Source: an uncultured Victivallales bacterium
GTDB taxonomy: Bacteria; Verrucomicrobiota; Lentisphaeria; Oligosphaerales; JABHEG01
Length of the DNA stretch: 64,000 bases
Direction: 5' to 3'
Assembly: GCA_964607765.1 (NCBI GenBank)
Contig: CAZSNT010000033.1
Location: 3,955-67,954 of the forward strand
The notes under the pieces: model-generated
Databases searched by the model: none
What the model was told of the DNA's origin: nothing
Seen by the model: only the letters and a program-made list of their open reading frames with translations
In this document: one piece after another, positions 1 through 64,000 of the stretch
Layout: each line of letters starts with the position of its first letter
Numbering within the stretch: position 1 is the stretch's first letter
Program-made: the position numbers and the translations under genes

Positions 1-206
1 TCGCCCGCGTCCGGATGATACGCGCCACCCAGAAGCTTGATCAGCGTGCTCTTGCCCGCGCCGTTCTCACCGACCAAGGCCAGCACCTCACCGGCACGAA
101 GGTCCAGCGACACGTCACGCAACGCATGCACACCGGGAAATGACTTGTCCATCCCCGACATACGCAGCAGCGGAGCCGAATTCCGTGTTTGCTCGCCCTG
201 TTTCAT
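1..206 (-). CDS. Sugar-type ABC transporter ATP-binding protein, N-terminal 68 aa only (gene continues past the left edge)
   Basis: Own reverse-strand translation from the ATG at 206-204 gives [68 protein letters not shown]. The Walker [10 protein letters not shown] and its context are typical of RbsA/MglA/XylG-like importer ATPases. It is absent from the ORF track because the window edge truncates it. Confidence 0.85.
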
Positions 207-328
207 CGCGCGCCGTGTGGTGTTGCGCCCCGGAGTGTCGTATCCCGTGTGCACGTGTAAAGTAACATGCGCCGCCTGTGTCTTCCCCTCATCGGGGGCA
301 ATCCACAACAGAAGACAGAGGGACAGCG

Positions 329-2512
329 ATGAGTAACGCGTTCCGCCCGGTCGCTATGGTTGCCATTACCGCGTACGCCTCTGTGCTGGGCCTCTGTTCG
401 GCCGCAGACGATATTCTCATCGCTGATTTCGAGGGTGCTGACTACGGCGATTGGACCGTCGAGGGCGAAGCGTTTGGCCCCGGGCCTGCCAAAGGCACAC
501 TGCCGCGACAGATGCGTGTCAGCGGCTACGAGGGCGAGGGGTTGGTCAACTCGTTCTTCAAGGGCGACGGAACGACGGGCAGACTGCTCTCCCCGGAGTT
601 CACCATTCAGCGCACGTACCTGAAGTTCCTGGTCGGCGGCGGCCAGCACCCCGGCAAGACCTGCATGAACCTGCTCGCCGACGGCAAAGCCGTACGCACC
701 GCAACGGGCCCGAACGATCGGCCGGGCGGCAGTGAAGCGCTTGACTGGGCGGTGTGGAACGTGTCGGAATTGAAGGCCAGGACTGTTCGGCTCGAGATTG
801 TGGACCAGGCCAAAGGCGGCTGGGGCCACATTAACATCGACCATATCCTGCAGACGGACACGAAACCGGAGATCCTCGAGATGAGCAAGAGAGAGAAGGT
901 ATTCACGGTAGACAGCAAGTACCTCATCATCCCGATCCGAAACCGCGACAAACGTGCCAAAGGCGGGACGCGGATCCATCTCTTCGCCGGCGACAGAGAG
1001 GTCCGAAGCTACGGACTGAACCTGGCCACCAAGGCGGACGGAGTGGACTGGTACGCGTATTTCACGATCGAAGCCTACAAGGGCAAACAGGCTCGTGTCG
1101 TGGTCGACAAGTGCACCGAAGGAGGCTTCGCCCTGATCAGCCAGTCCGACACCATCCCGGGCGAGGAGAACTTCCACAAGGAGCCGCACCGACCCCAGTT
1201 CCACTTCACTCAGAAGGTGGGCTGGAACAACGACCCCAACGGCATGGTGTATCACGGCGGCAAATGGCACCTGTTCTTCCAGCACAACCCGGTGGCACTG
1301 CCCTGGGGCAACATGACCTGGGGACACGCCACCAGCACGGACCTGCTGCACTGGGAACAGCACCGGAACAAGCTCTTCCCCGGCACTATGGCCAAGGGCG
1401 CCTGCTTCTCGGGCGGCGCCACGGTTGATAAACACAACACCGCCGGCTGGGGTAAGAACGCGCTGGTCGCGTTCTTCACCGACACCGGCCTCGGCGAAGC
1501 CATCGCATACAGCACGGACGCCGGCAAGACATTCACGTACTACGAGAAGAACCCCGTCGTGAAGCACAAAGGCCGGGATCCCAAAGTGATCTGGTACGCC
1601 TACGACAAGAACGACACACCGCTCAACGACAACGCCCAGGCGCTGGGCGGACATTGGGTCATGGTCGTTTTCGACGAGAACAAGGAGCACGGACGCAATG
1701 CCGCGTTCTATACCTCGACCAACATGAAGGAGTGGGCCCTGCAAAGCCACCTGCCGGGCTACTTCGAGTGCACGGAACTCTTCGAACTGCCCGTGGCCCC
1801 GTCGTCGCCTGACGGCTCCGCCGCGACACGCTGGGTCGTGTTCGCTGCGGACGCGAAGTACGCGGTCGGCACGTTCGACGGCAAGACATTCACCCCGGAA
1901 CACGAAGGCAAACATCAAGTGCATTGGGGGCCCTATTACGCGTCCCAGACGTTCGACAACGCCCCCGACCAACGCAGGATCCAGATCGGCTGGTTGAGGG
2001 TGAATTCGCCCGGCCCCTACAACCAGCACTTCAGCTTCCCGCACCGCCTTGCTCTGCGCACCACCGAAGACGGAATCCGCATGTTCGCCAACCCCGTCAG
2101 GGAGATAGAAGACCTGCGCACGAGAACCAACCGCGCCGAGGCCCGGGATCTCGTCGCCGACCAGCCGGTGGCAGTGCCTGTGGCCAGCGACCTGCTCGAC
2201 GTGCGTCTGACCGTGGCCGTCGGGGACGCGCACGCCATTGAACTGAAGCTCCCGGGGCGTTCAGTCAAGTACGACGTGCGTGCACAGAAACTCGGCCCGG
2301 CCCCGCTCAAGCCCGCCGACGGCAAGATTACCGTCCAAGTGTTGGCCGACCGCTCCCTCACCGAAACGGTCGGCAATGACGGACGCGTGTTCATCTCCGG
2401 CCCCGGCCCCGCGAGAATGGACGCCACCGAGGTGTCGGTCACAGCCCGGGGCGGCAACGCGAGACTCGTCGCCCTGGAAGCCCACGAACTCAAGTCGATC
2501 TGGCATGAATGA
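329..2512 (+). CDS. GH32 glycoside hydrolase (fructan/levan/sucrose beta-fructosidase type) with a ~290-aa N-terminal accessory region
   Basis: ORF 278..2512, with the start moved to ATG 329 ([26 protein letters not shown], signal-like). GH32 blocks are present: [26 protein letters not shown] (GRDPKVIW) and EC (YFECTELF). The C-terminal beta-sandwich ends ...LKSIWHE. Confidence 0.85.
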
Positions 2513-2716
2513 GCAATCAATGAAGCACGTCATGATGGTGTCAACACCACGATCCACAACCCGGGCACGGACAGGTTCCGCGTCGGTGCCAAAGTCGACG
2601 GGGGCTGGGAACGACTCCGCGGCGACGTGGCGGAGATCCTGGTCTACGACCGGGTGGTGGCATACGCTGACGTGGCACAGATCAACGACGCCTTGGGCAG
2701 CAAATGGGGCATCGGC
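2513..2716 (+). pseudogene. Relic of the C-terminal end of a LamG/concanavalin-like domain protein (no start codon, N-terminus missing)
   Basis: The codons directly after the TGA of the first GH32 read AINEARHDGVNTTIHNPGTDRFRVGAKVDGGWERLRGDVAEILVYDRVVAYADVAQINDALGSKWGIG. The ...F.VGA....G....RGDVAEILVYDR........I...L..KWGI pattern is the characteristic tail of LamG-domain proteins. Before GTG 2627 there is no in-frame ATG, GTG or TTG. Confidence 0.4.
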
Positions 2717-2752
2717 AGAGCCGACAAGAAAGGGAACAGGAAGGTGGCGACC

Positions 2753-4330
2753 ATGTCCGAAAAGGAGATCAACAGGGAACCCGATTACACGTCCAAAGTC
2801 CCCCAGTTCACCTATCCCGAGACACTCGCGGAACAGGAAGAGGCCCTGAAGACCAATCCGCTGCTGGCACGCTTCGCCGCGTCGCGCCGGGAAATCCTCG
2901 AGGATCCGCACCACCCGCGGTACCACTTCGTCAGCCCCGAGAACCGGCTCAACGATCCGAATGGGCTCTGCTTCTGGCAAGGCCGCTGGCACATGTTCTA
3001 CCAAGGCTACCCGCCGGAAGACCCCCGCCAGCATTGGGGCCACGCAGTCAGCGACGACCTCATCCACTGGCGTGATCTGCCCTACGCAATCTACCCGAAC
3101 CCGGAGGACAAGTGCTTCTCCGGTTCCGCAATGGTCGAGGACGACCGCGTGATCGCCATCTACCACGGAATCGCCGCGGGCACGATGGTCGCGGTCTCAG
3201 ATGACCCGCTCCTGCTCAACTGGCAGAAGGTGACCGGAGACGCTGTCATCCCCCTGCCCAAACCGGGACAGGCCCGCCTCCCCTACAACATCTTCGACCC
3301 GTGCATCTGGAAGCAGGGCGACACCTACTACGCCCTGACAGCCGGCACTCTCCCCGAGGGCCCCGGCAACAAGCCTGTGCGCGCTGAGTTCCTGCACCGC
3401 TCTGCGGACCTCGCAACCTGGGAGTACCTGCACCCGTTCCTCGAAGACGACCAATACGGCCTGATCGGCGACGACGGCGCCTGCCCCTACTTCTGGCCCA
3501 TCGGAGACCGCCACATCCTGCTGCACTTCAGTCACATGAGCGGCGGCAAGTATATCCTCGGCGACTACGACACCGAACGCGACAAGTTCGTCGTCACCTA
3601 CGGCAGTGATTTCAATTTCGGCCCCGTCGCCCCCAACGGCGTGCACGCGCCCTCCGCCTGCCCGGACGGCAAGGGCGGCGTGATCACGATCTTCAACATG
3701 AATCCCGGCAAAGGCACCAAAGGCTGGAACCAGATCATGTCCCTGCCGCGACTGCTCACACACCGCGGCGGCGACGACCTCGGCATCGAACCCACCGGCG
3801 ATATCGAGTCGCTCCGCACCGACCACAAGCACGTGGATGCCATGACGCTGCCCGCAAACCAGGAGGTAGTGCTCGACGGCATCAGCGGCAACTCCATGGA
3901 AATCGTGGCGGAGATTGACCCGAAGGGCGCGCAGATGCTCGAGATGAACGTGTTGCGCTCTCCGCAGAAGGAGGAATACACCCGGATCATCTTCCAGAAA
4001 AACCGCGGCTACGCGCGGCGGGACCGCGGCAGACGCCGCGAGAAGGACAGTCTCATCACAATCGACACAACCTACTCGTCCACGCTGCCCGACGCAGCCT
4101 CGCGCCCGCCCGAGATCGCGCCCGTCGACGCCGATCCGGGCGAACTGCTCAAGCTCCGCGTCTTCCTCGACCGCAGCGTCGTCGAGGTCTTCGTCAACGG
4201 CAAACAGTGCGTTGCCGTACGCCTCTACCCCGGCCGCGAGGACAGCCTCGGCGTCTCACTCCGCGCCCAAGGCCGCGATGCCACCCTCAAATCCCTCGAC
4301 GCCTGGCAGATGAAGAGCATTTACCACTAG
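2753..4330 (+). CDS. GH32 glycoside hydrolase, second copy, no obvious signal peptide
   Basis: ORF 2627..4330, with the start moved to ATG 2753, which follows AGGAAGGTGG. It contains YHFVSPENRLNDPNGLCFWQGRWHMFYQGYP (the GH32 NDPNG block). The C-terminus ...LDAWQMKSIYH parallels the first GH32. Confidence 0.85.
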   Translation: MSEKEINREPDYTSKVPQFTYPETLAEQEEALKTNPLLARFAASRREILEDPHHPRYHFVSPENRLNDPNGLCFWQGRWHMFYQGYPPEDPRQHWGHAVSDDLIHWRDLPYAIYPNPEDKCFSGSAMVEDDRVIAIYHGIAAGTMVAVSDDPLLLNWQKVTGDAVIPLPKPGQARLPYNIFDPCIWKQGDTYYALTAGTLPEGPGNKPVRAEFLHRSADLATWEYLHPFLEDDQYGLIGDDGACPYFWPIGDRHILLHFSHMSGGKYILGDYDTERDKFVVTYGSDFNFGPVAPNGVHAPSACPDGKGGVITIFNMNPGKGTKGWNQIMSLPRLLTHRGGDDLGIEPTGDIESLRTDHKHVDAMTLPANQEVVLDGISGNSMEIVAEIDPKGAQMLEMNVLRSPQKEEYTRIIFQKNRGYARRDRGRRREKDSLITIDTTYSSTLPDAASRPPEIAPVDADPGELLKLRVFLDRSVVEVFVNGKQCVAVRLYPGREDSLGVSLRAQGRDATLKSLDAWQMKSIYH

Positions 4331-4407
4331 CGCAACGCTCCGTGGTTGCGGCAGACACCGGAGCGCAACGCCAGGCAAGCGCCAGAACGAGACTGAGAGC
4401 AAAACCA

Positions 4408-4436
4408 CCCGAACCCCGAACCCTGAACACCCGAAC
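4408..4436. repeat. Heptamer tandem repeat CCCGAAC x4 (degenerate)
   Basis: cccgaac cccgaac cctgaac acccgaac lies in the convergent gap between GH32 and the oxidoreductase. It shares CCTGAACACC(C)GAAC with 21957-21979. Confidence 0.6.
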
Positions 4437-4466
4437 GCCGCACGCATCCCACACCCGTAGGCCCTA

Positions 4467-5564
4467 TCAGTCCGATGCCAGCGGCAGCGTGACTTCCGCA
4501 CCCGTGTGCCAGGACTTGTAGATCGCCAGGATCAACTCCACCGCCTTGCGCGCTTCCCGACCGGGCACCATGGGTGGACGTCCGGCCTTCACCGCCTCGC
4601 AGAAATCCTGGAGCTGGATCGTGTGACCATCGGACGACAATGCAGTGTTGTCCGAAGCAGTCGTGGGCCCGCCGCTCTCCTCCGCATCGGCCTGGGTCTC
4701 GTCAAACACCGCGGCGAGGTCGACCTGCTCCACCTTGTGCGCCCCGTCGGCCACCTTCCCGATGGAACACTTCAATGGCCCCGCGCCAATCACAATCGTG
4801 CCGTTGGCGCCGTGGATCTCTGTCCGACAGCCCTGCCCGGGCACGACGGACGTGGTGCCCGTGATATTCCCGAACGCGCCGTTCCTGAACTTGACCACGG
4901 ACGTGGACGTATCCTCCACCTCGATGTCGCGTTGCAGCGTGCCCGAATAGCTGAACACACTCGCCACGTCGCCCATCAGCCACAGCAGGCTGTCGATGCC
5001 GTGTACCGCCTGGTTCATCAGCGCGCCGCCGCCGTCCAAGCCCCACGTCCCACGCCAGCCGGCCGTCAGGTAATAGGCCGGCGACCGGTAGTATTTCTGT
5101 ACGCAGTCGCCCAGGACGAGCGGGCCCAGCATGCCCTTGTAGATCGCCTTCTTGGCGAGGATGTAGTCCTGCTGTGTCCGTTTCTGGAAAATGCAACCCA
5201 GCGTCACACTCGCAGACTCGCACGCCTCGATCATCGCGTCCATGTTCGCAAGCGTGATGTCGAGCGGCTTCTCGCACAGCACGTTCACGCCATGCTGCGC
5301 CGCTGCAATGGCGCCTTCATGGTGCAGGCCGGACGGCGTGCACACGCTCACCGCGTCCAACTCGGGCTCGGCAGCGAACATCGCCTCGTGGTCCGGGTAA
5401 AATGCCACGTCGTAACCATCGCTGCGCAGCTTCTCTTCCCGTGCCGGATCGACGTCACACACAGCCACAAGCTCCGCGCCGGGTGCATTCGTCGCCGCCT
5501 TCGCATGATGCGGCCCGATCACGCCGTAACCGATGATACCCCAATTCAGCTTCCCGTCGCGCAT
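4467..5564 (-). CDS. Gfo/Idh/MocA family NAD(P)-dependent oxidoreductase (cytoplasmic)
   Basis: ORF 4467..5936, trimmed to the ATG at 5564, which follows GGAGAGAGAG. The N-terminal Rossmann motif is MRDGKLNWGIIGYGVIGPHH, followed by ...VLCEKPL. The 124 codons upstream in the track run through the repeat array and are not coding. Confidence 0.85.
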   Translation of the reverse strand: MRDGKLNWGIIGYGVIGPHHAKAATNAPGAELVAVCDVDPAREEKLRSDGYDVAFYPDHEAMFAAEPELDAVSVCTPSGLHHEGAIAAAQHGVNVLCEKPLDITLANMDAMIEACESASVTLGCIFQKRTQQDYILAKKAIYKGMLGPLVLGDCVQKYYRSPAYYLTAGWRGTWGLDGGGALMNQAVHGIDSLLWLMGDVASVFSYSGTLQRDIEVEDTSTSVVKFRNGAFGNITGTTSVVPGQGCRTEIHGANGTIVIGAGPLKCSIGKVADGAHKVEQVDLAAVFDETQADAEESGGPTTASDNTALSSDGHTIQLQDFCEAVKAGRPPMVPGREARKAVELILAIYKSWHTGAEVTLPLASD

Positions 5565-5675
5565 ACTCTCTCTCCAGATGACCGGGTTGAAAACACACAA
5601 ACCTGCCAAACATGACCGAAAAAAGTAGCTGGGATCGGAGAGGACTGCAAGACAACGGACAGTCGCACCCCGAGA

Positions 5676-5912
5676 ATGTCCGGAAAACGCCACCGCGAGC
5701 CCCCAACCGTTTTCCGGACATCCAGCACCGTCAACGGAGATGCCCACAGGCCCGAAGCATGTCCGGAAAACACCACCGTCTGCCCACCACCCGTTTTCCG
5801 GACGAGAAGAGAGAGGCGCAGAAGAGGAGACACGAGGACCAACACGACAGTGGAAGTGACGCAGGACCGGAAAACGGGTGCCACCGACGGGAAACCAGAC
5901 CGTTTTCCGGAC
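5676..5912. repeat. Array of three hairpin units built from inverted GTCCGGAAAAC / GTTTTCCGGAC arms
   Basis: Unit 1 is ATGTCCGGAAAACG 5676-5689 paired with CGTTTTCCGGACAT 5708-5721 (14-bp perfect arms, 18-nt loop). Unit 2 is 5761-5771 with 5793-5803 (21-nt loop). Unit 3 is GACCGGAAAACGG 5865-5877 with CCGTTTTCCGGAC 5900-5912 (one mismatch, 22-nt loop). All three loops contain CCACCG. Confidence 0.9.
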
Positions 5913-6010
5913 AGGCGGCAGAGCCCCTCTCAACACGTCCCCCCAGAAAAACGCCTGGGCCTGCCGCGGACGCGCGCGCCGCGGCGTTGCCGGAGCGTGT
6001 CCGGCCGCCT

Positions 6011-7870
6011 CTACTGCCGTCCCCGAAGCTCAGCGAGTAGATCGGCCGCCCTCTTGTCCCCCGAAGCCGCCGCCTCCCGCAGACGCTCCCGTGTCCGCGA
6101 GCAGTTCCGCAACGCCCACACGATGCGCCCGCGGCTCCCCCTGTCGCTGTCCGAGAGAGCCATCTCGATGAGCTGGTCCACCAACGTGTCCGATCTGTCC
6201 CGCACCACGGACAGCCCGAAGTACACGGCGTTGTGCCGCACGGCGCGATCCGGATCGTGGCCAAGCGCCATGAGGGCCTTGATCGCCCGGGGCTCCTGAC
6301 GTCCTCTTGTGCACACGAAGTGTGACCCCAACTGCGTCGCTGCCACCCGCCGCACCTCGGGCTCCCCGTCTTTGGCCAGCCGTAAAAGACGCTCCAGTGC
6401 CGGCGCCGATCGGTTCTGTTCATTGCTCTGCAGTGCCGCCAGGAAACTCGTCCCCAGCTCGCGCACCTCAGGATCGCCGTCACGCGTGCACGCTTCGAAG
6501 GCTTCGTGGAATTCACTTCCAAACGCCCGGAACAGTCCGTGCCTGCGTACGGCGCGCAACGCTTCGCGCCGTACACCGCTGTCTTCCTTCAGCAAGAAGG
6601 CCCGAAGCCGCTCCGTATCGTCGTCGAGCAGCTCACGCTGCCGAGTTGCCGTCTGCTCAAGCGTCCACGCCTCGTAGTCCAACTCGCCACGAAGCGCCAA
6701 CTCCAAGCTGGCAGCTCGCTCCACCACACGAGGATCTGCATGGACCAGATAGGGAGTCAAGAACGCCGTCATTTCCTCGTGAACACCCTTAGTGCCCCAG
6801 AGAATGCGTCCCACATTCACGTGCTGCAGCGCCAGCTCCACCAGCCGCTCGAGGACGTCTTCCGGAACGGTAGGACGCAGCACCGACAGCCCGTAATACA
6901 CTGCGGTGGCGGCCAAATCCGGATGGTACGACGCCAACACAGCCAACTCGATCGCGTCAGAACGTTGCGGCGATTTACCCCAGAGATAGGATGTGCCGAT
7001 CGCTTTGAGGTACTCCTTCCTCCAGGAATCGCGACGTGTGGAGTCCGTGCCGCACAACCCCCGCCGGGTCAGCGCCATCTCCTCGGCAGGCGAGAGTCGG
7101 TCCCTCTTCTTCTGACGATACTCACGCCAGTACCGCGTGAGCTCCGCCCGCCCCTCCTTGCTCGCCGGGAAGTACCCGTCGAAGACCTCAATCCCTCCGC
7201 ATACGCCCTGAACAGCCGCCGTCACCTCCCGCGTCTCCGCCCACACGGTCCGCAACCGCTGCTCGACCTGCCGAACAGTCTCGATCGCCGCCCAGTCGGG
7301 AAGCGCAAGCCAGCGCGGCGCGGTTGGCGAGACGTACATCGTGCCCTCTGGATGCTTGTTGCGCCAATGCGGATAGAGGCCCGGCACGGTCCCTAGTTTG
7401 GCGGGTGAAGCCACGGACACCAGCCACGGCTCACGGGCCTCCTCCCCCTCTGCCGCAGCGCGCGCGGCGCGGTACAGTGACACCTTGGTGGTGAACTGCT
7501 GGTTCGGATCGCCCCACGCAGCATTCAGCAATCCCAGCCGCCAAGGGGGCGAGCAGACGATCGCTTCGCTCGCCGACGTCAAAACCACCAGGGGCGCACG
7601 TTTAAGCCCCTTCAGCATGGCCTTGCGCTGCCCCAGGCCGGACAGAGTCTCCTGCGCCCGCGAACGCCGACTCTCAATGAGACAAGCGGCGAACGCGTCC
7701 AGATTGCCCTCCAGCGCGGCCACAGCGTAGGCACGCGCAACTGCACTCACCGCCGCGACCTCGGCCGGAGGGGGGGCAGCAGCAGGGACGAACACGGAGA
7801 ACAACACGAACGCCGCTGTTGTGCGTGCCAGTCCGGCCTGGATGAACTCTCGTTGCCCAGCACTACCCAT
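6011..7870 (-). CDS. Hypothetical protein with a C-terminal HEAT/ARM-like repeat region and an N-terminal hydrophobic segment
   Basis: ORF 6011..7930, whose track start is a TTG. The preferred start is ATG 7870 (MGSAGQREFIQAGLARTTAAFVLFSVFVPAAA). The C-terminal half has repeated ...D.D..VR..A...LG... motifs (DGDPEVRELG, DGEPEVRRVAATQLG, HDPDRAVRHNAV). No catalytic motif was recognised. Confidence 0.55.
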   Translation of the reverse strand: MGSAGQREFIQAGLARTTAAFVLFSVFVPAAAPPPAEVAAVSAVARAYAVAALEGNLDAFAACLIESRRSRAQETLSGLGQRKAMLKGLKRAPLVVLTSASEAIVCSPPWRLGLLNAAWGDPNQQFTTKVSLYRAARAAAEGEEAREPWLVSVASPAKLGTVPGLYPHWRNKHPEGTMYVSPTAPRWLALPDWAAIETVRQVEQRLRTVWAETREVTAAVQGVCGGIEVFDGYFPASKEGRAELTRYWREYRQKKRDRLSPAEEMALTRRGLCGTDSTRRDSWRKEYLKAIGTSYLWGKSPQRSDAIELAVLASYHPDLAATAVYYGLSVLRPTVPEDVLERLVELALQHVNVGRILWGTKGVHEEMTAFLTPYLVHADPRVVERAASLELALRGELDYEAWTLEQTATRQRELLDDDTERLRAFLLKEDSGVRREALRAVRRHGLFRAFGSEFHEAFEACTRDGDPEVRELGTSFLAALQSNEQNRSAPALERLLRLAKDGEPEVRRVAATQLGSHFVCTRGRQEPRAIKALMALGHDPDRAVRHNAVYFGLSVVRDRSDTLVDQLIEMALSDSDRGSRGRIVWALRNCSRTRERLREAAASGDKRAADLLAELRGRQ

Positions 7871-7926
7871 CTCGCCACTCCTGTCTCTACTGTCTCTACC
7901 CGCGCCCCGAAGCACCACGCTGACCG

Positions 7927-9315
7927 TCAACGCAGTTCCACCTCGTGGATGGTCGGGACCTCGCTGGCCTCGAGAATGCTCAAGCGGAAATGCTGCGCCG
8001 TGACAGAATCAAAGGAGAGTTCTCTCCGCGCCCCAAGCGTCGTGCCCGCGACAATGGTCTGCCACTTGTCCCCTGCCTTGTACTGAAACTCGAACTGCTC
8101 AACGCGGTTCCACGCTCCCTCAACCACCACCACGCGCGAGATTGGCACCGGCTCGCCAAGGTCCACGGCCAACCAGCCACTCCGAGAGTCCTCGATACAG
8201 CCCCAACGCGTCTCAGGATCGCCGTCAAACGCCATCCCGGGTCCGTGCCCCGGAATGCTCTGCCACGTGCCGGACGCCGTGGCTGCTTTGCCCTGAGACA
8301 CTGCGGGCGGGGGAGGCGGCGGGAGCTTGAGTTCGCCCCGGATGTAGCGCCCCACCGTGCGCAGCGTTGCCACATCGATGTCGCGCAGCTTGCCCGCGTA
8401 ATTCGGACCGACATCGATCGAGAAAATGTTGCCGTACTTCACCGCGCCCAGGTAGTCACGATAGACCTTTTCCGGCGGGTGACACAGGGCGTCGTGTTTG
8501 GGCAACGAGTAGAACCACTGCGCCCCGCCTCGGTGCGGAGGCAGGATCGGGTACGTGAACTCGGCCACGAGGAAGCCCTTCTGCCCGTCTTCCATGCCCT
8601 TGCCGTGCCGGCGCAGATTCCGCCCGCCGATCGGCCCGGGCCGGCCGCGCTCGCGCAATGCAATACGCCCCGCCGGTGTCCCGTGGTTGAACCCGACAAA
8701 GCAGTTGGGCTGGAACCGATGAACCCACCTCACCGTCTCCTCGTGACTCAGTCCGCCATCATTCGTCGCGTGGTCCATCCAGAAGAACTCGATCGGCCCG
8801 TACCGCGTGCAGAGCTCCTCCAGCTGTGCTCTCTTGGACTCGGGATTCGCTCCAGACCGCGTGCCTTTCCGACCCGGCCAGCTCCAGTCACCCTCCGAGA
8901 AGTAGAGCGCAAGCTTGATGCCGTATGCATCACAGGACTTACGCAGCTTCGCCAGCACGTCGACCCCCAACGGGCTGTTCGTGACCTTCAGTTCTGTGGT
9001 CTTCGTGTCCCACAAGCAGAACCCATCGTGGTGTTTGGACAGGAACAGGATGTAGCCCATCCCCGCTTCCTTCGCCGTACGACACCACTGGTCCGTGTCG
9101 CAGTCCGTGGCTCTGAAGAAGTCCGGACCGTGCGGCTCAGTAGTCCACTCTTTGCCACCAAACGTACTGAACGACCAGCAGATGAACATACCGAACCGCA
9201 TAGCCTTGATCTGCTCCCCCCGCACCGAATCATCCAGCCTTGTTGGCGACTCCCCAACAACGTTTGGGACTGCCAGAACGACACCCACGATCGCTGCACA
9301 ACAGACTCGTTTCAT
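7927..9315 (-). CDS. GH29 alpha-L-fucosidase with a C-terminal F5/8 type C (discoidin/CBM32-like) domain
   Basis: ORF 7927..9357, with the start at ATG 9315 after GGAGGA (MKRVCCAAIVGVVLAVPNVVG signal). The GH29 block is GYILFLSKHHDGFCLWDT. The C-terminus ...AFDGDPETRWG...WLAVDLG...FRLSILE is typical of F5/8 type C domains. Confidence 0.85.
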   Translation of the reverse strand: MKRVCCAAIVGVVLAVPNVVGESPTRLDDSVRGEQIKAMRFGMFICWSFSTFGGKEWTTEPHGPDFFRATDCDTDQWCRTAKEAGMGYILFLSKHHDGFCLWDTKTTELKVTNSPLGVDVLAKLRKSCDAYGIKLALYFSEGDWSWPGRKGTRSGANPESKRAQLEELCTRYGPIEFFWMDHATNDGGLSHEETVRWVHRFQPNCFVGFNHGTPAGRIALRERGRPGPIGGRNLRRHGKGMEDGQKGFLVAEFTYPILPPHRGGAQWFYSLPKHDALCHPPEKVYRDYLGAVKYGNIFSIDVGPNYAGKLRDIDVATLRTVGRYIRGELKLPPPPPPAVSQGKAATASGTWQSIPGHGPGMAFDGDPETRWGCIEDSRSGWLAVDLGEPVPISRVVVVEGAWNRVEQFEFQYKAGDKWQTIVAGTTLGARRELSFDSVTAQHFRLSILEASEVPTIHEVELR

Positions 9316-9409
9316 AGCGTCCTCCATTTCTCGCGCCTGGCCTGTGGCCGCACCCACATGGAAATCTACGCAGACCGCCCTTACACTTCAACCCGGAACC
9401 GAATCCCCC

Positions 9410-9420
9410 GTTTTCCGGTC
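9410..9420 (+). repeat. Solitary one-mismatch copy of the abundant motif (GTTTTCCGGTC)
   Basis: It lies in the divergent gap between the fucosidase start (9315) and the next gene start (9455). Its reverse complement is GACCGGAAAAC, the same variant seen at 5865, 30287 and 54894-54986. Confidence 0.7.
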
Positions 9421-9454
9421 ATCAGTGAAGGCACCAGAGGGGCGCACACCCAAG

Positions 9455-11515
9455 ATGGGAACGCATCACACAAGCAGAGCCCTGATACTGTCGCTCTCGC
9501 TGGCGGGAGGCCTGACGGCTTGCCGCGCGCGGCAGCGAACAGCAACTGTGGAACGCACGGGCGCACGAGAGGAACGCGGAACCGTGGGAACCGTCACTGT
9601 CACACCGCAGGAATTCACCGGTGCCATCAACAACCCGTTGAAGGGATTCCGAAGCTACCATGCCAACGGCTACGGATTGCTGCATCGTCAGTATGTGCCC
9701 TGGAACGCGGTCGAGGCGTGTGCCGGGGACACCGTTGAGCGGGTCATCGCATACACCAACAGAATCGCACAGCGACACGGCAAGGCATTCGGCGAACTGA
9801 ACGTCAAACTCGTGCCGCGTGTGTTCCTGGACTGGGACGGAACCCGGGGCACGGCCGAGCGCCCCAAACAACACTGGCCGGCCGACATGCACGAATTCGA
9901 CTATGACAGCCCCGAGTTCCACCAACGACTGGTCAGGCTGATAGAGAAACTCGGACAAGCATGGGACAACGACCCCCGCGTTTTCGCGATCCAGATGGGG
10001 CTGATCGGGTACTGGGGCGAGCATCACAACCCCGCGCCCACGCGTGCAGAGCGCCGCCTGCTGGTGGATGCGTTCCGCAAAGCGTTCAAGAGCAAACCGA
10101 TCCTTGTGCGACACACTGACAAGGAGTTCATGGAAGCTGGCTTCGGGATCTACTATGACACCTTCGCCAACGTCGGCCGCGAGCCGCATATGGCGGACAA
10201 GCACGCCCACATCAAGGGACAGTTCCCCTGGCAGGCGATGCACGTCTACCCGAGCATCTGGAAGCGGTCCCCGATCGAAGGGGAAGTGGAGTACAATTGG
10301 CAGAAGCAACGGCCGGATGCCGACCCTGAAGGCACGTTCGGGCGCACCCCCGACGAGACAATGACCGAGCCCGCCTACCGCCGGTACATGATCGACAAGA
10401 TCCGCAGATACCACGCGAGCTACCTCGGCTGGATCTCCGGCTACTCGTCCGACCAGCCCGAGGTCCTCGCCGGTGCGGCTGCGCTGCAGAAAGCGTTCGG
10501 GTACCGCTTCGTGATCGAGTCCTTCACCTACACGCCCACCGTCCAACCGGGGGAAGACGTACTTGTCGAATTCACCGTGCGGAACACGGGAAGCGCGCCT
10601 TTCTACCTGAACTGGCCCGTAGCCGTGGCACTCCTCGACCCGGCGACACGACAACCCGTATGGTTCGCCCCGCTGCCGGACGTGGATATCCGGACGTGGC
10701 TGCCCGGCGAGGGCTGGGATGGCGAGACCTTCTCTTACGCCACGGGTCCCAAGACCTGGACTGCGAAGGCAACTGTGACCACGCCGGAGGACACCAGCCC
10801 TGGCGAGTACATCATTGCGCTCGCGATCCTCGACCGTGGAGGGGGGATGGCGCCAAGCGTGCGCTTCGCCATCAGCAACTACTTCTCTGGCGGCTGGCAT
10901 CCATTCGGCTACCTCGGCGTTGGTGTGCCTCCACGCGGGACAACGGTCGACGGGGTGGCCTTCGACAGTCCGGCGTTCGACCGCTCCCTGAGCTACCGCG
11001 TACCGACAGAGATCCTTGCCGTCCAATCGCCACCCGTCCCACAGATCGAGAAGCCGGAGCGTTGGGCACCGAATCCCGCCGTGGAGCTCATCAATCCCTG
11101 GAGGTACTGGTGCCTGGTACGACGAACAGACACGGTGCAGAAGAAGATCCGCCACGACGGACCGGTCAGCGGCCCCGCCGGCCGCAAGGCGATCGTCGTG
11201 CGCGGAGATTACGGACGCGGCTCGAACCTGAACTACGCGTTCTTCGACAACGGAAGGCTGGAACCGGGGCCTTACCGCTTCTCATGTCGAGTCAGAGGCA
11301 CTGAAGGACAGACCGCCCGGTTCGATGTGGCCGACGGCTGGCGCAGCGTCGCTGCGGCCACCGACCTGGCCCTCACGTCTGCCTGGCTGCAGCACGTCGT
11401 CGACTTCGAGATCAAGGCGCCGTTCAAGAGCGTCACGCGCCTCCGCTTCCACCTGCAGAACGACGTCAGTGGCGAATTCGGCCTCACCGACTACCATCTC
11501 CTCCGCAGGAACTGA
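9455..11515 (+). CDS. Putative exported glycoside hydrolase-like protein (DUF4832-like core), possibly a lipoprotein
   Basis: ORF 9095..11515, trimmed to ATG 9455 (MGTHHTSRALILSLSLAGGLTAC, signal/lipobox-like). NPLKGFRSY... and RVFAIQMGLIGYWGEHHNP resemble the GxIGxWGEWH block I recall from DUF4832/DUF4874 proteins. The family call rests on memory only. Confidence 0.55.
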   Translation: MGTHHTSRALILSLSLAGGLTACRARQRTATVERTGAREERGTVGTVTVTPQEFTGAINNPLKGFRSYHANGYGLLHRQYVPWNAVEACAGDTVERVIAYTNRIAQRHGKAFGELNVKLVPRVFLDWDGTRGTAERPKQHWPADMHEFDYDSPEFHQRLVRLIEKLGQAWDNDPRVFAIQMGLIGYWGEHHNPAPTRAERRLLVDAFRKAFKSKPILVRHTDKEFMEAGFGIYYDTFANVGREPHMADKHAHIKGQFPWQAMHVYPSIWKRSPIEGEVEYNWQKQRPDADPEGTFGRTPDETMTEPAYRRYMIDKIRRYHASYLGWISGYSSDQPEVLAGAAALQKAFGYRFVIESFTYTPTVQPGEDVLVEFTVRNTGSAPFYLNWPVAVALLDPATRQPVWFAPLPDVDIRTWLPGEGWDGETFSYATGPKTWTAKATVTTPEDTSPGEYIIALAILDRGGGMAPSVRFAISNYFSGGWHPFGYLGVGVPPRGTTVDGVAFDSPAFDRSLSYRVPTEILAVQSPPVPQIEKPERWAPNPAVELINPWRYWCLVRRTDTVQKKIRHDGPVSGPAGRKAIVVRGDYGRGSNLNYAFFDNGRLEPGPYRFSCRVRGTEGQTARFDVADGWRSVAAATDLALTSAWLQHVVDFEIKAPFKSVTRLRFHLQNDVSGEFGLTDYHLLRRN

Positions 11516-11568
11516 GGTCCGGCAGCGCGGCTTCCCGTTCAACCCCGGCCCCGCACGGCGCCCCACCG

Positions 11569-12396
11569 TCACGCAGCGGCACGCCACGGCACGGCTGCCG
11601 CCTTGCGCAACGCCGTGCAGGTAGTGCGGATCCCGCACAAGCGCGACGCCCGCTCCACGACACGACGAATGGTCCGGGTCGACACCGGGCATGCGCGACG
11701 GGGTGATGGAAGCAGCCATGCGACCTCGGCCCGTTCATCTGCGGCAATTCCGAGCGGAATTGGCTCGGAGCTCTGCTTGTCGTCCGGGCGGGCGCGGTGC
11801 CCGTTCCGTCCGGCATGCAATGCCCCTTTCGGTGCGGCCACCATGCGCAATTGCCCCGGCCGGAGCTTGGTCTGGTTCAGCATGTCGATCACCAACCGGT
11901 CCCGCTCCCCCCTGCACGCCCCCCTCAGCAGACGCACCTCCTCCTCTGTGGCCGGCGCGCGTGGCGCCGGTCGCGGCGCGTGCTGTATCCCGACCGTGAT
12001 CCCCAGGCGGAGCAGTCGGTCAAAAACGGCACGCAGCGCACACAGATGCAGCCGCTGCGTGCCATATCCCAGGCCAGCCCTCCTCAGCTCTGCCAGATAC
12101 TCGACAACATCGTCGGCGGTCAACTCGCCCGGCTTCGGGCACCCGACACTCCGCAGGAAACGGGCAACGCAACTGACGTACTTGGCAGCAGTGCTCGCGG
12201 CATAACCCCTGTCGGTGAGAACATCCCGCAGCGTTCCCAGGTCTGATCCGGCATTCAGACCAACCCCATCGGGCTTCTCCCGGGCCATCCTGCGACGCTG
12301 TACGGTGTCCAGACACCACTCCATCACATCGAAGACCGATCGAGCCACCATCGCCGGCAGTCCCAGCCCCACGAAATCCCCGCCAGCGCCAACCAT
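11569..12396 (-). pseudogene. Tyrosine recombinase/integrase-like gene, C-terminally truncated and degenerate
   Basis: ATG 12396 lies 7 nt after AAGGAG. The N-terminal SAM-like core-binding region is present (YAASTAAKYVSCVARFLRSVG...DVVEYLAELRR...GTQRLHLCALRAVFD). A box I-like LRPGQLRMV and STRTIRRVVERASRLCGI are also present. The ORF then ends in TCTALRKAAAVPWRAAA, without the HxxR...GH...Y catalytic end. Confidence 0.6.
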
Positions 12397-12496
12397 CACC
12401 ACACTCCTTGCTTTTTTAGACTTCTCTTTATTAGTACGTTAACGCCGTGTCTCTCGTTGTCAAGCGCTCCCTATCGTTCCGCCCGCACCTGGTGCT

Positions 12497-12754
12497 GTTC
12501 TCCGGACAACAGCCCGGCCATCGCATCATCTGATGCCCGGATAGCGGGTGGAACCGTTCCCCTCGTCGTACTTGTTTTCCGGACGGCCGCGCAACGGTGA
12601 CGGGCAGCCCGCACCCAGAGGCGTGAGCGGATCGTATTTGCCGCCACACTCGTTTTCCGGACACGCGCAGTTCGTGAACCGTTGTCGGAGGCCGGTGCAG
12701 GACGTCCGGAAAACACGGAGTGGGCGGGTTGCCGGCGGGGTCTGTTTTCCGGAC
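12497..12754. repeat. Motif array: three direct copies at a 77-78 bp period followed by one inverted pair
   Basis: The direct copies are GTTCTCCGGAC 12497-12507 (one mismatch) and GTTTTCCGGAC 12574-12584 and 12652-12662. They are followed by GTCCGGAAAAC 12704-12714 paired with GTTTTCCGGAC 12744-12754 (29-nt spacer). The array sits in a 668-bp divergent gap next to the truncated recombinase. Confidence 0.85.
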
Positions 12755-12831
12755 ACGCGGGTGGGTTGGCCGAGGAGAGTGTGCTGCGGGGGCAGGGAGG
12801 GGAGGAGCGCGGGGGCAAGGTGTGTGTCGCG

Positions 12832-12850
12832 GCAGGGCGCAGCGCCCTGC
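12832..12850. repeat. Perfect 19-bp GC-rich palindrome GCAGGGCGC-A-GCGCCCTGC
   Basis: 9-bp arms with a single central base, followed by TTCCTTGTG. It lies about 215 bp upstream of the start at 13065. Confidence 0.6.
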
Positions 12851-13064
12851 TTCCTTGTGCGCAACCCGCGCAGCCGCTATGCTATTGGCAGGACGGCGGC
12901 GGGCAGCGGCTGGCTCGACATGGGTGTTGCCAGGCGTTCTTGCCGCCGGTTCTCCGGGCGCCGGCAGCAGCTCTGAGACGGCACGGAGACCTGTCGGCCG
13001 AAGGCCCCCCGGAGTACCTGCCGGTCACACGCCGCGTCAGAAGCAACACTGGAGGTGTGGTTCC

Positions 13065-16007
13065 ATGCGCATGCCACTGAGCGGGTCAGCGATCGTGCTG
13101 GCCGTATTCCCCGTCCTTGTCGCAGCCGAGACGACGAAGCCGCGGAACCTGGCTCGGGAGGCCACGATCACGGCGACGTCGGAGTACAACGATCAGTACG
13201 CGGCGCGGTTCGTTGCGGACGGCATCATCCCGGACGCAGGGAAGCGCAACAGCGTCGGCAAAGAATGGGCCGTGAAGGGCTCTACGCACAAGTCCGGGGC
13301 TGATCTGACCATGCAATGGCAGGAGCCGGTTCAGATCGCCCAGATTGTCTACTACGGCCGCAGTTCGTTTGCCGTGGAGGCATGGCGCGAGTGTGAGGTG
13401 TACCTGGATGGCGCCGACGCGCCGTCCACCAAAGCGAGCCTCAAACCCGGCCATGGTCCGCAGCGAGTGACACTCGAGCGCCCTGCGACGGCCGCCAAGC
13501 TGCGCCTCAAGTTCATCGGGCACCACAGTTGTGTCAATCCGGGTGCCGCCGAGATCGAGGTCTGTGCCGAGCCGCCGGCCGACACGGCGTTGGGCAAATT
13601 CCTGCCCATGCCACCCATGCACGGCGCCCACGGCGAACCGCCGGTTGTTGTCCCGGCCATCAAGGAGTCGCCGGAACTGGCTGAGAAGCTCCGCTCAGGC
13701 AAGCTGGGGTTTTCACGGTTGCTCCTGGTCCAGCGCCATGCCTATCGTATCAGCCATGTTTACGTGTACCACGTGGAGTGTTTCAAGCCCGGCGGCGGCA
13801 TCTACATCTTCACCCCGGACGAGAATGGGGGAAAGAAGGAGAGGATCTTTGATGCCGGTCAAGGCGAGGTCATGGACTGTGCCCTCTCCTACGACGGCAC
13901 GGAGATCCTGTTCAGCTACAAGAAGCGCCACATTGGCGGCCTGAACCATATGATCACGGAAACGGATGGGCACTACCAGGTATACCGGATGAGTCTGGTC
14001 GACCGGCAACCCGTACTGCTGACCAGCCACTACTCCAACAACTTCAACCCTTGCTGGCTGCCGGACGGCCGAATCGCATTCCTTTCCGATCGGAAGCTCT
14101 CGTTCGCTTACTGTTTCACCAGTTCGTCGCCTCTGCTCTACCGGATGGACCGGGACGGCTCCAACGTCTTCAAGCTCTCGCACGGCTACCTGAACGACTT
14201 CACCCCAAGCGTACTTAACAACGGCAAAATCATCTACAGTCGCTGGGAATATGTAGACCGCCCGGCCTGCCCTATCCAAAGCCTATGGACACTCAATCCG
14301 GACGGCACGCGGTCCGAGGGTTTTTTCGGCAACCGTGTGTTGGAGCCCGGCACGTTCATGGAGGCCCGCGCCATTGGCAGCACAGGCAAAGTGCTTTGCG
14401 TAATGACGGGGCACAACGGCTGCTGTCGCGGCGCTCTCGGGATCATCGATCCGTCCAAGGGCGCCAACGCCCAGGAAGGCATCACCAATATCACCCCGGA
14501 GATCCACGTTCCGCCCGTGACCGGCAGGCCCGGACTGAAAGGGAACGCGTTGGTGAACCGCGGCCCGTATGAGAACCCCTTCCCGGTGGACGAGACGTAT
14601 TTCCTTGTGTCGAAGCTCGGCACGATAGTCCTGCGCGACTATGCGCGGACAGAGTGTGCGGTTGTGGCGCGCCCGGAAGGCAAGATGGGCTTCTACTCGC
14701 CCATCCCGATCCGAGAGGCCGAGCCGCCCCCGGTCATTCCGTCGACGTTGCCGGAAGGCGAGCAGGAGCCGTGGGGCACGGTGCTGATGCAGGACGTCTA
14801 CAATGGCCTGACACCGGATGTGGAGCGCGGCGAGATCAAGCAGATCGCGGTTGTCGAAGAAGTGGAGAAAGGGGACTACGCCCCACACAAAGGGATTTTC
14901 GGTTTCCAGTTCCCGCTGGTGTCCTGTGGCGCCACGTACGCTGCCAAGAAGCTGTGGGGTTACGCCACGGTCGAGGAAGACGGTTCGGCTCACTTCAAAG
15001 TCCCATCAGAAATCCCCATCTACTTCCTGGCCCTCGACAGGGAGGGACGCGCCGTGCAGAGGATGCGCACGCTGACGCACTTCCAGCGCGGCGAGGAACA
15101 AAGCTGCATCGGCTGTCACGCCGAGCGCAATTACGCAACCCCAACCGAACGAAACACGCGTTCCGTTGCCGCGCGCCGCCCTCCGCAGGAGCTCGTTCCC
15201 CCGGAGTGGGGACGACGCAAGTTCGATTATTCCTCGATCGTGCAGCCGGTGTGGGACAAATACTGCATTTCGTGCCACAACCCGCGCAGTCAGACGAAAG
15301 GCATCGACCTGACTGGCGACAAGACAGACTTTTGGTGTGTCTCGTACGAGTACCTCGCGAGGAAGGGAACACACGGCGAGAGGAACCCGTTCCAGCACGG
15401 TGTGCGCTCTCTCGCCGATGTTGGACAGAACCCCTACGTGAAGTGGATCTCAACCATCAACGGGGCGGGTGAGAACATCCTGATGATCAAGCCCCGCACC
15501 TGGGGCGCATACCCGAGCAGGCTCACGAAAGTGATCATGACGGGACACCCTGACCGCTCGAGACGGAAGCGCTTCAACATGGACGCGACCTCAATGCGTC
15601 GGGTGTTCGCCTGGATGGACCTCAATGTGCCTTACTACAAAGACTCGAAGACCAACCACCCGAGTCAGCGCGGCAGCAGGATGATGCGACCACAAGATCT
15701 GGATAAGGTGCTTGAGGATGTACGCAAACGGCGCTGCGCGGAGTGCCACGAGAAGACGCCGCGCAAGTTCTACACGCGCATCACGAACATCGAAGAGAAC
15801 CAATTCCTCTCCGCGCCGTTAGCCACCTCGGCAGGCGGAACGCAGCGATGCGGAACGGCCGTTTTCCGGACAAAGGACGATCCCGACTACCAGGCCATTC
15901 TGAAGACGTTCGAGCCCATTACGAAACTGATGGCGACCCGCCCCCGCCTCGACTTCCCTGACGCCGTTTACGTCCCGCACAGCCAGGCTTGCCCTGTCCG
16001 GTACTGA
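13065..16007 (+). CDS. Exported multidomain protein: F5/8 type C-like domain, TolB/PD40-like beta-propeller region and a C-terminal region with three CxxCH motifs
   Basis: ORF 12720..16007, trimmed to ATG 13065, 8 nt after GGAGGT (MRMPLSGSAIVLAVFPVLVAAE signal). The N-terminus has ...FVADGIIPD...VQIAQIVYYGR...LRLKF. The middle has repeated ...LSYDGTEILFSY..., ...WLPDGRIAFLSDR... and ...LNNGKIIYSRWEY... strands. CIGCH is at 15105-15119, CISCH at 15264-15278 and CAECH at 15735-15749. The second (VQPVWDKYCISCHNP...KGIDLTGD) resembles the planctomycete cytochrome-c-like (PSCyt) domain. Confidence 0.7.
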   Translation: MRMPLSGSAIVLAVFPVLVAAETTKPRNLAREATITATSEYNDQYAARFVADGIIPDAGKRNSVGKEWAVKGSTHKSGADLTMQWQEPVQIAQIVYYGRSSFAVEAWRECEVYLDGADAPSTKASLKPGHGPQRVTLERPATAAKLRLKFIGHHSCVNPGAAEIEVCAEPPADTALGKFLPMPPMHGAHGEPPVVVPAIKESPELAEKLRSGKLGFSRLLLVQRHAYRISHVYVYHVECFKPGGGIYIFTPDENGGKKERIFDAGQGEVMDCALSYDGTEILFSYKKRHIGGLNHMITETDGHYQVYRMSLVDRQPVLLTSHYSNNFNPCWLPDGRIAFLSDRKLSFAYCFTSSSPLLYRMDRDGSNVFKLSHGYLNDFTPSVLNNGKIIYSRWEYVDRPACPIQSLWTLNPDGTRSEGFFGNRVLEPGTFMEARAIGSTGKVLCVMTGHNGCCRGALGIIDPSKGANAQEGITNITPEIHVPPVTGRPGLKGNALVNRGPYENPFPVDETYFLVSKLGTIVLRDYARTECAVVARPEGKMGFYSPIPIREAEPPPVIPSTLPEGEQEPWGTVLMQDVYNGLTPDVERGEIKQIAVVEEVEKGDYAPHKGIFGFQFPLVSCGATYAAKKLWGYATVEEDGSAHFKVPSEIPIYFLALDREGRAVQRMRTLTHFQRGEEQSCIGCHAERNYATPTERNTRSVAARRPPQELVPPEWGRRKFDYSSIVQPVWDKYCISCHNPRSQTKGIDLTGDKTDFWCVSYEYLARKGTHGERNPFQHGVRSLADVGQNPYVKWISTINGAGENILMIKPRTWGAYPSRLTKVIMTGHPDRSRRKRFNMDATSMRRVFAWMDLNVPYYKDSKTNHPSQRGSRMMRPQDLDKVLEDVRKRRCAECHEKTPRKFYTRITNIEENQFLSAPLATSAGGTQRCGTAVFRTKDDPDYQAILKTFEPITKLMATRPRLDFPDAVYVPHSQACPVRY

Positions 16008-16021
16008 TCCGGAGGCGCAGC

Positions 16022-16376
16022 CATTGGTCGTTGCGCTGCACGCGTCATTGGTCACTGGTCATTGGCGGGGTCGCGGCGAAGTCAAGCAGCAGGTGAGCCG
16101 GAAAACGTGTCTGCAGCAGGTGGGCCGGCATGCGCGGAGGGGGCTGAGATCGCACCAATGTTCTCGTTCCCACGACTACGTGTTTTCCGGACATCCCAGG
16201 CACGAACGGGGCAGTCTATTGGGATAGCTTCGCGGCGACGGCCAATGACCGAAAACAGATGACTCCGCCGCGGTGTTTTCCGGACGTTCCAGGCGAGAAC
16301 GAGGCAGGCTGACTGACTGGCGGCGCGAGGGCGACCAATGACCGAGGAGCGGCGCCCACCCTGGTGTTTTCCGGAC
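16022..16376. repeat. Composite repeat region: three ~90-bp tandem units each ending in GTGTTTTCCGGAC, plus long-range inverted CATTGGTC / GACCAATG boxes
   Basis: GTTTTCCGGAC occurs at 16182-16192, 16275-16285 and 16366-16376, at spacings of 93 and 91 bp. Each is preceded by a CCAATG box (16155, 16241, 16333). Decayed left arms are GAGCCGGAAAAC at 16096 and GACCGAAAAC at 16247. Upstream, CATTGGTC is at 16022 and 16046 and GGTCATTGGC at 16057-16066. GGTCATTGGC is the exact reverse complement of GCCAATGACC 16241-16250, and GTCATTGGTC 16044-16053 is that of GACCAATGAC 16333-16342. The region lies in a convergent gap. Confidence 0.85.
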
Positions 16377-16422
16377 AAGACCAAACCGAGCCGCCGTTCC
16401 CCCGCGGCGCGCCCCCCGGGTC

Positions 16423-17352
16423 TCAGACCGAACCGTCTCCCAAGCGGCGGCATATTTCCGCAGCCAGTGTCCCGGCACGACGGCAGTAGTGGGCGTCGCC
16501 GAACAGCCAGACGTGGATCATCATGGTGTTCAGCCAATAATACAGCCGTCGGAACTCGAATCCGGGCCGCAGCCCGCTTCCCGCTGTATAGACCTTGGCG
16601 AACGTCGGGCCCACGGTACGGAAGCACTGCAGGTACGCCAGTTCGTGCTCAACGTCAGCATACTGCGCGCCCGGATCGATGAAGCCCGTCACTTGCCAGG
16701 AGCCGTTGCAGCGCGCGACCATAATGTTACCCGCCCACAGATCGCCATGGATCAGCGTTGGCCTGCCCTGGTCCCGAAACACGGTGGGCGCCGCTTCGAC
16801 CGCTCTGTCGATATCCACGAGCGCAGACGCGGGGAGCCGTCCCTGCACCTCGCCGCGCATGTCCTGCAGACGCGGCACGGCGATCGCCGCCCAGGTGTCT
16901 GTTCCCGGCCCATCCCCGATCGGGCCGAACGTGGCCCGGGTATGCGTGTGCAGTTCCAGCAGCGTCTCAGCCAGCTGCTCGTCAATGCGTCGTTGCGCCT
17001 CATCCTCAAGCATGACAGATGTCAGCGGCGTGCCCGGAAGACACTCCAGCAGCAGGGATCGGCAAGGGACGACGTCGTCCGGGTCGCCGATGGCATAGAC
17101 GGCCGGACAGCGCATCCGGCTGTGCTCACGCAGGTAGTCCAGGCGTCGTTCTTCACCGCGGAAATCGCCGTCGGGATTCATCTTCACCACGGCCCGGTAA
17201 GGTGCGTGGTCGAACTCCAGGCGAAGCACTGAGTTGATCATCCCGCCGCTCAGCCGAGCAACACGCTCGCACTGCACAGGCACGCCCAGCCAACGTTCGA
17301 GAAGGTGTTCCGCCTGTTCCGAGCTGATTGCAAGTCCGGTTGACAACATCAT
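16423..17352 (-). CDS. Fructosamine/ketosamine-3-kinase family protein (APH-like kinase fold)
   Basis: 309-aa ORF. It contains LIHGDLWAGNIMV (the HxDxxxxN catalytic loop) and FIDPGAQYADVEHELAYL, typical of the fructosamine kinase family. Confidence 0.8.
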   Translation of the reverse strand: MMLSTGLAISSEQAEHLLERWLGVPVQCERVARLSGGMINSVLRLEFDHAPYRAVVKMNPDGDFRGEERRLDYLREHSRMRCPAVYAIGDPDDVVPCRSLLLECLPGTPLTSVMLEDEAQRRIDEQLAETLLELHTHTRATFGPIGDGPGTDTWAAIAVPRLQDMRGEVQGRLPASALVDIDRAVEAAPTVFRDQGRPTLIHGDLWAGNIMVARCNGSWQVTGFIDPGAQYADVEHELAYLQCFRTVGPTFAKVYTAGSGLRPGFEFRRLYYWLNTMMIHVWLFGDAHYCRRAGTLAAEICRRLGDGSV

Positions 17353-17769
17353 GTTATGAGTTCGACGGTCTCTGTTTGCTGCGTCCGATCAGGTGTACCC
17401 TAGTCACCCGGGAATGCTCCTGCAATGCTCGAATCCTGATTGGTGGAACAACGGGCAACGTAATCCATTTCGTTGTCAGCATGCCATGGCAGCGAACTTC
17501 GACACACAGACTGCCACGCCTACAGCACCGGACTCTCAAGAGAAGAGACTGAGAAATGGACCTGCATTCTGCTGCTCACAAACTACTAACAACACACTAG
17601 GTTGCTGAATGCCGGCCGTTGGCCGCTTCGAATCCCACACAGAAAGACGGTGATATTGCCCTGCTTGCGGCAAAAACGTAATCGTTTACTGTTCACGACT
17701 TGAACGTCGTGCAGACAGCGGTATTCTCTACAAACGAAACACTGAATCCGGACCGGACAGGAGAAGACG

Positions 17770-18765
17770 ATGACTGCGAATGACTGTGCACCCGCACTGC
17801 CCGGCCTGGGGACAGGGCCCGGCAACGGACTGGAGGTGATCACACACTGCAGTGACGGACGCTTCACGGCAGGCAAAGGCGGCGTGCAGGTGGTCCTGCG
17901 CACGGCTGATCGGAAGGTCGAGTTTGTTGGTTTTGAGGACCACTCGCTGGCCTACGTCAACTCCGCGATGGGATACCCGGCCTATTACCCGCTGCATCCG
18001 GTGGCGGTCCGCAAGCCGATCAAAGCCGTATTGATGGATCTGGACGGTACCAGCGTGCACAGCGAAGCGTTTTGGATCTGGATCATCGAGCAGACGACCG
18101 CGTCGCTCCTCGGGGATCCCGGGTTCGAACTGGAACACGCCGACCTGCCCCACGTTTCCGGGCACAGTGTCTCGGAACATCTTCAGTACTGCATCGACAA
18201 GTATTGCCCCGCGAAGACGGTTGAGGAAGCGCGCACGTTCTACTTCGAACACACGCACCGCGAAATGGCCGAGATCATGGCCGGGCGAGGCAAGACGGAC
18301 GCATTCACTCCCGCGCCGGGCCTGAAGCCATTCCTGCTTTCGTTGAAGGACGCCGGGATCAAGATAGGCTTGGTCACATCCGGGCTCTACGAGAAGGCCT
18401 GGCCCGAGATCCTGTCGGCGTTCCGGCAGCTCGACCTGGGCGATCCCCTCGAGTTCTACGACGCGGTCATTACCGCCGGCTTCCCCATGCGGCAAGGTGT
18501 TGAGGCGGGGACTCTCGGCGAGCTGTCACCCAAGCCGCACCCTTGGCTCTATGCCGAGGTGTGTCGGGTCGGGCTCGGGATCCCGTTCGAGGAGCGCCAC
18601 CACGTGGTGGGCCTGGAAGACAGCGGCGCGGGGGTCTGCTCCATCCGTCTGGCAGGCTTCGCGGCCATCGGCGTATCAGGCGGAAACATCGAACAGAGCG
18701 GGACACGGCCGTTGTGCAGCCACTGGTGTGAGTCGTTCGAGGAAGTAGCCAGTGTTGTTTTATAG
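17770..18765 (+). CDS. HAD-superfamily hydrolase (phosphatase-like) with a ~85-aa N-terminal extension
   Basis: ATG 17770 follows GGAGAAG. HAD motif I is VLMDLDGTSVHSE (DxDGT) and the late motif is GLEDSGAGVCSIRLAGF. Confidence 0.75.
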   Translation: MTANDCAPALPGLGTGPGNGLEVITHCSDGRFTAGKGGVQVVLRTADRKVEFVGFEDHSLAYVNSAMGYPAYYPLHPVAVRKPIKAVLMDLDGTSVHSEAFWIWIIEQTTASLLGDPGFELEHADLPHVSGHSVSEHLQYCIDKYCPAKTVEEARTFYFEHTHREMAEIMAGRGKTDAFTPAPGLKPFLLSLKDAGIKIGLVTSGLYEKAWPEILSAFRQLDLGDPLEFYDAVITAGFPMRQGVEAGTLGELSPKPHPWLYAEVCRVGLGIPFEERHHVVGLEDSGAGVCSIRLAGFAAIGVSGGNIEQSGTRPLCSHWCESFEEVASVVL

Positions 18766-18887
18766 CGACGGTTCCGGTCGACGGCGACCGACTGCGGTCG
18801 ATACCTGTCGGTTCCTTTCGGGGCCTGTCACGTCCCGTCACTGACACGAGCACCAGAGACCAAGGCCAGCTTCGAGGAGGACATATC

Positions 18888-21827
18888 GTGAGCAAGTCGT
18901 CAAAGGTCATTCCGGGAACGGCGCCGATGTCGGCCGAGGAGCGCGCGGGCACGGGCCGCCCTGCCCCCGCCGGCCCTGCCCAGTGCCATTTCATCTCGAA
19001 CACGCACTGGGACCGGGAATGGCGCTACTCCATGCAGCGGACGCGTCACATGCTCGTCACCATGCTGGACATGCTGCTGGATATCTTCGAGAGGGAGCCG
19101 CGTTTCCAGTCCTTCCACATGGATTCGCAGTCCATCCCCATCCAGGATTACCTGGAGATTCGACCGGAGAAGACCGAGACGGTCCGCAAGCACATCCAGG
19201 ATGGGCGTCTTCTGGTCGGCCCCTGGTACGTACTGCCTGACGAGTTCTGTGTAGGCGGCGAGTCACTGGTCCGCAATCTGCTCCTCGGCCACCGAATTGC
19301 CCGGGAGTTGGGTGCGGTGAGCAAGACGGGCTACTCGCCGTTTTCCTGGGGCCAGATCTCGCAGATGCCCCAAATCTACAGCGGCTTCGGCATCCCGTTC
19401 GCGGCGTTCTACCGCGGCATCAACACGCTGGTGTCGCCCAACTCCGAGTTTATCTGGGAGGGGCCCGACGGCACGCGGATTGTGGGCTCGCGCCTTGCCT
19501 GTCGGCCGCGCTACAATGTGTGGTACATCCTCCAGCGTCCGGCCTTCTGGGGGTTGGACAACGAGGGCGAGCGACTCATGGCGTGGCGGAACGGGCACGG
19601 CCCGTTCTGTTTCGCAGACACGCTTCTCGGCGAGCTTGACGCGCAGTACACGCATCCGCGTTTCGAATACCACGAGGACACCATTGCGGAGCGCGCCCGG
19701 CAGACGCTGCGCGAGCAGGACGGCGAGTGGACCACGCCGCACCGTTTCTGGTCAGCCGGCCACGACTCGTCCTGCCCCGACATTCGCGAGGTCCGCATGA
19801 TAGCCGAGTGCGACGAGGCCCTGGGCGAGGACGCCAATGTGTTCCACAGCACGTTTGCCGACTTCCAGGCGAAAGTCTGCGAGGGAGTCGGAGACGATCT
19901 GCCCGTGGCCCACGGCGAGATGCGTCACTTCTTCACCAAGGGCAGTTCGTCCGTACTTTTCGGCTGGATCTCTTCCGCACACATGGAGATCAAGCAGGAC
20001 AACGCGGCCACGGAACGCGCTCTGGGCGTGGTTGCCGAACCGCTGGCCGTGTGCGCGTCGCTGTTGGGCGCGCCCTACCCTCGCGCCTTCCTCGACCATG
20101 CCTGGCAATCGCTTCTGCAGAACCACGGGCACGACTCCATCGGCGCCTGCAGCCGCGACGTGGTCCCGGCTGACATGCTGTTCCGTTCACGCCAGGCACG
20201 CGAGATCAGCTCCTGCGTGACCGAGCGTGCGCTCATGGACATTGCCGGGGCCGTCGACCTGTCGGCGCACGGCCCCGATGAAGTCGCTGTCGTGGCCTGG
20301 AACCCGACCCCGGTCCGGCGCTCGGAAACCGTGGAGTTGCTGCTCAACGTTCCGGCTGAAATGCCGGGTGGCGACATCGACCTGGTCGACGAGAACGGGA
20401 CGGCGGTGACAGTCCAGCCGATCGACTCGGTCGACTCCGCGTACCGGATCGTGCAATCGCCCAACGACTGCGCCAACATGTTCGAAGTGCGACGGCAGCG
20501 GATCCTGGCCGAACTGCCCGAGTTGCCCGGAACGGGCTACCGCACCTTCTTTGTGACACCGCGCGAGGAGCCGCGCCGCGGCGTCAAGCACTCCCTGCTG
20601 ACCGGCCCCCAAAGCATGGCGAACGAGTTCCTGGCCGTGACTGTCAACGGGAACGGTACGTTCAGCGTTGAAGACAGAAAGACAGGGCGCTCCTGGGATG
20701 GCCTGGGGTACTTCCGCGACTGCAGCGAGATCGGCAATCCGTGGGAGCACATCACGGTGCCTGAGGACGAGGTCCTGACCACACTCAACGAACGGGCGCG
20801 GGTGGCCCTCGTACGCGACGGTGAGTTGGCGACCAGCTTCCGGGTCGAGCTGAACTGGGAGCTTCCCAAGCGCCGATCGGAGAACGAGAAACACCGCAGC
20901 ACGGAAACCGTGCCCTGCCGGATTGTCAACACCGTCACGCTGCGCCGTCACCAGCCGTGGGTTGAGATCGTCACGGAGCTGGACAACACGGCAGAGGACC
21001 ACTACCTGCAAGTGTCGTTCCCCACGGGCGTGACTGCCGACACCGTCCAGGCGCAGACGCCGTTCGACGTGGTGACCAGACCGATCGAGCGGGTGGATCC
21101 CTCACTGTTCGCCGAAAAGCCGCAGACCGAGCACCCGATGGACCGGTTCGTCGACGTCAGCGACGGCGATGCGGGCGTCGCGCTCTTGAACGAGGGCCTC
21201 AAAGCGTACGAAGCCCACGACGACCCGGCGCAAACGCTGAGCCTGACGCTGCTGCGCTGTTTCCCGCTGCGCATCTGCATCACGAACCTGGAGATGACGG
21301 ACTACAGCAAGCAGGACAAGGGCTCGCAGTGCCCGGGGCCGCACCGGTTCCGCTACGCCTTCATACCGCACAGCGGCGACTGGCAACAGGCCGGGCTGTG
21401 GCAGCAGGCCGAGCGCTTCGCCAACCCGCCTCGCGTCGCCCAGATCGGGCCCACCAGGCACGGGCACCTGCCCCTGACGCGCAGCTTCCTCGAGCTCGAA
21501 CCGCAAGCCTTGCACGTGAGCGCGGTGAAGCAAAGCGAGGACGGACAGGGCTGGGTCGTGCGCCTGCTCAATCCGACGGACGCCGCGATCGCTGGGCGGA
21601 TCCGCCTGAACGGCGGGTGCGCGGAGCCGGATGGTTCGAAGTCGCCTGTGGAACGCCAGCAAGCGGAGTTCGCATTGCCGGCCAACGAGGGCCGGGCGTG
21701 GACACAGGTCCGTCGTGTCACGCTCGAAGAAGTGCCGGAGGAGACGCTTGACATGGACGCGGCAGGCTGGACGGCGATCAAGCTGAGCCCCAAGAAGATC
21801 CTGACGCTTGAATTCAGCAGCAACTGA
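18888..21827 (+). CDS. GH38 alpha-mannosidase (MngB-like), no signal peptide
   Basis: GTG 18888 lies 6 nt after GAGGAGGA. It contains HFISNTHWDREWRYS, GPWYVLPDEF and GYSPFSWGQISQMPQIYSGFGI, which match my memory of the E. coli MngB-type GH38 N-terminal region. The 979-aa length fits GH38. Confidence 0.85.
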   Translation: MSKSSKVIPGTAPMSAEERAGTGRPAPAGPAQCHFISNTHWDREWRYSMQRTRHMLVTMLDMLLDIFEREPRFQSFHMDSQSIPIQDYLEIRPEKTETVRKHIQDGRLLVGPWYVLPDEFCVGGESLVRNLLLGHRIARELGAVSKTGYSPFSWGQISQMPQIYSGFGIPFAAFYRGINTLVSPNSEFIWEGPDGTRIVGSRLACRPRYNVWYILQRPAFWGLDNEGERLMAWRNGHGPFCFADTLLGELDAQYTHPRFEYHEDTIAERARQTLREQDGEWTTPHRFWSAGHDSSCPDIREVRMIAECDEALGEDANVFHSTFADFQAKVCEGVGDDLPVAHGEMRHFFTKGSSSVLFGWISSAHMEIKQDNAATERALGVVAEPLAVCASLLGAPYPRAFLDHAWQSLLQNHGHDSIGACSRDVVPADMLFRSRQAREISSCVTERALMDIAGAVDLSAHGPDEVAVVAWNPTPVRRSETVELLLNVPAEMPGGDIDLVDENGTAVTVQPIDSVDSAYRIVQSPNDCANMFEVRRQRILAELPELPGTGYRTFFVTPREEPRRGVKHSLLTGPQSMANEFLAVTVNGNGTFSVEDRKTGRSWDGLGYFRDCSEIGNPWEHITVPEDEVLTTLNERARVALVRDGELATSFRVELNWELPKRRSENEKHRSTETVPCRIVNTVTLRRHQPWVEIVTELDNTAEDHYLQVSFPTGVTADTVQAQTPFDVVTRPIERVDPSLFAEKPQTEHPMDRFVDVSDGDAGVALLNEGLKAYEAHDDPAQTLSLTLLRCFPLRICITNLEMTDYSKQDKGSQCPGPHRFRYAFIPHSGDWQQAGLWQQAERFANPPRVAQIGPTRHGHLPLTRSFLELEPQALHVSAVKQSEDGQGWVVRLLNPTDAAIAGRIRLNGGCAEPDGSKSPVERQQAEFALPANEGRAWTQVRRVTLEEVPEETLDMDAAGWTAIKLSPKKILTLEFSSN

Positions 21828-21944
21828 TACCGGCGGGACGATCGACTGCAGTCGTCAGCAATCGGACGCAACCGACAGCGATCAACTTCCGGAGTAGGAC
21901 CAGCGACTTACGGTTTGCGACTGGCGGGTGCCGTGTTCCATGCC

Positions 21945-21979
21945 GTTTTCCGGACACCTGAACACCGAACACCGAACAC
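21945..21979 (+). repeat. GTTTTCCGGACA copy fused to a CYGAACA heptamer x3 repeat, just upstream of a sulfatase start
   Basis: GTTTTCCGGAC is at 21945-21955 and is followed by cctgaaca ccgaaca ccgaaca (21957-21978). The ATG of the next gene is at 21991. Confidence 0.8.
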
Positions 21980-21990
21980 TGGAAGCCACG

Positions 21991-23469
21991 ATGCCCCAAC
22001 CAAACATCCTGCTGATTCTGACCGACCAACACCGCCTGTCGGCCTTGGGCGCCTACGGCCCGACGCCGTGCCAGACCCCGAACATCGACCGGCTGGCCGC
22101 GGAGGGCACGCTGATCGAACAGGCCTACACCACGTGCCCGGTCTGTACACCGGCGCGCGGCAGCGTCCTCACGGGGCTCTACCCGCACGCGCACGGGATG
22201 CGCCTTAACGAGGACTGTCACCAATTGGCGGCGCAACGCCTGCGGTGTCGCCCCGACCTGCTGTCGCGGCGTCTGACCGCTCAAGGCTACAGTGTCGGCT
22301 ACAACGGCAAGTGGCACCTCGGCGACCGCACCAGGCGCATCACACCGGATCTGGAAGCGCCCTCAGTGCTGCCCACCGACGCGGGGTTCGAGGGCTTTGA
22401 CTACGGCGGCCACGGCGACGGGGGCCACGGGTACGACGACTACAAGCAGTACCTGGCCGGCAACGGTTGGGAGCACGAGTCTGACCATGACGTCGAGATC
22501 CCCATGCCGTCTCTGCCGCGGTGGGGGCGGCTGCGCGGTCCTGCTGAGTCGACTGTCGCGCACTACATCACCAGCAACTCGATTGATCTGCTCGAAGCGT
22601 TCCGCGAGCGGGAGAAGCCGTGGTTTCTCTGGCACAACTTCTGGGGGCCGCACGAGCCGCACTACGCCCCGGCCGAGTTCGTCGACATGTACCGGGACGT
22701 GCGAATTCCGCCGTGGCCGAACTTCACGATGCCCCAGGTCGACCCGAATCTCCCGCAACAGGCGAAGCGTCACCCGCGCTACGCGGACATGAAGTGGGAG
22801 TATTACGAGGAATTGCTCCGGTACTACTATGCGCTGACCACGCACATCGATGCGGAGATCGGGCGGTTGCTCGCGTATCTCGACGACAGCGGCCAGCGCG
22901 ACAACACGGTCATCATCTTCTCCGCAGACCACGGTGAGACGCTGGGCAGCCACGCCGGGCTCGGTGACAAGGGCTGGCACCATTTCGAGGAAATCCAACG
23001 CATTCCGTTCATTGTCTGGATGCCCGAATCACTACGCCCGGGCGCCATGGCTCCCGGACAGCGAATCGACGACGCGCTGGTCTCGCTGGTGGACATCTAT
23101 CCGACCTGCCTGGAACTGGCCGGGTGTCCGGAAAACGGACCAGACACGCACGGGCGCTCGCTGCTGCCGCTGCTGGCGGATCCCAACACGGAGTGGCGTG
23201 ACGTGGTCGGCTGCGAGTTCTGGGGGCTGAACGCGGTCAACGGCACCATGGCGTCTGTCCGACGCGGCAACTGGAAGTACGGCTGGAATGCGAACTCCGC
23301 AGACGAGCTCTACGACCTCGAATCGGATCCCCACGAATTACGGGACCTCGCCGCCTGTCCCGAGCACACCACGACCCTCCGGGAGATGCGTGAAACGATG
23401 GCCGAGTGGATGGCGGACACCAACATGCAAGGCGCCATCCGCAGACACTACGAACTGACGAGCAGATGA
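21991..23469 (+). CDS. Cys-type sulfatase (formylglycine-dependent), no signal peptide
   Basis: The start is at ATG 21991 (MPQPNILLILTDQHR). The active-site signature is CPVCTPARGSVLTG (CxPxR). It also contains IIFSADHGE. Confidence 0.9.
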   Translation: MPQPNILLILTDQHRLSALGAYGPTPCQTPNIDRLAAEGTLIEQAYTTCPVCTPARGSVLTGLYPHAHGMRLNEDCHQLAAQRLRCRPDLLSRRLTAQGYSVGYNGKWHLGDRTRRITPDLEAPSVLPTDAGFEGFDYGGHGDGGHGYDDYKQYLAGNGWEHESDHDVEIPMPSLPRWGRLRGPAESTVAHYITSNSIDLLEAFREREKPWFLWHNFWGPHEPHYAPAEFVDMYRDVRIPPWPNFTMPQVDPNLPQQAKRHPRYADMKWEYYEELLRYYYALTTHIDAEIGRLLAYLDDSGQRDNTVIIFSADHGETLGSHAGLGDKGWHHFEEIQRIPFIVWMPESLRPGAMAPGQRIDDALVSLVDIYPTCLELAGCPENGPDTHGRSLLPLLADPNTEWRDVVGCEFWGLNAVNGTMASVRRGNWKYGWNANSADELYDLESDPHELRDLAACPEHTTTLREMRETMAEWMADTNMQGAIRRHYELTSR

Positions 23470-23470
23470 C

Positions 23471-24967
23471 ATGGCAGCCAATCGACCGAACGTCCTTCTC
23501 CTCTTTTCGGACCAGCACAACGCCGCAACCCTCGGCTGCGAGGGGCACCCGGATGTGCGGACTCCGCACCTGGATGCGTTGGCCGCCGAGGGCACGCGGT
23601 TCGAGAGGGCCTACTGCCAGGACGCGATCTGTCTGCCGTCGCGCTGCTCGATGTTTTCCGGACTTTACCCGCGCACCCTCGGCTGCCTGACCAATGGCGA
23701 CCACACACCGCTGATGGACGGTGTCGTGTCCATGCAGGAGGCCTTCCGGCGAAATGGCTACGCCACGGCGGCGTTCGGGAAACGGCATCTGGTGTCGGGT
23801 TGCGATGCCGGCTGGGACGTGGCCGCGAGCCACATGCACGGCGAGTCGCCGAACGACAACTACGTCGCCTGGATCGAGGAACGCGGGCTGGCTGCGGAGT
23901 TCGCACACGACTGGGCCGCGGAGTTCGGGCGCGGCCCGAAGGGGGGCAGCTTCCGGGACACCGAGATCCCGTTTGCCGTCATGGGCACGCGTGAATCGCG
24001 ACTTCCGGGAAACGCAACCATGGAGGCGTTTTCCGGACAACGCACGGTCGAATACCTGCGTGAACGGGCCACGGACGGCGAGCCGTTCTTCTGCTTCTCG
24101 TCCTTCTACCGGCCGCACCAGCCCTACACGCCCCTGCCCTCTTACTGGGCACGGTTCGACCGGAGCCGCTGGGGGGCGGGGCGGAACAACGGCGATGCCA
24201 TCGCCATGCCGCCAAACCTGCGGCAGAATCCCGGCGAGCTCCCGCCCATGTTCCAGGGGCTCTTCCAAGGCCGAAACCGGGTCTGGCGTACGGACCTGGC
24301 CAGAGCGGACGAACAACTCTATCGCAACTATGTCTCTGCCTACTACGCGCTGGTGGAAGAGATCGACGATCACGTCGGGGCAATCCTGAACGTGCTGGAG
24401 CAGACCGGGTTGCGCGAGAACACGATCGTGGTCTACACGACGGATCACGGCGACTTCGTGGGACGTCACGGCATGATCGAAAAGTGCGCTCCGGGCCACA
24501 ATGTCTACGAAGAGACGCTGCGCGTGCCGTTGCTCGTGAGCTGGCCGACTCAACTGCAGGCGGGAGCAGTCTGTGACGGGCTGGCCGAGCTCGTCGATGT
24601 GTATCCGACACTCCTCGATCTGTGCGGACTCCGCACACCGGAGCTGGCCCAGCCGCTGCAGGGCCAATCGCTTGCCGGCGCGCTGCGCGGCGACGCGCCG
24701 GTCGATCGGGAGTTCACGGTGTCGGAGAACTGGGGCCAGGCGACCATCGTCACGCGAGACCACAAGTTGGGCGTGTGGCGTGAGCCGCCTGCGGGCGGGG
24801 GCCCCGACAGCCGCGCGTTCGGCGACATGCTGTTTGACCGGAAAACAGACCCGGGAGAAGCGAGCAACCGTTACGGCGATCCGGCCTATGCTGAAGTGCA
24901 GGCGAAACTGCGGCAGAAGCTCGACCAATGGTCTGCGCGGACACCGACTGCCGAGAGAGTGTCATGA
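23471..24967 (+). CDS. Cys-type sulfatase, no signal peptide
   Basis: The ATG lies 1 nt after the previous stop. It starts MAANRPNVLLLFSDQHN, carries the CLPSRCSMFSGLYP signature and contains VVYTTDHGDF. It is a paralogue of 31922..33400. Confidence 0.9.
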   Translation: MAANRPNVLLLFSDQHNAATLGCEGHPDVRTPHLDALAAEGTRFERAYCQDAICLPSRCSMFSGLYPRTLGCLTNGDHTPLMDGVVSMQEAFRRNGYATAAFGKRHLVSGCDAGWDVAASHMHGESPNDNYVAWIEERGLAAEFAHDWAAEFGRGPKGGSFRDTEIPFAVMGTRESRLPGNATMEAFSGQRTVEYLRERATDGEPFFCFSSFYRPHQPYTPLPSYWARFDRSRWGAGRNNGDAIAMPPNLRQNPGELPPMFQGLFQGRNRVWRTDLARADEQLYRNYVSAYYALVEEIDDHVGAILNVLEQTGLRENTIVVYTTDHGDFVGRHGMIEKCAPGHNVYEETLRVPLLVSWPTQLQAGAVCDGLAELVDVYPTLLDLCGLRTPELAQPLQGQSLAGALRGDAPVDREFTVSENWGQATIVTRDHKLGVWREPPAGGGPDSRAFGDMLFDRKTDPGEASNRYGDPAYAEVQAKLRQKLDQWSARTPTAERVS

Positions 24968-26265
24968 GGAAGCTGACTGCAAGCTGTTTGGGAGTACTGA
25001 TGGCCGTATCATCTCTTTGCGCTGCGGACGAACGGATCGACTGCTCCACCTTGACGGGCAAGGTGATGTGCGGGTATCAGGGGTGGTTCCGGACCCCCGA
25101 TGACGGCACGGGAGGGGGTTGGACGCACTACGGCAAAGGCGGCAAGTTTGAGCCCGGTGCCTGCAGCATCGATTTCTGGCCGAACGTGTCCGAGTTGGAT
25201 GCCGACGAGACGTTCGTGACGGCGTTTCGCCACGCGGACGGCACGCCGGCCCGGGTTTTCAGCTCGGTAACGCCCAAGACCGCCATGCGCCACTTCCTCT
25301 GGATGCGGGAGTACGGGATCGACGGCGTCTTTGTTCAGCGCTTTGCCAGCCCTGTGTGCGACATCGGGCGTGGGTGGGAGCAACGCCGAAAGAACACCGA
25401 CAGAGTACTCGAGAACTGCCGGGCGGGAGCCAACGCCCACGGCAGAGCCTACGCCGTGATGTACGATCTCTCCGGAATGCCGAACGGTAAGATGGACAAG
25501 GTGATGGTCGACTGGCGGCATCTCGAGAATGACTTGGGGATCACCACACTCGCCGATGACCGTGCCTACCTGCACCATCGTGGCAAGCCGGTCGTCGCCG
25601 TCTGGGGCGTGGGGTTCGGCGGCAAGGACCGCAAGTACACGCTGGACGAGTGTTCCGATCTCATCGCTTCCCTCAAGGACCGGGGCCTGACCGTCATGCT
25701 CGGCGTACCCACCGGTTGGCGTACTCTCGACCGGGACTCGACCAAAGACGCGCGACTGCACAAAGCGATCCGGCAAGCAGACATCATCTCACCGTGGACC
25801 GTCGGGCGCTACCGGGACGGAAGAGGCGTGAAGCGGCATGCAGGCCGACGCTGGAAGGGCGACATCACCTGGTGTCGGGACGCCGGCCTGGAGTACCTGC
25901 CCGTCGTCTTCCCCGGGTTCAGCTGGGTCAACCTGAAGGGAGAGCCCGAAGACCGGCAGATACATCGTCGCGACGGGTTGTTCCTCTGGAGCCAGTACTG
26001 CGAACTCCGCAAACTCGGAGCGACCATGGTCTACCAGGCCATGTTCGACGAAGTGGATGAAGGCACGCAGATCCTCAAGATCAGCAATGATCCCCCGGTC
26101 GGGGAGAGTGTTTTCCGGACATACGAGGGGTTGCCCGAGGACCACTACCTGTGGTTGGTCGGTCAGGCGACTCGCATGATCCGTGGCGAGATCGATCGCG
26201 CTCCGAAGCGCGAGGGATTCGATGAGGTCAACAAGAGATTCAGTGACAAAGCAACGACCCCGTAG
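24964..26265 (+). CDS. Exported uncharacterised glycoside-hydrolase-like protein (paralogue of the core of 38244..40649)
   Basis: ATG 24964 overlaps the previous stop (ATGA). MRKLTASCLGVLMAVSSLCAA is a signal. The conserved blocks KVMCGYQGWF, GIDGVFVQRF, ISPWTVGRY, FPGFSW and AMFDEVDEGT align along the whole length with the centre of the 38244 protein. I cannot name the family with confidence. Confidence 0.6.
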   Translation: MRKLTASCLGVLMAVSSLCAADERIDCSTLTGKVMCGYQGWFRTPDDGTGGGWTHYGKGGKFEPGACSIDFWPNVSELDADETFVTAFRHADGTPARVFSSVTPKTAMRHFLWMREYGIDGVFVQRFASPVCDIGRGWEQRRKNTDRVLENCRAGANAHGRAYAVMYDLSGMPNGKMDKVMVDWRHLENDLGITTLADDRAYLHHRGKPVVAVWGVGFGGKDRKYTLDECSDLIASLKDRGLTVMLGVPTGWRTLDRDSTKDARLHKAIRQADIISPWTVGRYRDGRGVKRHAGRRWKGDITWCRDAGLEYLPVVFPGFSWVNLKGEPEDRQIHRRDGLFLWSQYCELRKLGATMVYQAMFDEVDEGTQILKISNDPPVGESVFRTYEGLPEDHYLWLVGQATRMIRGEIDRAPKREGFDEVNKRFSDKATTP

Positions 26266-26401
26266 GCCGGGTCTTCCGCCGGAAGGCTTGAAGAATGGGG
26301 GAGAACCAAAGGACGATCCTAACCATCGGCAAGCAAGAGAATTCGACAGGAATACGTGCTGTCAACTTTGACAGAGCCTGAACGGGGGACAGGAGATGAT
26401 C

Positions 26402-27379
26402 ATGAGAGAGTGCAGTGCCGGGCGGTGTTTGCTGTCGTTGTTTCTTTCGGGGGTTGTTTTGTCTGCAGCGGCTGCTCCGAAGGCCAAGAAAACCAAGCGG
26501 CAGCAAGCCATTGACAAGTTCAACCAAGTCCACGAGGTGGACGCGAACGTCGTGGTGGAGTTCAGGGAGATCGTGGGCGATATCAAGCCTGCTGCCGCTC
26601 CGGCGCAGCCGCGCAAAGTGCTGGTCTACGGGGTGAGCCACGGGCCGCACCGATTCGTAATTCCCACGGCCAGAGTGATCATGGGCCTGCTCGGCGAAGA
26701 GACCGGTGCCTACACAGCAGTGATCAGCGACGACCTTGCCAACTTCGAGCCCAACGCCCTGAAGCAATTCGACGCGGTTTGCTTCGCCAACACGACCGGC
26801 GAAGTGTTCTACCGTCCGATCGCCAGACATCTGTTCGACGAACTCACGGTGGCCGAGAAGAAGGAGCAGGTCGCCAACGCCGGACGACTGGTGAAGAACC
26901 TGACCGACTACGTCATGGACGGCGGCGGGTTCTTCGGGATTCACGCGGCCACGGATACGCTGAAGAAGTCACCAGCCTACGGCGAGATGGTCGGCGGTTA
27001 CTTCGACGGGCATCCGTGGTCGGCGAGCCAGACGGTTTTCATACAGGTGGAACAGCCGGAGCATCCGCTCTGCAGGGGCGTTTTCCGGACAGAAGGCTTC
27101 TCCATCAAGGACGAGATCTACCAGATGAAGGCGCCGTATTCGCGGGACAAGGTCACTGTTCTCCTGTCGCTGGATCTGGAGAAATGCGAGAAGCCGAAGA
27201 AGCCCGTCAAACGCGGGGCGACGGACTTCCCGATCAGTTGGGTCAAGCCGCATGGTAAGGGCCGCGTGTTCTACTCGGTGCTGGGCCACGGCAAAGCCAC
27301 GTTCCACAATCGCCTGGTGGTTCAGCACTGGCTGAACGGGCTGCAATATGTCATGGGAGATACACCGCATGCAGACTGA
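26402..27379 (+). CDS. ThuA-like (trehalose-utilisation, class I glutamine amidotransferase-like fold) domain protein, exported
   Basis: The start is probably ATG 26402, 6 nt after AGGAG, with signal MRECSAGRCLLSLFLSGVVLSAAAA. It contains KVLVYGVSHGPHRF, GGGFFGIHAATD, GGYFDGHPW and GKGRVFYSVLGHG, typical of ThuA-domain proteins. Confidence 0.8.
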   Translation: MRECSAGRCLLSLFLSGVVLSAAAAPKAKKTKRQQAIDKFNQVHEVDANVVVEFREIVGDIKPAAAPAQPRKVLVYGVSHGPHRFVIPTARVIMGLLGEETGAYTAVISDDLANFEPNALKQFDAVCFANTTGEVFYRPIARHLFDELTVAEKKEQVANAGRLVKNLTDYVMDGGGFFGIHAATDTLKKSPAYGEMVGGYFDGHPWSASQTVFIQVEQPEHPLCRGVFRTEGFSIKDEIYQMKAPYSRDKVTVLLSLDLEKCEKPKKPVKRGATDFPISWVKPHGKGRVFYSVLGHGKATFHNRLVVQHWLNGLQYVMGDTPHAD

Positions 27380-28763
27380 TGTTTTCCGGACAGTTGCGAC
27401 CAAAGCGGCAGTGGGCGTTGTCTTGCTCTGCAGCGCCGCCCCGGTTCTTGGCTCAGACAAGCCGAACGTCATCGTGATCATGGCCGACGACCTCGGTGCC
27501 GAGGGTTTGGGTTGCTACGGCAGCACGATCTACACCACGCCCAACCTGGACCGAATGGCTGAAGAGGGCGTACGGTTCGACAATGCCTACGCCACACCGC
27601 TGTGCACACCGACCCGGGTCATGATCATGAGCGGGCTCTACGCGAACCGAACCGGGTTCCGCGCTCTGATCGGCAAGGGCAAAGGCGTGCGCATGCCGGC
27701 GGAGATCAAGACATTCGGGCACATCTTCCGAGAGGCCGGCTACCAGACCGGCATTGCCGGCAAGTGGCAGCTCGGCAAGTTTGACGAGCACCCCGGACAG
27801 CCGGTCGAGCATGGCTTTGACGAATACTGCATGTGGACCTGGTTCTACGGTGGGAAGAAGTCCAGCCGCTTCTACAGCCCCCAAATCTACCAGGCCGGGA
27901 AAGTCATCAACGGCGCCGAAAGTGATTTCGGGCCGGATTACTTCAATGACTTCGTTCTGGACTTCATCGACCGAAACAAAGACAGGCCGTTCTTCTTCTA
28001 CTACCCGATGGTCCTTGTCCATTCGCCCTTCATTCACCCTCCGAAGCTGGAAGCACTTGCGCGCAGCAAGTACACAGACGACCTGGACAAGAAGACCGTC
28101 GCGTTCGGCCACATGATCACGTACATGGATCACATCGTGGGCAATATCCTGACGCGGCTCCGGAAGCACGGCATCGAGAAGAACACTTTGGTGCTGTTCA
28201 CCGCGGACAACGGAACGCACAAGTCGATCACCAGCAAACTCCCCGGGATGTCTCTGAAGGGCGGCAAGGGATCCATGACCGAGGCCGGCACTCGCGTGCC
28301 TTTCATCGCCTGGTGGCCAGAGACCATTCAGCCAGGTGTCCGTAACGAGTTTCTCTGTCTGGTCGATGTCCTGCCCACGATTGCCTCGGTCGCTGGAATC
28401 GAGCTGGACTGGAAGTTCGACGGAATGGACTTGTCCCACAATCTGATTGGGACGGAGGGCCCAGACCGGGAGCGGATTCTGATGTCCTACAAGCAGGGCT
28501 TCTTCGCGAGAGACAAGCGCTTCCGGCTCCACGAGGATGGCACGCTCCATGACATCCCGGTGACCTCTGACAAGGAGCGTTACAGCGAGAAGACGTGCAC
28601 CACTCCCGAGCGCGATCCCCAGCAGAAGTTGCTTCAGGGAGCTCTGGACGAGCTCATGGCGATCCCGCAGGAGTACGGGCAGACGGCCACCGCCGGGCCC
28701 GAACGCGAATCGCCAAAGACAGGGAAGCCCAGGAAGAAGCGAGGGAAGAGAGAGAAGATATGA
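27369..28763 (+). CDS. Cys-type sulfatase, exported, polybasic C-terminal tail
   Basis: The preferred start is ATG 27369 ([28 protein letters not shown] signal), which overlaps the ThuA stop by 11 nt. The signature is [15 protein letters not shown] and it contains LFTADNGT. The protein ends ...[15 protein letters not shown]. Confidence 0.85.
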
Positions 28764-30187
28764 GCCGACAATGGACAACGAACACGGTTGCGGGGGTGAT
28801 CGCGGGCGTAGTAGTGCTTCTGGGCGCGTCCGCAGTGGCTCAGGCGGCCCCGAATCCCGGACGCATGAATGTCCTGTTCCTGGTGGTTGACGACTTGAAC
28901 ACGTGGCTGCTCGGGGACACAAACCGATACTCGGGAAAGGTCGTGGCGCCGAGCATCCGAAGACTGGCCGACAGCGGGGTTTTGTTCAATCGCGCCTACA
29001 CCGCCAGTCCGTTCTGCTGCCCGTCGCGGACCGCTCTGCTGTCCGGAGTCAGTCCCATGGAATCGGGAATCTACGGCAACGGTTTGGACGTGGCGGGGAG
29101 CGTTGCGCTCAAGACCGCCACGTCCTTCCCGAAGCTGTTCAGGCAGGCGGGATACACCACTGCTTCCTACGGCAAGATCAGCCACGGATGGAGTTCGGGC
29201 GACGCCTGGGACGACCACATCCCCCACAAACGCGACCCCGTCCCGCCAGATGCCCCCCTCACGCCTGTCGGGAGAGGCGAACAGGACTGGGGACCCACGC
29301 ATCTGGCGGAGGAGGAGATGGGCGACACTACGTACGCAGACGCCGCGATCAAGCAGTTGCAGAAGAAGCACGACAAGCCGTTCCTCATCGCCTGTGGCCT
29401 GTTCCACCCGCACATGCCTTGGTACGTGCCACAGAAGTACTTCGACATGTTCCCCATGGAAGAGGTCACCACCCCGCCACTGAAGGAGGGAGACCTGGAC
29501 GACGTGCCGGCCCTCGCCCGCGAGTTGACCAAAGGCAAGAGCAATTTCGTTGCCGCCGTACGTGAGAAGGGCTTGCTCAAACAGGGCGTCCAGGCGTACC
29601 TCGCGACAACGGCCTACTCGGACGCACAGATGGGGCGTGTGCTCGACGCGCTGGACAAGAGTCCGTACCGGGACAACACGCTTGTCGTGTTGATCAGTGA
29701 TCACGGGTTCCACCTGGCCGAGAAGGACCATTGGCAGAAAGGCACGCTCTGGGAGGAAGCCACCCATTGTCTGATGATGTTCCGGGTCCCGGGCATGACC
29801 GAGGCCGGGGGCGTGTCCGAACGCTTCGTTTCGCTACAGGACATCTATTCGACGCTCGCCGAGATCTGTGGTCTCACAGCCCCCGACTATGTGGCCGGAC
29901 GGTCGCTCGTGCCCTTGCTCAGGGAGCCGGATGCCGAATGGAAAAGTACGGCTATTTCCGCGCTGGCCAGCCGCTACGTCAGCATCCGGAACGAGAGATT
30001 CCGCTACACCCGCTACAGTGACGACCAGGAAGAGCTGTACGACTGCGGGAAAGACCCGAGCGAGTGGACGAATCAGATCGGCAACCCGGAGTACGCGTCT
30101 GTGCTCAAGACGCTTCGGGCGGCCGTGCCGGCCCACACGGACATGGTGCCCGCTCTCCCCCGCAAGCAGAAGAAGAGGAAGAAGTGA
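28760..30187 (+). CDS. Cys-type sulfatase, exported, polybasic C-terminal tail
   Basis: ATG 28760 overlaps the previous stop (ATGA). The signal is [29 protein letters not shown]. The signature is [14 protein letters not shown] and it contains VLISDHGF. The protein ends ...[11 protein letters not shown]. Confidence 0.9.
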
Positions 30188-30214
30188 TGTCTCCAATCGC
30201 TTGACGATGTCGAC

Positions 30215-30264
30215 GACGATAGCGGATGACGAGTGCAAGCGCCCGATCGTTCGCCGCTATCGTC
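30215..30264. repeat. 11-bp inverted repeat GACGATAGCGG / CCGCTATCGTC with a 28-nt spacer
   Basis: The arms are at 30215-30225 and 30254-30264, with a further direct copy CCGCTATC at 30267. It sits between two sulfatase genes and could be a terminator stem or an operator. No T-tract follows. Confidence 0.5.
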
Positions 30265-30307
30265 ACCGCTATCCTCAACCGACAGAGACCGGAAAACGGA
30301 GAAGACA

Positions 30308-31789
30308 ATGACAGTCATGAACAGAACAGGTTTCCTGGTATTGGCATCAACGATTGGCCTGGCCGCCAGTGTGTGGGCGCAGCCACAGCGCCCCAACATC
30401 GTGCTCGTGATGGCCGATGACCAGGGCTGGGGCCAGGTAGGGTACTACGATCACCCGCGTCTGAAGACCCCGCACCTCGATGCGATGTCTGAGGCGGGTA
30501 TCCGTTTCGACCGCTTCTATGCGGCGGGTCCCGTCTGCTCGCCCACACGCGCGTCGGTGTTGACCGGCAGAACCCACAACCGAACCGGCGTGCCGTCGCA
30601 CGGCCACCGCCTCTGCCTTCAGGAGAAGACGCTCCCCCAAGCTCTCAAGAAGGCAGGCTACGCCACGGGGCATTTCGGCAAATGGCATCTCAATGGCGTG
30701 CGCGGCGCCGGGGCGCCAATTCTCGCGGACGATGCGAACCACCCCGGCCGATACGGTTTCGATGAGTGGCTGTCGGTCACCAATTTCTTTGATCTGAATC
30801 CGCTCATGAGTCGGAACGGCGAGTTCGAGGAGTTCAAGGGCGATTCCTCGGCCATCATTGTCGCCGAGGCGCTCACGTTCATGGCGCGGCAGAGGAAGGC
30901 CAAGTCTCCTTTCCTCGCCGTGATCTGGTACGGGTCTCCTCACAGCCCGATGAAGGCTCTGGACGAAGATCGCAAGGGACTCACTGGCGACAAACTCGGC
31001 CATCACCTCGGTGAGATTGTGGGCATTGACCGCAGCATCGGCGCCCTCAGACGGGGGTTGCGTGAGTTGGGGATCGAGAGGGACACGCTGGTCTGGTACT
31101 GCAGCGACAACGGCGGACTCAACATCGACCCCGACGCCTGCGGCGGTCTGCGAGGGAACAAGGGCAGTGTTTTCGAAGGCGGTATCCGTGTGCCGGGCAT
31201 CGTCGAATGGCCGGGTCACATCAAGCCGGCGATCACCGCTTTCCCCGCGTCCACCATGGACATCATGCCCACCATCGTCGACCTGCTCGCCCTGCCCGAC
31301 GACTCCCAGCTGACCGTGCGGGACGGTGAGAGCATCGCGGCGCTCTTCGCAGGAGCGATCCCCAAGAGAGAGCGGCCCATACCGTTCCGCTTCCAGAAGA
31401 AGGCGGCCCTCATCGAAGGCGACTACAAGCTGTTGAGCCTGAATGCCGGCAAGGACACTGAATGGAAGCTGTATGACCTGAAGAGTGATCCCGGCGAGAC
31501 GAAGGACCTGGCCGAGGATCTTCCTGAGCTCTTTGAGAGAATGAAATCGGCAGCAAAGGCCGCCATCGGCTCGATCGACGCGAGCGCACTAGGAAAGGAC
31601 TATCCGGAAGGGAAGGTCCTCCAGCCCGTGCGCAACGAGTTCTGGTACAAGCTGGAAGCGTACCGCCCGCATTTCGAGGATTTCTTCAAGCGCCCGGAAT
31701 ACGCGGGCTACAAGCAGAAGGCAATGGGACAAGGCAAGCCGAAGAAGGCAGGCAAGAAAGGCGGCAGGGAGGCGAAGAAGGCGCTGTAG
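30308..31789 (+). CDS. Cys-type sulfatase, exported, polybasic C-terminal tail
   Basis: ATG 30308 follows ACGGAGAAG, and the variant motif GACCGGAAAAC lies at 30287-30297 just upstream. The signal is MTVMNRTGFLVLASTIGLAASVWA. The signature is PVCSPTRASVLTGR and it contains WYCSDNGG. The protein ends ...GKPKKAGKKGGREAKKAL. Confidence 0.9.
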   Translation: MTVMNRTGFLVLASTIGLAASVWAQPQRPNIVLVMADDQGWGQVGYYDHPRLKTPHLDAMSEAGIRFDRFYAAGPVCSPTRASVLTGRTHNRTGVPSHGHRLCLQEKTLPQALKKAGYATGHFGKWHLNGVRGAGAPILADDANHPGRYGFDEWLSVTNFFDLNPLMSRNGEFEEFKGDSSAIIVAEALTFMARQRKAKSPFLAVIWYGSPHSPMKALDEDRKGLTGDKLGHHLGEIVGIDRSIGALRRGLRELGIERDTLVWYCSDNGGLNIDPDACGGLRGNKGSVFEGGIRVPGIVEWPGHIKPAITAFPASTMDIMPTIVDLLALPDDSQLTVRDGESIAALFAGAIPKRERPIPFRFQKKAALIEGDYKLLSLNAGKDTEWKLYDLKSDPGETKDLAEDLPELFERMKSAAKAAIGSIDASALGKDYPEGKVLQPVRNEFWYKLEAYRPHFEDFFKRPEYAGYKQKAMGQGKPKKAGKKGGREAKKAL

Positions 31790-31921
31790 AGGACTCAGAA
31801 CACGAAACACCATGACTCCGGAAGCCGCCGCCGCCGCCCGACAGTTGCCGATGGCTACCGATGGCTGCCGGAAACAGCCGACCGCCGCCGACTGGACTGT
31901 AAGTAGCAGAAGCGAGTACAG

Positions 31922-33400
31922 ATGACAACGAAACCCAACGTCCTTCTCCTTTTCTCCGATCAGCACCATGCGGATGCCATGAGTTGCGTCGGCACTACCA
32001 TTGTGCAGACGCCGACCTTCGACAGGCTGGCGGCCGAAGGAGTCCGGTTTGCCCGGGCCTACTGTCAGGATGCTATCTGCGTGCCTTCGCGGGTCTCCAT
32101 GATGAGCGGCCTCTACCCCCGAACAACCGGCTGCCTCGACAACCCCAACTGCCCGATCGACCCCGGGCAGTACGTCATGCTGCAGCGCCTCCTGCAGAAC
32201 AACGGGTATCGGACGGGATGCTTCGGCAAGCGGCATCTTCCGCACAGGAACGGCGGACAGATGTGCATGGGGTGGGACCGAAGCGCCACCACCATCAACC
32301 CGAAGCTCGACCCCTCCGACGAGAACTACTGGGACTGGCTGAAGGAGACCGGTCGCTACAAGGCATATTCGGAAACCGCCGGTGAGAACGTCCACAATTC
32401 CGACCTGTTCTGTCTCGTGTCGCACCTGGAGCCGGATGAAAGGGACGCTGCCTACACGGCTGACAAGGCCATCGAGTTCCTCCATGAGAACCAGGATCAG
32501 CCGTTCTTCTGCTGGGCATCGTTCCACGGTCCTCACCAGGCCTATGTGCCGCCGCAGAAGTGGATCGACATGTATCCCTACGACTCGATTCCACTGCCTG
32601 AGAACATCAGCGAACCGGTGGAGAATCTCCCGCCGGAGCTCCAGGGCTGGCGCCGCAACGAGAACCAACCGTGGAATCTGGGCACGGCCGCCAGGGACCA
32701 CGCGCTCTATCGGACCTACATCTCGCACTACTTCGCGCAGGTGACCGAGGTCGATCACTACGCCGGCCGGATCATCGACGAACTGGAGAGCCTGGGGCTG
32801 CGGGACAACACGATCGTCATCTACGCTTCCGACCATGGCGATTTCATGGGCCGGCACGGAATGGCCGAGAAATGCGCGCTTGGGCACAACGTGTACGAGG
32901 ACACGTTGCGCGTGCCGCTCATCGTCTCGTGGCCCGCCCGGTTTGACCGAGGCCGTGTCAGTGCGGAACTCGTGGAGTTGCTGGACGTTTACCCCACTTT
33001 GGTCGACTTGCTGGATCTCGAACTCCCGGCTGACACGCAGAGCCTGCAGGGGGTCTCGCTCAAGCCGATCCTCGAGGGCGACGACGCCCCGATCAGAGAA
33101 TACGCAGTCTCCGAGAACTGGTCGCAGGTCAGCATTGTCACAGACAAGTACAAGCTCGGGATCTGGGTCGATCCCGGCCCCATCGATCGGTACAGCATCC
33201 GCGATTTCCGGGGTCGGCATCCCGACATGCTCTTCGATCTGGAGGCCGACCCCCTCGAAGTCAGCAACCTGATCGACAGTCCCGCCCACGCAGATGTCCG
33301 GAAAACACTGTACGGCTACTACGAGCAGTGGTGCGAGAAAACGCCCGACACAGGCCGGACTGCCATCATCGATGCCTGGCTCCAGGGCCCAGCCGAGTAA
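31922..33400 (+). CDS. Cys-type sulfatase, no signal peptide
   Basis: It starts MTTKPNVLLLFSDQHH, carries the CVPSRVSMMSGLYP signature and contains VIYASDHGDF. It is a close paralogue of 23471..24967. Confidence 0.9.
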   Translation: MTTKPNVLLLFSDQHHADAMSCVGTTIVQTPTFDRLAAEGVRFARAYCQDAICVPSRVSMMSGLYPRTTGCLDNPNCPIDPGQYVMLQRLLQNNGYRTGCFGKRHLPHRNGGQMCMGWDRSATTINPKLDPSDENYWDWLKETGRYKAYSETAGENVHNSDLFCLVSHLEPDERDAAYTADKAIEFLHENQDQPFFCWASFHGPHQAYVPPQKWIDMYPYDSIPLPENISEPVENLPPELQGWRRNENQPWNLGTAARDHALYRTYISHYFAQVTEVDHYAGRIIDELESLGLRDNTIVIYASDHGDFMGRHGMAEKCALGHNVYEDTLRVPLIVSWPARFDRGRVSAELVELLDVYPTLVDLLDLELPADTQSLQGVSLKPILEGDDAPIREYAVSENWSQVSIVTDKYKLGIWVDPGPIDRYSIRDFRGRHPDMLFDLEADPLEVSNLIDSPAHADVRKTLYGYYEQWCEKTPDTGRTAIIDAWLQGPAE

Positions 33401-33410
33401 GGGAAACAGC

Positions 33411-34949
33411 ATGTGTGAGTCCGCTCGCTCGAACCACAGACCGAACCTGCTCTTCATCATGACCGACCAGCAGCGTTGGGACGCGTTGAGCCTGGCCGGC
33501 AATGCCATCCTCCACACGCCGAGCATGGACCGTATCGGGCGTGAAGGGGCGTACTTCGAGCTGTGCAACTCGCCCTGCCCGGTGTGCGGTCCGGCCCGCA
33601 GCAGCATGCTGGCAGGATGCACGGTGGAGAACACACAGGTACGCACGAACATGGATGCAGACGTGGCGGGCCGCATGCCCATGCCGAGCTATGACGAGAT
33701 CCTCGCCGACCAAGGCTACGCCACGGAGTATTACGGCAAATGGCACGCTCCCCTCGGCCGGGCTCTGAAGTACGACAACACCGTCACCCCTGCCGGCGTC
33801 GCCAGGTGGGAGCATGGCCCGGGCATGAGCCCCGACTACCAGGACTACCTCAACCAGCACATGCCGCGCACGAGCCTGTCGGGCATGACGGGTATGCAGG
33901 AGCAGACCCTCGATCTGCGCCCCTACCGCACGAACCCACTCGACACCCGCCACGGCCTCGAGCCGGGCGTGGACATGCCCGTGGTACAGCCCGACCAGCA
34001 CGGCGTGTCGACTGTCCCCGCTGAGCACACGATCACGGCTTACCAGGCGAAGTCGACTATGGACGCCCTCGAACGCCTCGCCTGCCAGGGTCGGCCCTTC
34101 TCGCTGCACTGCTCGTTCCACTGTCCCCACTCGCCGATCACACCGTCCGAACCGTATGCCTCCATGTACAAGGCCGAAGACATGCCGGTGCCAGCCAGTA
34201 TCGGCGATCCCATGGACAACTCGCCCTACTTCCACGAGAACGGGCGTTCGCGGTTCACGCAGTACGCCGATGCAACCCGGATCGGCCACATGATCGCCAA
34301 CTACTACGCATCCGTCAAGGAGATCGACGTTTGGGTGGGTAGGATTCTCGACAGACTGGATGAGCTGGGTTTGGCCGACAACACCATGGTCATCTTCACC
34401 TCGGACCACGGCGAAATGCTCGGCGCCCACGGCATGCGCGAGAAGAACATCTTCTACGAGGAATCCGTGCACGTTCCGTTGCTTGTCCGATTCCCGGGCC
34501 GTATCGCCGCCGGGACAGTTGTCCCCGCCCCCCTCTCGCAGATGGACCTGTTCGCCACCATCCTCGACTACCTCGACGCGGGCTCTCATGACTCCGATGG
34601 CGAAAGCCTGCGTCGATACATCGAGGCGGACGCGCCCGGTGACGATGCCTACGCAGTGAGCGAGTGGAACTGGCGCGGCCCGGTCCAGCCCAACCTGATG
34701 ATCCGCACCAAACGCTGGAAGTTCTTCTGCCCCAACCGCGCCGACTCCGAGGTCATGAACGTCCTCTACGACCTCGAAGCCGACCCCCACGAGATGAACA
34801 ACCTGCTCGGCAACAACCCCGAAGCAGAGCAATCGCGCCACCAGGCCGAGCACCTCAAGTCCCTGCTGGTCCAATGGCTGGAAAGAACTGCTTCGCCCCA
34901 TCTCGGTGAAGTGAGAAGCCGCGACGCTGTGGCCAAATCAAGGGACTGA
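33411..34949 (+). CDS. Cys-type sulfatase, no signal peptide
   Basis: ORF 33294..34949, trimmed to ATG 33411 (MCESARSNHRPNLLFIMTDQQRWD). The signature is CPVCGPARSSMLAG and it contains VIFTSDHGE. Confidence 0.9.
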   Translation: MCESARSNHRPNLLFIMTDQQRWDALSLAGNAILHTPSMDRIGREGAYFELCNSPCPVCGPARSSMLAGCTVENTQVRTNMDADVAGRMPMPSYDEILADQGYATEYYGKWHAPLGRALKYDNTVTPAGVARWEHGPGMSPDYQDYLNQHMPRTSLSGMTGMQEQTLDLRPYRTNPLDTRHGLEPGVDMPVVQPDQHGVSTVPAEHTITAYQAKSTMDALERLACQGRPFSLHCSFHCPHSPITPSEPYASMYKAEDMPVPASIGDPMDNSPYFHENGRSRFTQYADATRIGHMIANYYASVKEIDVWVGRILDRLDELGLADNTMVIFTSDHGEMLGAHGMREKNIFYEESVHVPLLVRFPGRIAAGTVVPAPLSQMDLFATILDYLDAGSHDSDGESLRRYIEADAPGDDAYAVSEWNWRGPVQPNLMIRTKRWKFFCPNRADSEVMNVLYDLEADPHEMNNLLGNNPEAEQSRHQAEHLKSLLVQWLERTASPHLGEVRSRDAVAKSRD

Positions 34950-34951
34950 CC

Positions 34952-35146
34952 ATGAAGCGATTGACACTGCTACTGGCATACTTCAACCTGGACGACGCCC
35001 GTTTTGCCAGGCGCAGCAACGGCGGCGATCTACGCCTGGGTTTCAGCGGAACCAAGACCGATCCCGTGATCGCCGAAGTGCTGGTAAAACCACGACCGAA
35101 CGGACGCGGACGCAAGAATGGCACGCTGCACGGTGAGGAGAGGTGA
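34952..35146 (+). pseudogene. Fragment (last ~45 aa) of the recurrent ~150-aa accessory module
   Basis: The 64-aa ORF ...LLLAYFNLDDARFARRSNGGDLRLGFSGTKTDPVIAEVLVKPR... aligns with ...WRTVVFNIDDARFAGRCHGADLRLGFNGAKTDPVIAEVTVKPRR at the end of 36176..38152. DNA similarity to 38030-38150 is obvious by eye. The first ~100 aa of the module are missing. Confidence 0.55.
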
Positions 35147-35149
35147 CCG

Positions 35150-36085
35150 ATGTCGCACAAGCAACAACCAGACTCCCTGGACTCCCCCGGCGACGCAGGA
35201 AGTGAAGGTATGGATTTCCGCAGCTTGGTGTCCGCCATCCGCCAGGTGCATGCGCACTGTACTGCGCAGGCCAGAGGCGCGGTGAACGTCTGTCTGACTC
35301 TTCGCAACTGGACTGTCGGTTGCTACATCCGTGAATACGAACAGAGAGGCGCTGACCGCGCGCAGTATGGTGCCAATCTGCTCGACAGGCTGGCCACGTC
35401 ACTTCATGGCGCGCTCGACAAGTGCTACACGGCAAGGTACTTGCGCATCTGTAGACGGTTGTACGAGGTGTACCCGCAAATTAGGAAATCGGTGATTTCC
35501 GAATTCAGCGCCAGGACGAAAGGGAAATCGGCGATTTCCAAATTGCCGGAGCATTCGGCAGACAGTGACTGCCAAATCGACACGTCTGCTCCGGTCTCGG
35601 TGTCTCTTCCCGCCGACAGACTGGTCAGGCATCTCTCCTTCACTGCGCTTGCGGAGCTCGTCAAAATCGACGCCCCCCTGAAGCGCGCATTCTACGAGGT
35701 CGAGTGCATCCGCGGCAACTGGTCGGTCCGCGCACTCAAGCGGCAGATCGCCACTCTCTACTTCGAGCGTTCCGGCTTGTCCACAGACAAAGAGAAGCTG
35801 GCAGCCATGACGCAGAGAGGCGCCGAAATCGAAGAGCCGAAACTCGCCATTCGCGACCCGTACGTCTTCGAGTTCCTCGGGCTTCGGCCCCAGGACGCCG
35901 TGGCGGAAAGCGACCTGGAGGCGGCGCTCGTCGAGAACTTGCGGGAGTTCCTGCTCGAGATGGGGCACGGTTTCTGCCTCGAGGCCCAGCAGAAGAGCAT
36001 TGTCATCGGCAACACTCGCGGCTTCGTCGATCTGGTGTCATGGAAGCGGAATGACGACTATGTCGACGTACGGCTGAGAGATTAG
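35150..36085 (+). pseudogene. DUF1016 / YhcG-like PD-(D/E)xK nuclease family gene, C-terminally truncated
   Basis: NVCLTLRNWTVGCYIREYEQRGADRAQYG, APLKRAFYEVECIRGNWSVRALKRQI, IRDPYVFEFLGL and LREFLLEMGHGFCLEAQQK match my recollection of DUF1016 proteins. The ORF stops at ...GFVDLVSWKRNDDYVDVRLRD, right after the first acidic motif and before the expected E-x-K core and C-terminal part. Confidence 0.65.
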
Positions 36086-36087
36086 GA

Positions 36088-36154
36088 CGAAAGATGAAGG
36101 CGAAAGATGAAGGGGGACCACTCCGAGGCCCTGATCTTTCGCCCTGATCTTCAC
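36088..36154. repeat. Imperfect long hairpin made of tandem CGAAAGATGAAGG x2 and inverted CCCTGATCTTYSR x2
   Basis: The left arm is cgaaagatgaagg cgaaagatgaaggggg (36088-36116). The right arm is gccctgatctttcg ccctgatcttcac (28-54). The inner 13 positions pair with 2 mismatches and the outer arm pairs less well. It ends 7 nt before the GGAAGGAG RBS of the next sulfatase. Confidence 0.6.
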
Positions 36155-36175
36155 AACCCCGGAAGGAGCGACGAA

Positions 36176-38152
36176 ATGAGAACAGACCACACGCTTGCAG
36201 CCGCCGTCCTGATCTCTGCTGCCGGTGTCTTTACACCATTGGGCGCCTCAGGTGCGGCGGTGCGGCCAAATGTGATGTTCATCGTCTGCGATGACCTGAA
36301 CACGCACGTATCCACGTCGGGGTATCCCCACATCTCCACGCCGGCCTTTGATTCGCTGGCTGCCTCGGGCATGACCTTCCACCGCGCGTATTGCCAGTAT
36401 CCGGTGTGCGGCCCGTCGCGGGCGTCGTTCCTCAGCGGGCTGTACCCGCAGTCGACCGGCGTGATCAGCAACAAGGCGGACATCCGTCGCACGCGCCCGG
36501 GAACAGTGACCATGCCCGAACGTTTCAAGCAAGCCGGCTACTGGACGGCACGGGTGGGCAAGGTCTACCACTCGCCACACACGAACCCCGGCGAACGGGC
36601 GTGGTGTGAGACCCCGGAACGGTTCAAGAACGACCCAATGCCGACCGAGATCGAGGCCCGCAAGCAGTTCGAGGCCAAACACGGCCCCGTCACCGATCGG
36701 GGCAACGGCAAAGCCTGGCGCGAGTTCCGCTACTCGTACGCGACACAGTTACGCGATCAGCACGTCGGCTACGGCCCGAGCGGCCTGCGGGACGAGCAGC
36801 ACAAGGACGGCAAGAACGCCCGGCAGGTCGCCGAGTGGTTAGGGAAGAAGGCGCACGGCAGCAAGCCCTTCTTCATCGCCTGCGGCATTCACAAGCCCCA
36901 TGTTCCCTTCCTGGCCCCGGACAAGTACTTCGACATGTACCCGCGCGAAAGTCTGACATACATCCCGACGCCGCCTGCATTCTGGAACCAAGCGCCGAAG
37001 TCGGCAGTATCTGGCCGCTACAAGGGGTTCGGGTTCGAGCTGGGCGTCGAGAACGACAGCCTGCGACGCGAGTACATGCAGGCCTATCACGCCTGCATCA
37101 GCTTCGTCGACGCGCAGATCGGCCTGGTCCTCGACGCCCTCAAGCGCACCGGACATTGGGAGGACACCATCATTGTCCTCACCTCGGACCATGGCTACCA
37201 CCTCGGCGAGCACTTCATGTGGGGCAAAGTCACGCTGTTCGAAGTGTGCGATCGCGTGCCGCTGGTCATTCGCGTGCCCCGGTCGCTGAAGGCCGGCGCA
37301 ACCACGGCCGGGGCATCCAGCCAGGGGCTGGTCGAGCTGGTGGATCTGTACCCGACCCTGGCGGAGTTGTGCGGCGTGAAGGCGCCCTCCGACCTCCAGG
37401 GCCGCAGCTTGGTGCCCATGCTGCGCGATCCGAAGACCAAGGGCAAGGAGGTCGTTTCCACCGTCGTCAGCCGCGGCGCCAAGCTCGGAAAGGCAATCCG
37501 CACGGCTCGCTGGCGCTACGCCCGGTACCCGGACAACACCGAGGAACTCTACGACTTGGAGAACGACCCGCGCGAGTGGAAGAACCTCGTGACGTCGCCT
37601 GAGCGCGCGCCCGTGCTGGAGAACATGCGAAAGAAGCTCGCGGAGATGGATGCACGCGCCGCCGCGCAGAAGACCGCCCCCCTCCCGAACTGGGCGCAGA
37701 TCGACAGCCCCAAGCTGGTGCCGGGCCCGGGCGTCCGCATGGTCCCGCACACGGAGGCCGGGGATTCCGCGCGGATGTCGCCCATCGAGATCAAGGGGCG
37801 TTCCGCCTGGAAAGCGGAGAAGCGGGCCAAAGGCAAACCCACCTACGCCTACTTCCGGCTTGAGGACGAGAATCTCCGCAACGGCAAGCAACCCCGCGTG
37901 CAGGTCTCTATCACGCTCCTGGACAAAGGCAACGCCAGCACCGCCATCCAGTATGACCCGAGCGACGGCAAACCGTTCAAGGTGCTGAGGAGAATCGAAC
38001 TGGGATCCTCGGGCCAATGGCGGACTGTGGTCTTCAACATCGACGACGCCCGGTTCGCTGGACGTTGCCACGGTGCCGACCTGCGCCTGGGCTTCAACGG
38101 CGCGAAAACAGATCCCGTGATCGCCGAGGTGACAGTCAAACCGCGCAGATAG
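36176..38152 (+). CDS. Cys-type sulfatase, exported, fused to a C-terminal ~150-aa uncharacterised module
   Basis: ATG 36176 lies 7 nt after GGAAGGAG. The signal is MRTDHTLAAAVLISAAGVFTPLGASGA. The signature is PVCGPSRASFLSGLYP and it contains VLTSDHGY. Residues encoded by about 37685-38149 form the recurrent module (...TYAYFRLEDENLRNGKQPRVQVSITLLD...IQYDPSD...WRTVVFNIDDARFAGRCHGADLRLGF...). Confidence 0.85.
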   Translation: MRTDHTLAAAVLISAAGVFTPLGASGAAVRPNVMFIVCDDLNTHVSTSGYPHISTPAFDSLAASGMTFHRAYCQYPVCGPSRASFLSGLYPQSTGVISNKADIRRTRPGTVTMPERFKQAGYWTARVGKVYHSPHTNPGERAWCETPERFKNDPMPTEIEARKQFEAKHGPVTDRGNGKAWREFRYSYATQLRDQHVGYGPSGLRDEQHKDGKNARQVAEWLGKKAHGSKPFFIACGIHKPHVPFLAPDKYFDMYPRESLTYIPTPPAFWNQAPKSAVSGRYKGFGFELGVENDSLRREYMQAYHACISFVDAQIGLVLDALKRTGHWEDTIIVLTSDHGYHLGEHFMWGKVTLFEVCDRVPLVIRVPRSLKAGATTAGASSQGLVELVDLYPTLAELCGVKAPSDLQGRSLVPMLRDPKTKGKEVVSTVVSRGAKLGKAIRTARWRYARYPDNTEELYDLENDPREWKNLVTSPERAPVLENMRKKLAEMDARAAAQKTAPLPNWAQIDSPKLVPGPGVRMVPHTEAGDSARMSPIEIKGRSAWKAEKRAKGKPTYAYFRLEDENLRNGKQPRVQVSITLLDKGNASTAIQYDPSDGKPFKVLRRIELGSSGQWRTVVFNIDDARFAGRCHGADLRLGFNGAKTDPVIAEVTVKPRR

Positions 38153-38164
38153 GCCGTCTTTGCC

Positions 38165-38210
38165 TCGACAGGCATCGACAGGCATCGACAGACATCGATA
38201 GGTATCGACA
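38165..38210. repeat. 10-bp tandem repeat TCGACAGGCA x4.6
   Basis: tcgacaggca tcgacaggca tcgacagaca tcgataggta tcgaca lies between the stop at 38152 and the RBS at 38231. The period of one helical turn would place every copy on the same DNA face. Confidence 0.85.
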
Positions 38211-38243
38211 TCCGGCACTGGAGCGGTGCCAAAGGAGCCCCAC

Positions 38244-40649
38244 GTGAAAACACATCTCATCCTCGTCGCAATCTCGCTGGCTCTGGCCTTCGCCACCAGT
38301 TGCGGCCATTCCGCCGTCAACCGCGCCGGCACAGACGTTCAACCCGCGTTTACGGGCCCCGATATCTCCGTCCGGCTGGACGCGAACCCGGCCCTGGCGC
38401 GCGGCGTGGCCTACCTGTCCACGCATGACGAGTCCAGGAACGGCTTTGTGACGCGGCAGGGCAGCGGCGGCTGGCAGGAACAGAGGATGATGTACTTCGC
38501 CGCTACAGACGAACGCTTCAAGCAGGGGCGGACGCCTCTCGTCAAAGTCCACATCGCCTACTTCGACGAGGGCCGGGGCCTGGTCGTGATCAAGTACGAC
38601 TCGAGCGACAAGCATGTCAACCCCGGCAAGAACGCCGGTGTATGGAAGAGCGAGAAGGCGATCGTGTTGACCGACTCGCAACAGTGGCGCACGGCCGAGA
38701 TCATACTCCGCGACGCCCATTTCGCCAACCGTTGCAACGGCGGCGACTTCCGGCTCGAGGGCGCCCCGGTCATCGTCCGCGTTCTGCGCATCGTGGCCGC
38801 CTCGCCGGAGGACCAGGAGCGTAACCGCGTCGCCCTGCGCAACGCACCGCCCCCGCTCGAGGCCAAGATCCAGCCCTTTGCCCTGAGCATGGCCGAAGTC
38901 CTGGCCAAGCTCCGTCCCTACCGCGGCCCCAGCGAGCCGGGCACTGACACCACCACTCTGACCAACAAGGTGATGTGTGGCTACCAGGGATGGTTCAGCA
39001 CGCCGGGGGACGGCTCCGGTCAAGGCTGGACCCACTACAGCGGCGCGATCGGGTTCAAGCCAGGAAGCTGTTCCATCGACCTCTGGCCCGACGTGTCCGA
39101 ACTCGATCCCGACGAGAAGTACGAGACGTATTTTCGACATCGCGACGGCAGCACGGCGCACGTCTACAGCCCCATGAACCGCAAGAGTGTCGTCCGTCAC
39201 TGCCGCTGGATGGCCGAGGCCGGCATCGACGGCGTCTTCGTGCAGCGCTTCGCAAGCGTTGCCGGAAACGCCAAAGCAGTCTACAAGAACAACACCGTGC
39301 TCATGAACGTGCGCGAAGGCGCCAATCGCCACGGCCGCGCCTACGCACTCATGTACGACCTGTCCGGCGGCCGAGGCGCCGCCGACAGGATCATTGCCGA
39401 CTGGAAGTCGCTCGTGGACGGCATGGGGCTGAGCAAGGACCCCAAGGACCGCGCCTACCAACATCACAACGGCAAGCCCGTGGTCGCACTCTGGGGCCTC
39501 TTCGCCGAGCGCGACTACTGCCTGCCCGTGTACGAACGCCTCCTCGACTTCTTCAAGAACGACCCGAAGTACGGCGGTTGCACCGTCAAGGTCGGCGTCA
39601 ACAACAACTGGCGCGTCGGCAAGAGCGCCAACCACGACCGCGTCCGCCGCATCATCCAGCAGGCGGACATCGTGTCGCCCTGGACGGTCGGCCGTTACGC
39701 CACGCCCGAGGGAGCCGACCGGCACATGCGAACCCACAACGTGCCGGACCAGAAGTGGTGCGACGCCCACGGCAAGGACTACATGCCGGTCATTTTCCCC
39801 GGCTTCAGTTGGCACAACATGCGCCACGGCCAGTCTGCCCTCGGCGCTACACCACGCCTGCAGGGCCGCTTCCTCTGGCGCCAGATCACCGCCGCCAAAG
39901 CCGCCGGCGCACGCATGCTCTACATCGCCATGTTCGACGAGGTCGACGAGGGCACGGCCATGTTCAAGTGCACCAACGACCCGCCCGTCGGCGCCAGCCC
40001 GTTCCTCGACTACGAAGGACTGCCGAGCGACTACTACCTATGGCTGGCAGGCCAAGCCCGGCTCCTGCTCGAGGGCAAACTCGAACCCACACGGCGTCCC
40101 CCTGCGCGTCCCGGCCTGGTCATCGACTACAAGTCCGAAGACGGCACGGGTCTGCCCGAGGGTCTCGACGAGATCTCCGTCGTGCTGCGCAATCCGCAGC
40201 ACTGCCGCGGCCTGCGCCTCAAACCGCACGGCGCCGAATCCCGCAACATCCCCGCTGTCAAGGGCGGTCGTCCCGCCTGGGTCAGCACCCCCAAACGCGG
40301 CCCGGACGAAGGCCGCATGATGTACATCAAAGTCGAGTACGCCGGATTCCGCAACGGCCGAACCCCGCATGTCCGGCTCACCATCGACTACTTCGACAGC
40401 GGCGAGGGCGAGGTCCGCGTCGTCTACGACTCCAGCGACAAGACCTGGGGCACCGTCCCCAGCCGTCCCGGCGCCTGGAAAGAAGCCGGCCGCTTCATCC
40501 TGGGTGCCTCCAACACCTGGAAGACCGCCACCTTCGATATCCCCGACGCGCTCTTTGTCGGCCGCTGCAACGGTTGCGACATCCGCCTCGAGTTCCCCGC
40601 CACTGCCGACCTCGCCCTCGGCGCCGTGCGACTAAAGAAGATACCGTGA
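38244..40649 (+). CDS. Exported (lipoprotein-like) protein: accessory module, uncharacterised GH-like catalytic core, second accessory module
   Basis: GTG 38244 lies 6 nt after AAAGGAG (VKTHLILVAISLALAFATSCG). The N-terminal module is at about 38355-38798. The core (KVMCGYQGWF...GIDGVFVQRF...VSPWTVGRY...FPGFSW...AMFDEVDEGT) is paralogous to 24964..26265. The C-terminal module is at about 40173-40646 (...MMYIKVEYAGFRNGRTPHVRLTIDYFDSGEGEVRVVYDSSD...WKTATFDIPDALFVGRCNGCDIRLEF...). Confidence 0.7.
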   Translation: MKTHLILVAISLALAFATSCGHSAVNRAGTDVQPAFTGPDISVRLDANPALARGVAYLSTHDESRNGFVTRQGSGGWQEQRMMYFAATDERFKQGRTPLVKVHIAYFDEGRGLVVIKYDSSDKHVNPGKNAGVWKSEKAIVLTDSQQWRTAEIILRDAHFANRCNGGDFRLEGAPVIVRVLRIVAASPEDQERNRVALRNAPPPLEAKIQPFALSMAEVLAKLRPYRGPSEPGTDTTTLTNKVMCGYQGWFSTPGDGSGQGWTHYSGAIGFKPGSCSIDLWPDVSELDPDEKYETYFRHRDGSTAHVYSPMNRKSVVRHCRWMAEAGIDGVFVQRFASVAGNAKAVYKNNTVLMNVREGANRHGRAYALMYDLSGGRGAADRIIADWKSLVDGMGLSKDPKDRAYQHHNGKPVVALWGLFAERDYCLPVYERLLDFFKNDPKYGGCTVKVGVNNNWRVGKSANHDRVRRIIQQADIVSPWTVGRYATPEGADRHMRTHNVPDQKWCDAHGKDYMPVIFPGFSWHNMRHGQSALGATPRLQGRFLWRQITAAKAAGARMLYIAMFDEVDEGTAMFKCTNDPPVGASPFLDYEGLPSDYYLWLAGQARLLLEGKLEPTRRPPARPGLVIDYKSEDGTGLPEGLDEISVVLRNPQHCRGLRLKPHGAESRNIPAVKGGRPAWVSTPKRGPDEGRMMYIKVEYAGFRNGRTPHVRLTIDYFDSGEGEVRVVYDSSDKTWGTVPSRPGAWKEAGRFILGASNTWKTATFDIPDALFVGRCNGCDIRLEFPATADLALGAVRLKKIP

Positions 40650-40680
40650 TGACATCGACGGGCGGAAGAGAGAACACGTG

Positions 40681-40691
40681 GTCCGGAAAAC
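40681..40691 (-). repeat. Solitary exact copy of the abundant motif (GTCCGGAAAAC on the + strand)
   Basis: It lies in an intergenic region, 29 nt upstream of the operator-like palindrome at 40720. Confidence 0.8.
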
Positions 40692-40719
40692 GACATGCGG
40701 CTTGTCACACGTCTCCTTC

Positions 40720-40733
40720 CGTAAACGTTTACG
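40720..40733. promoter_or_regulatory. Perfect 14-bp palindrome CGTAAACGTTTACG, LacI-family operator-like (O1)
   Basis: It is self-complementary with a central CG and AAACG/CGTTT half-sites, the architecture known for LacI/GalR/PurR/CcpA-type operators. It ends 7 nt before the -35 box. A LacI-family gene lies downstream in the same gene string. Confidence 0.6.
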
Positions 40734-40740
40734 TCTGCGA

Positions 40741-40769
40741 TTGATTGCTTCGGAAATGCCGCGTATAAT
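40741..40769 (+). promoter_or_regulatory. Sigma-70-like promoter TTGATT-N17-TATAAT
   Basis: The -35 TTGATT is at 40741-40746, the spacer is 17 nt, and the -10 is a perfect TATAAT at 40764-40769. It lies 60 bp upstream of ATG 40829. Applying the E. coli consensus to this phylum is an assumption. Confidence 0.55.
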
Positions 40770-40779
40770 TGACGTGAGT

Positions 40780-40793
40780 CGTAAAGGTTTGCG
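40780..40793. promoter_or_regulatory. Second operator-like site CGTAAAGGTTTGCG (O2, 12/14 identical to O1)
   Basis: It starts 11 nt downstream of the -10 box. Both sites are followed by TCTG, giving an 18-nt direct repeat CGTAAASGTTTRCGTCTG, centre to centre 60 bp. Confidence 0.5.
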
Positions 40794-40828
40794 TCTGGAT
40801 GCATGACAGGGCGGCAAGAGAACCAGCA

Positions 40829-43711
40829 ATGACCAAATTGATCAGCACCTTCGCCTTGATCCTCACCGTGTCGGCCGCGTTCGCCGACAAGCCCAATCTG
40901 GTGCTCTTCTACGCCGATGACTTGGGTTGGGGCGATCTGAGCGTGTACAACAAGGAACCCGGTTACTTCCGACACACGCCGAACATCGACCGGATCTTCG
41001 AGCACGGTGTTCGGCTCGAGAACTACATGACGCACTGCGTTTGCTCGCCCTCGCGCGCCGGATTGCTGACCGGAAAACACTATGCGACGGTGTCGGCCGG
41101 CCCGGCCACGGGCGGCACGCTGCCGAACGACATCCGGAACATAGCGAAGGACTTCCGGGCCGCCGGCTACAGGACCGGCGCGTTCGGCAAGTGGCACAAC
41201 GGCATGCCCAATTTCCCGGCAGACGGCAACGGCCAGGCGTTCGACTACAACAAGGACAGGGTCTGGAATGAGTTGCACCGTCAACACACCTGCGATCTGA
41301 CCAACGGCATCTTCGACAACCACAAGGGCTGGGAGTGGGGCGACGGCGTGAATGCCTACGGGTTCGACCGCTGGGTGGGCTATTACAACGGCGGCGGGGA
41401 CCTCTTCGACCGGTATGTCAACTGGCACCACGACATCGATTGGTGGCATGACCGACGGTACGTCCCGGACGAGAAGGGGTACACCACCGACCTGATCACG
41501 ACGCACGCCGTCGCGTTCATCGAACAGAGCAAGGGCAAGCCCTTCTTCTGCTACATCCCCCACGAAGCCGTGCATGCGCCGCTGCAGGTCAAACTGGCCG
41601 ATCTGAAGGCGCTGTGCAGGCGGTTCCCCGGCGAGTGGGAGTACGTGCGCAACGTCGTCAGCCCCAGAAGCGGGCGCCGAATCGAGGACGCGGAGGAGAT
41701 CCGCTGCGAGGGCGGCGCCGAGTTCGACGCCGGCAAGATCGATCCGGAGAAGAAGCGTTTCCAACCGTTGATCTACGCCACCTACCTCTACTCGCTGGAC
41801 GCGAGCGTGGGCCGCGTGATGCAGAGAATCGAGGAACTGGGTCTCGCGAGCAACACGATCTTCCTCTTCACTGCGGACAACGGTGCCACGTCGGGCGGCT
41901 GCAACCTGCCGTTCCGGGGCAGCAAGCACACGCTCTGGGATGGGGGCGTCCACGTGCCTGCTGCGGTCTGGTGGCCAAGGAACTTCGATGCGAACACCGC
42001 ACCGTATACGCCGGGGAACAACCGATACACCGGGTTCATCGGTTACCTCGATCTGTACCCGACGCTGCTGTCCATGGCCGGCCAGTCCTGCCTGGCGCAG
42101 GGCCTTGACGGGATGGACTGCTGGAAGAACCTGAAGGACAACACCAATCCCCGGCCCGGCATGGAGAACGCCTATCACTGGATGTGGAGTGACCACGGGA
42201 TGATCCGCACGAACGGCTGGAAGTTGTTCTACTCCGAGAGCGCCAAGCGGGTCGAGCTGTACGATCTCGCGGCGGACGTCGGAGAGGAGACAAACGTCGC
42301 TGCCGCCCACCCGGAAGTACGCGACACGCTGATCGGTATGCACAGGAAGTGGCTCGCCGACAATGGGTATGCCGTGTCGTACCTGCCGGTTGACAAGACC
42401 CGTGTCGGAGCGCCAGCCCCGAAGGGCGACGTGTTGGAGATCAGGGCCACGCAGACGCGGGACTTGGGGAACGCGCACAATGAGGGCGTGTACCTGCGTC
42501 TGGCCAAGAGCGATGGCTGGGGTGAGAAGCTCGGCGGCTACGTCGAGTGCGGCGATCAGCTTGAGTACGATATCTACGTCTGCGAAGACAGCGACATCTC
42601 GCAGGGCATCTCCTACTGTGCCGGCGCGGGCTGGAAACCGTTCCTCAACCCGCGGAACGGTCTGAACCAGGACGGCGCGTCCCCGCAGCTGCTCGAGCAC
42701 CGGAAGGGTACCTGGACGCGTCAGGCGGTCGGCATCGGCAATATGTGTCCGCGCGCCATGGTGGTCAGCTACGTCGCCTTGCAGAGCCGGAAGGCCGGGA
42801 CTCACCACTTCTATCTGGACAACGTGGTTGTGCGCCGCAGCGACGGCACGATCCGGAACGTTGTCTGGGCGTCGCGGAACGACTCGGGGCCGCTGATCGT
42901 GCGGCATCGGAACAGGAACTACAACAAGCTCGCGGACGCGCTCGGCGCAAAGGGCTTCCCGTTCAGCGCGATCGACATCACGGCGACTCAGGTCGATGCG
43001 GTCACACAGGCCAAGCCCAAGGAGGCACGACAGCCTGCCGACGAGGGCGCTTCGTGGACGCCGCTGTTCAACGGGAAAGACCTCTCGGGGTGGTCCGTGC
43101 AGTGCCGCCCGAAAGACCGGGACAAGGGCTACTGGCGAGTAGACGCGGGCTCAATCCTGGTCGATTCGGTCGGTCACAGGGACCACAACTACATCTGGCT
43201 GATGAGCGACGGCGAGTACTCCGACTTCCGGCTGAAGCTCAAGTTCCAGATCCACAAGGGCATCAGTGGCAACAGCGGCGTGCAGATCCGCAGTCGCTAC
43301 GACACTGCTGCCGGCTGGCTGGACGGTCCCCAACTGGATATCCATCCCCCGAATCCAATGCGGGCGGGGTTGATCTATGACGAGACCCGGGGCACGAAGC
43401 GCTGGATCTGCCCCTCGCTGGAGAAAGGGAACCACAGGATCCCCGCGGCCAAGACAAACCCGAAAGTGAAGCTTGTCTACGGTGAGGGGACCTGGAACGA
43501 GATGGAGATCGTCGCGCAGGGCACGCACATCACGTGCATCGTCAACGGCGAAGTCGCGTCCGACTACGACGGTGCAGGTGTGCTGGATGATGCGGACCAC
43601 CGGGACCACAACGTCGGGCTGCGGGGACATGTCGCCCTGCAGTTGCATTCGCGAAGCGAGCTGAAGGCTCGTTTCAGGGACATCCGCATCCAGGAGAGGA
43701 CGAGTAAATGA
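40829..43711 (+). CDS. Exported Cys-type sulfatase fused to a central beta-sandwich-like region and a C-terminal DUF1080 (3-keto-disaccharide hydrolase family) domain
   Basis: The preferred start is ATG 40829 ([19 protein letters not shown] signal). The signature is [15 protein letters not shown] and it contains LFTADNGA. The C-terminus [12 protein letters not shown]...[11 protein letters not shown]...[12 protein letters not shown]...GNSGVQIRS...[19 protein letters not shown]...GHVALQLH...FRDIRIQE is the DUF1080 pattern. Confidence 0.85.
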
Positions 43712-43868
43712 GAACGCACCCTCACCGGAGCCGGAACGGGTCGGCGGGAGAATGAAGCGTTATGTTATCGCCACAGAAACAGGCTGCATCTTCGAACCCG
43801 GACTACAGCGGAATGGCCTCAGGATAGGGGCGGTGTGGACGCTCTGCACGCGGGACCAATCTCGCTCA

Positions 43869-43900
43869 CCCACGGCACAAGGCCGTGGGGGTCGTTCGCA
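43869..43900 (+). promoter_or_regulatory. GC hairpin (CCCACGGC-acaag-GCCGTGGG) running into the box GGCCGTGGGGGTCGTTCGCA
   Basis: The box at 43881-43900 is near-identical to 45357-45377. It lies 76 bp upstream of the Tat-oxidoreductase ATG. Confidence 0.5.
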
Positions 43901-43975
43901 AACATTCCAGCAACCCAGCAATCCAACAATCCAACTGGGCATGAGACTGCTGTGACTGAGAACAGGAGTACGAGC

Positions 43976-45274
43976 ATGAATACGTCCCGCCGGGAGTTCA
44001 TCCAACGGGCAACCACGTGGGCGGGTGCCGCGGCAGCGCCGGTCATCCTCCCTTCGTCTGCCTGGGGGGCAGCCGGAACCGTGGCGCCAAGCAACCGTCT
44101 GAACATCGGCCTCGTCGGCATGGGCAAGATGATGTGGGGGCACATGAACGGCTTCCTTGGCCGGAAGGATGTGCAGATCATCGCTATCAGCGACGTGGAG
44201 ACAAAGCGCCTGGACAAGTGTGCTGAGAAGATCAACAGTACCTACTCGGAACGCTTCGGCAAGGACTACAAGGGCGTTCAGATTTGCCGAGACTTCCGCG
44301 AGCTTAACGCCCGCCCAGACATCGACGGCGTGGCCATCGCCACCCCGACCAACTGGCACGCCATCCAGTCTATCGATGCCATGAAGAACGGGAAGGACGT
44401 CTACTGCGAGAAGCCGCTGACCTTAACCATTCAGGAAGCGGAGGCCATCAAGCTCGCCGCGCGGCGCTACAACCGAATCTTCCAGACGGGCAGCCAGCAG
44501 CGCTCCGATTTCAAGTTCCGCTTCGCCTGTGAACTCGTGCGCAACGGTGCGATCGGCAAGATCAAGATCGTGCACGTGAACTGTGGCGGCCCCGCCCGCG
44601 ACTGTTACCTGCCCGCGCAGCCCACGCCCGAGACTCTCGACTGGGACCGCTGGCTGGGGCCTGCTGCCATGCGTCCGTACAACGAGAAGCTCTGTCCGCT
44701 GGACGACCACAAAGGCTGGCCGCGATGGCGTGACTACTGGGACTACTGCGGCGGCGGCATGTACGACTTCGGCGCGCATCACTTCGACATCGCACAGTGG
44801 GGGCTCGGCATGGACGGGACAGGCCCCGTCCAGATCATCCCGAAGGAAGCCAGTGAGCACAAGCTCCTGACCTACGTCTACGAGAACGGCGTCCCGATGA
44901 CGCATGGAGGCGCCAAAGGCGGCGGATCGATTCAATTCGTCGGCGAGAAGGGCACCGTGAATGTGGGACGCGGCTTCCTCAAGACGGACCCGGAAGACCT
45001 CATGAAGGTGAAATGGGGCCCGGCAGACACCCGTCTGTACGAAAGCCGCGACCACAAGGGGAACTGGCTCGACGGCATGCGCACGCGCCGTCCCTGCATC
45101 TGCACGGCGGGAGTAGGCTGCAGCACCATCACGGTCTGCAGCTTGGGGAACATCGTCTACCGCCTGAAACGCACACTGAAGTGGGACCCGGCACGGGTGC
45201 AGTTCGTCAACGACCCGGCCGCTGACCGCCTGCTTGGAAGGAGCATGCGGGCACCGTGGACTCTCACTGTTTAG
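43976..45274 (+). CDS. Gfo/Idh/MocA family oxidoreductase with a twin-arginine (Tat) signal
   Basis: ATG 43976 lies 6 nt after ACAGGAG. MNTSRREFIQRATTWAGAAAAPVILPSSAWG has the SRRxFI Tat motif. It contains the Rossmann motif LNIGLVGMGKMMWGH and ...VYCEKPL. Confidence 0.85.
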   Translation: MNTSRREFIQRATTWAGAAAAPVILPSSAWGAAGTVAPSNRLNIGLVGMGKMMWGHMNGFLGRKDVQIIAISDVETKRLDKCAEKINSTYSERFGKDYKGVQICRDFRELNARPDIDGVAIATPTNWHAIQSIDAMKNGKDVYCEKPLTLTIQEAEAIKLAARRYNRIFQTGSQQRSDFKFRFACELVRNGAIGKIKIVHVNCGGPARDCYLPAQPTPETLDWDRWLGPAAMRPYNEKLCPLDDHKGWPRWRDYWDYCGGGMYDFGAHHFDIAQWGLGMDGTGPVQIIPKEASEHKLLTYVYENGVPMTHGGAKGGGSIQFVGEKGTVNVGRGFLKTDPEDLMKVKWGPADTRLYESRDHKGNWLDGMRTRRPCICTAGVGCSTITVCSLGNIVYRLKRTLKWDPARVQFVNDPAADRLLGRSMRAPWTLTV

Positions 45275-45328
45275 ACCAGAATGGTGCCGGGATGAGGCCA
45301 AGAAACTGCTGCACGTGGCCCTGCGACC

Positions 45329-45377
45329 CCACCCACCTTGCGTGGGTGGTGAGCGAGGCCGCGGGGGTCGTTTCGCA
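45329..45377 (+). promoter_or_regulatory. GC hairpin (CCACCCAC-cttgc-GTGGGTGG) followed by the box GGCCGCGGGGGTCGTTTCGCA
   Basis: The hairpin is at 45329-45349 (8-bp stem, 5-nt loop) with no T-tract. The box is at 45357-45377, 55 bp upstream of ATG 45432. Compare 43869-43900. Confidence 0.5.
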
Positions 45378-45431
45378 GCTTACCCTACCCTCATTCATGC
45401 CTGGACCACGCTAGTAACAGGAAGCTCGACA

Positions 45432-48400
45432 ATGAAGAGATACCTGCACATCTATACCGTCCTTCTGTTTGTCTGCGGCGCGGCGAGCGGGGCGCCGGAG
45501 GGACTCAAGCCGCCATCCGAAGCGGACATTGCGAAGATGGAAGCCGCCATGCCGGCCAAGCCGACCGTCAAGCCGACCAAACCGCGCAAGCTCCTCATTT
45601 TCTCGCAGTGCGAAGGGTTCAAACACTCCTCCATCCCGTTCGGGGAGAAGGCGTTCGAGATCATGGGCAGGAAGGCCGGCGCGTTCACTACCGTCGTGGC
45701 GGATGACTGCGCCATCCTGGAATCGCCCGAGTTCGACACATTCGACGCGATCCTGATGAACAACTGCACCATGCGTCTGCCCCTGCTGAACATCGACACA
45801 AAGGGCATGGACGAGGAACAGAAGGCCGCCGCGGACGAGCGTGAGGCCAAGGCGCAGAAGCGCTTCCTGGATTTCATCCGCAACGGCAAGGGCCTTATCG
45901 GTGTCCACGCGGCAACCGACTGCCTCTACAAATGGGAAGAGTACGGCGAGGCCGTGGGCGCCTACTTCTGGGGGCATCCATGGAGCGAAGACGTCGGCGT
46001 GAAGCTCGACGATCCCGGACATCCACTGCTTAAAGCCTTCAACGGCCTGCCATTCATCGTGGGCGATGAGATCTACCAGTTCCGCGAGCCGTATTCACGT
46101 GACACACACCGCGTCCTGCTCAGCATCGACCCGGCAGAGACCAACATGAACAAGGACTCGATCCGGCGCGAAGACGGCGACTTCGGGGTCGCGTGGATCC
46201 GGGAATACGGGAAAGGCCGCGTCTTCTACTTCTCGCTCGGCCACCGGCATGAGATCTTCTGGAACGCGCCACTGATGCAATGCTATCTGGACGGCATCCA
46301 GTACGCGTTCGGGGACCTGAGGGCGGACGCAACACCCAGTGCTCAGCTCAGTCCCGAGTACCTGGCGGAATCGGCTGCCGCAGCGCTGGCCACCGGGCTG
46401 GAGAGTGTCTTTGCCGAACTGAAACGCTACACGCTGGGCGAGGACGAGAGTGTCCCCAAGCAAGTTGCGGCCCTTGTCGTCGAGCATCAGGGAACGGCGG
46501 GACCGGTCCGAAGCCAGGTCGCACGGCTGTTCGCAGCATTGGCCGCGAACACCGAGGCGACGCCCGACTCCCGGGTATTCGCCTGCAGACAGTTGCGCCT
46601 GATCGGCGGCGAAGCGGCCGTGCCGATTCTCGTCGGACTCCTGAAAGATGACGCTCTCCGCCACCCGGCACGCATGGCGCTCGAGGCCATCCCGGGAGCT
46701 GCCGTCGACACCGCGTTGCTCAGAGCACTCCCGAACAGCAACGGCCTGGCCAAAGCCGCCCTGATCGAGTCGCTCGGAGCAAGAGGCGCAACCGCAGCAT
46801 CCTCGGCACTGACCGAGAGCCTGCGCAGTGCAGAGCCCGTGGTTGCGGAGTCCGCAGCCAACGCGCTGGGCCGGATTGGCGGGAAGCAGGCGGCTGACGC
46901 GCTGCTGGCTGTGCGCGCAAGCGTGCCCGATACGCTGAGGCCCGCCGTCGACCGCGCCATCCTCGCGTGTGCGGAGTCCGCGCGTCTGGCGGGCCATGCG
47001 ACAGCCGCGGCGCCATGCTACGCTGCATTGGCGGCGCCCGACGCTGCCCCGCACATCCGCGCCGCAGCCGTGTATGGCCAGGCCATGATGAAAGGCGCGC
47101 CTGCCGCAACCGAAGTGGCCGAGGCGCTGCGGTCCGAACCCCGGGAGATCGCGCAAGCCGGTGCGCGGCTTGTCCGAGCTCTTCCCGGGGAAACGGTCGT
47201 CACACAGACATGCCAGGGCCTCGCCACGCTCTCCCCTGCCACTCAGGCTCTGGCGCTCGATGCTTTGGCTGCCCGCGGTGACCGCCGGGCGCAGGATGCC
47301 GTGCTGGCGCTCATCACGACTGAAAACGCGAGCGTCCAAGCAGCCGCTCTGCGCGCTTTGGAAGCCCTTGGCGATGCCAAGTCAGTAATGCCCGTTGCCG
47401 CTCTGGCCGCCGACGAGGAGGCCGACAAGAAGGTGCGGGAGGCGGCACGTCAGGCGCTCGAGCGCATGAACGGGCCCGGGGTCGACCAGGTCCTGATCGA
47501 CGCCATGGCCGAGGCGGGAACTGCGGCCAAGATCGAGTACGTCAAAGCGCTGGGCACGCGCAAAGCGCGAGCCGCCCTACCCGCGCTCTATGACAGCGTT
47601 CTGGCAGAGGACAGGACGCTCGCGAAGGAGTCCTGCAAAGCGATCGCGGTCTTGTGTGAAACATCCGAGCTGCCGAAGATCGTCGACCTCATCATCGAGA
47701 CGTCGAGCAGCAGCGTCAGGACGCAGCTCGAAAACACACTTGTGAACGTGGCACGACGTACGGATGGTGAGACCGCGAAGGTCGCCGCCGCCCTTGCGGG
47801 TCTTGAGCGGAATCCCCCGAAACCGGCCCGCATCTCTCTGCTCGCGGCCCTCGGTAAGATTGGGGCCGCACCGGCGCTGCCCGTCTTGGAGACGGCTTTG
47901 AAGGACGCTGACGTGGAGATCCAACGGGCGGCTGTGAAGGCGCTGGCGGACAGCTGGCCGACTGCCGACCCCATTCTCTCGTTACGGAAAATCAGCCGCG
48001 AGGCGGAGGATCTGGTTCTCCGCGTGCTGTCGCTGCGTGGGTACGCACGCATGCTGGCGCTGCCCAGCGATCGGCCCATGTCAGAGACTCTCAAACTCTA
48101 CAATGAAGCGTTGGAGCTGGCGAAAGGCGACCAGGAGAAACGCACACTGATCACCGGTTTGGGCGAGCTGGCTCATCCCGATGCCCTCACCGCCGTGAGA
48201 CGGTTCCTGGACGACGAGGCCGTGCAGGAAGAAGCCCTGATGAGCGCGCTCAGTATCATGCAGAACGTCGGCGGCAAAGGCATGACATTCGATGCGTGTG
48301 TGAAACCCAAGACCGGGTCGAACGCAATCGATGGCAACCCGAAGACCCGCTGGACCAGCGGCAAGCGCATGACGGGCGGCGAGTGGTTCCAGGTCACACT

Positions 48401-49073
48401 GCCGTACGAGACACAGATAAGGGAGATCTTCCTGGACGCCGGCCAGGAGGGGCGCGATCAGCCCCGCGGTTGGGAAGTCTACGTGTCGCGTGATGGCGAG
48501 AACTGGGGCGAGCCGGTCGCTACCGGAGACGATCCGAAGAAGAAGGCCTTTACGATCACGTTCCCCCCAAGAGACGGCCGCTGCGTGAAGATCGTGCAGA
48601 CCGGCACGGCAGGTCTCTTCTGGTCCGTCAACGAGATCCGCATCAACGGCCTGCCGGACCTCAAAGAGCTCTCTGAAATCCCCTCGGACAGCTGGAAAGT
48701 CTCAGCTGCGCGCTCCGCTAAAGACGCGCCGCCGGAGAACGCCATCGACGGCGACAGAGAGAAGCGCTGGGGCACGGGCGGCGGCATGAAGCCCACCGAC
48801 TGGTTCATGATCGACATGGGCGAGGAGCGCACCGTACACAAGATCGTCATGGACGCTGCCAAGTCCGGAAGCGACTACCCGCGTGAGTACCGCATCTACA
48901 GCTCCCTCGACGGCGAGGAGTGGTTCGGTCCGATCGGGGCTGGAAAAGGCGAGAAGGCGCTCGTCACGGCAGTCTGCCTGCCAACCAAGGCGCGGCACAT
49001 CAAGATCACCCAGTTGGGAGACGAAGAGAAGAAGTGGTGGTCGATGTACGACCTCCAGATCATTGGAGAGTAG
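45432..49073 (+). CDS. Exported giant protein: ThuA-like domain, long HEAT-repeat region, two F5/8 type C (discoidin) domains
   Basis: The start is ATG 45432 (MKRYLHIYTVLLFVCGAASGA signal). The ThuA blocks are KLLIFSQCEGFKHSS, GKGLIGVHAATD, GAYFWGHPW and GKGRVFYFSLGH. The middle has many ...ALGxxGxxxAxxxL... HEAT-like repeats. The C-terminus has AIDGNPKTRWTSG...WFQVTL and AIDGDREKRWGTGG...WFMIDMG. Confidence 0.8.
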   Translation: MKRYLHIYTVLLFVCGAASGAPEGLKPPSEADIAKMEAAMPAKPTVKPTKPRKLLIFSQCEGFKHSSIPFGEKAFEIMGRKAGAFTTVVADDCAILESPEFDTFDAILMNNCTMRLPLLNIDTKGMDEEQKAAADEREAKAQKRFLDFIRNGKGLIGVHAATDCLYKWEEYGEAVGAYFWGHPWSEDVGVKLDDPGHPLLKAFNGLPFIVGDEIYQFREPYSRDTHRVLLSIDPAETNMNKDSIRREDGDFGVAWIREYGKGRVFYFSLGHRHEIFWNAPLMQCYLDGIQYAFGDLRADATPSAQLSPEYLAESAAAALATGLESVFAELKRYTLGEDESVPKQVAALVVEHQGTAGPVRSQVARLFAALAANTEATPDSRVFACRQLRLIGGEAAVPILVGLLKDDALRHPARMALEAIPGAAVDTALLRALPNSNGLAKAALIESLGARGATAASSALTESLRSAEPVVAESAANALGRIGGKQAADALLAVRASVPDTLRPAVDRAILACAESARLAGHATAAAPCYAALAAPDAAPHIRAAAVYGQAMMKGAPAATEVAEALRSEPREIAQAGARLVRALPGETVVTQTCQGLATLSPATQALALDALAARGDRRAQDAVLALITTENASVQAAALRALEALGDAKSVMPVAALAADEEADKKVREAARQALERMNGPGVDQVLIDAMAEAGTAAKIEYVKALGTRKARAALPALYDSVLAEDRTLAKESCKAIAVLCETSELPKIVDLIIETSSSSVRTQLENTLVNVARRTDGETAKVAAALAGLERNPPKPARISLLAALGKIGAAPALPVLETALKDADVEIQRAAVKALADSWPTADPILSLRKISREAEDLVLRVLSLRGYARMLALPSDRPMSETLKLYNEALELAKGDQEKRTLITGLGELAHPDALTAVRRFLDDEAVQEEALMSALSIMQNVGGKGMTFDACVKPKTGSNAIDGNPKTRWTSGKRMTGGEWFQVTLPYETQIREIFLDAGQEGRDQPRGWEVYVSRDGENWGEPVATGDDPKKKAFTITFPPRDGRCVKIVQTGTAGLFWSVNEIRINGLPDLKELSEIPSDSWKVSAARSAKDAPPENAIDGDREKRWGTGGGMKPTDWFMIDMGEERTVHKIVMDAAKSGSDYPREYRIYSSLDGEEWFGPIGAGKGEKALVTAVCLPTKARHIKITQLGDEEKKWWSMYDLQIIGE

Positions 49074-49092
49074 TATCCCCTGAACACTGACC

Positions 49093-50172
49093 ATGAGCCT
49101 ATCAATCCAGGAATTTGCGCGTCTTGCGAACACATCCGTAGCCACGGTCTCGCGGGCGCTTAACAACAAGCCGGGCGTGAGTGCCGCGCGGCGCCGGAGC
49201 ATCTGCGCCCTGGCCGAACGGCTCGGCTATCAGCCGAACCAGTTCGCCCGGAACCTGCAGGCGCAGCGCAGCAACACGCTCGGGTTCGTGTCCGCGAACC
49301 TGGACAACAAGACACATCAGGCGCTGTTGCGGCCGCTGGAAGCCGCTGCACGGGACCGTGGTTACGAGATGCTCGTGGCCGACTCGCGCCTGGACGCAGG
49401 TCGCGAGCGCACCAACATCGAGGCCTTGCTGCGCTTCAGGGTGGAAGGGTTCGTGCTGTGCCCGGTCTCTGATGACGACAGTGCGGCGGATACGGCTTTC
49501 ATCCGTGACCTGCAGCTGCGCCACGTCCCGTTTGTGGTGGCCGGGCGCGTGCCGGATCTCCTCCTCGACTCTGTTTCCAACGACGAAGAGGACGCGGCAC
49601 GGGCACTCACCCGACATCTGCTCGAGCTTGGGCACACGCGCTTCGGCGTCATCGACGGCGTCAGGACCAGCCGCGTCGGCACTGAACGACTCCAGGGAAT
49701 AGTCGAGGGACTCGGAGCCGCCGGGCTCCACTCACCCGGGGACACTTTGGGCACGCCGACACTCCGAACAACTCAGGCGCAGGAGCCGCAGGACGAAGTG
49801 GTTGGTGAGACCGTCCTTGAATGGCTCCGTCAGGATCTGCCGCCCACTGCGCTGGTCTGTCTCCAGAACCACCTCGCGATGCGGCTGCCACGGCCGCTCG
49901 GACGCGCCGGCCTCGTTATTCCGAGCGATGTCTCGCTGGCCACGTTCGACGACAGCGACTGGTGCCGGTTTGCCGACCCCTCGATCACCGCGGTCGCGCC
50001 GCGGCCGGAGATGCTGGCCCGCAAGCTGTTCCAGGCGCTGATGGCGCGCATCGACGATCCGGACGCAGCACCAGCCATTCATACCGTGCCCCAACGCCTG
50101 CATGTGCGTGAATCAACGGCAGCTGCCCCCGGCGTGCCGAAGGCTCAATCGGACGCTTTTTCCCGCCTGTAG
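49093..50172 (+). CDS. LacI-family transcriptional regulator
   Basis: The HTH is MSLSIQEFARLANTSVATVSRALNNKPGVSAARRRSICALAERLGYQPNQFARNL, followed by a periplasmic-binding-protein-like sugar-binding fold. It starts 20 bp after the previous gene. Confidence 0.9.
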   Translation: MSLSIQEFARLANTSVATVSRALNNKPGVSAARRRSICALAERLGYQPNQFARNLQAQRSNTLGFVSANLDNKTHQALLRPLEAAARDRGYEMLVADSRLDAGRERTNIEALLRFRVEGFVLCPVSDDDSAADTAFIRDLQLRHVPFVVAGRVPDLLLDSVSNDEEDAARALTRHLLELGHTRFGVIDGVRTSRVGTERLQGIVEGLGAAGLHSPGDTLGTPTLRTTQAQEPQDEVVGETVLEWLRQDLPPTALVCLQNHLAMRLPRPLGRAGLVIPSDVSLATFDDSDWCRFADPSITAVAPRPEMLARKLFQALMARIDDPDAAPAIHTVPQRLHVRESTAAAPGVPKAQSDAFSRL

Positions 50173-51005
50173 ACACGTACCCAATCGATCTCCATGCCGG
50201 CCGGATAATGGGCGGGATTGGTCGGCCCCGAGCCGTTCACCCACTTGCCGCCGATCTGCATGGAGAGGATGAAGTAGAACGGCTGATCGAACGGCCACTG
50301 TTTCTCGCCTTTCGCCGGTACACGCGGGTAGGTGTGCGTGGGCTTGCCGTTCACCGTGAAGACGATCTTGTCCGCGTCCCACTCGCAACCGTACGTGTTC
50401 CAGTCATCACGCTTGATCCCGGCCGTGCCGCCCTTCCGCGGCGTGTTCGTCTTGTCGACCTTCACCGTGTACTCGGAATGCACGGTCTGATAGACCTTGT
50501 GATCGAAATTCAGGTGCTCCATCAGGTCGATCTCGCCGTTGGCCGGCCAGCCCTTGTCTGCTCCCATCATCCAGAGCGCCGGCCAGGCGCCCTGCGCGCT
50601 CTTGAAACGGGTACGGATCTGGACCTTGCCGTACTGGAAAGCGAACTTCCCCCTGCTCGTCACACCAGCCGTCAGGAAGGGGGCCGGGTCGTCATCCTGC
50701 CTGTCGTTGGCAATCCCGCGGAGGTGCAGCACACTGTTGCCGATCTGCAGCAGACGCGGATCAGCCGACATGGTGTTCTTCCAGTCTGGTTTCCCGCGTG
50801 TACAGCGCGTCCACTTGGAGCCGTCCAGCTTGTCTCCGGCAAACTCATCCTGCCACACCAGCTCCCAACCGGGCAGGCCGGCATCCCCTGATGCAGCGGC
50901 CGTTGATTCACTGTTCGCCCCGGCGCTACTGCCGGCATGCACACCTGAAGTAAGGACCACCCAAACCGTCGACATGACAACAATCCTCTCCATTGCCCTG
51001 CTCAT
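50145..51005 (-). CDS. GH16 glycoside hydrolase, exported
   Basis: It contains WELVWQDEF, WPALWMMG and the catalytic ExDxxE motif in NGEIDLMEH, and ends near ...DWVRVYR. ATG 51005 overlaps the upstream stop (ATGA). Confidence 0.85.
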   Translation of the reverse strand: MSRAMERIVVMSTVWVVLTSGVHAGSSAGANSESTAAASGDAGLPGWELVWQDEFAGDKLDGSKWTRCTRGKPDWKNTMSADPRLLQIGNSVLHLRGIANDRQDDDPAPFLTAGVTSRGKFAFQYGKVQIRTRFKSAQGAWPALWMMGADKGWPANGEIDLMEHLNFDHKVYQTVHSEYTVKVDKTNTPRKGGTAGIKRDDWNTYGCEWDADKIVFTVNGKPTHTYPRVPAKGEKQWPFDQPFYFILSMQIGGKWVNGSGPTNPAHYPAGMEIDWVRVYRREKASD

Positions 51006-52879
51006 TGTGACTGCTCCTTCGCCAACACAAAGACCTCGGCCGGGGACAGACCGCGAGCCCAGACCGACACCTCGTCGAGCGCCCCGACGAACGGCTTGAC
51101 CTGGAGTGCATCAAACGCCTTCCGGCTGTAGCCCAACCCGCCGAAACTCAGACGCACGGACTGGTTGAACCGCAACGTGCGATCCGCTCCCTCCAGACGC
51201 GTCTGCACGGGGTTGCCGTCCACGTACAGTATGACCTCCGACAGCCGACAGCCATCGGCCGGCATCACGGCCGCAAGATGGTGCCACTCGTCGTCATTGA
51301 GTCCTGCGGAGTCCGCAACAGCCCTCTGAGTCTTCGATACCTGCACTTCGGGTTTGCCACCGTTCAGGTTCAGGTTCAGGAAACCGTCAAGTTTGCCGCC
51401 CCAAATCGACCCGGTGTTGACGAGGACGTGATTCTGCGTGGACTTGGTCTTGAGCCACAGTGCGTAGGACACCGCACGGTCGCTGTGGTGCGGGCCCATG
51501 GCAAACACGGCCATGCGGCTGTCTTTGCCGAACTGCGCCGCTCGGCCGCGTACGCCGTCAACCGGCACCAACCCGCTGCAGAGCGCGCTGTAGTGCTTGC
51601 CGAACGCCCCCGCGTTCGGCGACACGCGCGTGCACTTCACCCCACGCAGCATGACGCCCGTGCCATCCTTTGTCTTGCCGCGCAAGCCCACGATCGGGTG
51701 CTGTTGCAGCGGCATGTCCTGGTCGAACGCAAAGTGGTACAGCCTGGCCGACGGATCCAGAAAGGACAGCTCCCCCGTGGCTTCGAACGCGGTATTGGCA
51801 CCAGTCTTGTCGATAGTCAGCTGGCCGATCCGCTTGTATTCGCCGTCGGACGGCTTGCTGCCCGTCTGATTGTGGCAGACGATGTCAATCCGATCGTCGG
51901 CAACGTCGACTGTCAGGAAGTTATTGAAGACATTGCCGCGACTGACGAGCTGGATGAGATCAGACTCGGGATCCTTGGTAACCGTGTTGGCATGGACTTC
52001 GCCCGCGAAGTAAATATCGACGCGGTGTTTGCGCAGCGTCTGCCAGAATTCACAGCTCGTGTCGCCGTCCATCATCATGCCGCTGCTGTTGACCTTGCGC
52101 ACCGGATGGATGACCGGTAGATGCGCCTGCACGAAGATGTGCCTGACACCGGCATCTTTGCGCGCCTCGCCCAGCACGTGCTCGAGCCACTCCAGGTGTT
52201 TTCCGGCCACCGTGCCTGTGACTGCGCCTTGGTCACCGATGACCTTGCTCGGGCCCTCCTGATGGAAAACATCGACAGTGACGAACAACACGTTCTTGTG
52301 GCGGACTGCGTAAGAGGTGGACTCGTAGGGCGTTCCCAGCGGGCGTGACGGAGCGCTGCCGATCGGTGCCCTGTACAGGAAACGTCCACCGTCCGAAGCG
52401 GTGTTGAACTCCTTTGCGAAGGCGGCTCGGAACTGGGGCTGGCAGCGGGCGACTGCGGACCCGGCCGGCCACGGGTTGTCACCGAGTTCGTGGTCGCCGA
52501 CAGCCATCAGGAGCATCGGGTAGCCGCCTTTGCGGAAGGACCTCACCATCCCCGAGTAGCACAGATGCCCCGCCTTCAGGATCGACTGTTCGGGAGACAG
52601 GCCAGGCTCGAACTTCTTGATGAACTTCGGCGTATCCCAGTGCCCGCCGTTGCTGTCGCCCGGCAGCAGAATCAGATCGCCGCCGAACGTCTCGCGCAAC
52701 ATGGTGACGTTGGCGACATCCTGTTCGACCGCCGCCGCGAACCAGTCAGGGTTCTTCGCGCTCTGCGTGTATTTCTCCGCCGAGTGCCAGTCGGCCAATG
52801 CAATGAACCGCCACGAGTCTCCGGCCCAAGCGTGGACACTGAACAGCAGGGCCAAGAACCACGGCATCTGTCTCGTCAT
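51002..52879 (-). CDS. Exported calcineurin-like metallophosphoesterase fused to a C-terminal LamG/concanavalin-like domain
   Basis: ORF 51002..53236, trimmed to ATG 52879 (MTRQMPWFLALLFSVHAWAG signal). The phosphoesterase motifs are ALADWHS, LLPGDSNGGHWD, AVGDHELGD, VQAHLP and AGEVHAN. The C-terminus ...DEWHHLAAV...LYVDGNPV...FVGALDEVSVWARGLSPAEV is LamG-like. Confidence 0.7.
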   Translation of the reverse strand: MTRQMPWFLALLFSVHAWAGDSWRFIALADWHSAEKYTQSAKNPDWFAAAVEQDVANVTMLRETFGGDLILLPGDSNGGHWDTPKFIKKFEPGLSPEQSILKAGHLCYSGMVRSFRKGGYPMLLMAVGDHELGDNPWPAGSAVARCQPQFRAAFAKEFNTASDGGRFLYRAPIGSAPSRPLGTPYESTSYAVRHKNVLFVTVDVFHQEGPSKVIGDQGAVTGTVAGKHLEWLEHVLGEARKDAGVRHIFVQAHLPVIHPVRKVNSSGMMMDGDTSCEFWQTLRKHRVDIYFAGEVHANTVTKDPESDLIQLVSRGNVFNNFLTVDVADDRIDIVCHNQTGSKPSDGEYKRIGQLTIDKTGANTAFEATGELSFLDPSARLYHFAFDQDMPLQQHPIVGLRGKTKDGTGVMLRGVKCTRVSPNAGAFGKHYSALCSGLVPVDGVRGRAAQFGKDSRMAVFAMGPHHSDRAVSYALWLKTKSTQNHVLVNTGSIWGGKLDGFLNLNLNGGKPEVQVSKTQRAVADSAGLNDDEWHHLAAVMPADGCRLSEVILYVDGNPVQTRLEGADRTLRFNQSVRLSFGGLGYSRKAFDALQVKPFVGALDEVSVWARGLSPAEVFVLAKEQSQ

Positions 52880-52919
52880 TCTCACGGAGCTCTCCTTGTT
52901 GGTCGCTGGGGTTCTCCCC

Positions 52920-54776
52920 TCATCTCCCCGATCGACTGCCCGCCTCTGCCGCGCGGAGTTCATACATGCACGCGCCAATCCGACGGGCGGCCTCGACCGT
53001 TTCCCGGTACGGCGTATCGCAAATGTCCACAAAGCCGATCTGGTAGTTCTCGCCGTCACCCCGCCCCGTGACGCTTTGCTCCCGGTACTGGAACCAGTGG
53101 GCCCCGACAATATGCGGGTGCTTGAGCGCCTGAGCGAGGTAGTGTTCGTAGGCGTAGCCGCGTTGCCGTTGATTGGCCACGCCCCGCAGCCCGGTGTGCA
53201 GCATGCCGCGGTCGAGCGCCCCAAAGTGGAATTCACCGATGATCAGCGGCACGTCAACGCCCTCGAGCATGCGCAGATCGGACGGCGAGAAGCGGTACCG
53301 GTTGACGCTGAGAACATCGCAATACCTGACTGCGGCCGCGACTATATGCCGTTTGTTCCCGTAAGGCTGGTCGTGGCCGTGCAGGCGGCTGCCCAGGTAG
53401 AGCTTGTGCGGCGCGACCTTCCTGACTTCTTCCCGGACCGTTCGGTAGTAGAGATCAGCATCCATCTTGCCGCGCCACTTGATTTCGTTGTCGACAAAAT
53501 AGCCGATGCACCAGGGATCTTCCGCGCTCCTGCCCTTCTCCGCGAGCAGGCGTTTGTGAAGGAGCTCTCTCAGCTTCTGCGGACTCCGCAAGAGCCCTTC
53601 CAGCGTGTCTGAACCCCAGCCCGCGTAGTGGATGGCCACGACATAGGGTGTCTTTCTGAGTTCGCAGATCGCCGGGTCGGACCAGTTGGCGATGGTGTTC
53701 ATTCCCCAGCTTCGGAGGCGCTGATGGGCCGCTTCGCTCGCTTCCGTTTCCCACTGTTCACCGTACTTCACGGAGAGATTGGCTTTGGCGAAGTCCACGT
53801 GCCCACGCTCGTGGAACGACGCAGGGATGCGCTCGAAATAGTGCTCCCGTTCGTGAACGCGCGTTCCCGCCCGGAAGTGAACGCCGGTGACGCCGTGCGA
53901 CCAGAACAAGCAGCCTTCGGGATCGACCAGCCACCACATGCCGTCACGCTTCTCGGTGCGGAAGTGCCCGGTCGCGGCCAGCTTCGGTCCCCCCAGCCAC
54001 CCGCCGTACCGGCTTCGGTCACCGGGGCCCGGATGCCGCTGCCGGTCCTCCTCCTCCCGGCGACGAGCCGCTGCCAGGTCGGACCTGGCAGTGATTTTTC
54101 CGGGCCAAGACGCGTGCTTGAACTGCCCGAATGCATCCACAAACGGGAAGAAAGCCTGCTCGGCTTCAGCGGGAAGAGGCGCGTACCTGCCCACGCCGCG
54201 AACACCCGCAATCTGGACGCTCTGTCCCACGGAGACGCCGTCCAGGTCACGGATGAGCAACTCTCTCACACGCGCCGCGTCGAACTCCGTCCAGTGTGAC
54301 AAGTGTCCGCCGGGCAGGCCGCGCATGCCGGTGAACATGTCTTTGCGCTGATCGGGGACCTCTTTCCGCAGGACATGGATCAGCATCGTGCAGGTCTCGC
54401 CGGCTGGCACATGCAGGAAACTGTTGACCCACTTGCTGTCCCCCAGACTCCCGAGAAGCGTGACGGGTTCGGCACCGACATTGCGGATGTCGACCGCAAC
54501 AGCCACGCAGGCGCTCGCGTCCCAGGCCCCATCGGCCGGCCGGATTCCGACCCCGCCCCCCGGCTCCCTGAACGTCACCCTCAGTTCACTGTCGCTGGCG
54601 CACTCCGCGCCAAACGCCCTGACCCGGCATCCGTCCTTCCCCGGCTGCAGCAGCGTCCGGCTCGAAGCCCGGGCGCCGCAGAGCCCGACGTGCTGCCCCC
54701 CCGCACATTCGGCCATCGCCGCACACATGAGCAGTCCTCTCACTAGCAGCCATTGTACTTCCATCCGTCTCAGCAT
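52920..54776 (-). CDS. Exported clan GH-A (TIM-barrel) glycoside hydrolase with an N-terminal beta-sandwich region; family uncertain (GH50-like by memory)
   Basis: The start is probably ATG 54776 or 54764 (MLRRMEVQWLLVRGLLMCAAMA). FVDNEIKW (an NE acid/base-type motif) and LIIGEFHFGA (a nucleophile-type motif) have the spacing expected of clan GH-A. AHWFQYREQSVTGRGDGENYQIGFVD is the tail block. Confidence 0.55.
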   Translation of the reverse strand: MLRRMEVQWLLVRGLLMCAAMAECAGGQHVGLCGARASSRTLLQPGKDGCRVRAFGAECASDSELRVTFREPGGGVGIRPADGAWDASACVAVAVDIRNVGAEPVTLLGSLGDSKWVNSFLHVPAGETCTMLIHVLRKEVPDQRKDMFTGMRGLPGGHLSHWTEFDAARVRELLIRDLDGVSVGQSVQIAGVRGVGRYAPLPAEAEQAFFPFVDAFGQFKHASWPGKITARSDLAAARRREEEDRQRHPGPGDRSRYGGWLGGPKLAATGHFRTEKRDGMWWLVDPEGCLFWSHGVTGVHFRAGTRVHEREHYFERIPASFHERGHVDFAKANLSVKYGEQWETEASEAAHQRLRSWGMNTIANWSDPAICELRKTPYVVAIHYAGWGSDTLEGLLRSPQKLRELLHKRLLAEKGRSAEDPWCIGYFVDNEIKWRGKMDADLYYRTVREEVRKVAPHKLYLGSRLHGHDQPYGNKRHIVAAAVRYCDVLSVNRYRFSPSDLRMLEGVDVPLIIGEFHFGALDRGMLHTGLRGVANQRQRGYAYEHYLAQALKHPHIVGAHWFQYREQSVTGRGDGENYQIGFVDICDTPYRETVEAARRIGACMYELRAAEAGSRSGR

Positions 54777-54893
54777 ACGTCCGATTCCCGTCTGATTCGA
54801 GCACGGTCGAGCAAGAGGCAGACGAACTGCCGACACCTACAATAGCAGGTGCGACGCCCGTTGTCAGCGCAACCGAGCGAGCACGCACCCCGT

Positions 54894-55114
54894 GACCGGA
54901 AAACACCACCAACACCACGACGACACCACCGACGACCGGAAAACACCCACCGACGACCGGAAAACAGCCACCCACGACCGGAAAACGCCGCCACGCAGCC
55001 CAGCCCCCGTGCCGGACGAGGATCGGCCTGCCGGCGCAGCTGTTTTCCGGACATCTCGCCCCTGGCGCAGCTGTTTTCCGGACATCTCGACCCTGTCGCC
55101 GCTGTTTTCCGGAC
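54894..55114. repeat. Motif array: four direct GACCGGAAAAC copies facing three direct GTTTTCCGGAC copies
   Basis: GACCGGAAAAC is at 54894, 54934, 54955 and 54976 (spacing 40, 21, 21 bp), each followed by a CCACC-like tract. GTTTTCCGGAC is at 55042, 55073 and 55104 within a 31-bp tandem unit GCAGCTGTTTTCCGGACATCTCG. The array lies in the divergent gap between starts 54776 (-) and 55234 (+). Confidence 0.9.
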
Positions 55115-55233
55115 GTGCGACGGGGCCCCGGCATACACCCCTCAAGGGAGAGCGGCACTTCCCAGACCAACATCTTGCGCTTCGATTCCCGCTGACTATC
55201 TTGCCGGAGTGGAACGAACCAAGGAGGACGACG

Positions 55234-56550
55234 ATGATCACCCGGTTGCTCTGCACGTCCCTGGCGCTCGCCGCGGCACACGCCGCCGTTGCACAGGACC
55301 AGGAGAAGCCCGCCATGTCACTGTTGCGGAACGGTGTATTCGAGGAAATCGACGCAACGAACGCGCCGGCGGGATGGAAGGTCAGCGATTGGAGTCCCCA
55401 GAAGACCCGGCGCCCGATCAAAGCGGTTGTGGCGAGCGATGGTGCAGGCGCGGGCAAGGCAGCGGTCAGGATTGTCTCCGAGAATGACGGGGGGAATCTG
55501 GTGCTGTGGCAGGACATCAGGCGTCCCGGCGTGGGTACGTATGTTCTCACGGTTGCGTGCAAGCCGGATATCGGGGCTAGCGCCTACGCGTCCCTGGTGG
55601 CGCTCAAAGGCAGGGAGAACCTGGTCTACGAGAACACACGACGTGTCACAGATGCCGACGCGTGGACCGTCCTTGAGCTACGTGCCACAGCGCCGCCCGA
55701 GACCCAGCTCCTGCGTGTTATCCTGCGTACTGACCGTGGCGCGTCCTTCGCCAACGCCGTGGTGACACTGCACGGCGCTGACGGCAGCGCGATCAACACG
55801 CGCCGTGAGCCGAGCAGCGGCACCGCGCTGAAGCAGGCGCGCAGTGACCTGATGTATGATCCGGACGCCGACGCTGCTCGGAAAGCGGCCATGTCGCCTG
55901 AGGAACTTGCTTGGGAGAAGCTGCTGGAGAAGTGTCTGGGCGGCTTCTACCTGCCCCGCTACAAGCTGGCAAAGGAGCGTGGCAGCACGACGGCTTGGGA
56001 CTTTGTCGAAGACGACCCCGCGCTGCCCCGTGTGCTTCTCATCGGGGACTCCATCAGCCGCGGCTACACGGTCGCGACGCGCAAAGCGCTCGCCGGCAAG
56101 GTCAACGTGCACCGGGCGCCCGAGAACTGCGGACCGACCAGCAACGGCCTCCGCAAGCTGGACATCTGGCTCGGTGACGGCAAGTGGGACCTGATCCACT
56201 TCAACTTCGGTATCCACGACCAGCGCAGCAAGCCGGAGGACTACGCGAAACGGCTTGAGAGCATCGTCGAGCGACTGCAGAAGACCGAAGCAAAGCTCGT
56301 GTTCGCCACGTCGACCCCCATCCCGAAAGGTGCGGAGAAGTACCGGCATGGCGCCTGTGCGGAGCTCAACACGGCCGCCGGAGCCATCATGGCGCGATAC
56401 GGTGTTCCTCTCAACGATCTGTACGCGCTCATGCTCCCGCTGCTGAGCGAGTACCAGAACGCGGGCGACTGCCACTTCAGAGGCGAAGGGTACGAGGTCA
56501 TGGGCAGGCAAGTCGCCAGGAGCATCCTCGAGGCGCTCGAGCTCGAGTGA
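55234..56550 (+). CDS. Exported SGNH/GDSL-type esterase with an N-terminal CBM-like beta-sandwich domain
   Basis: ATG 55234 lies 5 nt after AAGGAGGA. The signal is MITRLLCTSLALAAAHAAVA. SGNH block I is VLLIGDSISRGY, followed by FNFGIHD and GDCHF (DxxH). Confidence 0.75.
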   Translation: MITRLLCTSLALAAAHAAVAQDQEKPAMSLLRNGVFEEIDATNAPAGWKVSDWSPQKTRRPIKAVVASDGAGAGKAAVRIVSENDGGNLVLWQDIRRPGVGTYVLTVACKPDIGASAYASLVALKGRENLVYENTRRVTDADAWTVLELRATAPPETQLLRVILRTDRGASFANAVVTLHGADGSAINTRREPSSGTALKQARSDLMYDPDADAARKAAMSPEELAWEKLLEKCLGGFYLPRYKLAKERGSTTAWDFVEDDPALPRVLLIGDSISRGYTVATRKALAGKVNVHRAPENCGPTSNGLRKLDIWLGDGKWDLIHFNFGIHDQRSKPEDYAKRLESIVERLQKTEAKLVFATSTPIPKGAEKYRHGACAELNTAAGAIMARYGVPLNDLYALMLPLLSEYQNAGDCHFRGEGYEVMGRQVARSILEALELE

Positions 56551-56831
56551 TTCACGGTGCGGACGGGGCGCGTAGCTGATCGCGGGTCAGCCGCAGCGCA
56601 GCGCCGTTCCGGGGTGGCCGCCTGACAATTGTCGTTCCTTCCCTTGCATCCTCGGTCACTCTCCCGTATTTTCAGTTCCGTAGGCGGAAACAACTCCCTG
56701 TTGCCCCAACACAGCGGTGCGGCAGGCGTACCTGGGACGTTCGTCACGCGGTCTGTCCTGGATGCAGTTCGGGATTTGTGAGGGGGATGAGCCCCCGGTG
56801 AGAGCGCGCGGGACGGAAGCAGGAGAGGAAT

Positions 56832-58115
56832 ATGAGGAGCTACAGGTCACTGATGTGGCTGGTCTGTGGAGTGTTGCTCTGTGCCGGCCTTACCGGGCCG
56901 GAAGCGTTGGCCAAATCAACCGCGCAGGGAATGGCCGAGGGCGCCACCGTACTGGCCACGATGCGGCTCAAGGAGGATCCGAAGAACGAGGGCGGGAAGG
57001 CGCTCCTGCGTTTCGCGCTCTTTGTCGATCCGGAGAACGAGGGAGCGCTGCTGCTGCAGGCGAAGCTGGAGCGGAACCACGACCTGAAAGATGTCGCACT
57101 TGCTGACGGCGGCCGGAAGTATGTCGGCAACCTGAAGCGAATCATCCGCAAGACGCGCTCCACCTCCAAGCGACTGCTGCTTTACAAGGTGATCGAGACA
57201 ATCCTCCCCGACGACACTGAAGCCCTCTTGGAGCTGACCCGGGCCAAGAACAAGGGCATCGACACGAGCTTCGATTCCCTGTACAGCTCCATCAGCGGCG
57301 GGAGCAAGCCTGAGCCCGACAGCGAAAAGCCGAAAGAGAAGCCTGATACGACGGGCAAGCCGGACCCGCGCAAGGTGCTGAAGGACGTTACCCTCTCGAG
57401 CAGTTACCTGTCGACCAGCAGCCCGGTTGATACGATCAACTATCTGAGCCGCGCGGTGCATCCACACGGCATCACAGTCGCCATCGCCGCCAGCAAGCTC
57501 CCCGTCCGCACGTACTTTGACAGCTCGACCGGCGCCCCGCGGTATTACAGCAACGTCAACCTGCCGCCTCAACCCACGGTGTACCGCAGCGCGTCGAGCA
57601 CGGCAGAGGTTTCGGCTGAAGAGATGCTGAGACGGGTGTGCCTGACGTTTCAGCTGGGGTACAAGTTCGAGCCGGGCAAGGTCGTGATCACAGACCCCGA
57701 CGACGCCGGCGCCGTCGAGACGATCGGGCTGGTGCGCAAAGCGACGGCACTGTCTTCCGCCTTCAGCGAAGAAGCGTCGAAGAGCGTACGCGAGTACCGG
57801 GGCAAGCTCATCGCCATAAGCGGTGACATATCGGGCATCGGCAAGAGCATGTCGACTCCCTACGTGCATTTGGAGAAAGACAGAGTGCGGGTGACTTTTG
57901 CCCGCAGCGTGGCCAAAGACAAGATCGCTCAGCTCAAGGCCGCGTACGAGGACTTCAATGATCGTGACGGCGCATCTTCCTACAGCTCCAGCTATGAGCG
58001 TTGCCTGCAGTTCTTCGGCTCGGCCCGGTGCAAAGGACTGTCGTCCGGGCGCGTTGTGCTGACAGACTGCGAGGACTTCTCGTGGCACACGATGTATCGC
58101 CGCAAGAGTGATTGA
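56832..58115 (+). CDS. Hypothetical exported protein
   Basis: The ATG follows GGAGAGGAAT. The signal is MRSYRSLMWLVCGVLLCAGLTGPEALA. No motif was recognised, and it has a low-complexity PEPDSEKPKEKPDTTGKPDP linker. Confidence 0.5.
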   Translation: MRSYRSLMWLVCGVLLCAGLTGPEALAKSTAQGMAEGATVLATMRLKEDPKNEGGKALLRFALFVDPENEGALLLQAKLERNHDLKDVALADGGRKYVGNLKRIIRKTRSTSKRLLLYKVIETILPDDTEALLELTRAKNKGIDTSFDSLYSSISGGSKPEPDSEKPKEKPDTTGKPDPRKVLKDVTLSSSYLSTSSPVDTINYLSRAVHPHGITVAIAASKLPVRTYFDSSTGAPRYYSNVNLPPQPTVYRSASSTAEVSAEEMLRRVCLTFQLGYKFEPGKVVITDPDDAGAVETIGLVRKATALSSAFSEEASKSVREYRGKLIAISGDISGIGKSMSTPYVHLEKDRVRVTFARSVAKDKIAQLKAAYEDFNDRDGASSYSSSYERCLQFFGSARCKGLSSGRVVLTDCEDFSWHTMYRRKSD

Positions 58116-58150
58116 CGCACACCGTGCCCGCCCCCCGGGCTCTACGAGCA

Positions 58151-60544
58151 ATGACGGATATCGTACTCGACACTGTCTCGCCGCGCACCGTTCAACTCCT
58201 GACCCGTGACTGGCTGTTCCGCCCCGGGCCGTTGAGGAACGCTCACGAAGCGTTCTGCGACGACGGCGATTGGGAGCCGGTACAGCTTCCGCATGACGCG
58301 TCGGTGGGCGGGGAATTCGACTACGGACAATCCGGCGGCAACAACGGTTGGCTGCCGTTCGGCCAGGGCGCGTACCGCAAGCACTTCGCACTCCCGCCTG
58401 AAGCTGAAGGCAAACGTGTTCTGATCGAATTCGAGGGCGTCTATCGTGCGGCCGAAGTCTGGGTTAACGGGCAGTACCTGGGCCGGCATTTGAACGGTTA
58501 CCTGGGTTTCGAACACGACCTGACCGAACACGTTGTCTGCGGCGGCGGGAACGTGCTCACCGTATACTACGACAACCGCGTGAAAGGCACGTCGCGCTGG
58601 TACACGGGTGAGGGCATTTACCGCGATGTGCGCCTGAAGATTGTCGAGCCGCTGCACGTTCCGCTGCACGGGACAACCGTGACGACGCCTGTGATCACCG
58701 CCGAGCGCGCGCTGGTCTGCGTCGAGACAGAGGTCGCGAACCTGGGCGCGAAGCGGCGCACGTGCCGGCTCGCCACGGCGCTCATCGGGCCGACGGGCGA
58801 AGAAGCGGCACATACCGCGGCCATCGCCCCCGTGGCCGCGGGCGAGTGCCGCACGTTCCGGCAGCAGATCGAGGTCCCCTGCCCCGCCCTGTGGGACCTG
58901 GCCAATCCGAATCTCTACACGGCCGTCTCCACCGTGCGGTGCGGCGACCGGGACGTCGATGTTTACACAACCAGGTTCGGTATTCGTGAGATCCGCATGA
59001 CCCCCGAACGCGGTCTGCTCCTGAACGGGCAGAAAGTCGTGGCGAAGGGCGGCAACCTGCACCACGACCTGGGTTGCCTGGGCAGTGCCGTTCTGAAGAG
59101 CGAATGCGAACGGCACATTGCCGAGCTCAAAGCCATCGGCTGTAACTCCTTCCGGCTCAGCCACAACCCGCACGCACCCGCGTTACTGGACGCCTGCGAT
59201 GAGATGGGCATCCTCATCTTCAACGAGGCCTACGACAAGTGGACGTCTCAGTTCTACGGCGGTGAGGCATCGTTCGAGAGCCAATGGGAAGCCGACTTGG
59301 AGCACTTCATCCGCCGTGACCGGAACCACCCTTGCGTCTACATCTGGAGCATGGGCAACGAGGTGCTCAAACAGCAGGGGCGGCATGAGCCAGAGTTCGA
59401 GACGCGCGACGCGGCGGCCGACTATGGCGTGGGGCTCGTTCGACGCATGGTTGCGCTCACGCGTCGTCTTGATCCCAGCCGCAAAGTGACCGTTGGGCTG
59501 TTCCCGGCCCGGGAGAAGTTCATCAAGGAGTGGGAGCACTGGGACGACGTCGACACGTTCAGGGACTCAGCGCCGGCCGAGATGGCGTTCGAGGTCGACG
59601 TGGTGAGCTGGAACTACACCGAGAACATGTTCGCCATCGACCACGCGAACTACCCGCAGTTCATGTTCATCGCGTCGGAAAGCGCGGGTAACATCGGGTT
59701 CGGCGCCCGCACGCCGTCCTGGACGGAGATTGACACGGACTACGTGATTGGCCACTACCACTGGTCGGGCTACGATTACCTGGGCGAATCCGCGAAGCCG
59801 ACCAAAGTCTGGGGGCGTGCTCTCATCGACGTGTCCGGGTGGGTCACACCGCTCGGCCGCTACTACGAGAGCTGCTACCGGGAAGATCCAAGCGTTCACA
59901 TCATGGTCTACGAAACCGACGCGGAGCAGTGGGAGCGGTTCAACGCGCGAGGGCGCGGCCGTTGGCACTGGTACCCGATGGCCGACCACTGGACCTGGGG
60001 TGACCGGAAAGAGGCCAAGCTCAGTACGTTCACGAACGCCGAAGAAGTCGAGCTCTTCCTGAACGGGCGGTCTCTCGGCATCCAACGATTCGCTGATTGC
60101 CGAGGCAGGATCATGGACTGGGAACTGCCTTACGAGCCGGGCACGGTGACAGCTGTCGCACGCACGGGCGGCAAGCAGGTAGCCGAGCACACGCTGGCCA
60201 CCGCGGGCGCACCGGTCGGCTTGCGTCTGACCCCGCACAAATCGGCACTTCGCGCCGACGGGCTGGATACTGTCTGCATCGAAGCCGCTGTTGTCGATGC
60301 TGACGGTCGGCTTGTTCCCGTCTGCCGCGTTCCGGTCAGCTTCCGGGTCGAGGGAGCAGGCACGAACGCGGGGGTGGCGAATGGCGACATCGTCAGCGAC
60401 GAGCGCTGGCAGGGCGATTCACGCTCAACGTGGTACGGCCGCTGCATCCTGCTCGTGCGTGCGGGGCACGATGCGGGCCGGGTGACGGTCACGGCGGGAA
60501 CCGAGGGATTACCTGCCGGCACGTGCACGCTGCCTGCAGTGTGA
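58151..60544 (+). CDS. GH2 glycoside hydrolase (beta-galactosidase/beta-glucuronidase-like), no signal peptide
   Basis: The preferred start is ATG 58151. It contains LTRDWLFRPG, VLIEFEGVYRAAEVWVNGQYLG, NSFRLSHNPHAPALLDACDEMGILIFNEA and HPCVYIWSMGNEV, the GH2 sugar-binding and TIM-barrel blocks. Confidence 0.85.
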   Translation: MTDIVLDTVSPRTVQLLTRDWLFRPGPLRNAHEAFCDDGDWEPVQLPHDASVGGEFDYGQSGGNNGWLPFGQGAYRKHFALPPEAEGKRVLIEFEGVYRAAEVWVNGQYLGRHLNGYLGFEHDLTEHVVCGGGNVLTVYYDNRVKGTSRWYTGEGIYRDVRLKIVEPLHVPLHGTTVTTPVITAERALVCVETEVANLGAKRRTCRLATALIGPTGEEAAHTAAIAPVAAGECRTFRQQIEVPCPALWDLANPNLYTAVSTVRCGDRDVDVYTTRFGIREIRMTPERGLLLNGQKVVAKGGNLHHDLGCLGSAVLKSECERHIAELKAIGCNSFRLSHNPHAPALLDACDEMGILIFNEAYDKWTSQFYGGEASFESQWEADLEHFIRRDRNHPCVYIWSMGNEVLKQQGRHEPEFETRDAAADYGVGLVRRMVALTRRLDPSRKVTVGLFPAREKFIKEWEHWDDVDTFRDSAPAEMAFEVDVVSWNYTENMFAIDHANYPQFMFIASESAGNIGFGARTPSWTEIDTDYVIGHYHWSGYDYLGESAKPTKVWGRALIDVSGWVTPLGRYYESCYREDPSVHIMVYETDAEQWERFNARGRGRWHWYPMADHWTWGDRKEAKLSTFTNAEEVELFLNGRSLGIQRFADCRGRIMDWELPYEPGTVTAVARTGGKQVAEHTLATAGAPVGLRLTPHKSALRADGLDTVCIEAAVVDADGRLVPVCRVPVSFRVEGAGTNAGVANGDIVSDERWQGDSRSTWYGRCILLVRAGHDAGRVTVTAGTEGLPAGTCTLPAV

Positions 60545-60659
60545 GACAGCGAAGAACCGGTGTGCCGTTGGCATCCCGCGCCTCACCATCTGCCACCCCC
60601 GTTGGTGTCCAGTGCGCCGGGCGTCATCGGCAGCTCCTTTCAACACGGCGACACCCCCC

Positions 60660-61529
60660 TCACTGCGTTCCCTCTTCTCTCTCCCCGGTCTCCTGGGCCG
60701 TGTTGACCACAGGGGGACGTGCGGCCAGTTGGGTCATGGTGATGCGCAGGTTCGGGTGCTGCTGAAGGAGCGACCCGGGAAACTCCTGCGTGACCGGCCC
60801 CAGGAACGCGCGCCGCCAGAGCCCGGCGTGCCAGTTGCGCATGAACGTGCAATGGAACGCCTTCGATTTGAGCATCTCGTACATGCCGATGCTCACCGCG
60901 CGCGACGGCAACACCTCGTAGTTGCCGTTGACGCCGCCCATGAGCATCTGCGCCGCTGACATGGGGCTGACCGTCAGCTTCCGCGTCTTGCTGTTCCTGA
61001 ACGAGTCCAAGTCGTCCGGCTCGCCCAACATGGCCGGCGGATCGTTGAACGCGACGTGTCCGGTGATGCCGAACCCGGCCCAGCAGATGTCGGCTCCCCC
61101 GATCCGGTCGATCAGCCTCGTGACCTCCTCCGGCGCAGCGGGGTCGGGGAAGATGACGTTCTCGGGCAGCGGCCGCTTGTCCGGATCGAGCCGGGCGAAG
61201 AACGTCTCCTCCATGAACCGGCGGAAGCTGAGCGGGTGGCTGACGGGGATGAGTTGGTCGTTCTCGTCGAGATACTCGTCCATATTGACAGTGCGCAGAT
61301 TGCGGCAGGACAAGCCACGGCGAACGACTTCCTCGGCAAAGTACGCGTAGTCGAGCGGCCCCACGGGGGCAATGACCGTCAGCAGTTCGTCCCGCTCCGC
61401 TTTGGCCGCCAGAAGGTCTGCGAACTCCGCTGCGACGCGACGATTGAGCTCGCGGGTATCCGGGACCACCGTGACTCTCTCTCTGAGGCCCCCCGGCAGA
61501 TGATCAACGGCGACACCGTAGATGCTCAT
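60660..61529 (-). CDS. Glucosamine-6-phosphate deaminase / 6-phosphogluconolactonase (NagB-like) family protein
   Basis: This is the last 289 aa of track ORF 60660..62288. The start is ATG 61529, or alternatively 61544. It contains LLTVIAPVGPLDYAYF, LRTVNMDEY and GITGHVAFNDP, characteristic of the NagB/Pgl fold. Confidence 0.7.
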   Translation of the reverse strand: MSIYGVAVDHLPGGLRERVTVVPDTRELNRRVAAEFADLLAAKAERDELLTVIAPVGPLDYAYFAEEVVRRGLSCRNLRTVNMDEYLDENDQLIPVSHPLSFRRFMEETFFARLDPDKRPLPENVIFPDPAAPEEVTRLIDRIGGADICWAGFGITGHVAFNDPPAMLGEPDDLDSFRNSKTRKLTVSPMSAAQMLMGGVNGNYEVLPSRAVSIGMYEMLKSKAFHCTFMRNWHAGLWRRAFLGPVTQEFPGSLLQQHPNLRITMTQLAARPPVVNTAQETGEREEGTQ

Positions 61530-61620
61530 GTCATGGATCTCCATTCCCGAGGTCCTCGGCGGCAGGGGACTGACCGTCAGAGTGCCTGGTCCGTGCACGG
61601 CGAATGCCGTAGCTCGGGTC

Positions 61621-63057
61621 TCACTTCTTCTTGGGCTTGTCGGCGCTGGCGGGAATGCTCCAGCCGGCGGCGCCCTCCACCAGCGGCGCCTCCTTCTCAG
61701 GCAGGCCTTTCGCAAGCCTCGCTTTGGTCGCTGCATGGGCGGGGTCGTCTGCCAGGTTGTGCCACTCGTCGGGATCGTCCCGATGTGAGTAGAGCTCCTC
61801 GCCGCCGTCGAAGTACCGGGTATACCGCCAGCGCCGACTGCGCACGGTGTAGTTTCCGCGGCCCCAGGAGCAGACGGATGGCCGCGGTACAGGTACGCTC
61901 GGGTCTCTGAGTTGCGGCACCAGGCTGAATCCGTCGGTGCCTTCACGCGGTGTGAGCCCGGCCAGTTCGGCCAGAGTCGGGTAGATATTGATGAGCGACA
62001 CGCCGTCGCTGACGGTGCGTCCTCTGATCGGCTTCTTCTCGCGGGCGTCCCAGATGATGAACGGAACGCGCGTGGTCTCTTCCCAGAGCGCGAACTTGCG
62101 GAAATGCCGTTTCTCGCCCATCCCGTATCCGTGGTCCGACCACAGCACAACGACCGTGTTGTCCGCGTAGGGGCTGGCCGCCAGCGCGTCCAGCACGCGT
62201 CCGACGTTGAAGTCTGCCCACGAAATACAGGCCAGGTACGCTCGTCGAACTTTTGTCCAGGCCTTGTCCTTTTTGAATCGTTCGTCATCCCTGATCTTAG
62301 CCATGGATCGCCCGACCCACGGGATGTCGTCGTGGTCGTCGGGATTGATGCGGGGCGGCTTCACATCGTGGGGGTAGAGATCGAAGAACTGCTTGGGGCA
62401 GACGAACGGGAGGTGGGGTCTGACAATACCCACGGCGAGGAAGAACGGCCTGTCGTGTTGGCGCGAAAGGACGTCCACCCCGTAAGATGCAACCTGGTAG
62501 TCGGGGTGGCTCCCGAGCGGGCTTGTGGTGGGGCAGAACGACATTCTCCACTTCTTGTTCACCTGGTACCCGGCTTCCACATCAAGCTCCAGCTTTGCAG
62601 GCGTGGGCTTGTGATAGTCCGTCCATTCCTCCGGGGCCGCCTTTGACCTGTGATGGATCTTACCGGCGCCAAAGGTCACGTAGCCATTCTCTTTGAGGAA
62701 CTGTGCGAGCGGAACGTAGGGTGTCTCCTTTCTCAGCTTGCTGTGGAAACCGTCCTTGTCGTAGAAGGCGTAGAGCCCGGAGTTGAACGGTTCGACGCCA
62801 TACAGCAGCGCGTTGCGGCTGGGCGAGCACCCGGGCGCGGGACAGTGCGCGTTGGTGAAGTTCACGCCCTTCTCGGCCAGCTTGTCCATGTTCGGAGTGA
62901 CGGCTTGCGGGTGGCCGCCCAGAAAGCCCGTCCAGTCGTTCATGTCATCGATGGCAATGAAGAGGATGTTGGGTTTCGCGGCGCCCTGGACCAGCAGGGG
63001 CAGCAATGCAGCAAGCACCAAGACCGCGACGATGAAGGCTGAGTGTCCGCTTCTCAC
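61621..63057 (-). CDS. Cys-type sulfatase, exported, short polybasic C-terminus
   Basis: The start is at GTG 63057, overlapping the upstream stop (GTGA): (V)RSGHSAFIVAVLVLAALLPLLVQGAAKPNILFIAIDDMND. The signature is PGCSPSRNALLYG and it contains VVLWSDHGY. The protein ends ...SADKPKKK. Confidence 0.85.
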   Translation of the reverse strand: MRSGHSAFIVAVLVLAALLPLLVQGAAKPNILFIAIDDMNDWTGFLGGHPQAVTPNMDKLAEKGVNFTNAHCPAPGCSPSRNALLYGVEPFNSGLYAFYDKDGFHSKLRKETPYVPLAQFLKENGYVTFGAGKIHHRSKAAPEEWTDYHKPTPAKLELDVEAGYQVNKKWRMSFCPTTSPLGSHPDYQVASYGVDVLSRQHDRPFFLAVGIVRPHLPFVCPKQFFDLYPHDVKPPRINPDDHDDIPWVGRSMAKIRDDERFKKDKAWTKVRRAYLACISWADFNVGRVLDALAASPYADNTVVVLWSDHGYGMGEKRHFRKFALWEETTRVPFIIWDAREKKPIRGRTVSDGVSLINIYPTLAELAGLTPREGTDGFSLVPQLRDPSVPVPRPSVCSWGRGNYTVRSRRWRYTRYFDGGEELYSHRDDPDEWHNLADDPAHAATKARLAKGLPEKEAPLVEGAAGWSIPASADKPKKK

Positions 63058-64000
63058 TTTTTGGTGCCTTTCCTGTTTCGTTTCATTCTCTTCTGCCACT
63101 CGGGTGTGTGGATAAGCCCGAGGAACCGCGGTTCGATCAGTGTTGCATCCCAGCGCGTGCGAACCTGTTCCAGCATGGCTACGACTTCGGGTCTGGAAGC
63201 GGCCAGGTTCTTTGTCTCGGCAATGTCCGCGGACAGGTCGTAGAGCTGCGGCGGGCCGCCCTTCCACGGAATGACCAGTTTGTGGTTGTCCCGCCGCACG
63301 GCGAACCGGCTCTGGTCAAACTTGCGGATAGTGATCGTGCGGTGCGCCGGGTCCGCACTCTCTCCGGTCAGGAACGGGATCAGGTTGACACCGTCCAGAT
63401 AGCCCTTGCGTGCAGCACTCGCACCCGCCACTTCCACAGCAGTGGCACAGATATCCAGCGAGATAACGGGATGGTCATAGGTGACGCCTTGCGGGATTGT
63501 CCCGGGCCACTGCACGGCGAACGGCACGCGGATTCCCCCCTCCCAGACGTCGGATTTGCCGCCGCGAAGCGGCCGGTTGTTCGACCCGTTCTTGCCGACG
63601 GGGCCGCCGTTGTCGGAGAGGAAGAACAGCAGTGTCTGATCGGTCAGTTCGAGTTCGCCCAACTTGGCCAGGAGCCGGCCGACGCCGTCGTCCAGGGCGC
63701 TGACCATGGCCGCGTAGGTCTTGCGCTTCCTGTCTTTGATGTCCGGAAAACGCGCCAGGTACTCCTCGGTCGCCTGCAGCGGGCCGTGCGGCGCATTGTA
63801 GGAGAGGAAGAGGAAGAAGGGCTTGTCTCTGTTACGCTCGACAAAGCGCACGGCTTCGTCCGAAAACTCGTCCGTCAGGTACTTGCTGATCTTGACCGGC
63901 TCGTGGTCGCGCAGGATCCAGGTCCGATAGCTCTCGTTTTCGTTCCTTGCGGCGTAGCTGTCTCTGATGGTCAGCTCCTTCGGGAAGTACTGATGGCCGC
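63054..64000 (-). CDS. Cys-type sulfatase, C-terminal ~315 aa (gene continues past the right edge), polybasic C-terminus
   Basis: The frame stays open to position 64000 (...HQYFPKELTIRDSYAARNENESYRTWILRDHEPVKISKYLTDEFSDEAVRFVERNRDKPFFLFLSYNAPH...). It contains FFLSDNGG and ends ...EWQKRMKRNRKGTKK. Confidence 0.85.
   Translation of the reverse strand, partial: GHQYFPKELTIRDSYAARNENESYRTWILRDHEPVKISKYLTDEFSDEAVRFVERNRDKPFFLFLSYNAPHGPLQATEEYLARFPDIKDRKRKTYAAMVSALDDGVGRLLAKLGELELTDQTLLFFLSDNGGPVGKNGSNNRPLRGGKSDVWEGGIRVPFAVQWPGTIPQGVTYDHPVISLDICATAVEVAGASAARKGYLDGVNLIPFLTGESADPAHRTITIRKFDQSRFAVRRDNHKLVIPWKGGPPQLYDLSADIAETKNLAASRPEVVAMLEQVRTRWDATLIEPRFLGLIHTPEWQKRMKRNRKGTKK

Follow-up and report, generated by a model that had tools for sequence, protein, structure and literature searches.

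A very abundant 11-mer in a Lentisphaeria genome, most likely the docking site of a neighboring integrase-like protein

The word W1 and its sites in the window

In the window (the whole 64-kb stretch of DNA analyzed here), chromosomal CAZyme genes neighbor the gene for a protein that we call W1BP, and an 11-mer, GTTTTCCGGAC (W1), forms four intergenic arrays and also turns up as single copies within genuine coding domains. W1 is kept at the DNA level in both settings. The exact word occurs 26 times (19 plus, 7 minus) against 0.03 expected from dinucleotide-preserving shuffles of the 64-kb window, confirming both figures of the original prediction, and copies with at most one mismatch number 37 against 1.25 expected (both strands). 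The prediction had also counted nineteen extensions to the 12-mer GTTTTCCGGACA, and our recount gave 19. Its one-mismatch copies, at least 10, were borne out, with one more found at 52198 (GTTTTCCGGCC), and its coordinates held in all but one case, 33306 being the end of a copy whose true span is 33296-33306.

The core GTTTTCCGG (n = 37 in the window) is followed by AC in 26 cases, TC in 9 and CC in one, which we call A-, T- and C-type; the excess of GTTTTCCGG(A/T)C over expectation is about 1000-fold. Degenerate forms are scarce, with just one other single-substitution variant in the window. The word can be written as Y-GTTTTCCGG-[A/T/C]-C-(A) and its edges are sharp; when the flanks of the copies were aligned, nothing was kept past the 5′ pyrimidine and the frequent 3′ A. 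Density in the window is about 0.6 per kb (roughly one every 2 kb) and orientation is mixed (21 plus, 15 minus). The GC skew of the window has no clear switch, and W1 has 11-13 nt where words of the Chi/KOPS type have 5-8 nt and a strong skew with replication direction. The sites, with the W1BP gene, are these:

5678..5912: three inverted pairs, each convergent (5678-/5709+, 5761-/5793+, 5865-/5902+), form an array with a minus-strand gene on either side; in its alignment the words alone are invariant
9410..9420, plus: solitary T-type copy in a short divergent intergenic region
11569..12396, minus: W1BP gene, 275 aa; predicted tyrosine-recombinase fold, catalytic tyrosine segment absent
12404..12463, minus: near-consensus W1BP promoter and ribosome-binding site as read from the sequence (-35 TTGACA 12463-12458, -10 TAACGT 12441-12436, AAGGAG 12409-12404)
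12497..12754: home array, on the upstream side of the W1BP promoter (12497, 12574+, 12652+, 12704-, 12744+); the 12497 copy has one mismatch and is quasi-palindromic, GTTCTCCGGACAAC
15861..15871, plus: in-gene copy in the gene of an HZS_alpha/F5_F8 protein, encoding VFRT
16096..16376, plus: array of three direct copies (16182, 16275, 16366; period about 92 bp) between convergent gene ends; also a two-mismatch copy (16096, minus strand) and, by eye, a further decayed partner near 16249
21945..21955, plus: copy in either the leader or the 5′ end of sulfatase gene 21928-23469; a CCGAACA microsatellite comes next
23126..24846: two sulfatase genes, together holding four copies (23126- PEN; 23653+ MFSGL, in the sulfatase CxPSR signature region; 24028+ AFSGQ; 24836- DRKT, T-type)
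26110..27391, plus: three VFRT-encoding copies (26110, protein of unknown type; 27080, ThuA domain; 27381, start of the next sulfatase)
30287..30297, minus: T-type copy; the GGAG..ATG start of a sulfatase gene follows about 10 nt downstream
33296..33306, minus: copy at the 3′ end of sulfatase 31922-33400, VRKT
40681..41078, minus: two copies, one intergenic (40681) and one T-type within a gene (41068; LTGKH, sulfatase signature region)
52198..52208, plus: C-type one-mismatch variant GTTTTCCGGCC inside minus-strand gene 51002-53236; this variant is common in the arrays of a metagenome-assembled genome (MAG) from Zodletone
54894..55114: divergent intergenic array; its T-type part (54894, 54934, 54955, 54976; 21-bp period) reads towards the minus gene and its A-type part (55042, 55073, 55104; 31-bp period) towards the plus gene; a promoter-like CTGACA-17-TATTGT adjoins it at 54867-54839(-)
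63741..63751, minus: in-gene copy in minus-strand sulfatase gene 63054-63998, FPD

Inverted copies are separated by 9-64 bp, with no fixed 6-8-bp spacer. They give hairpins when the arrays are folded, at z-scores of just -2 to -3, and position 10 is mismatched between the paired arms of the Zodletone MAG arrays and of two window sites; because of these weak scores and arm mismatches, we dropped a reading of the arrays as RNA or cruciform elements first. Rfam, at its gathering threshold, gave no match to an RNA family in the window, nor were there tRNAs; scans of three arrays gave no terminator-like hairpins and one promoter-like site only. Viral, phage and plasmid searches with the W1 pair were all negative, a full-text literature search for the word returned primers only, and a literature search for uptake sequences in PVC bacteria returned nothing relevant.

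Copies inside coding sequences

W1 lies within ORFs 15 times (11 exact copies and 4 T-variants in the longest ORFs, about 5 of them near a provisional 5′ end and perhaps ahead of the true start codon), against 0.40 expected when synonymous codons were resampled with the proteins kept (never more than 4 in 400 runs). At least 8 exact copies fall within Pfam-supported domains, e.g., sulfatase and ThuA, and in-gene copies within such domains were also found at two of the homologous loci described below (L158 and L156). All three frames are occupied, and the frames and peptides read in the original prediction (VFRT, FSG, FPD, PEN, VRK) were correct. The word is spelled with rare codons (GTT 0.11, TTT 0.12, ACA 0.15, GGA 0.14), which together with the resampling excess indicates that the constraint acts on DNA. 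The earlier claim that the DNA word is constrained, rather than a peptide, is thereby upheld, the resampling being joined by the copies in every frame. Conservation of sulfatase peptides was rejected as the cause; it accounts for two cheap sites (MFSGL, LTGKH), not for the rare codons or the other frames. As judged from gene coordinates, in-gene copies do not cluster significantly upstream of the next gene (5 of 11 within 350 bp).

The copies at 23653 and 24028 recur at the same positions in an 82%-identical orthologue (L151) and are absent from an 85%-identical one (L150). Across 11.6 kb W1 is missing from the latter, which is the closest relative for one gene (85% aa), so the expansion of the word is patchy. 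To judge from the sequences, substitution rather than insertion gave rise to the copies within intact coding domains.

W1BP and the array upstream of its gene

Pfam recognizes Phage_int_SAM_4 (PF13495) in W1BP, at aa 56-130 only. A profile search against the PDB matched XerA (4a8e, E 3.7e-9), the match ending at XerA residue 230 of 292, and also IntI4; XerA and integron integrase are the nearest sequence families; the NCBIfam integron-integrase score is 33.6 vs. a cut-off of 265. Foldseek, with an AF2 model of moderate quality (pLDDT 67.7, 7-sequence alignment), returned tyrosine recombinases plus two weak tail matches to related folds, YopR and SroF (probability 0.33-0.54). The C-terminus of all homologues reads ...TCTA[LI]RKA..VPWRA.A, every member stopping about 10 residues past the ‘LRK’ that aligns with XerA ‘LRH’, and longer relatives have low-complexity tails in place of the Tyr region. 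Arg-I is M or L in two of seven members and Arg-II is G in one of seven. W1BP is a two-lobed protein of tyrosine-recombinase fold (core-binding plus catalytic-domain fold) that ends before the nucleophile-tyrosine segment, has decayed arginine positions and is predicted to be catalytically dead. The family is rare, with 7 proteins among 5.8 billion in a word-indexed search and 23 clusters (E<1e-30) in an exhaustive one; viral, phage and plasmid searches found no relatives.

What is new here is the link of the word array to one gene. At home the W1BP gene follows directly on the array (12497-12754), and a W1 array precedes the W1BP homologue (protein identity 40-63%) at six of the seven loci with upstream DNA available, among them one in a Lentisphaeria MAG detected independently via word arrays. 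A TTGACA-16/17-TAnnnT promoter with a strong ribosome-binding site is present at every orthologous W1BP locus; the genes around W1BP and the array spacers are not conserved across the six array-bearing genomes. A scan for word pairs alone led to L129, where the array is upstream of a TTGACA-17-TATAGT promoter and a 56%-identical orthologue, and a word scan alone led to L138/L142/L144, where the sole W1 cluster within 14.6 kb is 220-300 bp upstream of the homologue. At L156/L157 seven copies (3 exact, 4 one-mismatch) are upstream of the W1BP gene, with one other in 20.8 kb; four copies are upstream at L158; and the Zodletone MAG (L162), detected via its W1 arrays, has three W1 pairs upstream of a 40%-identical homologue. 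At the homologous locus L161, the 680 bp upstream are free of W1. Arrays are found on the upstream side of the gene only, except at L155, where three copies are downstream of the homologue and the upstream side is lost at a contig end. In some genomes (L156, L138) W1 is nearly confined to the array-W1BP unit.

The word is common to several genomes of GC 60-69%, with tandem arrays of up to 15 copies (one-mismatch copies included) at 21-93-bp periods. In the Zodletone MAG the arrays flank housekeeping genes, and for this reason we rejected a local PUL regulator. The strict inverted pair had 29 matches in metagenomes, many of them unrelated hairpin families, e.g., the TARA set; the contig scan used a loose pattern with 18 specified bases, and with many unrelated hairpins among the matches listed, the taxonomic range is under-sampled. 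W1 arrays were seen to break the short-read assemblies of these MAGs.

W1 as a candidate element of W1BP, and other readings

Rather than signaling DNA uptake, W1 most likely serves as a docking site of the neighboring integrase-like protein, which is predicted to be catalytically dead. We lean toward regarding it as the recognition element of the integrase-derived W1BP family, where we infer binding from co-location only. One W1BP monomer would clamp one W1, like a recombinase monomer on one 11-13-bp binding arm, and a single monomer per word would explain an asymmetric word of such length. Without its tyrosine, W1BP would bind and be unable to recombine, and the upstream array would serve autoregulation of its gene. 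W1 may then have been multiplied by local tandem duplication in the spacers of lineages such as that of the window, and in genes by point substitution at cheap codon positions, reaching genome-wide amplification in some Lentisphaeria lineages, with W1BP as a genome-wide architectural or repressor-type factor. Such a role alone leaves the exact in-gene copies unexplained, as it does the near-absence of degenerate copies, which is more typical of uptake sequences. A larger proposal, which we consider unlikely, is a chromosome-wide ‘genome word’ system of Lentisphaeria, in which a recombinase-derived protein and an 11-mer with thousands of exact sites, maintained even in genes, would have a function without described equivalent for the fold, such as labeling DNA as self, giving structure to the chromosome or favoring word-bearing DNA in recombination or uptake; a statistical signature like that of DUS or Chi would then come about through a cytoplasmic reader of integrase fold.

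The original prediction favored an analogy with DUS/USS, by which competence machinery would prefer W1 DNA and recombination would raise the density of the word in genes and spacers. Those signals are exact words of 10-12 nt at about one per kb, found in genes (all frames), in spacers and as inverted pairs, and common to related species. W1 resembles them as a long exact word (about 0.6 per kb) almost free of degenerate variants, in every reading frame at codon-cheap places, in both orientations, in inverted pairs in spacers, and as one word across several genomes of GC 60-69%. However, no tie between uptake signals and a single gene for a cytoplasmic DNA-binding protein is known, in contrast to the array-gene unit conserved here at six of seven loci, and long tandem arrays such as those described above are not a feature of them; nor does drive by uptake predict the near-confinement of W1 to that unit at L156 and L138. 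Transformation in this clade is undocumented in the literature searched, and the 64-kb window has no genes for competence machinery or a word receptor. The analogy has found no direct support and fails to predict array linkage to one gene of DNA-binding fold, and we hold uptake to be quite improbable. Among the alternatives named with it, sites for a global DNA-binding protein are what we now favor, with W1BP as the candidate inside the window. Co-location cannot separate binder from target, and one W1BP locus (L161) is without an array, so that another global factor might bind W1 and the W1BP gene be just a conserved, heavily regulated target. We find this quite doubtful: where W1 is rare its sole cluster is at the W1BP gene, a pattern typical of an autoregulated DNA-binding protein, and the length and asymmetry of the word fit a recombinase binding arm.

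Selfish or structural repeats of the REP/BIME or REPIN kind, copied by a recombinase in trans and leaving W1BP as a degenerate remnant, are a distinctly improbable source of the word. REP/BIME-RAYT systems share with W1 the clusters of alternately oriented repeats, here intergenic and able to form hairpins, the linked single-copy gene of recombinase or transposase ancestry, and the patchy distribution among relatives; the breaking of assemblies at arrays also fits. But REPs are extragenic palindromes of 20-40 nt that flank the gene of an active HUH enzyme on both sides, whereas W1 is a non-palindromic 11-mer found inside intact coding domains as well (by substitution, not insertion), the flanks and 9-64-nt loops are unrelated between copies, paired arms of the Zodletone MAG and of two window sites mismatch at position 10, and the gene has arrays on one side only (L155, cut off upstream, aside). 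The linked protein is of lambda-Int/Xer rather than HUH/RAYT fold and, its catalytic residues absent, predicted to be inactive. The seed of a REP/MITE family, another of the original alternatives, is not supported, and the unconserved flanks support the earlier view that the copies do not belong to one mobile element with conserved ends. It is very unlikely that W1 marks attC-like or other recombination sites for an active integron- or Xer-type partner encoded elsewhere: there are no gene cassettes between copies, GGAAAAC/GTTTTCC misfits RYYYAAC/GTTRRRY, spacing varies from 9 to 64 bp and single copies inside genes would be meaningless as recombination sites, even if the nearest families are XerA and integron integrase and there is a likeness to folded attC in the inverted pairs (...AAAAC-N-GTTTT...), which leave a position unpaired. 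A by-product of methyltransferase or repair activity on TCCGGA/CCGG, suggested by the palindrome TCCGGA embedded in the A-type word, is extremely unlikely; TCCGGA occurs 104 times (both strands summed) vs. 26 exact words in the window, the T- and C-type variants break the palindrome and are conserved nonetheless, and repair biases are known for 4-5-mers, not 11-mers. The methylation link of the original prediction is not supported.

Reading W1 as the element of W1BP has partial parallels. In TnpI/IRS (Tn4430, Tn5401) and IntI/attI, a cluster of the recombinase's own 12-14-bp binding motifs, direct and inverted, precedes its gene immediately and regulates it, as the W1 array precedes the gene of W1BP; those enzymes are active with one site cluster per element, whereas W1BP has lost its catalytic residues and its motif is probably dispersed genome-wide. 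ParB and Noc likewise have genes beside their own sites, with further copies along the chromosome and an architectural role, and by our own reading a palindromized W1 (TGTTTTCCGGAAAACA) resembles parS/NBS; however, their fold is another one, and parS/NBS are 14-16-bp palindromes in tens, not thousands, and not arrayed. The closest precedent is MrpR (YopR), a protein of recombinase fold that no longer recombines; its target, the 15-bp SPBRE of Bacillus phage SPβ, is a short repeated element dispersed over many promoters and intergenic regions (PMC10516654). YopR and SroF are weak fold matches of the W1BP model; these Foldseek tail matches are the only trace, with no sequence homology between W1BP and MrpR detectable. 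Unlike MrpR, a phage master repressor with about 10 prophage sites, W1BP is chromosomal and is truncated before the tyrosine region, and W1 recurs about every 2 kb, in tandem arrays and in coding sequences.

Very abundant exact words are rare in bacterial genomes, and DUS/USS, Chi, KOPS and REP each revealed a basic DNA transaction. W1 comes with a concrete candidate reader, an uncharacterized integrase-fold family without the tyrosine that has a few dozen public clusters. There is a practical side in the breaks that its arrays cause in short-read assemblies of such MAGs. The PVC group has almost no known gene-regulatory or chromosome-organizing factors, and if the binding is true, recombinase domestication would no longer be confined to the phage repressor MrpR but include a chromosomal system, possibly one of nucleoid scale.

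The W1 word and its placement

Recounting in the 64-kb window gave 26 copies of the 11-mer GTTTTCCGGAC (W1; 19 on the plus strand, 7 on the minus), where dinucleotide-preserving shuffles predict 0.03, and 37 copies with at most one mismatch, where 1.25 are expected. The shorter word GTTTTCCGG occurs 37 times in the window, followed by AC in 26 cases, TC in 9 and CC in 1 (the A-, T- and C-type variants at position 10); otherwise just one single-substitution variant was present. A pyrimidine precedes every copy and an A follows 19 of the 26, and comparison of the W1 flanks showed no conservation besides these two preferences. Coordinates of the original prediction were reproduced except at 33306, a genuine copy for which that figure marks the end (span 33296-33306), and an additional variant at 52198 had been missed.

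The window (GC 63%) is a region for polysaccharide degradation: besides about 14 sulfatases it encodes a LacI regulator, GFO/IDH/MocA oxidoreductases, ThuA and enzymes of GH32, GH38, GH2 and GH16. In public data it is closest to MAGs of Lentisphaerae/Lentisphaeria. The long sulfatase run is broken by a YhcG/DUF1016 PD-(D/E)XK nuclease-family gene (35150-36085, plus strand). Start codons are partly provisional, because the longest ORFs on which the gene map rests overlap by 100-300 nt (51002-53236/52920-54836; 31922-33400/33294-34949); 60544-61621 is also among the overlapping or unassigned stretches. Four intergenic arrays hold 21 W1 copies, the others being solitary:

W1 arrays in the window
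5678-5912, three convergent inverted pairs
12497-12754, adjoining the gene of W1BP, the candidate W1 binder
16182-16376, lying between convergent gene ends, with three copies in direct orientation that repeat about every 92 bp
54894-55114, where four copies of T-type, at a 21-bp period, read towards one gene, and three of A-type, at a 31-bp period, towards the other

Two short tandem repeats were also noted. The W1 copy at 21945 is followed directly by four CCGAACA units (21950-21979), and 4.6 units of TCGACAGGCA (38165-38210) lie between two genes.

The original prediction would have failed if every copy belonged to one mobile element. Alignment of the inverted-pair units, however, found them invariant solely in both words, with unrelated loops and flanks, and we rejected a single element on this ground. 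At one related locus (L143, 304-1505, minus strand) a transposase gene, tentatively assigned to the IS3 type by reading ORF translations (OrfA/OrfB with a frameshift), adjoins a five-copy W1 array and may have inserted into or beside it.

W1 inside genes and in relatives

At least eight exact copies lie within Pfam-supported coding domains of the window, in three frames and both orientations, so that the encoded peptides differ (VFRT, FSG, [D/V]RKT, TGKH, PEN, FPD). Synonymous-codon resampling that kept the proteins yielded 0.40 W1 copies (maximum 4 in 400 runs) versus 15 in the real ORF set (exact plus T-variants, some of them near a provisional 5' end), and the codons spelling W1 have frequencies of 0.11-0.15. 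It is therefore the DNA that is constrained, as originally argued. Two copies, at 23653 (MFSGL, encoded as GTTTTCCGGAC) and 41068 (LTGKH, as GACCGGAAAAC), fall in opposite orientations on the sulfatase CxPSR...(S/T)G signature region, whose peptide makes W1 cheap to encode there. The sulfatase with copies at 23653 and 24028 has an 82%-identical orthologue (locus L151) in which both are retained in place.

W1 is absent from syntenic DNA in a relative with 75-85% identity (L001, L150). A strict inverted-pair scan of metagenomes returned 29 loci, among which L129, L135, and L138 with its near-identical copies carry a second over-represented word or the W1BP gene, as do the window's relatives, and W1 arrays were also seen in L143 and L148; the same pair had no match in a viral collection. 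Contigs from a number of MAGs and metagenomes (L004, L006, L031, L129, L143, L148, L155, L160) begin or end within or beside W1 arrays, which evidently break short-read assemblies.

The second word is a 13-bp near-palindrome, TGCGGA[C/G]TCCGCA, with five exact and four one-mismatch sites in the window versus 0.24 expected (23289, 23556, 23893, 24623, 25999, 46844, 46970, 51305 and 53578), all within coding sequences and in three frames. It is also present in the W1-lacking L001 and L150, at orthologous and other positions, and in L151, L129, L135 and L138.

When one genome per species was scanned, the matches listed included the Lentisphaeria MAG Zod_Metabat.847 (the Zodletone MAG, GC 69%), with many 67-77-bp tandem arrays of W1 in alternating orientation; an A-type arm is paired with a T- or C-type arm, and the two are therefore non-complementary at position 10. 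These arrays flank housekeeping genes (SHMT/RpiB, an aminoacyl-tRNA synthetase, TauE), and we therefore rejected W1 as a local regulator site of the polysaccharide locus.

The W1BP gene and its upstream array

The ORF at 11569-12396 (minus strand), adjoining the 12497-12754 array, encodes the 275-aa W1BP. Locus L129, located through the W1 pair pattern alone, encodes a co-linear orthologue, with W1 copies upstream of its consensus promoter. Among 5.8 billion proteins, word-indexed searching returned just seven family members, whose contigs were fetched to inspect upstream DNA.

W1 upstream of W1BP family genes (protein identity in per cent)
Window: reference protein; array 100-360 bp upstream
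L129: 56% to window W1BP; 3 copies upstream
L156/L157: 56% to window W1BP; 7 upstream (3 exact, 4 one-mismatch), 1 other in 20.8 kb
L158: 46% to window W1BP; 4 upstream and 16 others within 20.8 kb, a nine-copy array and in-gene copies among them
L138/L142/L144 (located through the word scan alone): 58% to the protein P0247; the sole W1 cluster within 14.6 kb lies 220-300 bp upstream
L162 (Zodletone MAG): 40% to window W1BP; three pairs 230-460 bp upstream

The one exception, L161 (55% to window W1BP), has no W1 within 680 bp upstream; L155 (63%) and L160 (52%) were left out, upstream DNA in these contigs extending for just 125 and 49 bp. Genes around the homologue differ in every genome; the conserved unit is therefore array, promoter and gene. 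All W1BP loci have a near-consensus TTGACA-16/17-TAnnnT promoter, and most a strong ribosome-binding site. In the window, the array copy closest to this promoter (12497-12510) departs from canonical W1: it is the 14-bp quasi-palindrome GTTCTCCGGACAAC and could be a dimer-type operator.

Pfam matched W1BP in one domain alone, the SAM-like core-binding domain from the N terminus of integrases, and a PDB search with the family profile retrieved archaeal XerA (E 3.7e-9) as well as IntI4. The XerA alignment ends at residue 230 of 292, with 'TA[LI]RK' opposite 'HQLRH'; all family members terminate about ten residues later, and the Arg-I and Arg-II positions vary among them. At E<1e-30, exhaustive HMMER searching found 23 clusters; about 13 measure 269-281 aa, and the longer ones have low-complexity tails in place of the tyrosine-bearing segment. 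A moderate AF2 model (pLDDT 67.7, built on seven sequences) matched only tyrosine recombinases in PDB, plus weak tail matches to YopR and SroF. NCBIfam gave Xer/IntI matches, all sub-threshold, PADLOC gave nothing on W1BP, and no relatives were found in viral, phage and plasmid collections.

Candidate roles of W1 and W1BP

In tyrosine recombinases each monomer clamps a single binding arm of 11-13 bp, as is known from Cre, Xer and lambda Int, and the asymmetric W1 has exactly this length. Inverted copies are spaced 9 to 64 bp apart, with no fixed 6-8-bp spacer. From the arm-sized asymmetric word, the variable spacing and the lack of a nucleophile in W1BP, we infer that W1BP would bind W1 without recombining. 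Possibly a different factor binds W1, and W1BP is merely its conserved target.

The DNA-uptake sequence favored by the original prediction fits both the sharpness of W1 and its copies inside genes, but predicts neither the gene-array unit, nor genomes with W1 confined to that unit, nor tandem arrays. Its REP/MITE alternative is unsupported, W1 lacking three defining features of REP/RAYT elements, and as integron attC sites the copies mismatch the consensus and cassettes are absent. That W1 is a by-product of methylation at TCCGGA, also raised originally, is unlikely: the two strands together hold 104 TCCGGA versus 26 exact W1, and the T- and C-type variants disrupt this palindrome.

MrpR/YopR of SPβ is the nearest precedent on record for the proposed binding of W1 by W1BP without recombination: a protein with the recombinase fold, no longer active, which recognizes the dispersed 15-bp element SPBRE (PMC10516654). 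That system differs in being phage-borne with about ten sites. The conserved upstream array suggests that W1BP may be autoregulated, and the strong promoter that it may be an abundant protein. In lineages with an apparent W1 expansion (those of this window, L158 and the Zodletone MAG), the in-gene copies and scattered arrays suggest that W1BP acts across the genome, in an architectural or repressor-type role, W1 abundance beyond the fetched loci being an extrapolation.

Follow-up and report, generated by a model that had tools for sequence, protein, structure and literature searches.

The window, by which we mean the whole 64-kb stretch of DNA analysed here, contains at positions 16008–16422 a gap on which two genes converge, the plus-strand gene stopping at 16007 and the minus-strand gene at 16423 (Table 1), as the first-pass annotation had stated. 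Within the gap, three tandem units (U0, U1, and U2) are each closed by the 13-mer GTGTTTTCCGGAC, which is found exactly at 16180, 16273, and 16364 with periods of 93 and 91 bp; U1 and U2 are 74% identical over 73 nt, and the word itself is retained at 13/13 positions in all three units. The CCAATG boxes at 16155, 16242, and 16335 and the inverted CATTGG boxes at 16022, 16046, and 16060 are likewise present, together with the strings earlier proposed to pair over long distances, GTCATTGGTC (16044–16053) with GACCAATGAC (16333–16342) and GGTCATTGGC (16057–16066) with GCCAATGACC (16241–16250), and with GACCGAAAAC at 16247–16256. The repeats are above chance level, since none of 500 dinucleotide-preserving shuffles matched the observed counts of 8- and 9-mer inverted matches or of 8- to 10-mer direct matches, and six CCAATG/CATTGG boxes occur in 355 bp, where 0.15 would be expected (P about 1e-8).

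Table 1 Features of the convergent gap and of the other parts of the window discussed in the text.
Feature	Position	Strand	Remarks
Array of three hairpin-type modules	5677–5913		ATGTCCGGAAAAC, 19–27-nt non-conserved spacer, GTTTTCCGGACAT; period 83 and 105
Xer-like gene (P0001, 275 aa)	11569–12396	−	Candidate word binder; 3.6 kb from the studied gap
Array upstream of the Xer-like gene	12495–12757		Divergent gap; one variant, two direct copies, one hairpin module
Left flanking gene	12879–16007	+	1095-codon ORF, start probably 12879; HZS_alpha / PD40 / F5_F8_type_C / cytochrome-c-like domains
In-frame word copy in the left flanking gene	15861–15871	+	Encodes V-F-R-T
Three CATTGG boxes (16022, 16046, 16060)	16022–16065	+	Last two inside the GTCATTG microsatellite (16044–16065)
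Degenerate inverted word copy, GCCGGAAAACGTGTC	16097–16111	−	GACACGTTTTCCGGC on the minus strand; within the inverted unit ~16016–16108
CCAATG box of U0	16155–16160	+	Most decayed of the units
Word copy 1, GTGTTTTCCGGAC	16180–16192	+	Exact; closes unit U0 (16100–16192)
CCAATGACC box of U1	16242–16250	+	Outer flank of the decayed left arm of U1
Left (inverted) arm of U1, decayed	16245–16257	+	ATGACCG-AAAACA, i.e., GACCGGAAAAC minus one base
Word copy 2, GTGTTTTCCGGAC	16273–16285	+	Exact, 93 bp past copy 1; closes unit U1 (16193–16285)
CCAATGACC box of U2	16335–16343	+	More decayed left arm (GACCGAGGAGC) after it
Word copy 3, GTGTTTTCCGGAC	16364–16376	+	Exact, 91 bp past copy 2; closes unit U2 (16286–16376)
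Right flanking gene	16423–17352	−	Fructosamine kinase / APH family homologue
Opposed array	54894–55114		Four minus-strand copies (spacing 40, 21, 21), then three plus-strand copies (31, 31)

When the three direct units are aligned with the reverse complement of 16016–16108, the CCAATG boxes share a single column in all four sequences, and the CTTCGCCGCGAC..CCAATGACC stretch of the inverted unit is in register with U1. The earlier description of degenerating hairpin units also holds: U1 (unit B of that description) retains, 22 nt upstream of its perfect right arm, a decayed left arm (GACCG-AAAAC) that is one deletion away from GACCGGAAAAC, and the decay of the left arm grows from U1 to U2 and U0. 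Two of the CATTGG boxes, those at 16046 and 16060, fall within a 7-bp microsatellite (GTCATTG, 3.1 copies, 16044–16065). This microsatellite, the inverted copy at 16097–16111, and the spread of the 13-mer over the whole window are three features absent from the first-pass annotation. In our reading, the ancestor of the units was a hairpin-type module of the kind present at 5677–5913, in which a spacer separated the left arm ATG(T/A)CCGGAAAAC from the right arm GTTTTCCGGAC. Tandem duplication produced the three units, each about 92 bp long, and a further duplication the inverted one; a single arm per unit was then kept, the right arms staying perfect while the left arms decayed to the CCAATGACC boxes. 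The CCAATG boxes are thus the flanks of decayed inverted word copies, multiplied by tandem and inverted duplication and by the 7-bp microsatellite, and the long-range 10-bp pairings are by-products of the duplications.

The word, GTTTTCCGGACA, 12–13 bp long with the consensus YGTTTTCCGG(A/T)CA, is distributed well beyond the gap. Both the most over-represented word of the 64-kb window and its commonest 11-mer are given by GTTTTCCGGAC(A): the exact 11-mer GTTTTCCGGAC occurs 26 times against 0.03 expected, and the 9-mer core CCGGAAAAC 37 times against 0.57 expected, under a third-order Markov model whose expectation is itself inflated by the word copies, and the 13-mer with at most two mismatches is found at 35 sites in the window as compared with 1.6 in shuffles. 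In addition to single copies, the window contains four intergenic arrays, occupying four of the five intergenic gaps of at least 390 bp, which are long because the arrays lengthen them; arrays occur in divergent, convergent, and tandem gaps alike. With six loci of the clade taken together, each kb of intergenic sequence holds 4.4 copies and each kb of coding sequence 0.23; the overall density is about 0.6 per kb. The arms of the modules are separated by unrelated spacer sequences of 19–29 nt, and the frequent arm variant GACCGGAAAAC is found also at 5867 and at 54896–54978. The minus-then-plus layout of the studied gap recurs in the opposed array at 54894–55114 and at 16500–17060 of the locus of a relative (L071), where seven minus-strand copies with a period of about 76 are accompanied by two plus-strand copies. 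Among the copy spacings (76–113, 21, 31, and 40 bp), no consistent multiple of 10.5 bp, as helical phasing would give, was detected, and the orientation of the copies relative to genes is inconsistent. The gap is therefore one cluster of a word spread over the whole window, rather than a local structure or the larger dyad as which it had been described. The CATTGGTC...GACCAATG frame, for whose recurrence as a unit a check had been suggested at the outset, was found only here, the recurring part being the 11–13-mer GTTTTCCGGAC(A). Of the earlier suggestion of a composite non-autonomous element, the recurrence elsewhere stands and comes closest to what had been envisaged, but no target-site duplications were seen. 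Besides inflating intergenic gaps, the arrays lead to spurious ORF calls, for example a 292-aa "gene" across the L071 array.

About 14 of the copies in the window are intragenic, in all three frames and in both orientations, coding sequence holding roughly one third of all copies. The peptides thereby encoded are VFRT, FSG, or FPD in the sense direction and PEN, RKT, or (S/T/A)GKH in the antisense direction. At 15861 in the left flanking gene, six orthologues (about 69–76% identical) read A-T-F-K/L/Q/A-S-K-D and the window gene reads A-V-F-R-T-K-D, with the codons GTT TTC CGG ACA; the word was thus built there through residue changes at positions that tolerate them. Its occurrence in all frames and both orientations marks the word as a signal of double-stranded DNA rather than of a peptide or RNA stem. 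A polar signal of the Chi or KOPS type was rejected because strand skew is absent from the co-oriented gene block at 17.7–50 kb, which carries six plus-strand and six minus-strand copies.

The word is restricted to a small clade of the PVC (Planctomycetes–Verrucomicrobia–Chlamydiae) superphylum. It is, in identical form, the top 9-mer or 11-mer in five loci of relatives (L071, L073, L075, L066, and L084), with 19 exact 11-mers in the 20.8 kb of L071, and its consensus is unchanged even though the Xer-like proteins encoded by these lineages, described below, are only about 41–45% identical. No copy of the 11-mer occurs in the 31 loci from other PVC relatives that were located through the 1095-aa left flanking protein and that show no synteny with the kinase gene; the closest orthologues of this flanking protein are in MAGs carrying the labels Victivallales, Pirellulaceae, or Planctomycetaceae. 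JGI metagenomes, scanned for the hairpin form, gave 32 contigs, of which only two (L063 and L045) belong to the clade, nearly all of the 32 being unrelated long perfect palindromes with one word copy per arm. Viral contigs yielded no homologue of the Xer-like protein and three unrelated local arrays. The window derives from a metagenomic bacterium of the PVC superphylum, and a contig of run SRR8146442 is identical to part of it. In the papers found, the word string matches primers only, and neither such a repeat in PVC bacteria nor the Xer-like family is described.

The candidate binder of the word is the product of the Xer-like gene (P0001; Table 1). Its family is rare, with 17 homologues among 5.8 billion clustered proteins and 27 clusters at E < 1e-30 in an exhaustive profile search; the loci of nine homologues were examined, and the members of 273–278 aa are referred to as the core family. 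In every core-family locus with enough upstream DNA (the window, L066, L071, L073, L075, L084, and L076, the last with a single copy), the word is located 100–600 nt upstream of the gene, and the genes neighbouring the Xer-like gene are non-syntenic among the lineages. At least two word copies are present in 6/7 gaps upstream of the Xer-like gene versus 4/34 other gaps (Fisher P = 3e-4), a link that is correlational and partly confounded by gap length, since gaps owe their length to arrays and the Xer-like gene has long gaps upstream. The L045 contig, which carries a homologue of ORF 11569–12396, likewise has the word upstream of the gene but was left out of this count because the word itself had led to it. 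Each Xer-like gene has a canonical −35 box, either TTGACA or close to it, with a TATAAT-like −10 sequence readable in several loci, and the nearest word site has the same orientation in most lineages, 24–63 nt upstream of the −35 box. In the P0001 gene, the TTGACA box is about 60 nt upstream of the ATG, and the promoter-proximal variant site, GTCCGGAGAAC, is identical in the window and in L073. Judging from its placement, the promoter-proximal site looks like an autoregulatory operator. In L083, where a 173-aa remnant stands in place of the gene, 9.5 kb of sequence contain no copy of the word, possibly reflecting a co-loss of gene and word at this single locus.

The Xer-like family aligns over both domains with archaeal XerA (profile versus PDB 4a8e, E = 7e-12), and the N-terminal SAM-like (core-binding) domain of phage integrases is matched by 16/16 members. 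None of the 16 matches the PF00589 catalytic domain at E ≤ 0.01, and the scores against the NCBIfam Xer and integron-integrase models are far below the cut-offs. All members end about 12 residues after the motif TCTALRKA, located at the HxLRH position of recombinases and aligned with TPHQLRHS of XerA (residue 231 of 292). The T-C-T-A of this motif is invariant, with threonine in place of the motif histidine; neither the box I arginine nor any C-terminal tyrosine is conserved, and the helix bearing the tyrosine nucleophile is missing in all members, the longer relatives retaining the T-C-T-A motif followed by low-complexity tails only. As judged from these alignments, the catalytic elements have been lost and the protein is not an active tyrosine recombinase; since it ends before the tyrosine helix, it is unable to cut DNA. 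The AlphaFold model (pLDDT 77) predicts a two-domain clamp composed of the core-binding and catalytic folds, with XerA, lambda Int, and IntI4 as the top Foldseek matches (E 1e-6 to 1e-5). As it has kept the core-binding domain and the larger part of the catalytic fold, the protein is predicted to be still capable of clamping DNA.

Recombinase half-sites, such as those of dif, loxP, and FRT, are 11–13 bp long, which is also the length of the word. The sole distant family member inspected, P0036 (29% identical, locus L086), is encoded by a gene bracketed by two dyads, the first of which, AGTTCGCGAAAAT-CCATGG-ATTTTCGCGAACT, directly upstream of the promoter, has a 13-6-13 layout, the canonical geometry of a recombinase site; the second, a near copy of the first, follows about 250 nt past the stop codon. 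The half-site of L086 and the window word are alike at 8/13 positions and have the same GAAAAY-inward polarity, a resemblance that could be due to chance, and GTTTTCCGGAC is not in excess in L086. Short contigs of other assemblies break inside the L086 dyad, as expected of a repeat.

On these grounds, we are highly confident that the segment between the two convergent genes, with its one inverted and three direct copies, is one array of an interspersed DNA word specific to the clade, and not a local terminator or RNA. That the word is a half-site of the catalytically dead Xer-like protein, with arrays loading several molecules side by side, we regard as an evenly balanced proposition. According to this proposition, the truncated protein of ORF 11569–12396 would bind the word as a half-site of 11–13 bp, and an array lying between converging genes could act as a roadblock, an insulator, or a nucleoid anchor, or could serve in regulation; we infer both the binding of the word by P0001 and the role of the bound arrays. 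Against the half-site reading, the copies show neither helical phasing nor a consistent orientation relative to genes, a binder leaves the in-gene selection of thousands of sites unexplained, and molecular drive of the kind that acts on uptake sequences would account for the in-gene copies more simply.

The proposed role of the Xer-like protein is worth comparing with those of recombinase-related proteins that act as DNA binders. MrpR (YopR) of the Bacillus phage SPbeta has a tyrosine-recombinase fold with the recombinase function lost, and binds a 15-bp element, SPBRE, that is repeated in many intergenic regions (PMC10516654). The likeness consists in a recombinase fold without catalysis and in a repeated DNA element, which the Xer-like protein is predicted to bind. 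However, MrpR is full length and has kept its tyrosine, whereas the Xer-like protein lacks the whole C-terminal helix, and SPBRE is present in about 10 copies at the promoters of one prophage, whereas the word is chromosomal at about 0.6 per kb, both intragenic and in tandem arrays. With no sequence relationship and with weak Foldseek matches (8bj6 and 8a0a, ranks 42 and 49, E about 1e-2, TM about 0.25), MrpR is an analogue rather than a member of the same family. In Bacillus, XerD unloads SMC at XDS sites, arrays of which block SMC translocation, and an inserted array makes a chromosome boundary, as stated in PMC11840125 (citing PMC7897262 for the arrays). Both XerD at XDS in Bacillus and XerA at dif in Thermococcus resemble the case proposed here in that an Xer protein serves as a sequence-specific binder, not as an enzyme, and XerA proteins are the best sequence and fold matches of the Xer-like family; XerD and XerA are, however, active recombinases with few sites near the terminus, whereas the present protein is truncated and its proposed sites occur throughout. 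A further extension of the half-site reading, which we put forward only tentatively and with more doubt than confidence, is that in a small PVC clade an Xer-type recombinase became a truncated, non-catalytic chromosome protein of defined sequence specificity, with its 13-bp half-site present in thousands within genes and in intergenic arrays, the arrays forming a genome-wide organising code. In that case the arrays would, for example, block SMC or RNA polymerase, set boundaries for them, or anchor the nucleoid. Protein and site would co-evolve, the whole would be a novel type of recombinase-derived nucleoid-associated system, and the L086 relatives would represent the ancestral state with the canonical 13-6-13 site.

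The main rival to the half-site reading, which we nevertheless consider unlikely, is a DNA uptake signal comparable to the USS of Pasteurellaceae or the Neisseriaceae DUS. Such a signal would have been spread by uptake bias and recombination, a competence receptor preferring word-bearing DNA and the arrays being places that tolerate many copies. In common with USS and DUS, a single short, non-palindromic word is in excess at a density of about one copy per 1–2 kb, on both strands and in all frames; it is tolerated within genes, where the copies are built by non-synonymous changes at variable positions and with rare codons, forms inverted pairs in gaps, and is conserved across a family-level clade, remaining identical among lineages in spite of the protein divergence given above. 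For the in-gene copies, an uptake signal is no worse an explanation than the half-site reading. The inverted pairs, however, have long spacers of 19–29 nt and no T-run, and an uptake signal explains neither the arrays, nor the linked recombinase-like gene with the word ahead of it in 6/7 non-syntenic lineages, nor the related dyad at the distant family member. To our knowledge, tandem arrays of 4–9 copies are not typical of USS or DUS, and we know of no documented transformation in this clade.

It is decidedly improbable that the word is the site of another DNA-binding protein or genome-maintenance system and that its adjacency to the Xer-like gene represents ordinary regulation. Such a site would be in keeping with a DNA-level signal and with arrays in divergent, convergent, and tandem gaps, but against it count the narrow distribution common to the word and the Xer-like family, the 11–13-bp length of the word, which is that of a recombinase half-site, and the canonical 13-6-13 dyad of L086 beside a homologous gene.

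Selfish elements of the REP/BIME or MITE type, copied by a transposase acting in trans, are a very unlikely source of the word. As in REP/BIME clusters with RAYT genes and in the NIME/dRS3 repeats of Neisseria, short repeats are clustered in gaps, convergent ones included, as lineage-specific hairpin-type modules of alternating orientation with variable spacers, and a dedicated single-copy, recombinase-related gene is flanked by repeats, recalling RAYT genes flanked by REPs. However, REPs are palindromes of 20–40 nt, almost only extragenic and moved by an HUH (Y1) transposase, whereas the conserved unit here is a non-palindromic 12–13-mer with about one third of its copies in coding sequence, including solo 11-mers within genes in every frame, and the linked gene encodes an Xer-like protein without the nucleophile rather than an HUH transposase. 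Furthermore, the spacers between the arms are not conserved, target-site duplications were not seen, and no transposase is found among the annotated ORFs of the window, which are a minority of its ORFs. An integron attC array, or CALIN, was rejected on consensus and geometry: the arms GTCCGGAAAAC and GTTTTCCGGAC agree with R''(RYYYAAC)/R'(GTTRRRY) in nothing but the AAC and GTT triplets, the module period of 76–113 bp leaves no room for cassettes, and the copies are dispersed and also intragenic.

Finally, an RNA-level function, i.e., the bidirectional terminator or the structured antisense or 3'-UTR RNA, with boxes pairing over 180–290 nt, that had been offered for the gap, is extremely improbable, for although the position is convergent, the minimum-free-energy folds do pair the boxes, and the inverted matches exceed those of shuffles, the folding energy of the gap equals that of shuffles on both strands (z = +0.12 and −0.19), no intrinsic terminator (a G+C-rich stem-loop followed by a T-run) is found on either strand of 15800–16600 (shuffle mean 1.0), Rfam 15 gives no match at the gathering score in the whole window and none at E ≤ 1 in 15900–16500, the left arms are decayed while the right arms are 13/13, the variable A/T position (GGAC versus GGTC) is uncompensated between the arms of modules, and the same word occurs singly within genes in both orientations. 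The promoter scan found no sigma-70-like promoter in the gap.

Very abundant short bacterial words, such as USS/DUS, Chi, KOPS, REP, and HIP1, have each marked an important process, and a new one seldom comes with a protein partner that can be identified; in the present case, sequence alone suffices to name the word, the clade, and the candidate binder. Both ingredients of the half-site reading have known analogues, but their combination, that is, a chromosome-wide word present also in genes, a recombinase-like partner in truncated form, and the canonical site in a sister lineage, appears to be new. If confirmed, the half-site reading would extend the reuse of tyrosine recombinases for DNA binding, known until now from MrpR, a phage repressor, and from a few XerD sites, to a system spanning a whole chromosome in the poorly studied PVC group.

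Copies of the clade-specific interspersed 12-13-bp word that lie within genes are unevenly distributed over the window, eight of them being crowded into 5.4 kb (21.9-27.4 kb), a stretch that contains sulfatase genes, whereas the 11 kb at 41-52 kb holds no in-gene copy. The word is also absent from the divergent 417-bp gap at 17353-17769, the sole long intergenic gap of the window without a copy. Directly after the copy at 21945, a short 7-nt tandem run, CACCGAACACCGAACAC, occupies 21956-21980, at the start of the adjacent gene. A second over-represented word is the palindrome TGCGGA(C/G)TCCGCA, all six window copies of which are situated, as judged by position, inside ORFs taken as genes; the palindrome recurs on L045 and L073, both contigs from the window's clade. 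In L071, a contig of this clade rich in the 12-13-bp word, a 292-aa "gene" has been called over the array of that word (16386-17264); it has no Pfam match and is probably a spurious ORF produced by the tandem units.

At the gene for the truncated, non-catalytic Xer-like protein, a candidate binder of the 12-13-bp word, the -35 box is TTGACA, and a variant site, GTCCGGAGAAC, is placed promoter-proximally with the same sequence in two lineages (the window and L073), the Xer-like proteins of which are only 43% identical. GTCCGGAGAAC may be an autoregulatory operator of the Xer-like gene. In L083, where a 173-aa remnant of the family is directly preceded by a URO-D gene, no copy of the word occurs in the 9.5-kb stretch around the remnant; judged from this single locus, the protein and the word have possibly been lost jointly.

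Positions of the Xer-like family features and of the second palindrome
Feature	Locus	Position
Xer-like gene promoter region with GTCCGGAGAAC	window	12457-12507 (-)
Xer-like gene promoter region with GTCCGGAGAAC	L073	about 9900-9936
Xer-like family remnant, 173 aa	L083	1872-2393
Dyads flanking distant Xer-like member	L086	9895-9926 and 11230-11260
TGCGGA(C/G)TCCGCA	window	23557, 24624, 46845, 46971, 51306, 53579
TGCGGA(C/G)TCCGCA	L045	113
TGCGGA(C/G)TCCGCA	L073	7840

A distant, dead member of the Xer-like family, encoded in L086, is bracketed by two dyads, AGTTCGCGAAAAT-CCATGG-ATTTTCGCGAACT, with arms of 13 bp and a spacer of 6 bp. Because short contigs of other assemblies (L087-L089) start within a dyad of this type, it is suggested that the dyad is repeated, or that the gene together with its sites constitutes a mobile unit.

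Follow-up and report, generated by a model that had tools for sequence, protein, structure and literature searches.

A gene block with a Tat-type oxidoreductase, a ThuA-HEAT protein and a predicted LacI-controlled promoter, joined by a singleton sulfatase-DUF1080 fusion, in a sulfatase-rich Lentisphaerota island

Within the window (the whole stretch of 64,000 nucleotides that was analysed), positions 40720-50172 hold four genes, all on the plus strand, which encode a regulator and exported enzymes and have one operator-flanked promoter upstream (Table 1). The host is a Lentisphaerota (PVC) genome and the setting is a sulfatase-rich island. We give about even chances to the reading that the block is a mosaic transcription unit of a sulfated-glycan utilisation island, repressed by its LacI regulator, in which an oxidoreductase-ThuA core (g2 and g3) oxidises glycosides and the sulfatase-DUF1080 gene (g1) is a lineage-specific addition. 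By analogy with described systems, the oxidoreductase-ThuA pair probably belongs to the known route of sugar cleavage by oxidation at C3 and subsequent elimination. ORF and domain re-analysis recovered the four co-directional genes, their domains, the Sec and Tat signals and the promoter, all as given in the initial annotation.

Table 1. Features of the 40720-50172 block and related features elsewhere in the window
Feature	Position	Strand	Remarks
Second Gfo/Idh/MocA gene	4467-5936	minus	35 kb from block
Possible third operator and promoter	17677-17727	+	CGTAATCGTTTACT (17677-17690), 9 nt, then TTGAAC-16 nt-TATTCT
Small exported ThuA protein	26396-27379	+	327 aa; precedes five sulfatase genes
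GH99-like gene	38226-40649	+	807 aa; immediately upstream of block
Operator-like site O1	40720-40733		perfect 14-bp palindrome CGTAAACGTTTACG; 7 nt upstream of -35 hexamer
Sigma-70-type promoter	40741-40769	+	TTGATT-17 nt-TATAAT; 10/12 positions match
Operator-like site O2	40780-40793		CGTAAAGGTTTGCG, 2 mismatches; just downstream of -10 hexamer
g1	40829-43711 (alternative ATG 40799)	+	exported S1 (formylglycine-type) sulfatase with DUF1080
Structured intergenic element, copy 1	43806-43905	+	core motif GGCCGTGGGGGTCGTTCGCA at 43881-43901; fold z-score -3.2
g2	43976-45274	+	Tat-type Gfo/Idh/MocA oxidoreductase, 432 aa
Structured intergenic element, copy 2	45275-45380	+	core motif GGCCGCGGGGGTCGTTTCGCA at 45357-45377; fold z-score -2.8
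g3	45432-49073	+	exported ThuA-HEAT-2x F5/8C protein, 1213 aa
g3 HEAT-repeat solenoid	about 46539-48266	+	
g3 F5/8C (CBM32-like) domains	48309-48656 and 48714-49049	+	
g4	49093-50172	+	LacI-family regulator; start 19 nt past g3 end

A promoter scan across 40000-51500 returned the site ahead of g1 as its sole match, which by itself is not significant because shuffles yield 1.5 sites. The two palindromes, an observation that goes beyond the initial annotation, bracket this promoter with a centre-to-centre distance of 60 bp. The layout of an operator followed by a TTGAnn promoter is repeated at window position 17677, where it precedes the first gene of a 32-kb plus-strand block, and at position 1354 of L088, a locus from the same sequencing run, where it fronts a paralogous LacI gene. 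The g4 product combines PF00356 (LacI HTH) with PF13377 (periplasmic-binding-protein / sugar-binding fold), and the palindromes at the promoter have a central CG, as in LacI regulators with their operators. The proposed LacI control is likely in view of the predicted operators flanking the promoter and of the layout recurring at 17677 and in L088, and g4 would most likely repress the promoter through both palindromes. No operator-like site was found in the related loci L085-L087, although their LacI is 75% identical to g4.

The intergenic gaps between g1 and g2 (264 nt) and between g2 and g3 (157 nt) are both long and leave room for internal promoters. A structured element occurs in two copies, the second of which is missing in relatives, whose g2-g3 gap is only 26-29 nt; no Rfam family was matched over 40500-50500.

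Of 75 loci from at least 8 phyla (Lentisphaerota, Kiritimatiellota, Verrucomicrobiota, Hydrogenedentota, Planctomycetota, Armatimonadota, Calditrichota, Ignavibacteriota, Acidobacteriota), 67 have a g2-like Tat-type Gfo/Idh/MocA (GFO) gene directly before the ThuA-HEAT gene, with a median gap of 72 nt; g3 likewise has a ThuA domain and adjoins a GFO gene. A genome scan gave at least 600 stretches, at least 573 of which encode a relative. In the close relative L085, the order is GH99-like, GFO, ThuA-HEAT-2x discoidin and LacI, with no sulfatase; L085-L087 share these four proteins (the third as ThuA-HEAT-F5/8C) at 75-83% amino acid identity and have no g1, and their g4 orthologue, 75% identical, keeps its position. 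Since L085 is syntenic yet has no sulfatase, the sulfatase-DUF1080 gene together with its promoter represents a 3.3-kb indel. In L085 the GH99-like gene directly precedes the GFO gene and so probably belonged to the ancestral unit. LacI stands next to the GFO and ThuA-HEAT genes only in the closest clade. Judged by these neighbourhoods, GFO and ThuA-HEAT alone are conserved, and the four genes, which had been annotated as one set, are no single evolutionary unit.

A fixed DUF1080-GFO-ThuA triad in the closest relatives was considered and rejected, as the gene upstream of GFO is a standalone DUF1080 of another subfamily in L082, an unrelated ORF in L083/L084 and the GH99-like gene in L085. Across 80 ThuA-HEAT loci, DUF1080 is present in 25 and a sulfatase in 1, and among 73 neighbours in F5/8C-type loci DUF1080 and TIM-barrel genes occur three times each. 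Fusions of DUF1080 with ThuA and with a xylose-isomerase-type TIM barrel were also seen. Such recurrence near ThuA-HEAT, along with the fusions, ties the module to 3-keto-glycoside chemistry, and the family link drawn earlier between Tat-GFO, ThuA and DUF1080 is borne out by gene neighbourhoods and domain fusions in many genomes. The uncharacterised PVC/Planctomycete ThuA-HEAT loci (GTDB genomes) carry the same GFO-to-ThuA-HEAT pair as g2-g3; the Planctomycete ThuA-HEAT proteins have no discoidin domains, whereas g3 has two, and these loci are surrounded by 2-10 GFO paralogues and by separate DUF1080, TIM+DUF1080 and DUF6807+DUF1080 genes.

The g2 protein has a twin-arginine motif (SRREFI), PF01408 (1.8e-19) and PF19051 (C2 domain, 1.2e-30), and thus the Tat signal and Gfo/Idh/MocA Rossmann fold of BT2158/AL3-type enzymes. 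Its best solved relatives are the AL3-type dehydrogenases 8tdf/8tdh (1e-25), followed by GFOR (1e-12) and the GH109 structure 6t2b (3e-6, Rossmann domain only). In the alignment to 8tdf (number in the paper = chain index + 29), the equivalents of Gln161, Asp248 and His252 (NAD, OH-3) are kept (QTGSQ, DFGAH), while the sugar-binding Arg192 and Trp195 of AL3 are replaced (GGPAR) and Tyr349 falls outside the alignment. As a further difference from BT2158/AL3, g2 stays below the cut-off of NCBIfam NF058561 (BT_2158), with 157.7 bits vs 750, and matches only positions 1-257 of 487, the N-terminal half. Taken together, the comparisons point to a distant relationship of g2 with the BT2158/AL3 glycoside 3-dehydrogenases.

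The g3 protein, a member of a conserved full-length family, starts with a signal peptide followed by ThuA at aa 53-292 (nt 45588-46307; 1e-34), which covers the whole PF06283 profile (121 bits vs 33.4). The predicted ThuA model (pLDDT 96) matches the ThuA-like folds 4pxy, 4e5v and 1t0b, and the fold search returned structural-genomics ThuA-like entries and GATase1-like domains only, with no mechanistic lead; the literature on ThuA mechanism yielded genetic or annotation-level statements only.

The nearest characterised systems are BT2156-BT2160 / AL1-AL5 of Bacteroides thetaiotaomicron and Alistipes, in which periplasmic Tat-GFO and DUF1080 proteins take part in an alternative glycan breakdown (PMC8121099, Liu et al. 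2021; bioRxiv 10.1101/2024.03.25.586180, Nasseri et al.). The statement of the initial annotation that such a combination is uncharacterised is consequently true only in part, given this periplasmic Tat-GFO and DUF1080 route; its DUF1080 "hydrolase" has likewise to be corrected, as DUF1080 in these genera is a 3-keto-glycoside 1,2-lyase/hydratase (same sources). As in BT2156-2160, there are a Tat-exported Gfo/Idh/MocA protein, an exported DUF1080 protein and a dedicated regulator in g1-g4; the Bacteroides dehydrogenase has a tightly bound NAD, and g2 keeps the NAD-mediating Gln and the active-site Asp/His. Unlike BT2156-2160, the unit lacks a xylose-isomerase-like lyase (BT2156; a scan of ~40 window ORFs gave no AP_endonuc_2 match) and a second Gfo/Idh/MocA reductase (BT2159; absent within 40720-50172), its regulator is LacI instead of SusR-like, its DUF1080 is sulfatase-fused and of another subfamily, and it has a ThuA-HEAT-discoidin protein which is missing from the Bacteroides system. 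In Sinorhizobium/Agrobacterium, the ThuAB glucoside 3-dehydrogenase is encoded in the thuEFGKAB operon and the pair is implicated in 3-keto-disaccharide formation (as cited in PMC8121099). The likeness here is one of family and adjacency, a ThuA-family gene adjoining a ThuB-like Gfo/Idh/MocA gene; in contrast to ThuAB, the order is GFO then ThuA, both g2 and g3 are exported, some 900 aa of HEAT repeats plus two discoidin domains follow the ThuA of g3, and no ABC transporter is present.

Following these analogies, g2 would be exported folded, presumably with NAD(P) bound, and with g3 would most likely oxidise periplasmic glycosides at one of their sugar hydroxyls, probably that of C3, as rhizobial ThuAB and BT2158/AL3 suggest. 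Its conservation suggests that g3 is either an obligate partner of g2 or a glycan-tethering scaffold. The 3-keto-glycoside would then be cleaved by elimination and hydration, for which the g1 DUF1080 is the sole candidate within the unit; this domain is a putative catalyst but may also serve, lectin-like, for targeting instead. g1 would thereby bring a sulfatase into the regulon and would not be integral to the conserved machinery.

g1 begins with a Sec signal and a PF00884 sulfatase domain (aa 22-418, nt 40892-42082; 3e-45) with the features of S1 sulfatases, namely the CSPSR formylglycine motif (C-x-P-x-R), an N-terminal DD, GKWH and DNG, and it matches S1 sulfatases in the PDB at up to 5e-49. 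Marine polysaccharide degraders have S1 formylglycine-dependent sulfatases (the S1_19 kappa/iota-carrageenan sulfatases 6prm and 6b0j being the nearest solved ones), with which it shares the sulfatase fold, CSPSR, the Sec signal and the sulfatase/glycosidase-rich island. Unlike these, it has an additional C-terminal region (aa ~510-740, nt 42356-43048) that is conserved in its ~740-aa family and has no Pfam match, aa 505-745 giving no PDB sequence match, and it is unique in carrying a DUF1080 (PF06439; aa 743-955, nt 43055-43693; 1.8e-34, 119.9 bits vs gathering 26.8). A scan of JGI metagenomes with the junction region returned a single distant DUF1080 and no second fusion, and sulfatase fusions were absent from ten of the nearest DUF1080 relatives examined, whose partners are beta-lactamase, GH43, methyltransferase, Kelch and ThuA. 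No sulfatase-DUF1080 fusion other than g1 was found. The fusion is a singleton, a one-off, lineage-specific local addition, and as a single case it is not to be generalised. A foreign origin of g1 was dismissed because GC and GC3 are uniform.

The DUF1080 domain of g1 is predicted with high confidence (pLDDT 91.5) as a beta-jelly-roll whose top Foldseek matches are all DUF1080 structures. It shares 17-20% identity with BT2157/AL2, and its subfamily profile aligns with 8tda/3osd over ~80 N-terminal residues only (E about 7e-6). We took as reference the BT2157/AL2 channel residues Glu103, Asn134, Glu164, Gln166, Tyr190, Lys245, Gln273 and His275; the NSG and LQxH motifs are present, while the central motif is GPQVD, not ExQ. 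BT2157-type chains were not among the alignments listed from the PDB phmmer search, the profile search and the query with the L082 DUF1080, and NCBIfam gave no match for the g1 DUF1080, the small ThuA or the GH99-like protein. From its sequence and predicted fold, the domain would belong to another subfamily than BT2157, one that is promiscuous in its fusion partners and resembles CBM66 in its fold.

The initial annotation had proposed a four-gene pipeline, in which g1 desulfates, g2/g3 oxidise the exposed sugar at C3 and the fused DUF1080 cleaves, a way of degrading sulfated polysaccharides other than by glycoside hydrolases. This is plausible, and fits with all parts being exported and behind one operator-flanked promoter, with the 11 sulfatases and the glycosidases among the ~40 genes of the window, with the repeated link of DUF1080 to ThuA-HEAT/GFO loci (including the standalone gene upstream of GFO in L082) and with the small ThuA, orthologues of which lie 9 nt upstream of the closest g1-sulfatase homologues in other metagenomes. 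However, we judge it unlikely, as g1 is missing from the syntenic L085, the fusion is a singleton, sulfatases are so rare in ThuA-HEAT loci and the DUF1080 is of another subfamily than the characterised lyase/hydratases; moreover, with such a sulfatase density, adjacency is expected by chance and is weak evidence.

Equally doubtful is the reading that the neighbours have separate jobs, g1 being an exo-sulfatase with a lectin-like, CBM-type DUF1080 and g2/g3 a periplasmic sugar oxidoreductase unrelated to bond cleavage, e.g. like Zymomonas GFOR. Homologous sulfatases carry LamG, FN3 or T9SS tails where g1 has DUF1080, the DUF1080 model also matches the CBM66 fold (TM 0.75), the fusion partners of the subfamily are promiscuous, and in Planctomycetes a distinct DUF1080-bearing gene comes after the ThuA-HEAT protein, which has no discoidin domains, an arrangement that would suit exchangeable binding modules; the solved relatives of g2 also include GFOR. 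On the other hand, the polar residues N98, Q118, D120, H207, Q221 and H223 are invariant in the DUF1080 subfamily (R128 and D134 nearly so), as is usual for a conserved active site or ligand site, the TIM-barrel+DUF1080 fusions together with additional GFO paralogues in the same loci amount to the set of enzymes known from the 3-keto pathway, and g2 is nearer to AL3 than to GFOR.

GH109 enzymes are Tat-exported Gfo/Idh/MocA folds. It is very improbable, though, that g2 works alone as an NAD-dependent glycosidase like those of GH109/GH4/GH188, with oxidation, elimination, addition and reduction in one active site and no need for DUF1080 or ThuA: despite the shared export and fold, the weak 6t2b match covers the Rossmann domain only and is far below that to the AL3-type dehydrogenases, and so strict a pairing with ThuA-HEAT speaks for a system of two proteins. 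Least probable of all is an assembly or sequencing artefact of the metagenome-assembled contig, since, although the fusion has no independent assembly support (the protein is recorded on one NCBI contig only, an exact look-up in assemblies gave no match while an independent Logan assembly contains g2, g3 and g4, and JGI metagenomes yielded nothing closely related to the junction), the reading frame is unbroken, the homologues of ~740 aa end exactly where the 20-aa hydrophilic linker starts, the standalone relatives of the DUF1080 part have a signal peptide that is missing here, as in true domain accretion, and composition is uniform.

Returning to the mosaic unit, oxidise-eliminate-hydrate cleavage of glycosides was described recently and only in gut Bacteroidota, where recycling of the exported dehydrogenase with its locked-in cofactor is an open point. 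The present locus is an instance of the Tat-GFO and ThuA-HEAT pair, which is uncharacterised but very widespread and is accompanied by DUF1080 genes and by genes of the TIM-barrel lyase type. Should the two proteins form a functional unit, ThuA would gain a role and the alternative pathway would reach environmental PVC degraders of sulfated and other complex glycans. More speculatively, and with low probability, ThuA-HEAT could be the missing obligate partner of Tat-exported, NAD-locked glycoside dehydrogenases in PVC and other phyla, tethering them to the glycan (here by two discoidin domains), re-oxidising them or handing on the product, with the sulfatase-fused, catalytic DUF1080 coupling desulfation to non-hydrolytic cleavage of sulfated polysaccharide ends. 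The fusion, a single case, would amount to a natural experiment on how desulfation can be coupled to the oxidise-eliminate-hydrate route. The second ThuA-like gene and the second Gfo/Idh/MocA gene pointed out earlier in the window are both real (Table 1).

The four plus-strand genes at 40720-50172, as well as the domains assigned to them in the initial annotation, are present (see table), in a window with a G+C content of 63% where real genes have a high GC3. Here we refer to them as g1 (sulfatase-DUF1080), g2 (Tat-type Gfo/Idh/MocA dehydrogenase, GFO), g3 (ThuA-HEAT with two F5/8C discoidin domains) and g4 (LacI). In the best-supported reading, LacI would repress a unit lying in a sulfated-glycan island, the core of the unit would be a widespread exported dehydrogenase/ThuA-HEAT module, with discoidin domains here, and the sulfatase-DUF1080 gene would be an addition in this one lineage.

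Coordinates of the genes, putative regulatory sites and intergenic elements (window positions)
Feature	Position	Strand	Remarks
Third LacI-type site	17677-17727	+	CGTAATCGTTTACT; 9 nt 5′ of TTGAAC-16-TATTCT
O1, operator-like	40720-40733		perfect LacI-type palindrome CGTAAACGTTTACG, 7 nt 5′ of the -35 hexamer of the g1 promoter
Promoter-like site	40741-40769		TTGATT-17-TATAAT
O2, operator-like	40780-40793		second palindrome copy, 2 mismatches, directly 3′ of the -10 hexamer, 60 bp from the first copy
g1, possible alternative start	40799	+	upstream ATG
g1	40829-43711	+	Sec signal, sulfatase domain with CSPSR formylglycine motif, ~230-aa region, DUF1080
Structured ~100-nt element, first copy	43806-43905		21-nt core GGCCGYGGGGGTCGTT(T)CGCA
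g2	43976-45274	+	twin-arginine motif SRREFI; Gfo/Idh/MocA domains
Structured ~100-nt element, second, similar copy	45275-45380		same core
g3	45432-49073	+	1213 aa; signal peptide, full-length ThuA, long HEAT solenoid, two F5/8C (CBM32-like) domains
g4	49093-50172	+	LacI-family regulator; start 19 nt past the g3 end

The full-length g3 family is conserved in Lentisphaerota, Kiritimatiellia, Hydrogenedentota and Sumerlaeota, and the Planctomycete relatives are without discoidin domains. Scanning one genome per GTDB species yielded at least 573 stretches with a g3 relative, from which 80 loci were kept. A g2-like gene lies directly 5′ of the ThuA-HEAT gene, on the same strand and with a median gap of 72 nt, in 67 of the 75 loci with sufficient upstream sequence, and directly upstream in 22 of the 23 loci whose ThuA-HEAT protein has discoidin domains. 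Within the 80 ThuA-HEAT loci, no LacI gene (E<1e-10) and no g1-type sulfatase were found, and a sulfatase of any kind was found in one. Among the neighbours of discoidin-type loci (n=73), the commonest were an extra GFO (5), SDR (4), DUF1080 (3) and TIM barrel (3), with sulfatase at 1 and LacI at 0. In six Pirellulales/Sedimentisphaerales loci (L025, L029, L052, L072, L080 and L081), ThuA-HEAT is found within arrays of up to ~10 Tat-type GFO paralogues, which suggests that one ThuA-HEAT partner may serve many dehydrogenases of differing specificity. No CxxCH haem motif was present in g3. Its ThuA domain was modelled with a pLDDT of 96, with matches confined to uncharacterised ThuA-like structures, and no ThuA mechanism was found in the accessible literature.

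In B. thetaiotaomicron and Alistipes, Tat-exported Gfo/Idh/MocA enzymes with locked NAD oxidise glycosides at C3, TIM-barrel and DUF1080 proteins carry out elimination and hydration of the oxidised product, and glucose is regenerated via a second reductase (PMC8121099; bioRxiv 10.1101/2024.03.25.586180). The best solved relatives of g2 are the AL3-type dehydrogenases 8tdf/8tdh of this group (~1e-25, versus 1e-12 for GFOR and 3e-6 for GH109). g2 retains the NAD-mediating Gln and the Asp/His pair, but not the Arg and Trp that bind the sugar, and it falls below the NCBIfam equivalog cut-off. A subfamily HMM placed DUF1080 near ThuA-HEAT genes in 25 of the 80 loci; the enrichment this implies is an estimate, as the counts come from the loci alone. 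In Planctomycete loci, Pfam searches showed ~370-aa DUF1080 proteins recurring directly 3′ of ThuA-HEAT, as well as recurrent fusions of DUF1080 with xylose-isomerase-TIM, DUF6807 and ThuA, and these fusions support the association independently. The proposal that the GFO, ThuA and DUF1080 families belong together holds, from gene neighbourhoods and domain fusions alike, and the dehydrogenase/ThuA-HEAT module probably feeds the oxidise-eliminate-hydrate route. As that route is already known, the initial claim of an uncharacterised combination stands for the ThuA-HEAT-discoidin partner and the sulfatase fusion, and not for the rest.

The place of g1 is different. In a Lentisphaerae lineage found in several metagenomes (contigs L085-L087), the gene order is GH99-like, a 47-aa ORF, GFO (83% aa identity), ThuA-HEAT-2×F5/8C and LacI (75%). 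Window 38284-40653 aligns with L085 203-2575 and window 43973-50119 with L085 2733-8739. Since both flanks align, the intervening stretch 40654-43972, where g1, its promoter and the two operators lie, is by this alignment a 3.3-kb indel in an otherwise syntenic block. In other close relatives, the GFO/ThuA-HEAT pair is preceded by a standalone DUF1080 of another subfamily (L082) or by an unrelated ORF (L083 and L084). The four genes are not a single evolutionary unit.

The sulfatase and the region C-terminal to it make up a ~740-aa family that is common in Planctomycetota, Verrucomicrobiota, Kiritimatiellota and Bacteroidota; the ~230-aa region between the sulfatase domain and DUF1080 had no match in Pfam or PDB. 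Among the best 120 matches, g1 itself is the sole protein with DUF1080, and tails on other members are LamG, FN3 or T9SS. As the family end coincides exactly with the start of a 20-aa hydrophilic linker in g1, and the DUF1080 portion is without the signal peptide of its standalone relatives, g1 looks like a real domain accretion. The fusion is on record from one contig only, and a metagenome scan with the g1 junction found no second one.

Relatives of the g1 DUF1080 number 4571 at a threshold of E<1e-3; those nearest to it, with 45-55% identity, are standalone proteins of ~260 aa or fusions to beta-lactamase, GH43, O-methyltransferase, Kelch or ThuA. It is possible that the domain is catalytic, or else that it is lectin-like. 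The subfamily has invariant polar residues (N98, Q118, D120, H207, Q221 and H223) and two near-invariant ones (R128 and D134). The predicted structure is confident (pLDDT 91.5), and the top Foldseek match of the model was BT3469 (4jqt, 28% identity). The characterised 3-keto-glycoside lyase/hydratases, namely BT2157 (3osd/8tda), 8rr2, 9fbe and AL2 (8v31), matched at 17-20% identity with TM 0.52-0.59, and CBM66 at TM 0.75 relative to the target. Alignment of the subfamily profile to BT2157-type chains was confined to ~80 N-terminal residues.

The promoter-like site before g1 was the sole match across the 11.5 kb scanned, a result which by itself is not significant, and no terminator-like sites were found between the four genes in the scan. 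The estimated probability that another site with ≤2 mismatches would fall by chance inside 100 bp of the first operator is <1e-3. The arrangement at the g1 promoter (operator, 7-9 nt, TTGAnn) recurs at 17677, preceding a HAD-hydrolase gene that is the first of a 32-kb co-directional plus-strand block, and on contig L088, which derives from the same sequencing run. There, two LacI-type sites (1273-1400), with this layout, precede a LacI paralogue of 64% identity, after which comes a sulfatase. Given the operator pair and this recurrence, LacI control of the g1 promoter, as initially proposed, is likely, and the four genes may be part of a larger regulon.

The window is a large sulfated-glycan utilisation island. 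Eleven of its ~40 genes, in 64 kb, encode sulfatases (at 21928-38152, 40829 and 61621-63851), so a sulfatase adjoining any given gene is unremarkable; the array is interleaved with GH38, GH99-like, GH2, GH29, GH16-like and LamG proteins, and the window also has two GH32 genes. The desulfate-oxidise-cleave pipeline proposed for sulfated glycosides is possible, but its basis is a singleton fusion and this uninformative adjacency. The homologues closest to the g1 sulfatase, at 68-70% identity, adjoin a small exported ThuA gene, which lies upstream of the sulfatase in both L090 (738-3889) and L091 (6118-9269), with a gap of 9 nt. This ThuA is 65-73% identical to the one at 26396-27379 in the window, which precedes five sulfatase genes; such recurrent pairing favours a ThuA-sulfatase link.

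The GH99-like gene upstream of g1 (38226-40649) has a partial Pfam GH99 match under the gathering score, which makes its family assignment uncertain. Its shorter paralogue at 24928-26265, just before the small ThuA gene, has ~66% nucleotide identity to it over parts and no Pfam match. Amid the sulfatase array, a DUF1016/YhcG PDDEXK-nuclease gene was identified at 35150-36085; as genes of this type are frequently mobile or defence-associated, it may be an insertion.

Long gaps separate g1 from g2 (264 nt) and g2 from g3 (157 nt), and the two ~100-nt elements they contain are similar to each other, with no such similarity expected by chance. Both fold more stably than shuffled sequences (z -3.2 for the first and -2.8 for the second copy). 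The element matched no Rfam family and is absent in relatives, where the g2-g3 gap is 26-29 nt. It could be a processing/stability element or a small repeat, and internal promoters inside the two gaps are possible.

Elsewhere in the window, a minus-strand cluster at 4467-9357 encodes, in this order, a GH29 fucosidase carrying F5/8C, a HEAT-repeat protein of 639 aa and a GFO of a different subfamily, echoing the HEAT/discoidin/GFO theme in separate genes. A 1095-aa protein of unusual architecture, with a hydrazine-synthase-alpha middle domain, DUF7402, F5/8C and PD40 repeats, is encoded at 12720-16007.

Follow-up and report, generated by a model that had tools for sequence, protein, structure and literature searches.

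The window, by which we mean the whole 64-kb stretch of DNA analysed here, has a G+C content of about 63% and carries a 32-kb string of plus-strand genes that extends from a HAD hydrolase gene through a gene for a LacI-family protein. The string opens with genes for a HAD-type hydrolase (17770-18765) and a GH38 alpha-mannosidase (18888-21827), the first two genes in the upstream part of a presumed regulon. They are followed by genes for seven sulfatases, one unknown protein and one ThuA protein (21928-34949), a DUF1016/YhcG nuclease (35150-36085), another sulfatase (36107-38152) and a GH99-like protein (38226-40649). The DUF1016/YhcG gene, which codes for a PDDEXK nuclease, interrupts the sulfatase string midway, with 21 bp between it and the following sulfatase gene, and looks like a foreign insertion. 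Outside the string, a phage-integrase-like ORF on the minus strand (11569-12402), whose match is confined to the N-terminal SAM-like domain, adjoins a sequence (12720-16007) coding for a 1095-aa protein with a middle part like the hydrazine synthase alpha subunit and with F5/8C and cytochrome c-like domains.

The operon that closes the string begins, according to Pfam, with a sulfatase fused to a 3-keto-disaccharide hydrolase (DUF1080) domain (40829-43711, plus strand; operon gene 1). In the public annotation of this gene (P0121, 100% identical, 970 aa) the start is the ATG at 40799. The alternative ATG at 40829 would give a classical signal peptide, and the N-termini of the homologues favour neither start. 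The fusion was seen in none of the nearest relatives: P0122-P0125 are 68-70% identical, have 714-741 aa, cover about 75% of the gene product and do not contain the DUF1080 domain. Operon gene 1 is followed by plus-strand genes for a Gfo/Idh/MocA oxidoreductase with a Tat-like signal (43976-45274), a ThuA-HEAT-F5/8 type C multidomain protein as assigned by Pfam (45234-49073, the exact start codon being uncertain) and the LacI-family regulator (49093-50172), whose gene is separated by 19 bp from the one before it. For the gfo-like gene, the true start codon is the ATG at 43976, which gives the Tat-like N-terminus MNTSRREFIQ and agrees with L001, the locus of the closest orthologue of the regulator. 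In L001, the same ThuA-HEAT-F5/8C gene precedes the LacI orthologue.

A spacer of 264 bp (43712-43975) separates operon gene 1 from gfo-thuA-lacI, and we found no operator, promoter-like or terminator-like site within it. Part of this spacer, ATGAAGCGTTATGTTATCGCCAC from 43752, can be aligned with the spacer between the GH99-like and gfo genes of L001 (2575-2735), in which an ORF of 47 aa has been called. The aligned part may be a small leader ORF or some other conserved element.

A predicted promoter between two palindromes

The first-pass annotation had described a promoter bracketed by two LacI-type palindromes in front of operon gene 1, and each element of that description was found. The upstream palindrome, the predicted operator O-up (40720-40733; CGTAAACGTTTACG), is a perfect 14-bp palindrome with a central CG. 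Just downstream of it is a -35 hexamer, TTGATT (40741-40746), separated by 17 nt from a -10 hexamer, TATAAT (40764-40769). Past the -10 box comes the predicted operator O-down (40780-40793; CGTAAAGGTTTGCG), a 12/14 copy that is symmetric apart from its GG centre. Both copies are directly followed by TCTG, and their centres are 60 bp apart, which at 10.5 bp per turn corresponds to 5.7 helical turns. With the transcription start set, here and for all operator positions given below, at 7 nt past the -10 hexamer, the predicted start is near 40776, and O-up and O-down would be centred at about -49.5 and +10.5. Relative to the start codon, the centres lie at -102.5 and -42.5. In the lac promoter, +10.5 is where lacO1 is located.

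The promoter matches the consensus at 10 of 12 positions. No other match of 10/12 or better exists on either strand of the 64-kb window, where 0.54 were expected, and this sole strong match sits exactly between the two palindromes. With near-consensus hexamers, a spacer within the 16-18-nt range and a gene downstream, it is a genuine-looking sigma-70 promoter. Two other readings of the region were rejected. An Rfam scan of 40300-41100 gave no match to any RNA family, which disposes of a riboswitch or leader RNA in that interval. As for a terminator, the perfect palindrome has no loop and no T-run and gave no terminator-like match.

O-up is of the kind described for the LacI family, an even palindrome of 14-22 bp with a central CG (Ravcheev et al., 2014; PMC4052901). 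In that survey, the local regulons of the family have CG-centred even palindromes located 30-140 bp upstream of start codons, more than 75% of the sites fall within the usual range of distances from the start codon, and both -102.5 and -42.5 lie inside this range. Co-localisation with the target genes and tandem sites are common, multiple sites being present in 20% of the operons, with common inter-site distances peaking at 13, 22 and 32 bp (PMC4052901). The spacing of 58-60 bp found here and in an orthologous locus falls outside these peaks. The survey covers neither this lineage (Lentisphaerota-like, PVC) nor sulfatase, GH38, GH99-like, ThuA, Gfo or DUF1080 targets.

It had also been stated that the other gaps read contained no further copy of the palindrome. 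A search with the 14-mer, allowing three mismatches, contradicts this: CGTAATCGTTTACT is present at 17677-17690, in the 418-bp divergent gap before the HAD gene. This predicted third operator is centred at about -50.5 of a predicted promoter, TTGAAC (17700-17705)-N16-TATTCT (17722-17727), that heads the HAD/GH38/sulfatase string. In the search for a second operator downstream of this promoter, just a left half-site, ACAAACG, was seen at about 17730. The same divergent gap contains a weak operator-like sequence, CGTAATCCATTTCG (17459-17472), which is 107 bp upstream of a minus-strand APH/fructosamine-kinase-like gene (16423-17352).

Could the palindromes be functionless, leftovers of chance or of a local duplication? 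The TCTG after both copies could hint at a duplication, and the raw search at up to three mismatches is not significant, as its three sites in the window form an unremarkable count that was reached in 12 of 100 shuffles. However, the degenerate core GYAAWSGTTTRC, which we derived from the sites of the window and of the orthologous loci, had three exact matches in the window against 0.057 expected, an over-representation of about 50-fold that is somewhat optimistic because the core was partly built from the window's own sites. None of 300 first-order Markov simulations reached three exact matches, and all three are intergenic. Matches with one mismatch were absent from the window. Those with two mismatches lie, with one exception, outside the two promoter gaps, and within the annotated 16-51 kb they then fall in coding sequence. 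With a position weight matrix, all three window sites scored above 21, while 2.3 Mb of unrelated LacI-family loci gave three matches of at least 16 and one of at least 19. Independent support for the operators comes from orthologous loci: in distant ones the motif and the layout are conserved, and the flanking TCTG is not. The palindrome motif is far beyond chance, and the core-motif excess together with the conserved layout effectively refutes chance or duplication, readings to which we give almost no credence.

The motif in orthologous loci

Thirteen proteins group with the regulator encoded at 49093-50172, with E values below 1e-57 followed by a gap to 1e-37. The nearest of them, 75% identical, comes from Lentisphaerota MAGs. 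We compared the window with eight further independent loci, those of the six closest proteins and two more, L093 and L094, which were obtained by scanning metagenome contigs with an alignment of seven sequences. A profile search of genome contigs with an alignment of 14 LacI sequences returned generic LacI-family genes, the best being 34% identical among the matches listed and none an orthologue, and the loci of these genes were used as a background set only.

The motif was found in the promoter regions of four of the eight loci (L003, L004, L006 and L094), in each case those of the regulator's own operon. The four regulators (P0002, P0004, P0005 and that of L094) are 43-64% identical to the one in the window. 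In L003 (64%), CGTAAACTGTTACG and CGTAATCGTTTACG are located at 1273 and 1354, 81 bp apart, upstream of the LacI gene. One of the L003 sites is nearly identical to CGTAATCGTTTACT, the preceding AAAA included. In L004/L005 (47%), AGCAAAGGTTTGCT and CGCAAACGTTTGCG (8449 and 8549) lie in the divergent region heading the LacI-containing operon. There, CGCAAACGTTTGCG abuts a TTGACA, and two more core matches are found in other intergenic gaps. In L006 (47%), CGCAAAGGTTTGCG and CGTAAACGTTTGTG (8285 and 8343) bracket TTGACA-N16-TACAGT immediately upstream of LacI-HAD-GH38-sulfatase, and in L094 (43%), TGTAAAGGTTTGCG and TGCAAAGGTTTGCA (6978 and 7090) lie upstream of GH38-LacI. In the window and the orthologous loci with the motif, each of the 11 exact core matches is intergenic. 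These sites support the initial assignment of the palindromes as LacI/GalR-type operators.

Five of the 11 strong sites collected have a GG centre. In the window, L004 and L006, one operator is CG-centred and the other GG-centred (AAAGGTTT); in L094 both are GG-centred, and the order of the two types varies between loci. The recurrent pairing may represent a deliberate combination of a strong and a weak operator. As called publicly (8311-9393), the LacI orthologue of L006, P0005, begins within the predicted -35 box, and its coding sequence spans the downstream operator. The resulting N-terminal extension is not conserved, and a likelier start is the GTG at 8371, which has GGAG before it.

The window and L006 share the same layout, that is, site, 7 nt, -35 box, 16-17 nt, -10 box, 9-10 nt, site, with regulators that are 47% identical. 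The L006 operators are centred at -48.5 and +9.5 and those of L003 at -51.5 and -132.5. An arrangement of site, 7-9 nt, TTGAnn, 16-17 nt and TAnnnT recurs in four promoters while the rest of the sequence has diverged, and this recurrence supports both the promoter and the operators.

Other loci were without a clear site. In L001/L002, the closest locus (regulator 75% identical), no site was found within three mismatches. L001 does not have the sulfatase-DUF1080 gene and the operator module, and its contig has 162 bp ahead of the GH99-like gene. Those 162 bp (1-162) contain three copies of GACAGAAC/GTTCTGTC and no LacI-type box; the repeats may be sites for another regulator. L090, L092 and L093 showed no clear site within their short upstream sequence, and in L092 a half-degenerate box is found inside a TTGACG-N16-TATACT promoter. 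No site was present in L173 and L174, which have orthologues of the sulfatase and no LacI orthologue, suggesting that the motif travels with the regulator and not with the sulfatase.

Some points favour the possibility that the operators at this locus are genuine and of LacI type but serve a paralogue from another part of the genome, such as a global regulator like CcpA or PurR, and not the local gene product. Another paralogue could use the motif, CGyAAAsGTTTrCG, since it is close to the generic consensus of the family (the cre or PUR box). In addition, GCAAACGATTGC boxes also occur in unrelated LacI loci of the background set, and the closest orthologue locus, L001, has no site. However, four independent loci have the motif together with an orthologue of this very regulator, in the orthologue's own operon, the sulfatase-orthologue loci without the regulator do not have it, and the other LacI loci gave a background of about one strong match per 2.3 Mb. 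We regard a paralogue as improbable; the operators are most probably bound by the product of the LacI-family gene that ends the gene string.

In L006, the LacI orthologue is immediately followed by the orthologues of the HAD, GH38 and sulfatase genes, and its counterparts in L092 and L094 have GH38 genes next to them. Together with the third operator, this gene adjacency suggests that the regulator most probably controls both ends of the 32-kb locus. Judging from these sequences, it probably governs the whole of it.

The regulator and its possible mode of action

As first noted, 49093-50172, at the 3' end of the gene string, is the sole LacI-family gene in the window, which we verified with tblastn. 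Its product combines a LacI-type HTH at the N-terminus with an effector domain like a periplasmic binding protein, the two parts that characterise the family (PF00356, 48.6 bits against a cut-off of 27; PF13377 Peripla_BP_3, 100 bits; PF00532, 47.2 bits), and it aligns over its full length with CcpA, PurR and LacI. It reached no NCBIfam equivalog cut-off and is therefore an uncharacterised member of the family. The hinge residues Y46-x-P48-N49-x-x-A52-R53-N54-L55 are invariant across the seven closest orthologues. In the PurR and LacI structures, the hinge leucine inserts into the central base-pair step of the operator, a role that L55 presumably has here as well.

A tetrameric repressor that bridges both operators and loops out the 60-bp promoter segment, much as at lac O1/O3, had been considered compatible with the spacing. 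The promoter is indeed bracketed by two sites, and Muller et al., as cited in PMC2475640, reported repression maxima for tetrameric LacI at operator spacings of 59.5, 70.5 and 81.5 bp, close to the spacings in the window (60), L006 (58) and L003 (81). However, in a phmmer alignment with E. coli LacI (1lbg_A), residues 5-337 of LacI were aligned with residues 4-351 of the query, of which eight residues were left. Since the alignment stops at LacI residue 337, the C-terminal leucine-heptad helix for tetramerisation (about residues 340-357) has no counterpart in 49093-50172. The C-terminal tails of the orthologues are short, unconserved and variable in length and sequence, and the closest solved relatives, CcpA and PurR, are both dimers. 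Moreover, the two-site spacings in the five loci are 58, 60, 81, 100 (L004) and 112 bp (L094), the third site of the window is single, and 60 bp amounts to less than six full turns. The lack of a LacI-type tail and the dimeric relatives, with varied spacings of which some lie near the LacI maxima and others do not, leave looping by a tetramer unsupported, and we consider it highly improbable. Two dimers at O-up and O-down may cooperate, as some of the spacings are near the optima reported for LacI; nothing requires that they do.

The position of the best-conserved site, at about -50, is outside the core promoter and unusual for simple steric repression. Activating or dual-function sites are known for CcpA, Cra and GalR at OE, and GalR bound ahead of the -35 box can influence RNA polymerase via the alpha-CTD. 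Possibly, the conserved -50 site too is activating or has a dual function, in which case occupancy of one site or the other would decide the effect. Four promoters have their strongest or sole site ahead of the -35 box, with centres between -48.5 and -51.5, and at the 17677 promoter no further site overlaps the core promoter. Yet most members of the family are repressors that are released by a ligand (PMC4052901), and the second sites of the window and L006 are at +10, the classical position for repression. Furthermore, L004 and L094 have the site next to or overlapping the -35 box or the start, and all the transcription starts are themselves predictions. Activation from -50 thus seems unlikely. 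Equally doubtful, in our view, is an arrangement in which a LacI protein without a tetramerisation helix uses a conserved pair of unequal operators, one CG- and one GG-centred, at about -50 and +10, with two dimers clamping the polymerase or the promoter DNA over a mere 58-60 bp or with the -50 operator allowing the protein both to activate and to repress the 32-kb sulfated-glycan locus.

We consider it likely that 40720-40793 is a sigma-70-type promoter flanked by operators of the LacI-family repressor encoded 8.3 kb downstream (49093-50172). Every feature of a LacI/GalR-family repressor-operator system that can be looked for in silico was found here; the feature expected of a tetramer loop was not. 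When no sugar effector is available, a repressor dimer on O-down (about +4 to +17) would block open-complex formation or promoter escape. A second dimer on O-up (about -56 to -43, abutting the -35 box) would add to the repression, either by hindering contacts of RNA polymerase or its alpha-CTD or by cooperating with the downstream dimer. A sugar from a sulfated, probably mannose-containing glycan would then release the repressor, and the genes for the sulfatase-DUF1080 protein, the Gfo oxidoreductase and the ThuA-HEAT-CBM protein would be switched on. The operator at 17677-17690 would place the HAD/GH38/sulfatase string under the same regulator.

Read-through would also bring expression of lacI and hence negative autoregulation, which the first-pass annotation had proposed and which 72% of the members of the family show (PMC4052901). 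Such autoregulation of lacI, at the end of the same gene string, is likely, provided that transcription continues across the 264-bp spacer (43712-43975). Such read-through into gfo-thuA-lacI is plausible, and an independent promoter for these three genes could also lie within the spacer.

The proposed system is similar in several respects to E. coli lac, a sugar-responsive system with its main operator at about +10.5, just past the -10 box, and an auxiliary one, likewise a palindrome, ahead of the promoter. Unlike at lac (O1 at +11, O3 at -82), the upstream site here is at about -50 and the tetramerisation helix is absent. The operators also differ from the lacO type in being even palindromes with a CG or GG centre, which resemble the PurR and CcpA boxes, and the regulator gene, which is probably autoregulated, comes last in the operon that it regulates. 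The PUR box consensus for E. coli PurR is ACGCAAACGTTTGCGT, and the cre consensus for Bacillus CcpA is TGWAANCGNTNWCA. The half-sites found here are almost the same (GCAAAC/GTTTGC or GTAAAC/GTTTAC, around a central CpG). PurR and CcpA are by sequence the closest proteins of solved structure and have the hinge leucine in common with 49093-50172. In contrast, they are global regulators that need a corepressor or HPr-Ser-P, whereas 49093-50172 appears to be local to a glycan-utilisation locus. At E. coli gal, with GalR at OE (-60.5) and OI (+53.5), the regulator is dimeric and two operators bracket the promoter, as they appear to do here. The gal operators, however, are separated by 113-114 bp, and HU is required for looping; here the two sites are 58-60 bp apart (window and L006) and the downstream one overlaps the start region.

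The feature is real but ordinary, very probably a LacI/GalR-type repressor-operator switch with a textbook mechanism. Its value is in the definition of a regulon for a sulfated-glycan locus in a poorly studied PVC lineage and not in a new mechanism; gene regulation in Lentisphaerota-like (PVC) bacteria is almost unstudied. Searching the literature for LacI proteins that regulate sulfatase loci in Lentisphaerae brought up nothing relevant. What emerges is a testable predicted regulon for a sulfatase-rich glycan locus, with three operators, two promoters and about 18 genes, among them nine sulfatases, the GH38 alpha-mannosidase, the GH99-like enzyme and the ThuA, Gfo and DUF1080 genes for oxidative glycoside cleavage. 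With the motif and the regulator, the remaining members of the regulon could be sought in related genomes, as could the inducing sugar, which in turn would hint at the polysaccharide substrate.

One further observation concerns an unrelated group of LacI-family regulators, whose loci each carry two exact GCAAACGATTGC boxes just upstream of the regulator gene: L112 (9897/9984), L126 (9898/9984), L143 (7706/7792) and L145 (3203/3289). The two boxes are a constant 86-87 bp apart, a spacing much better conserved than that in the orthologue group of 49093-50172.
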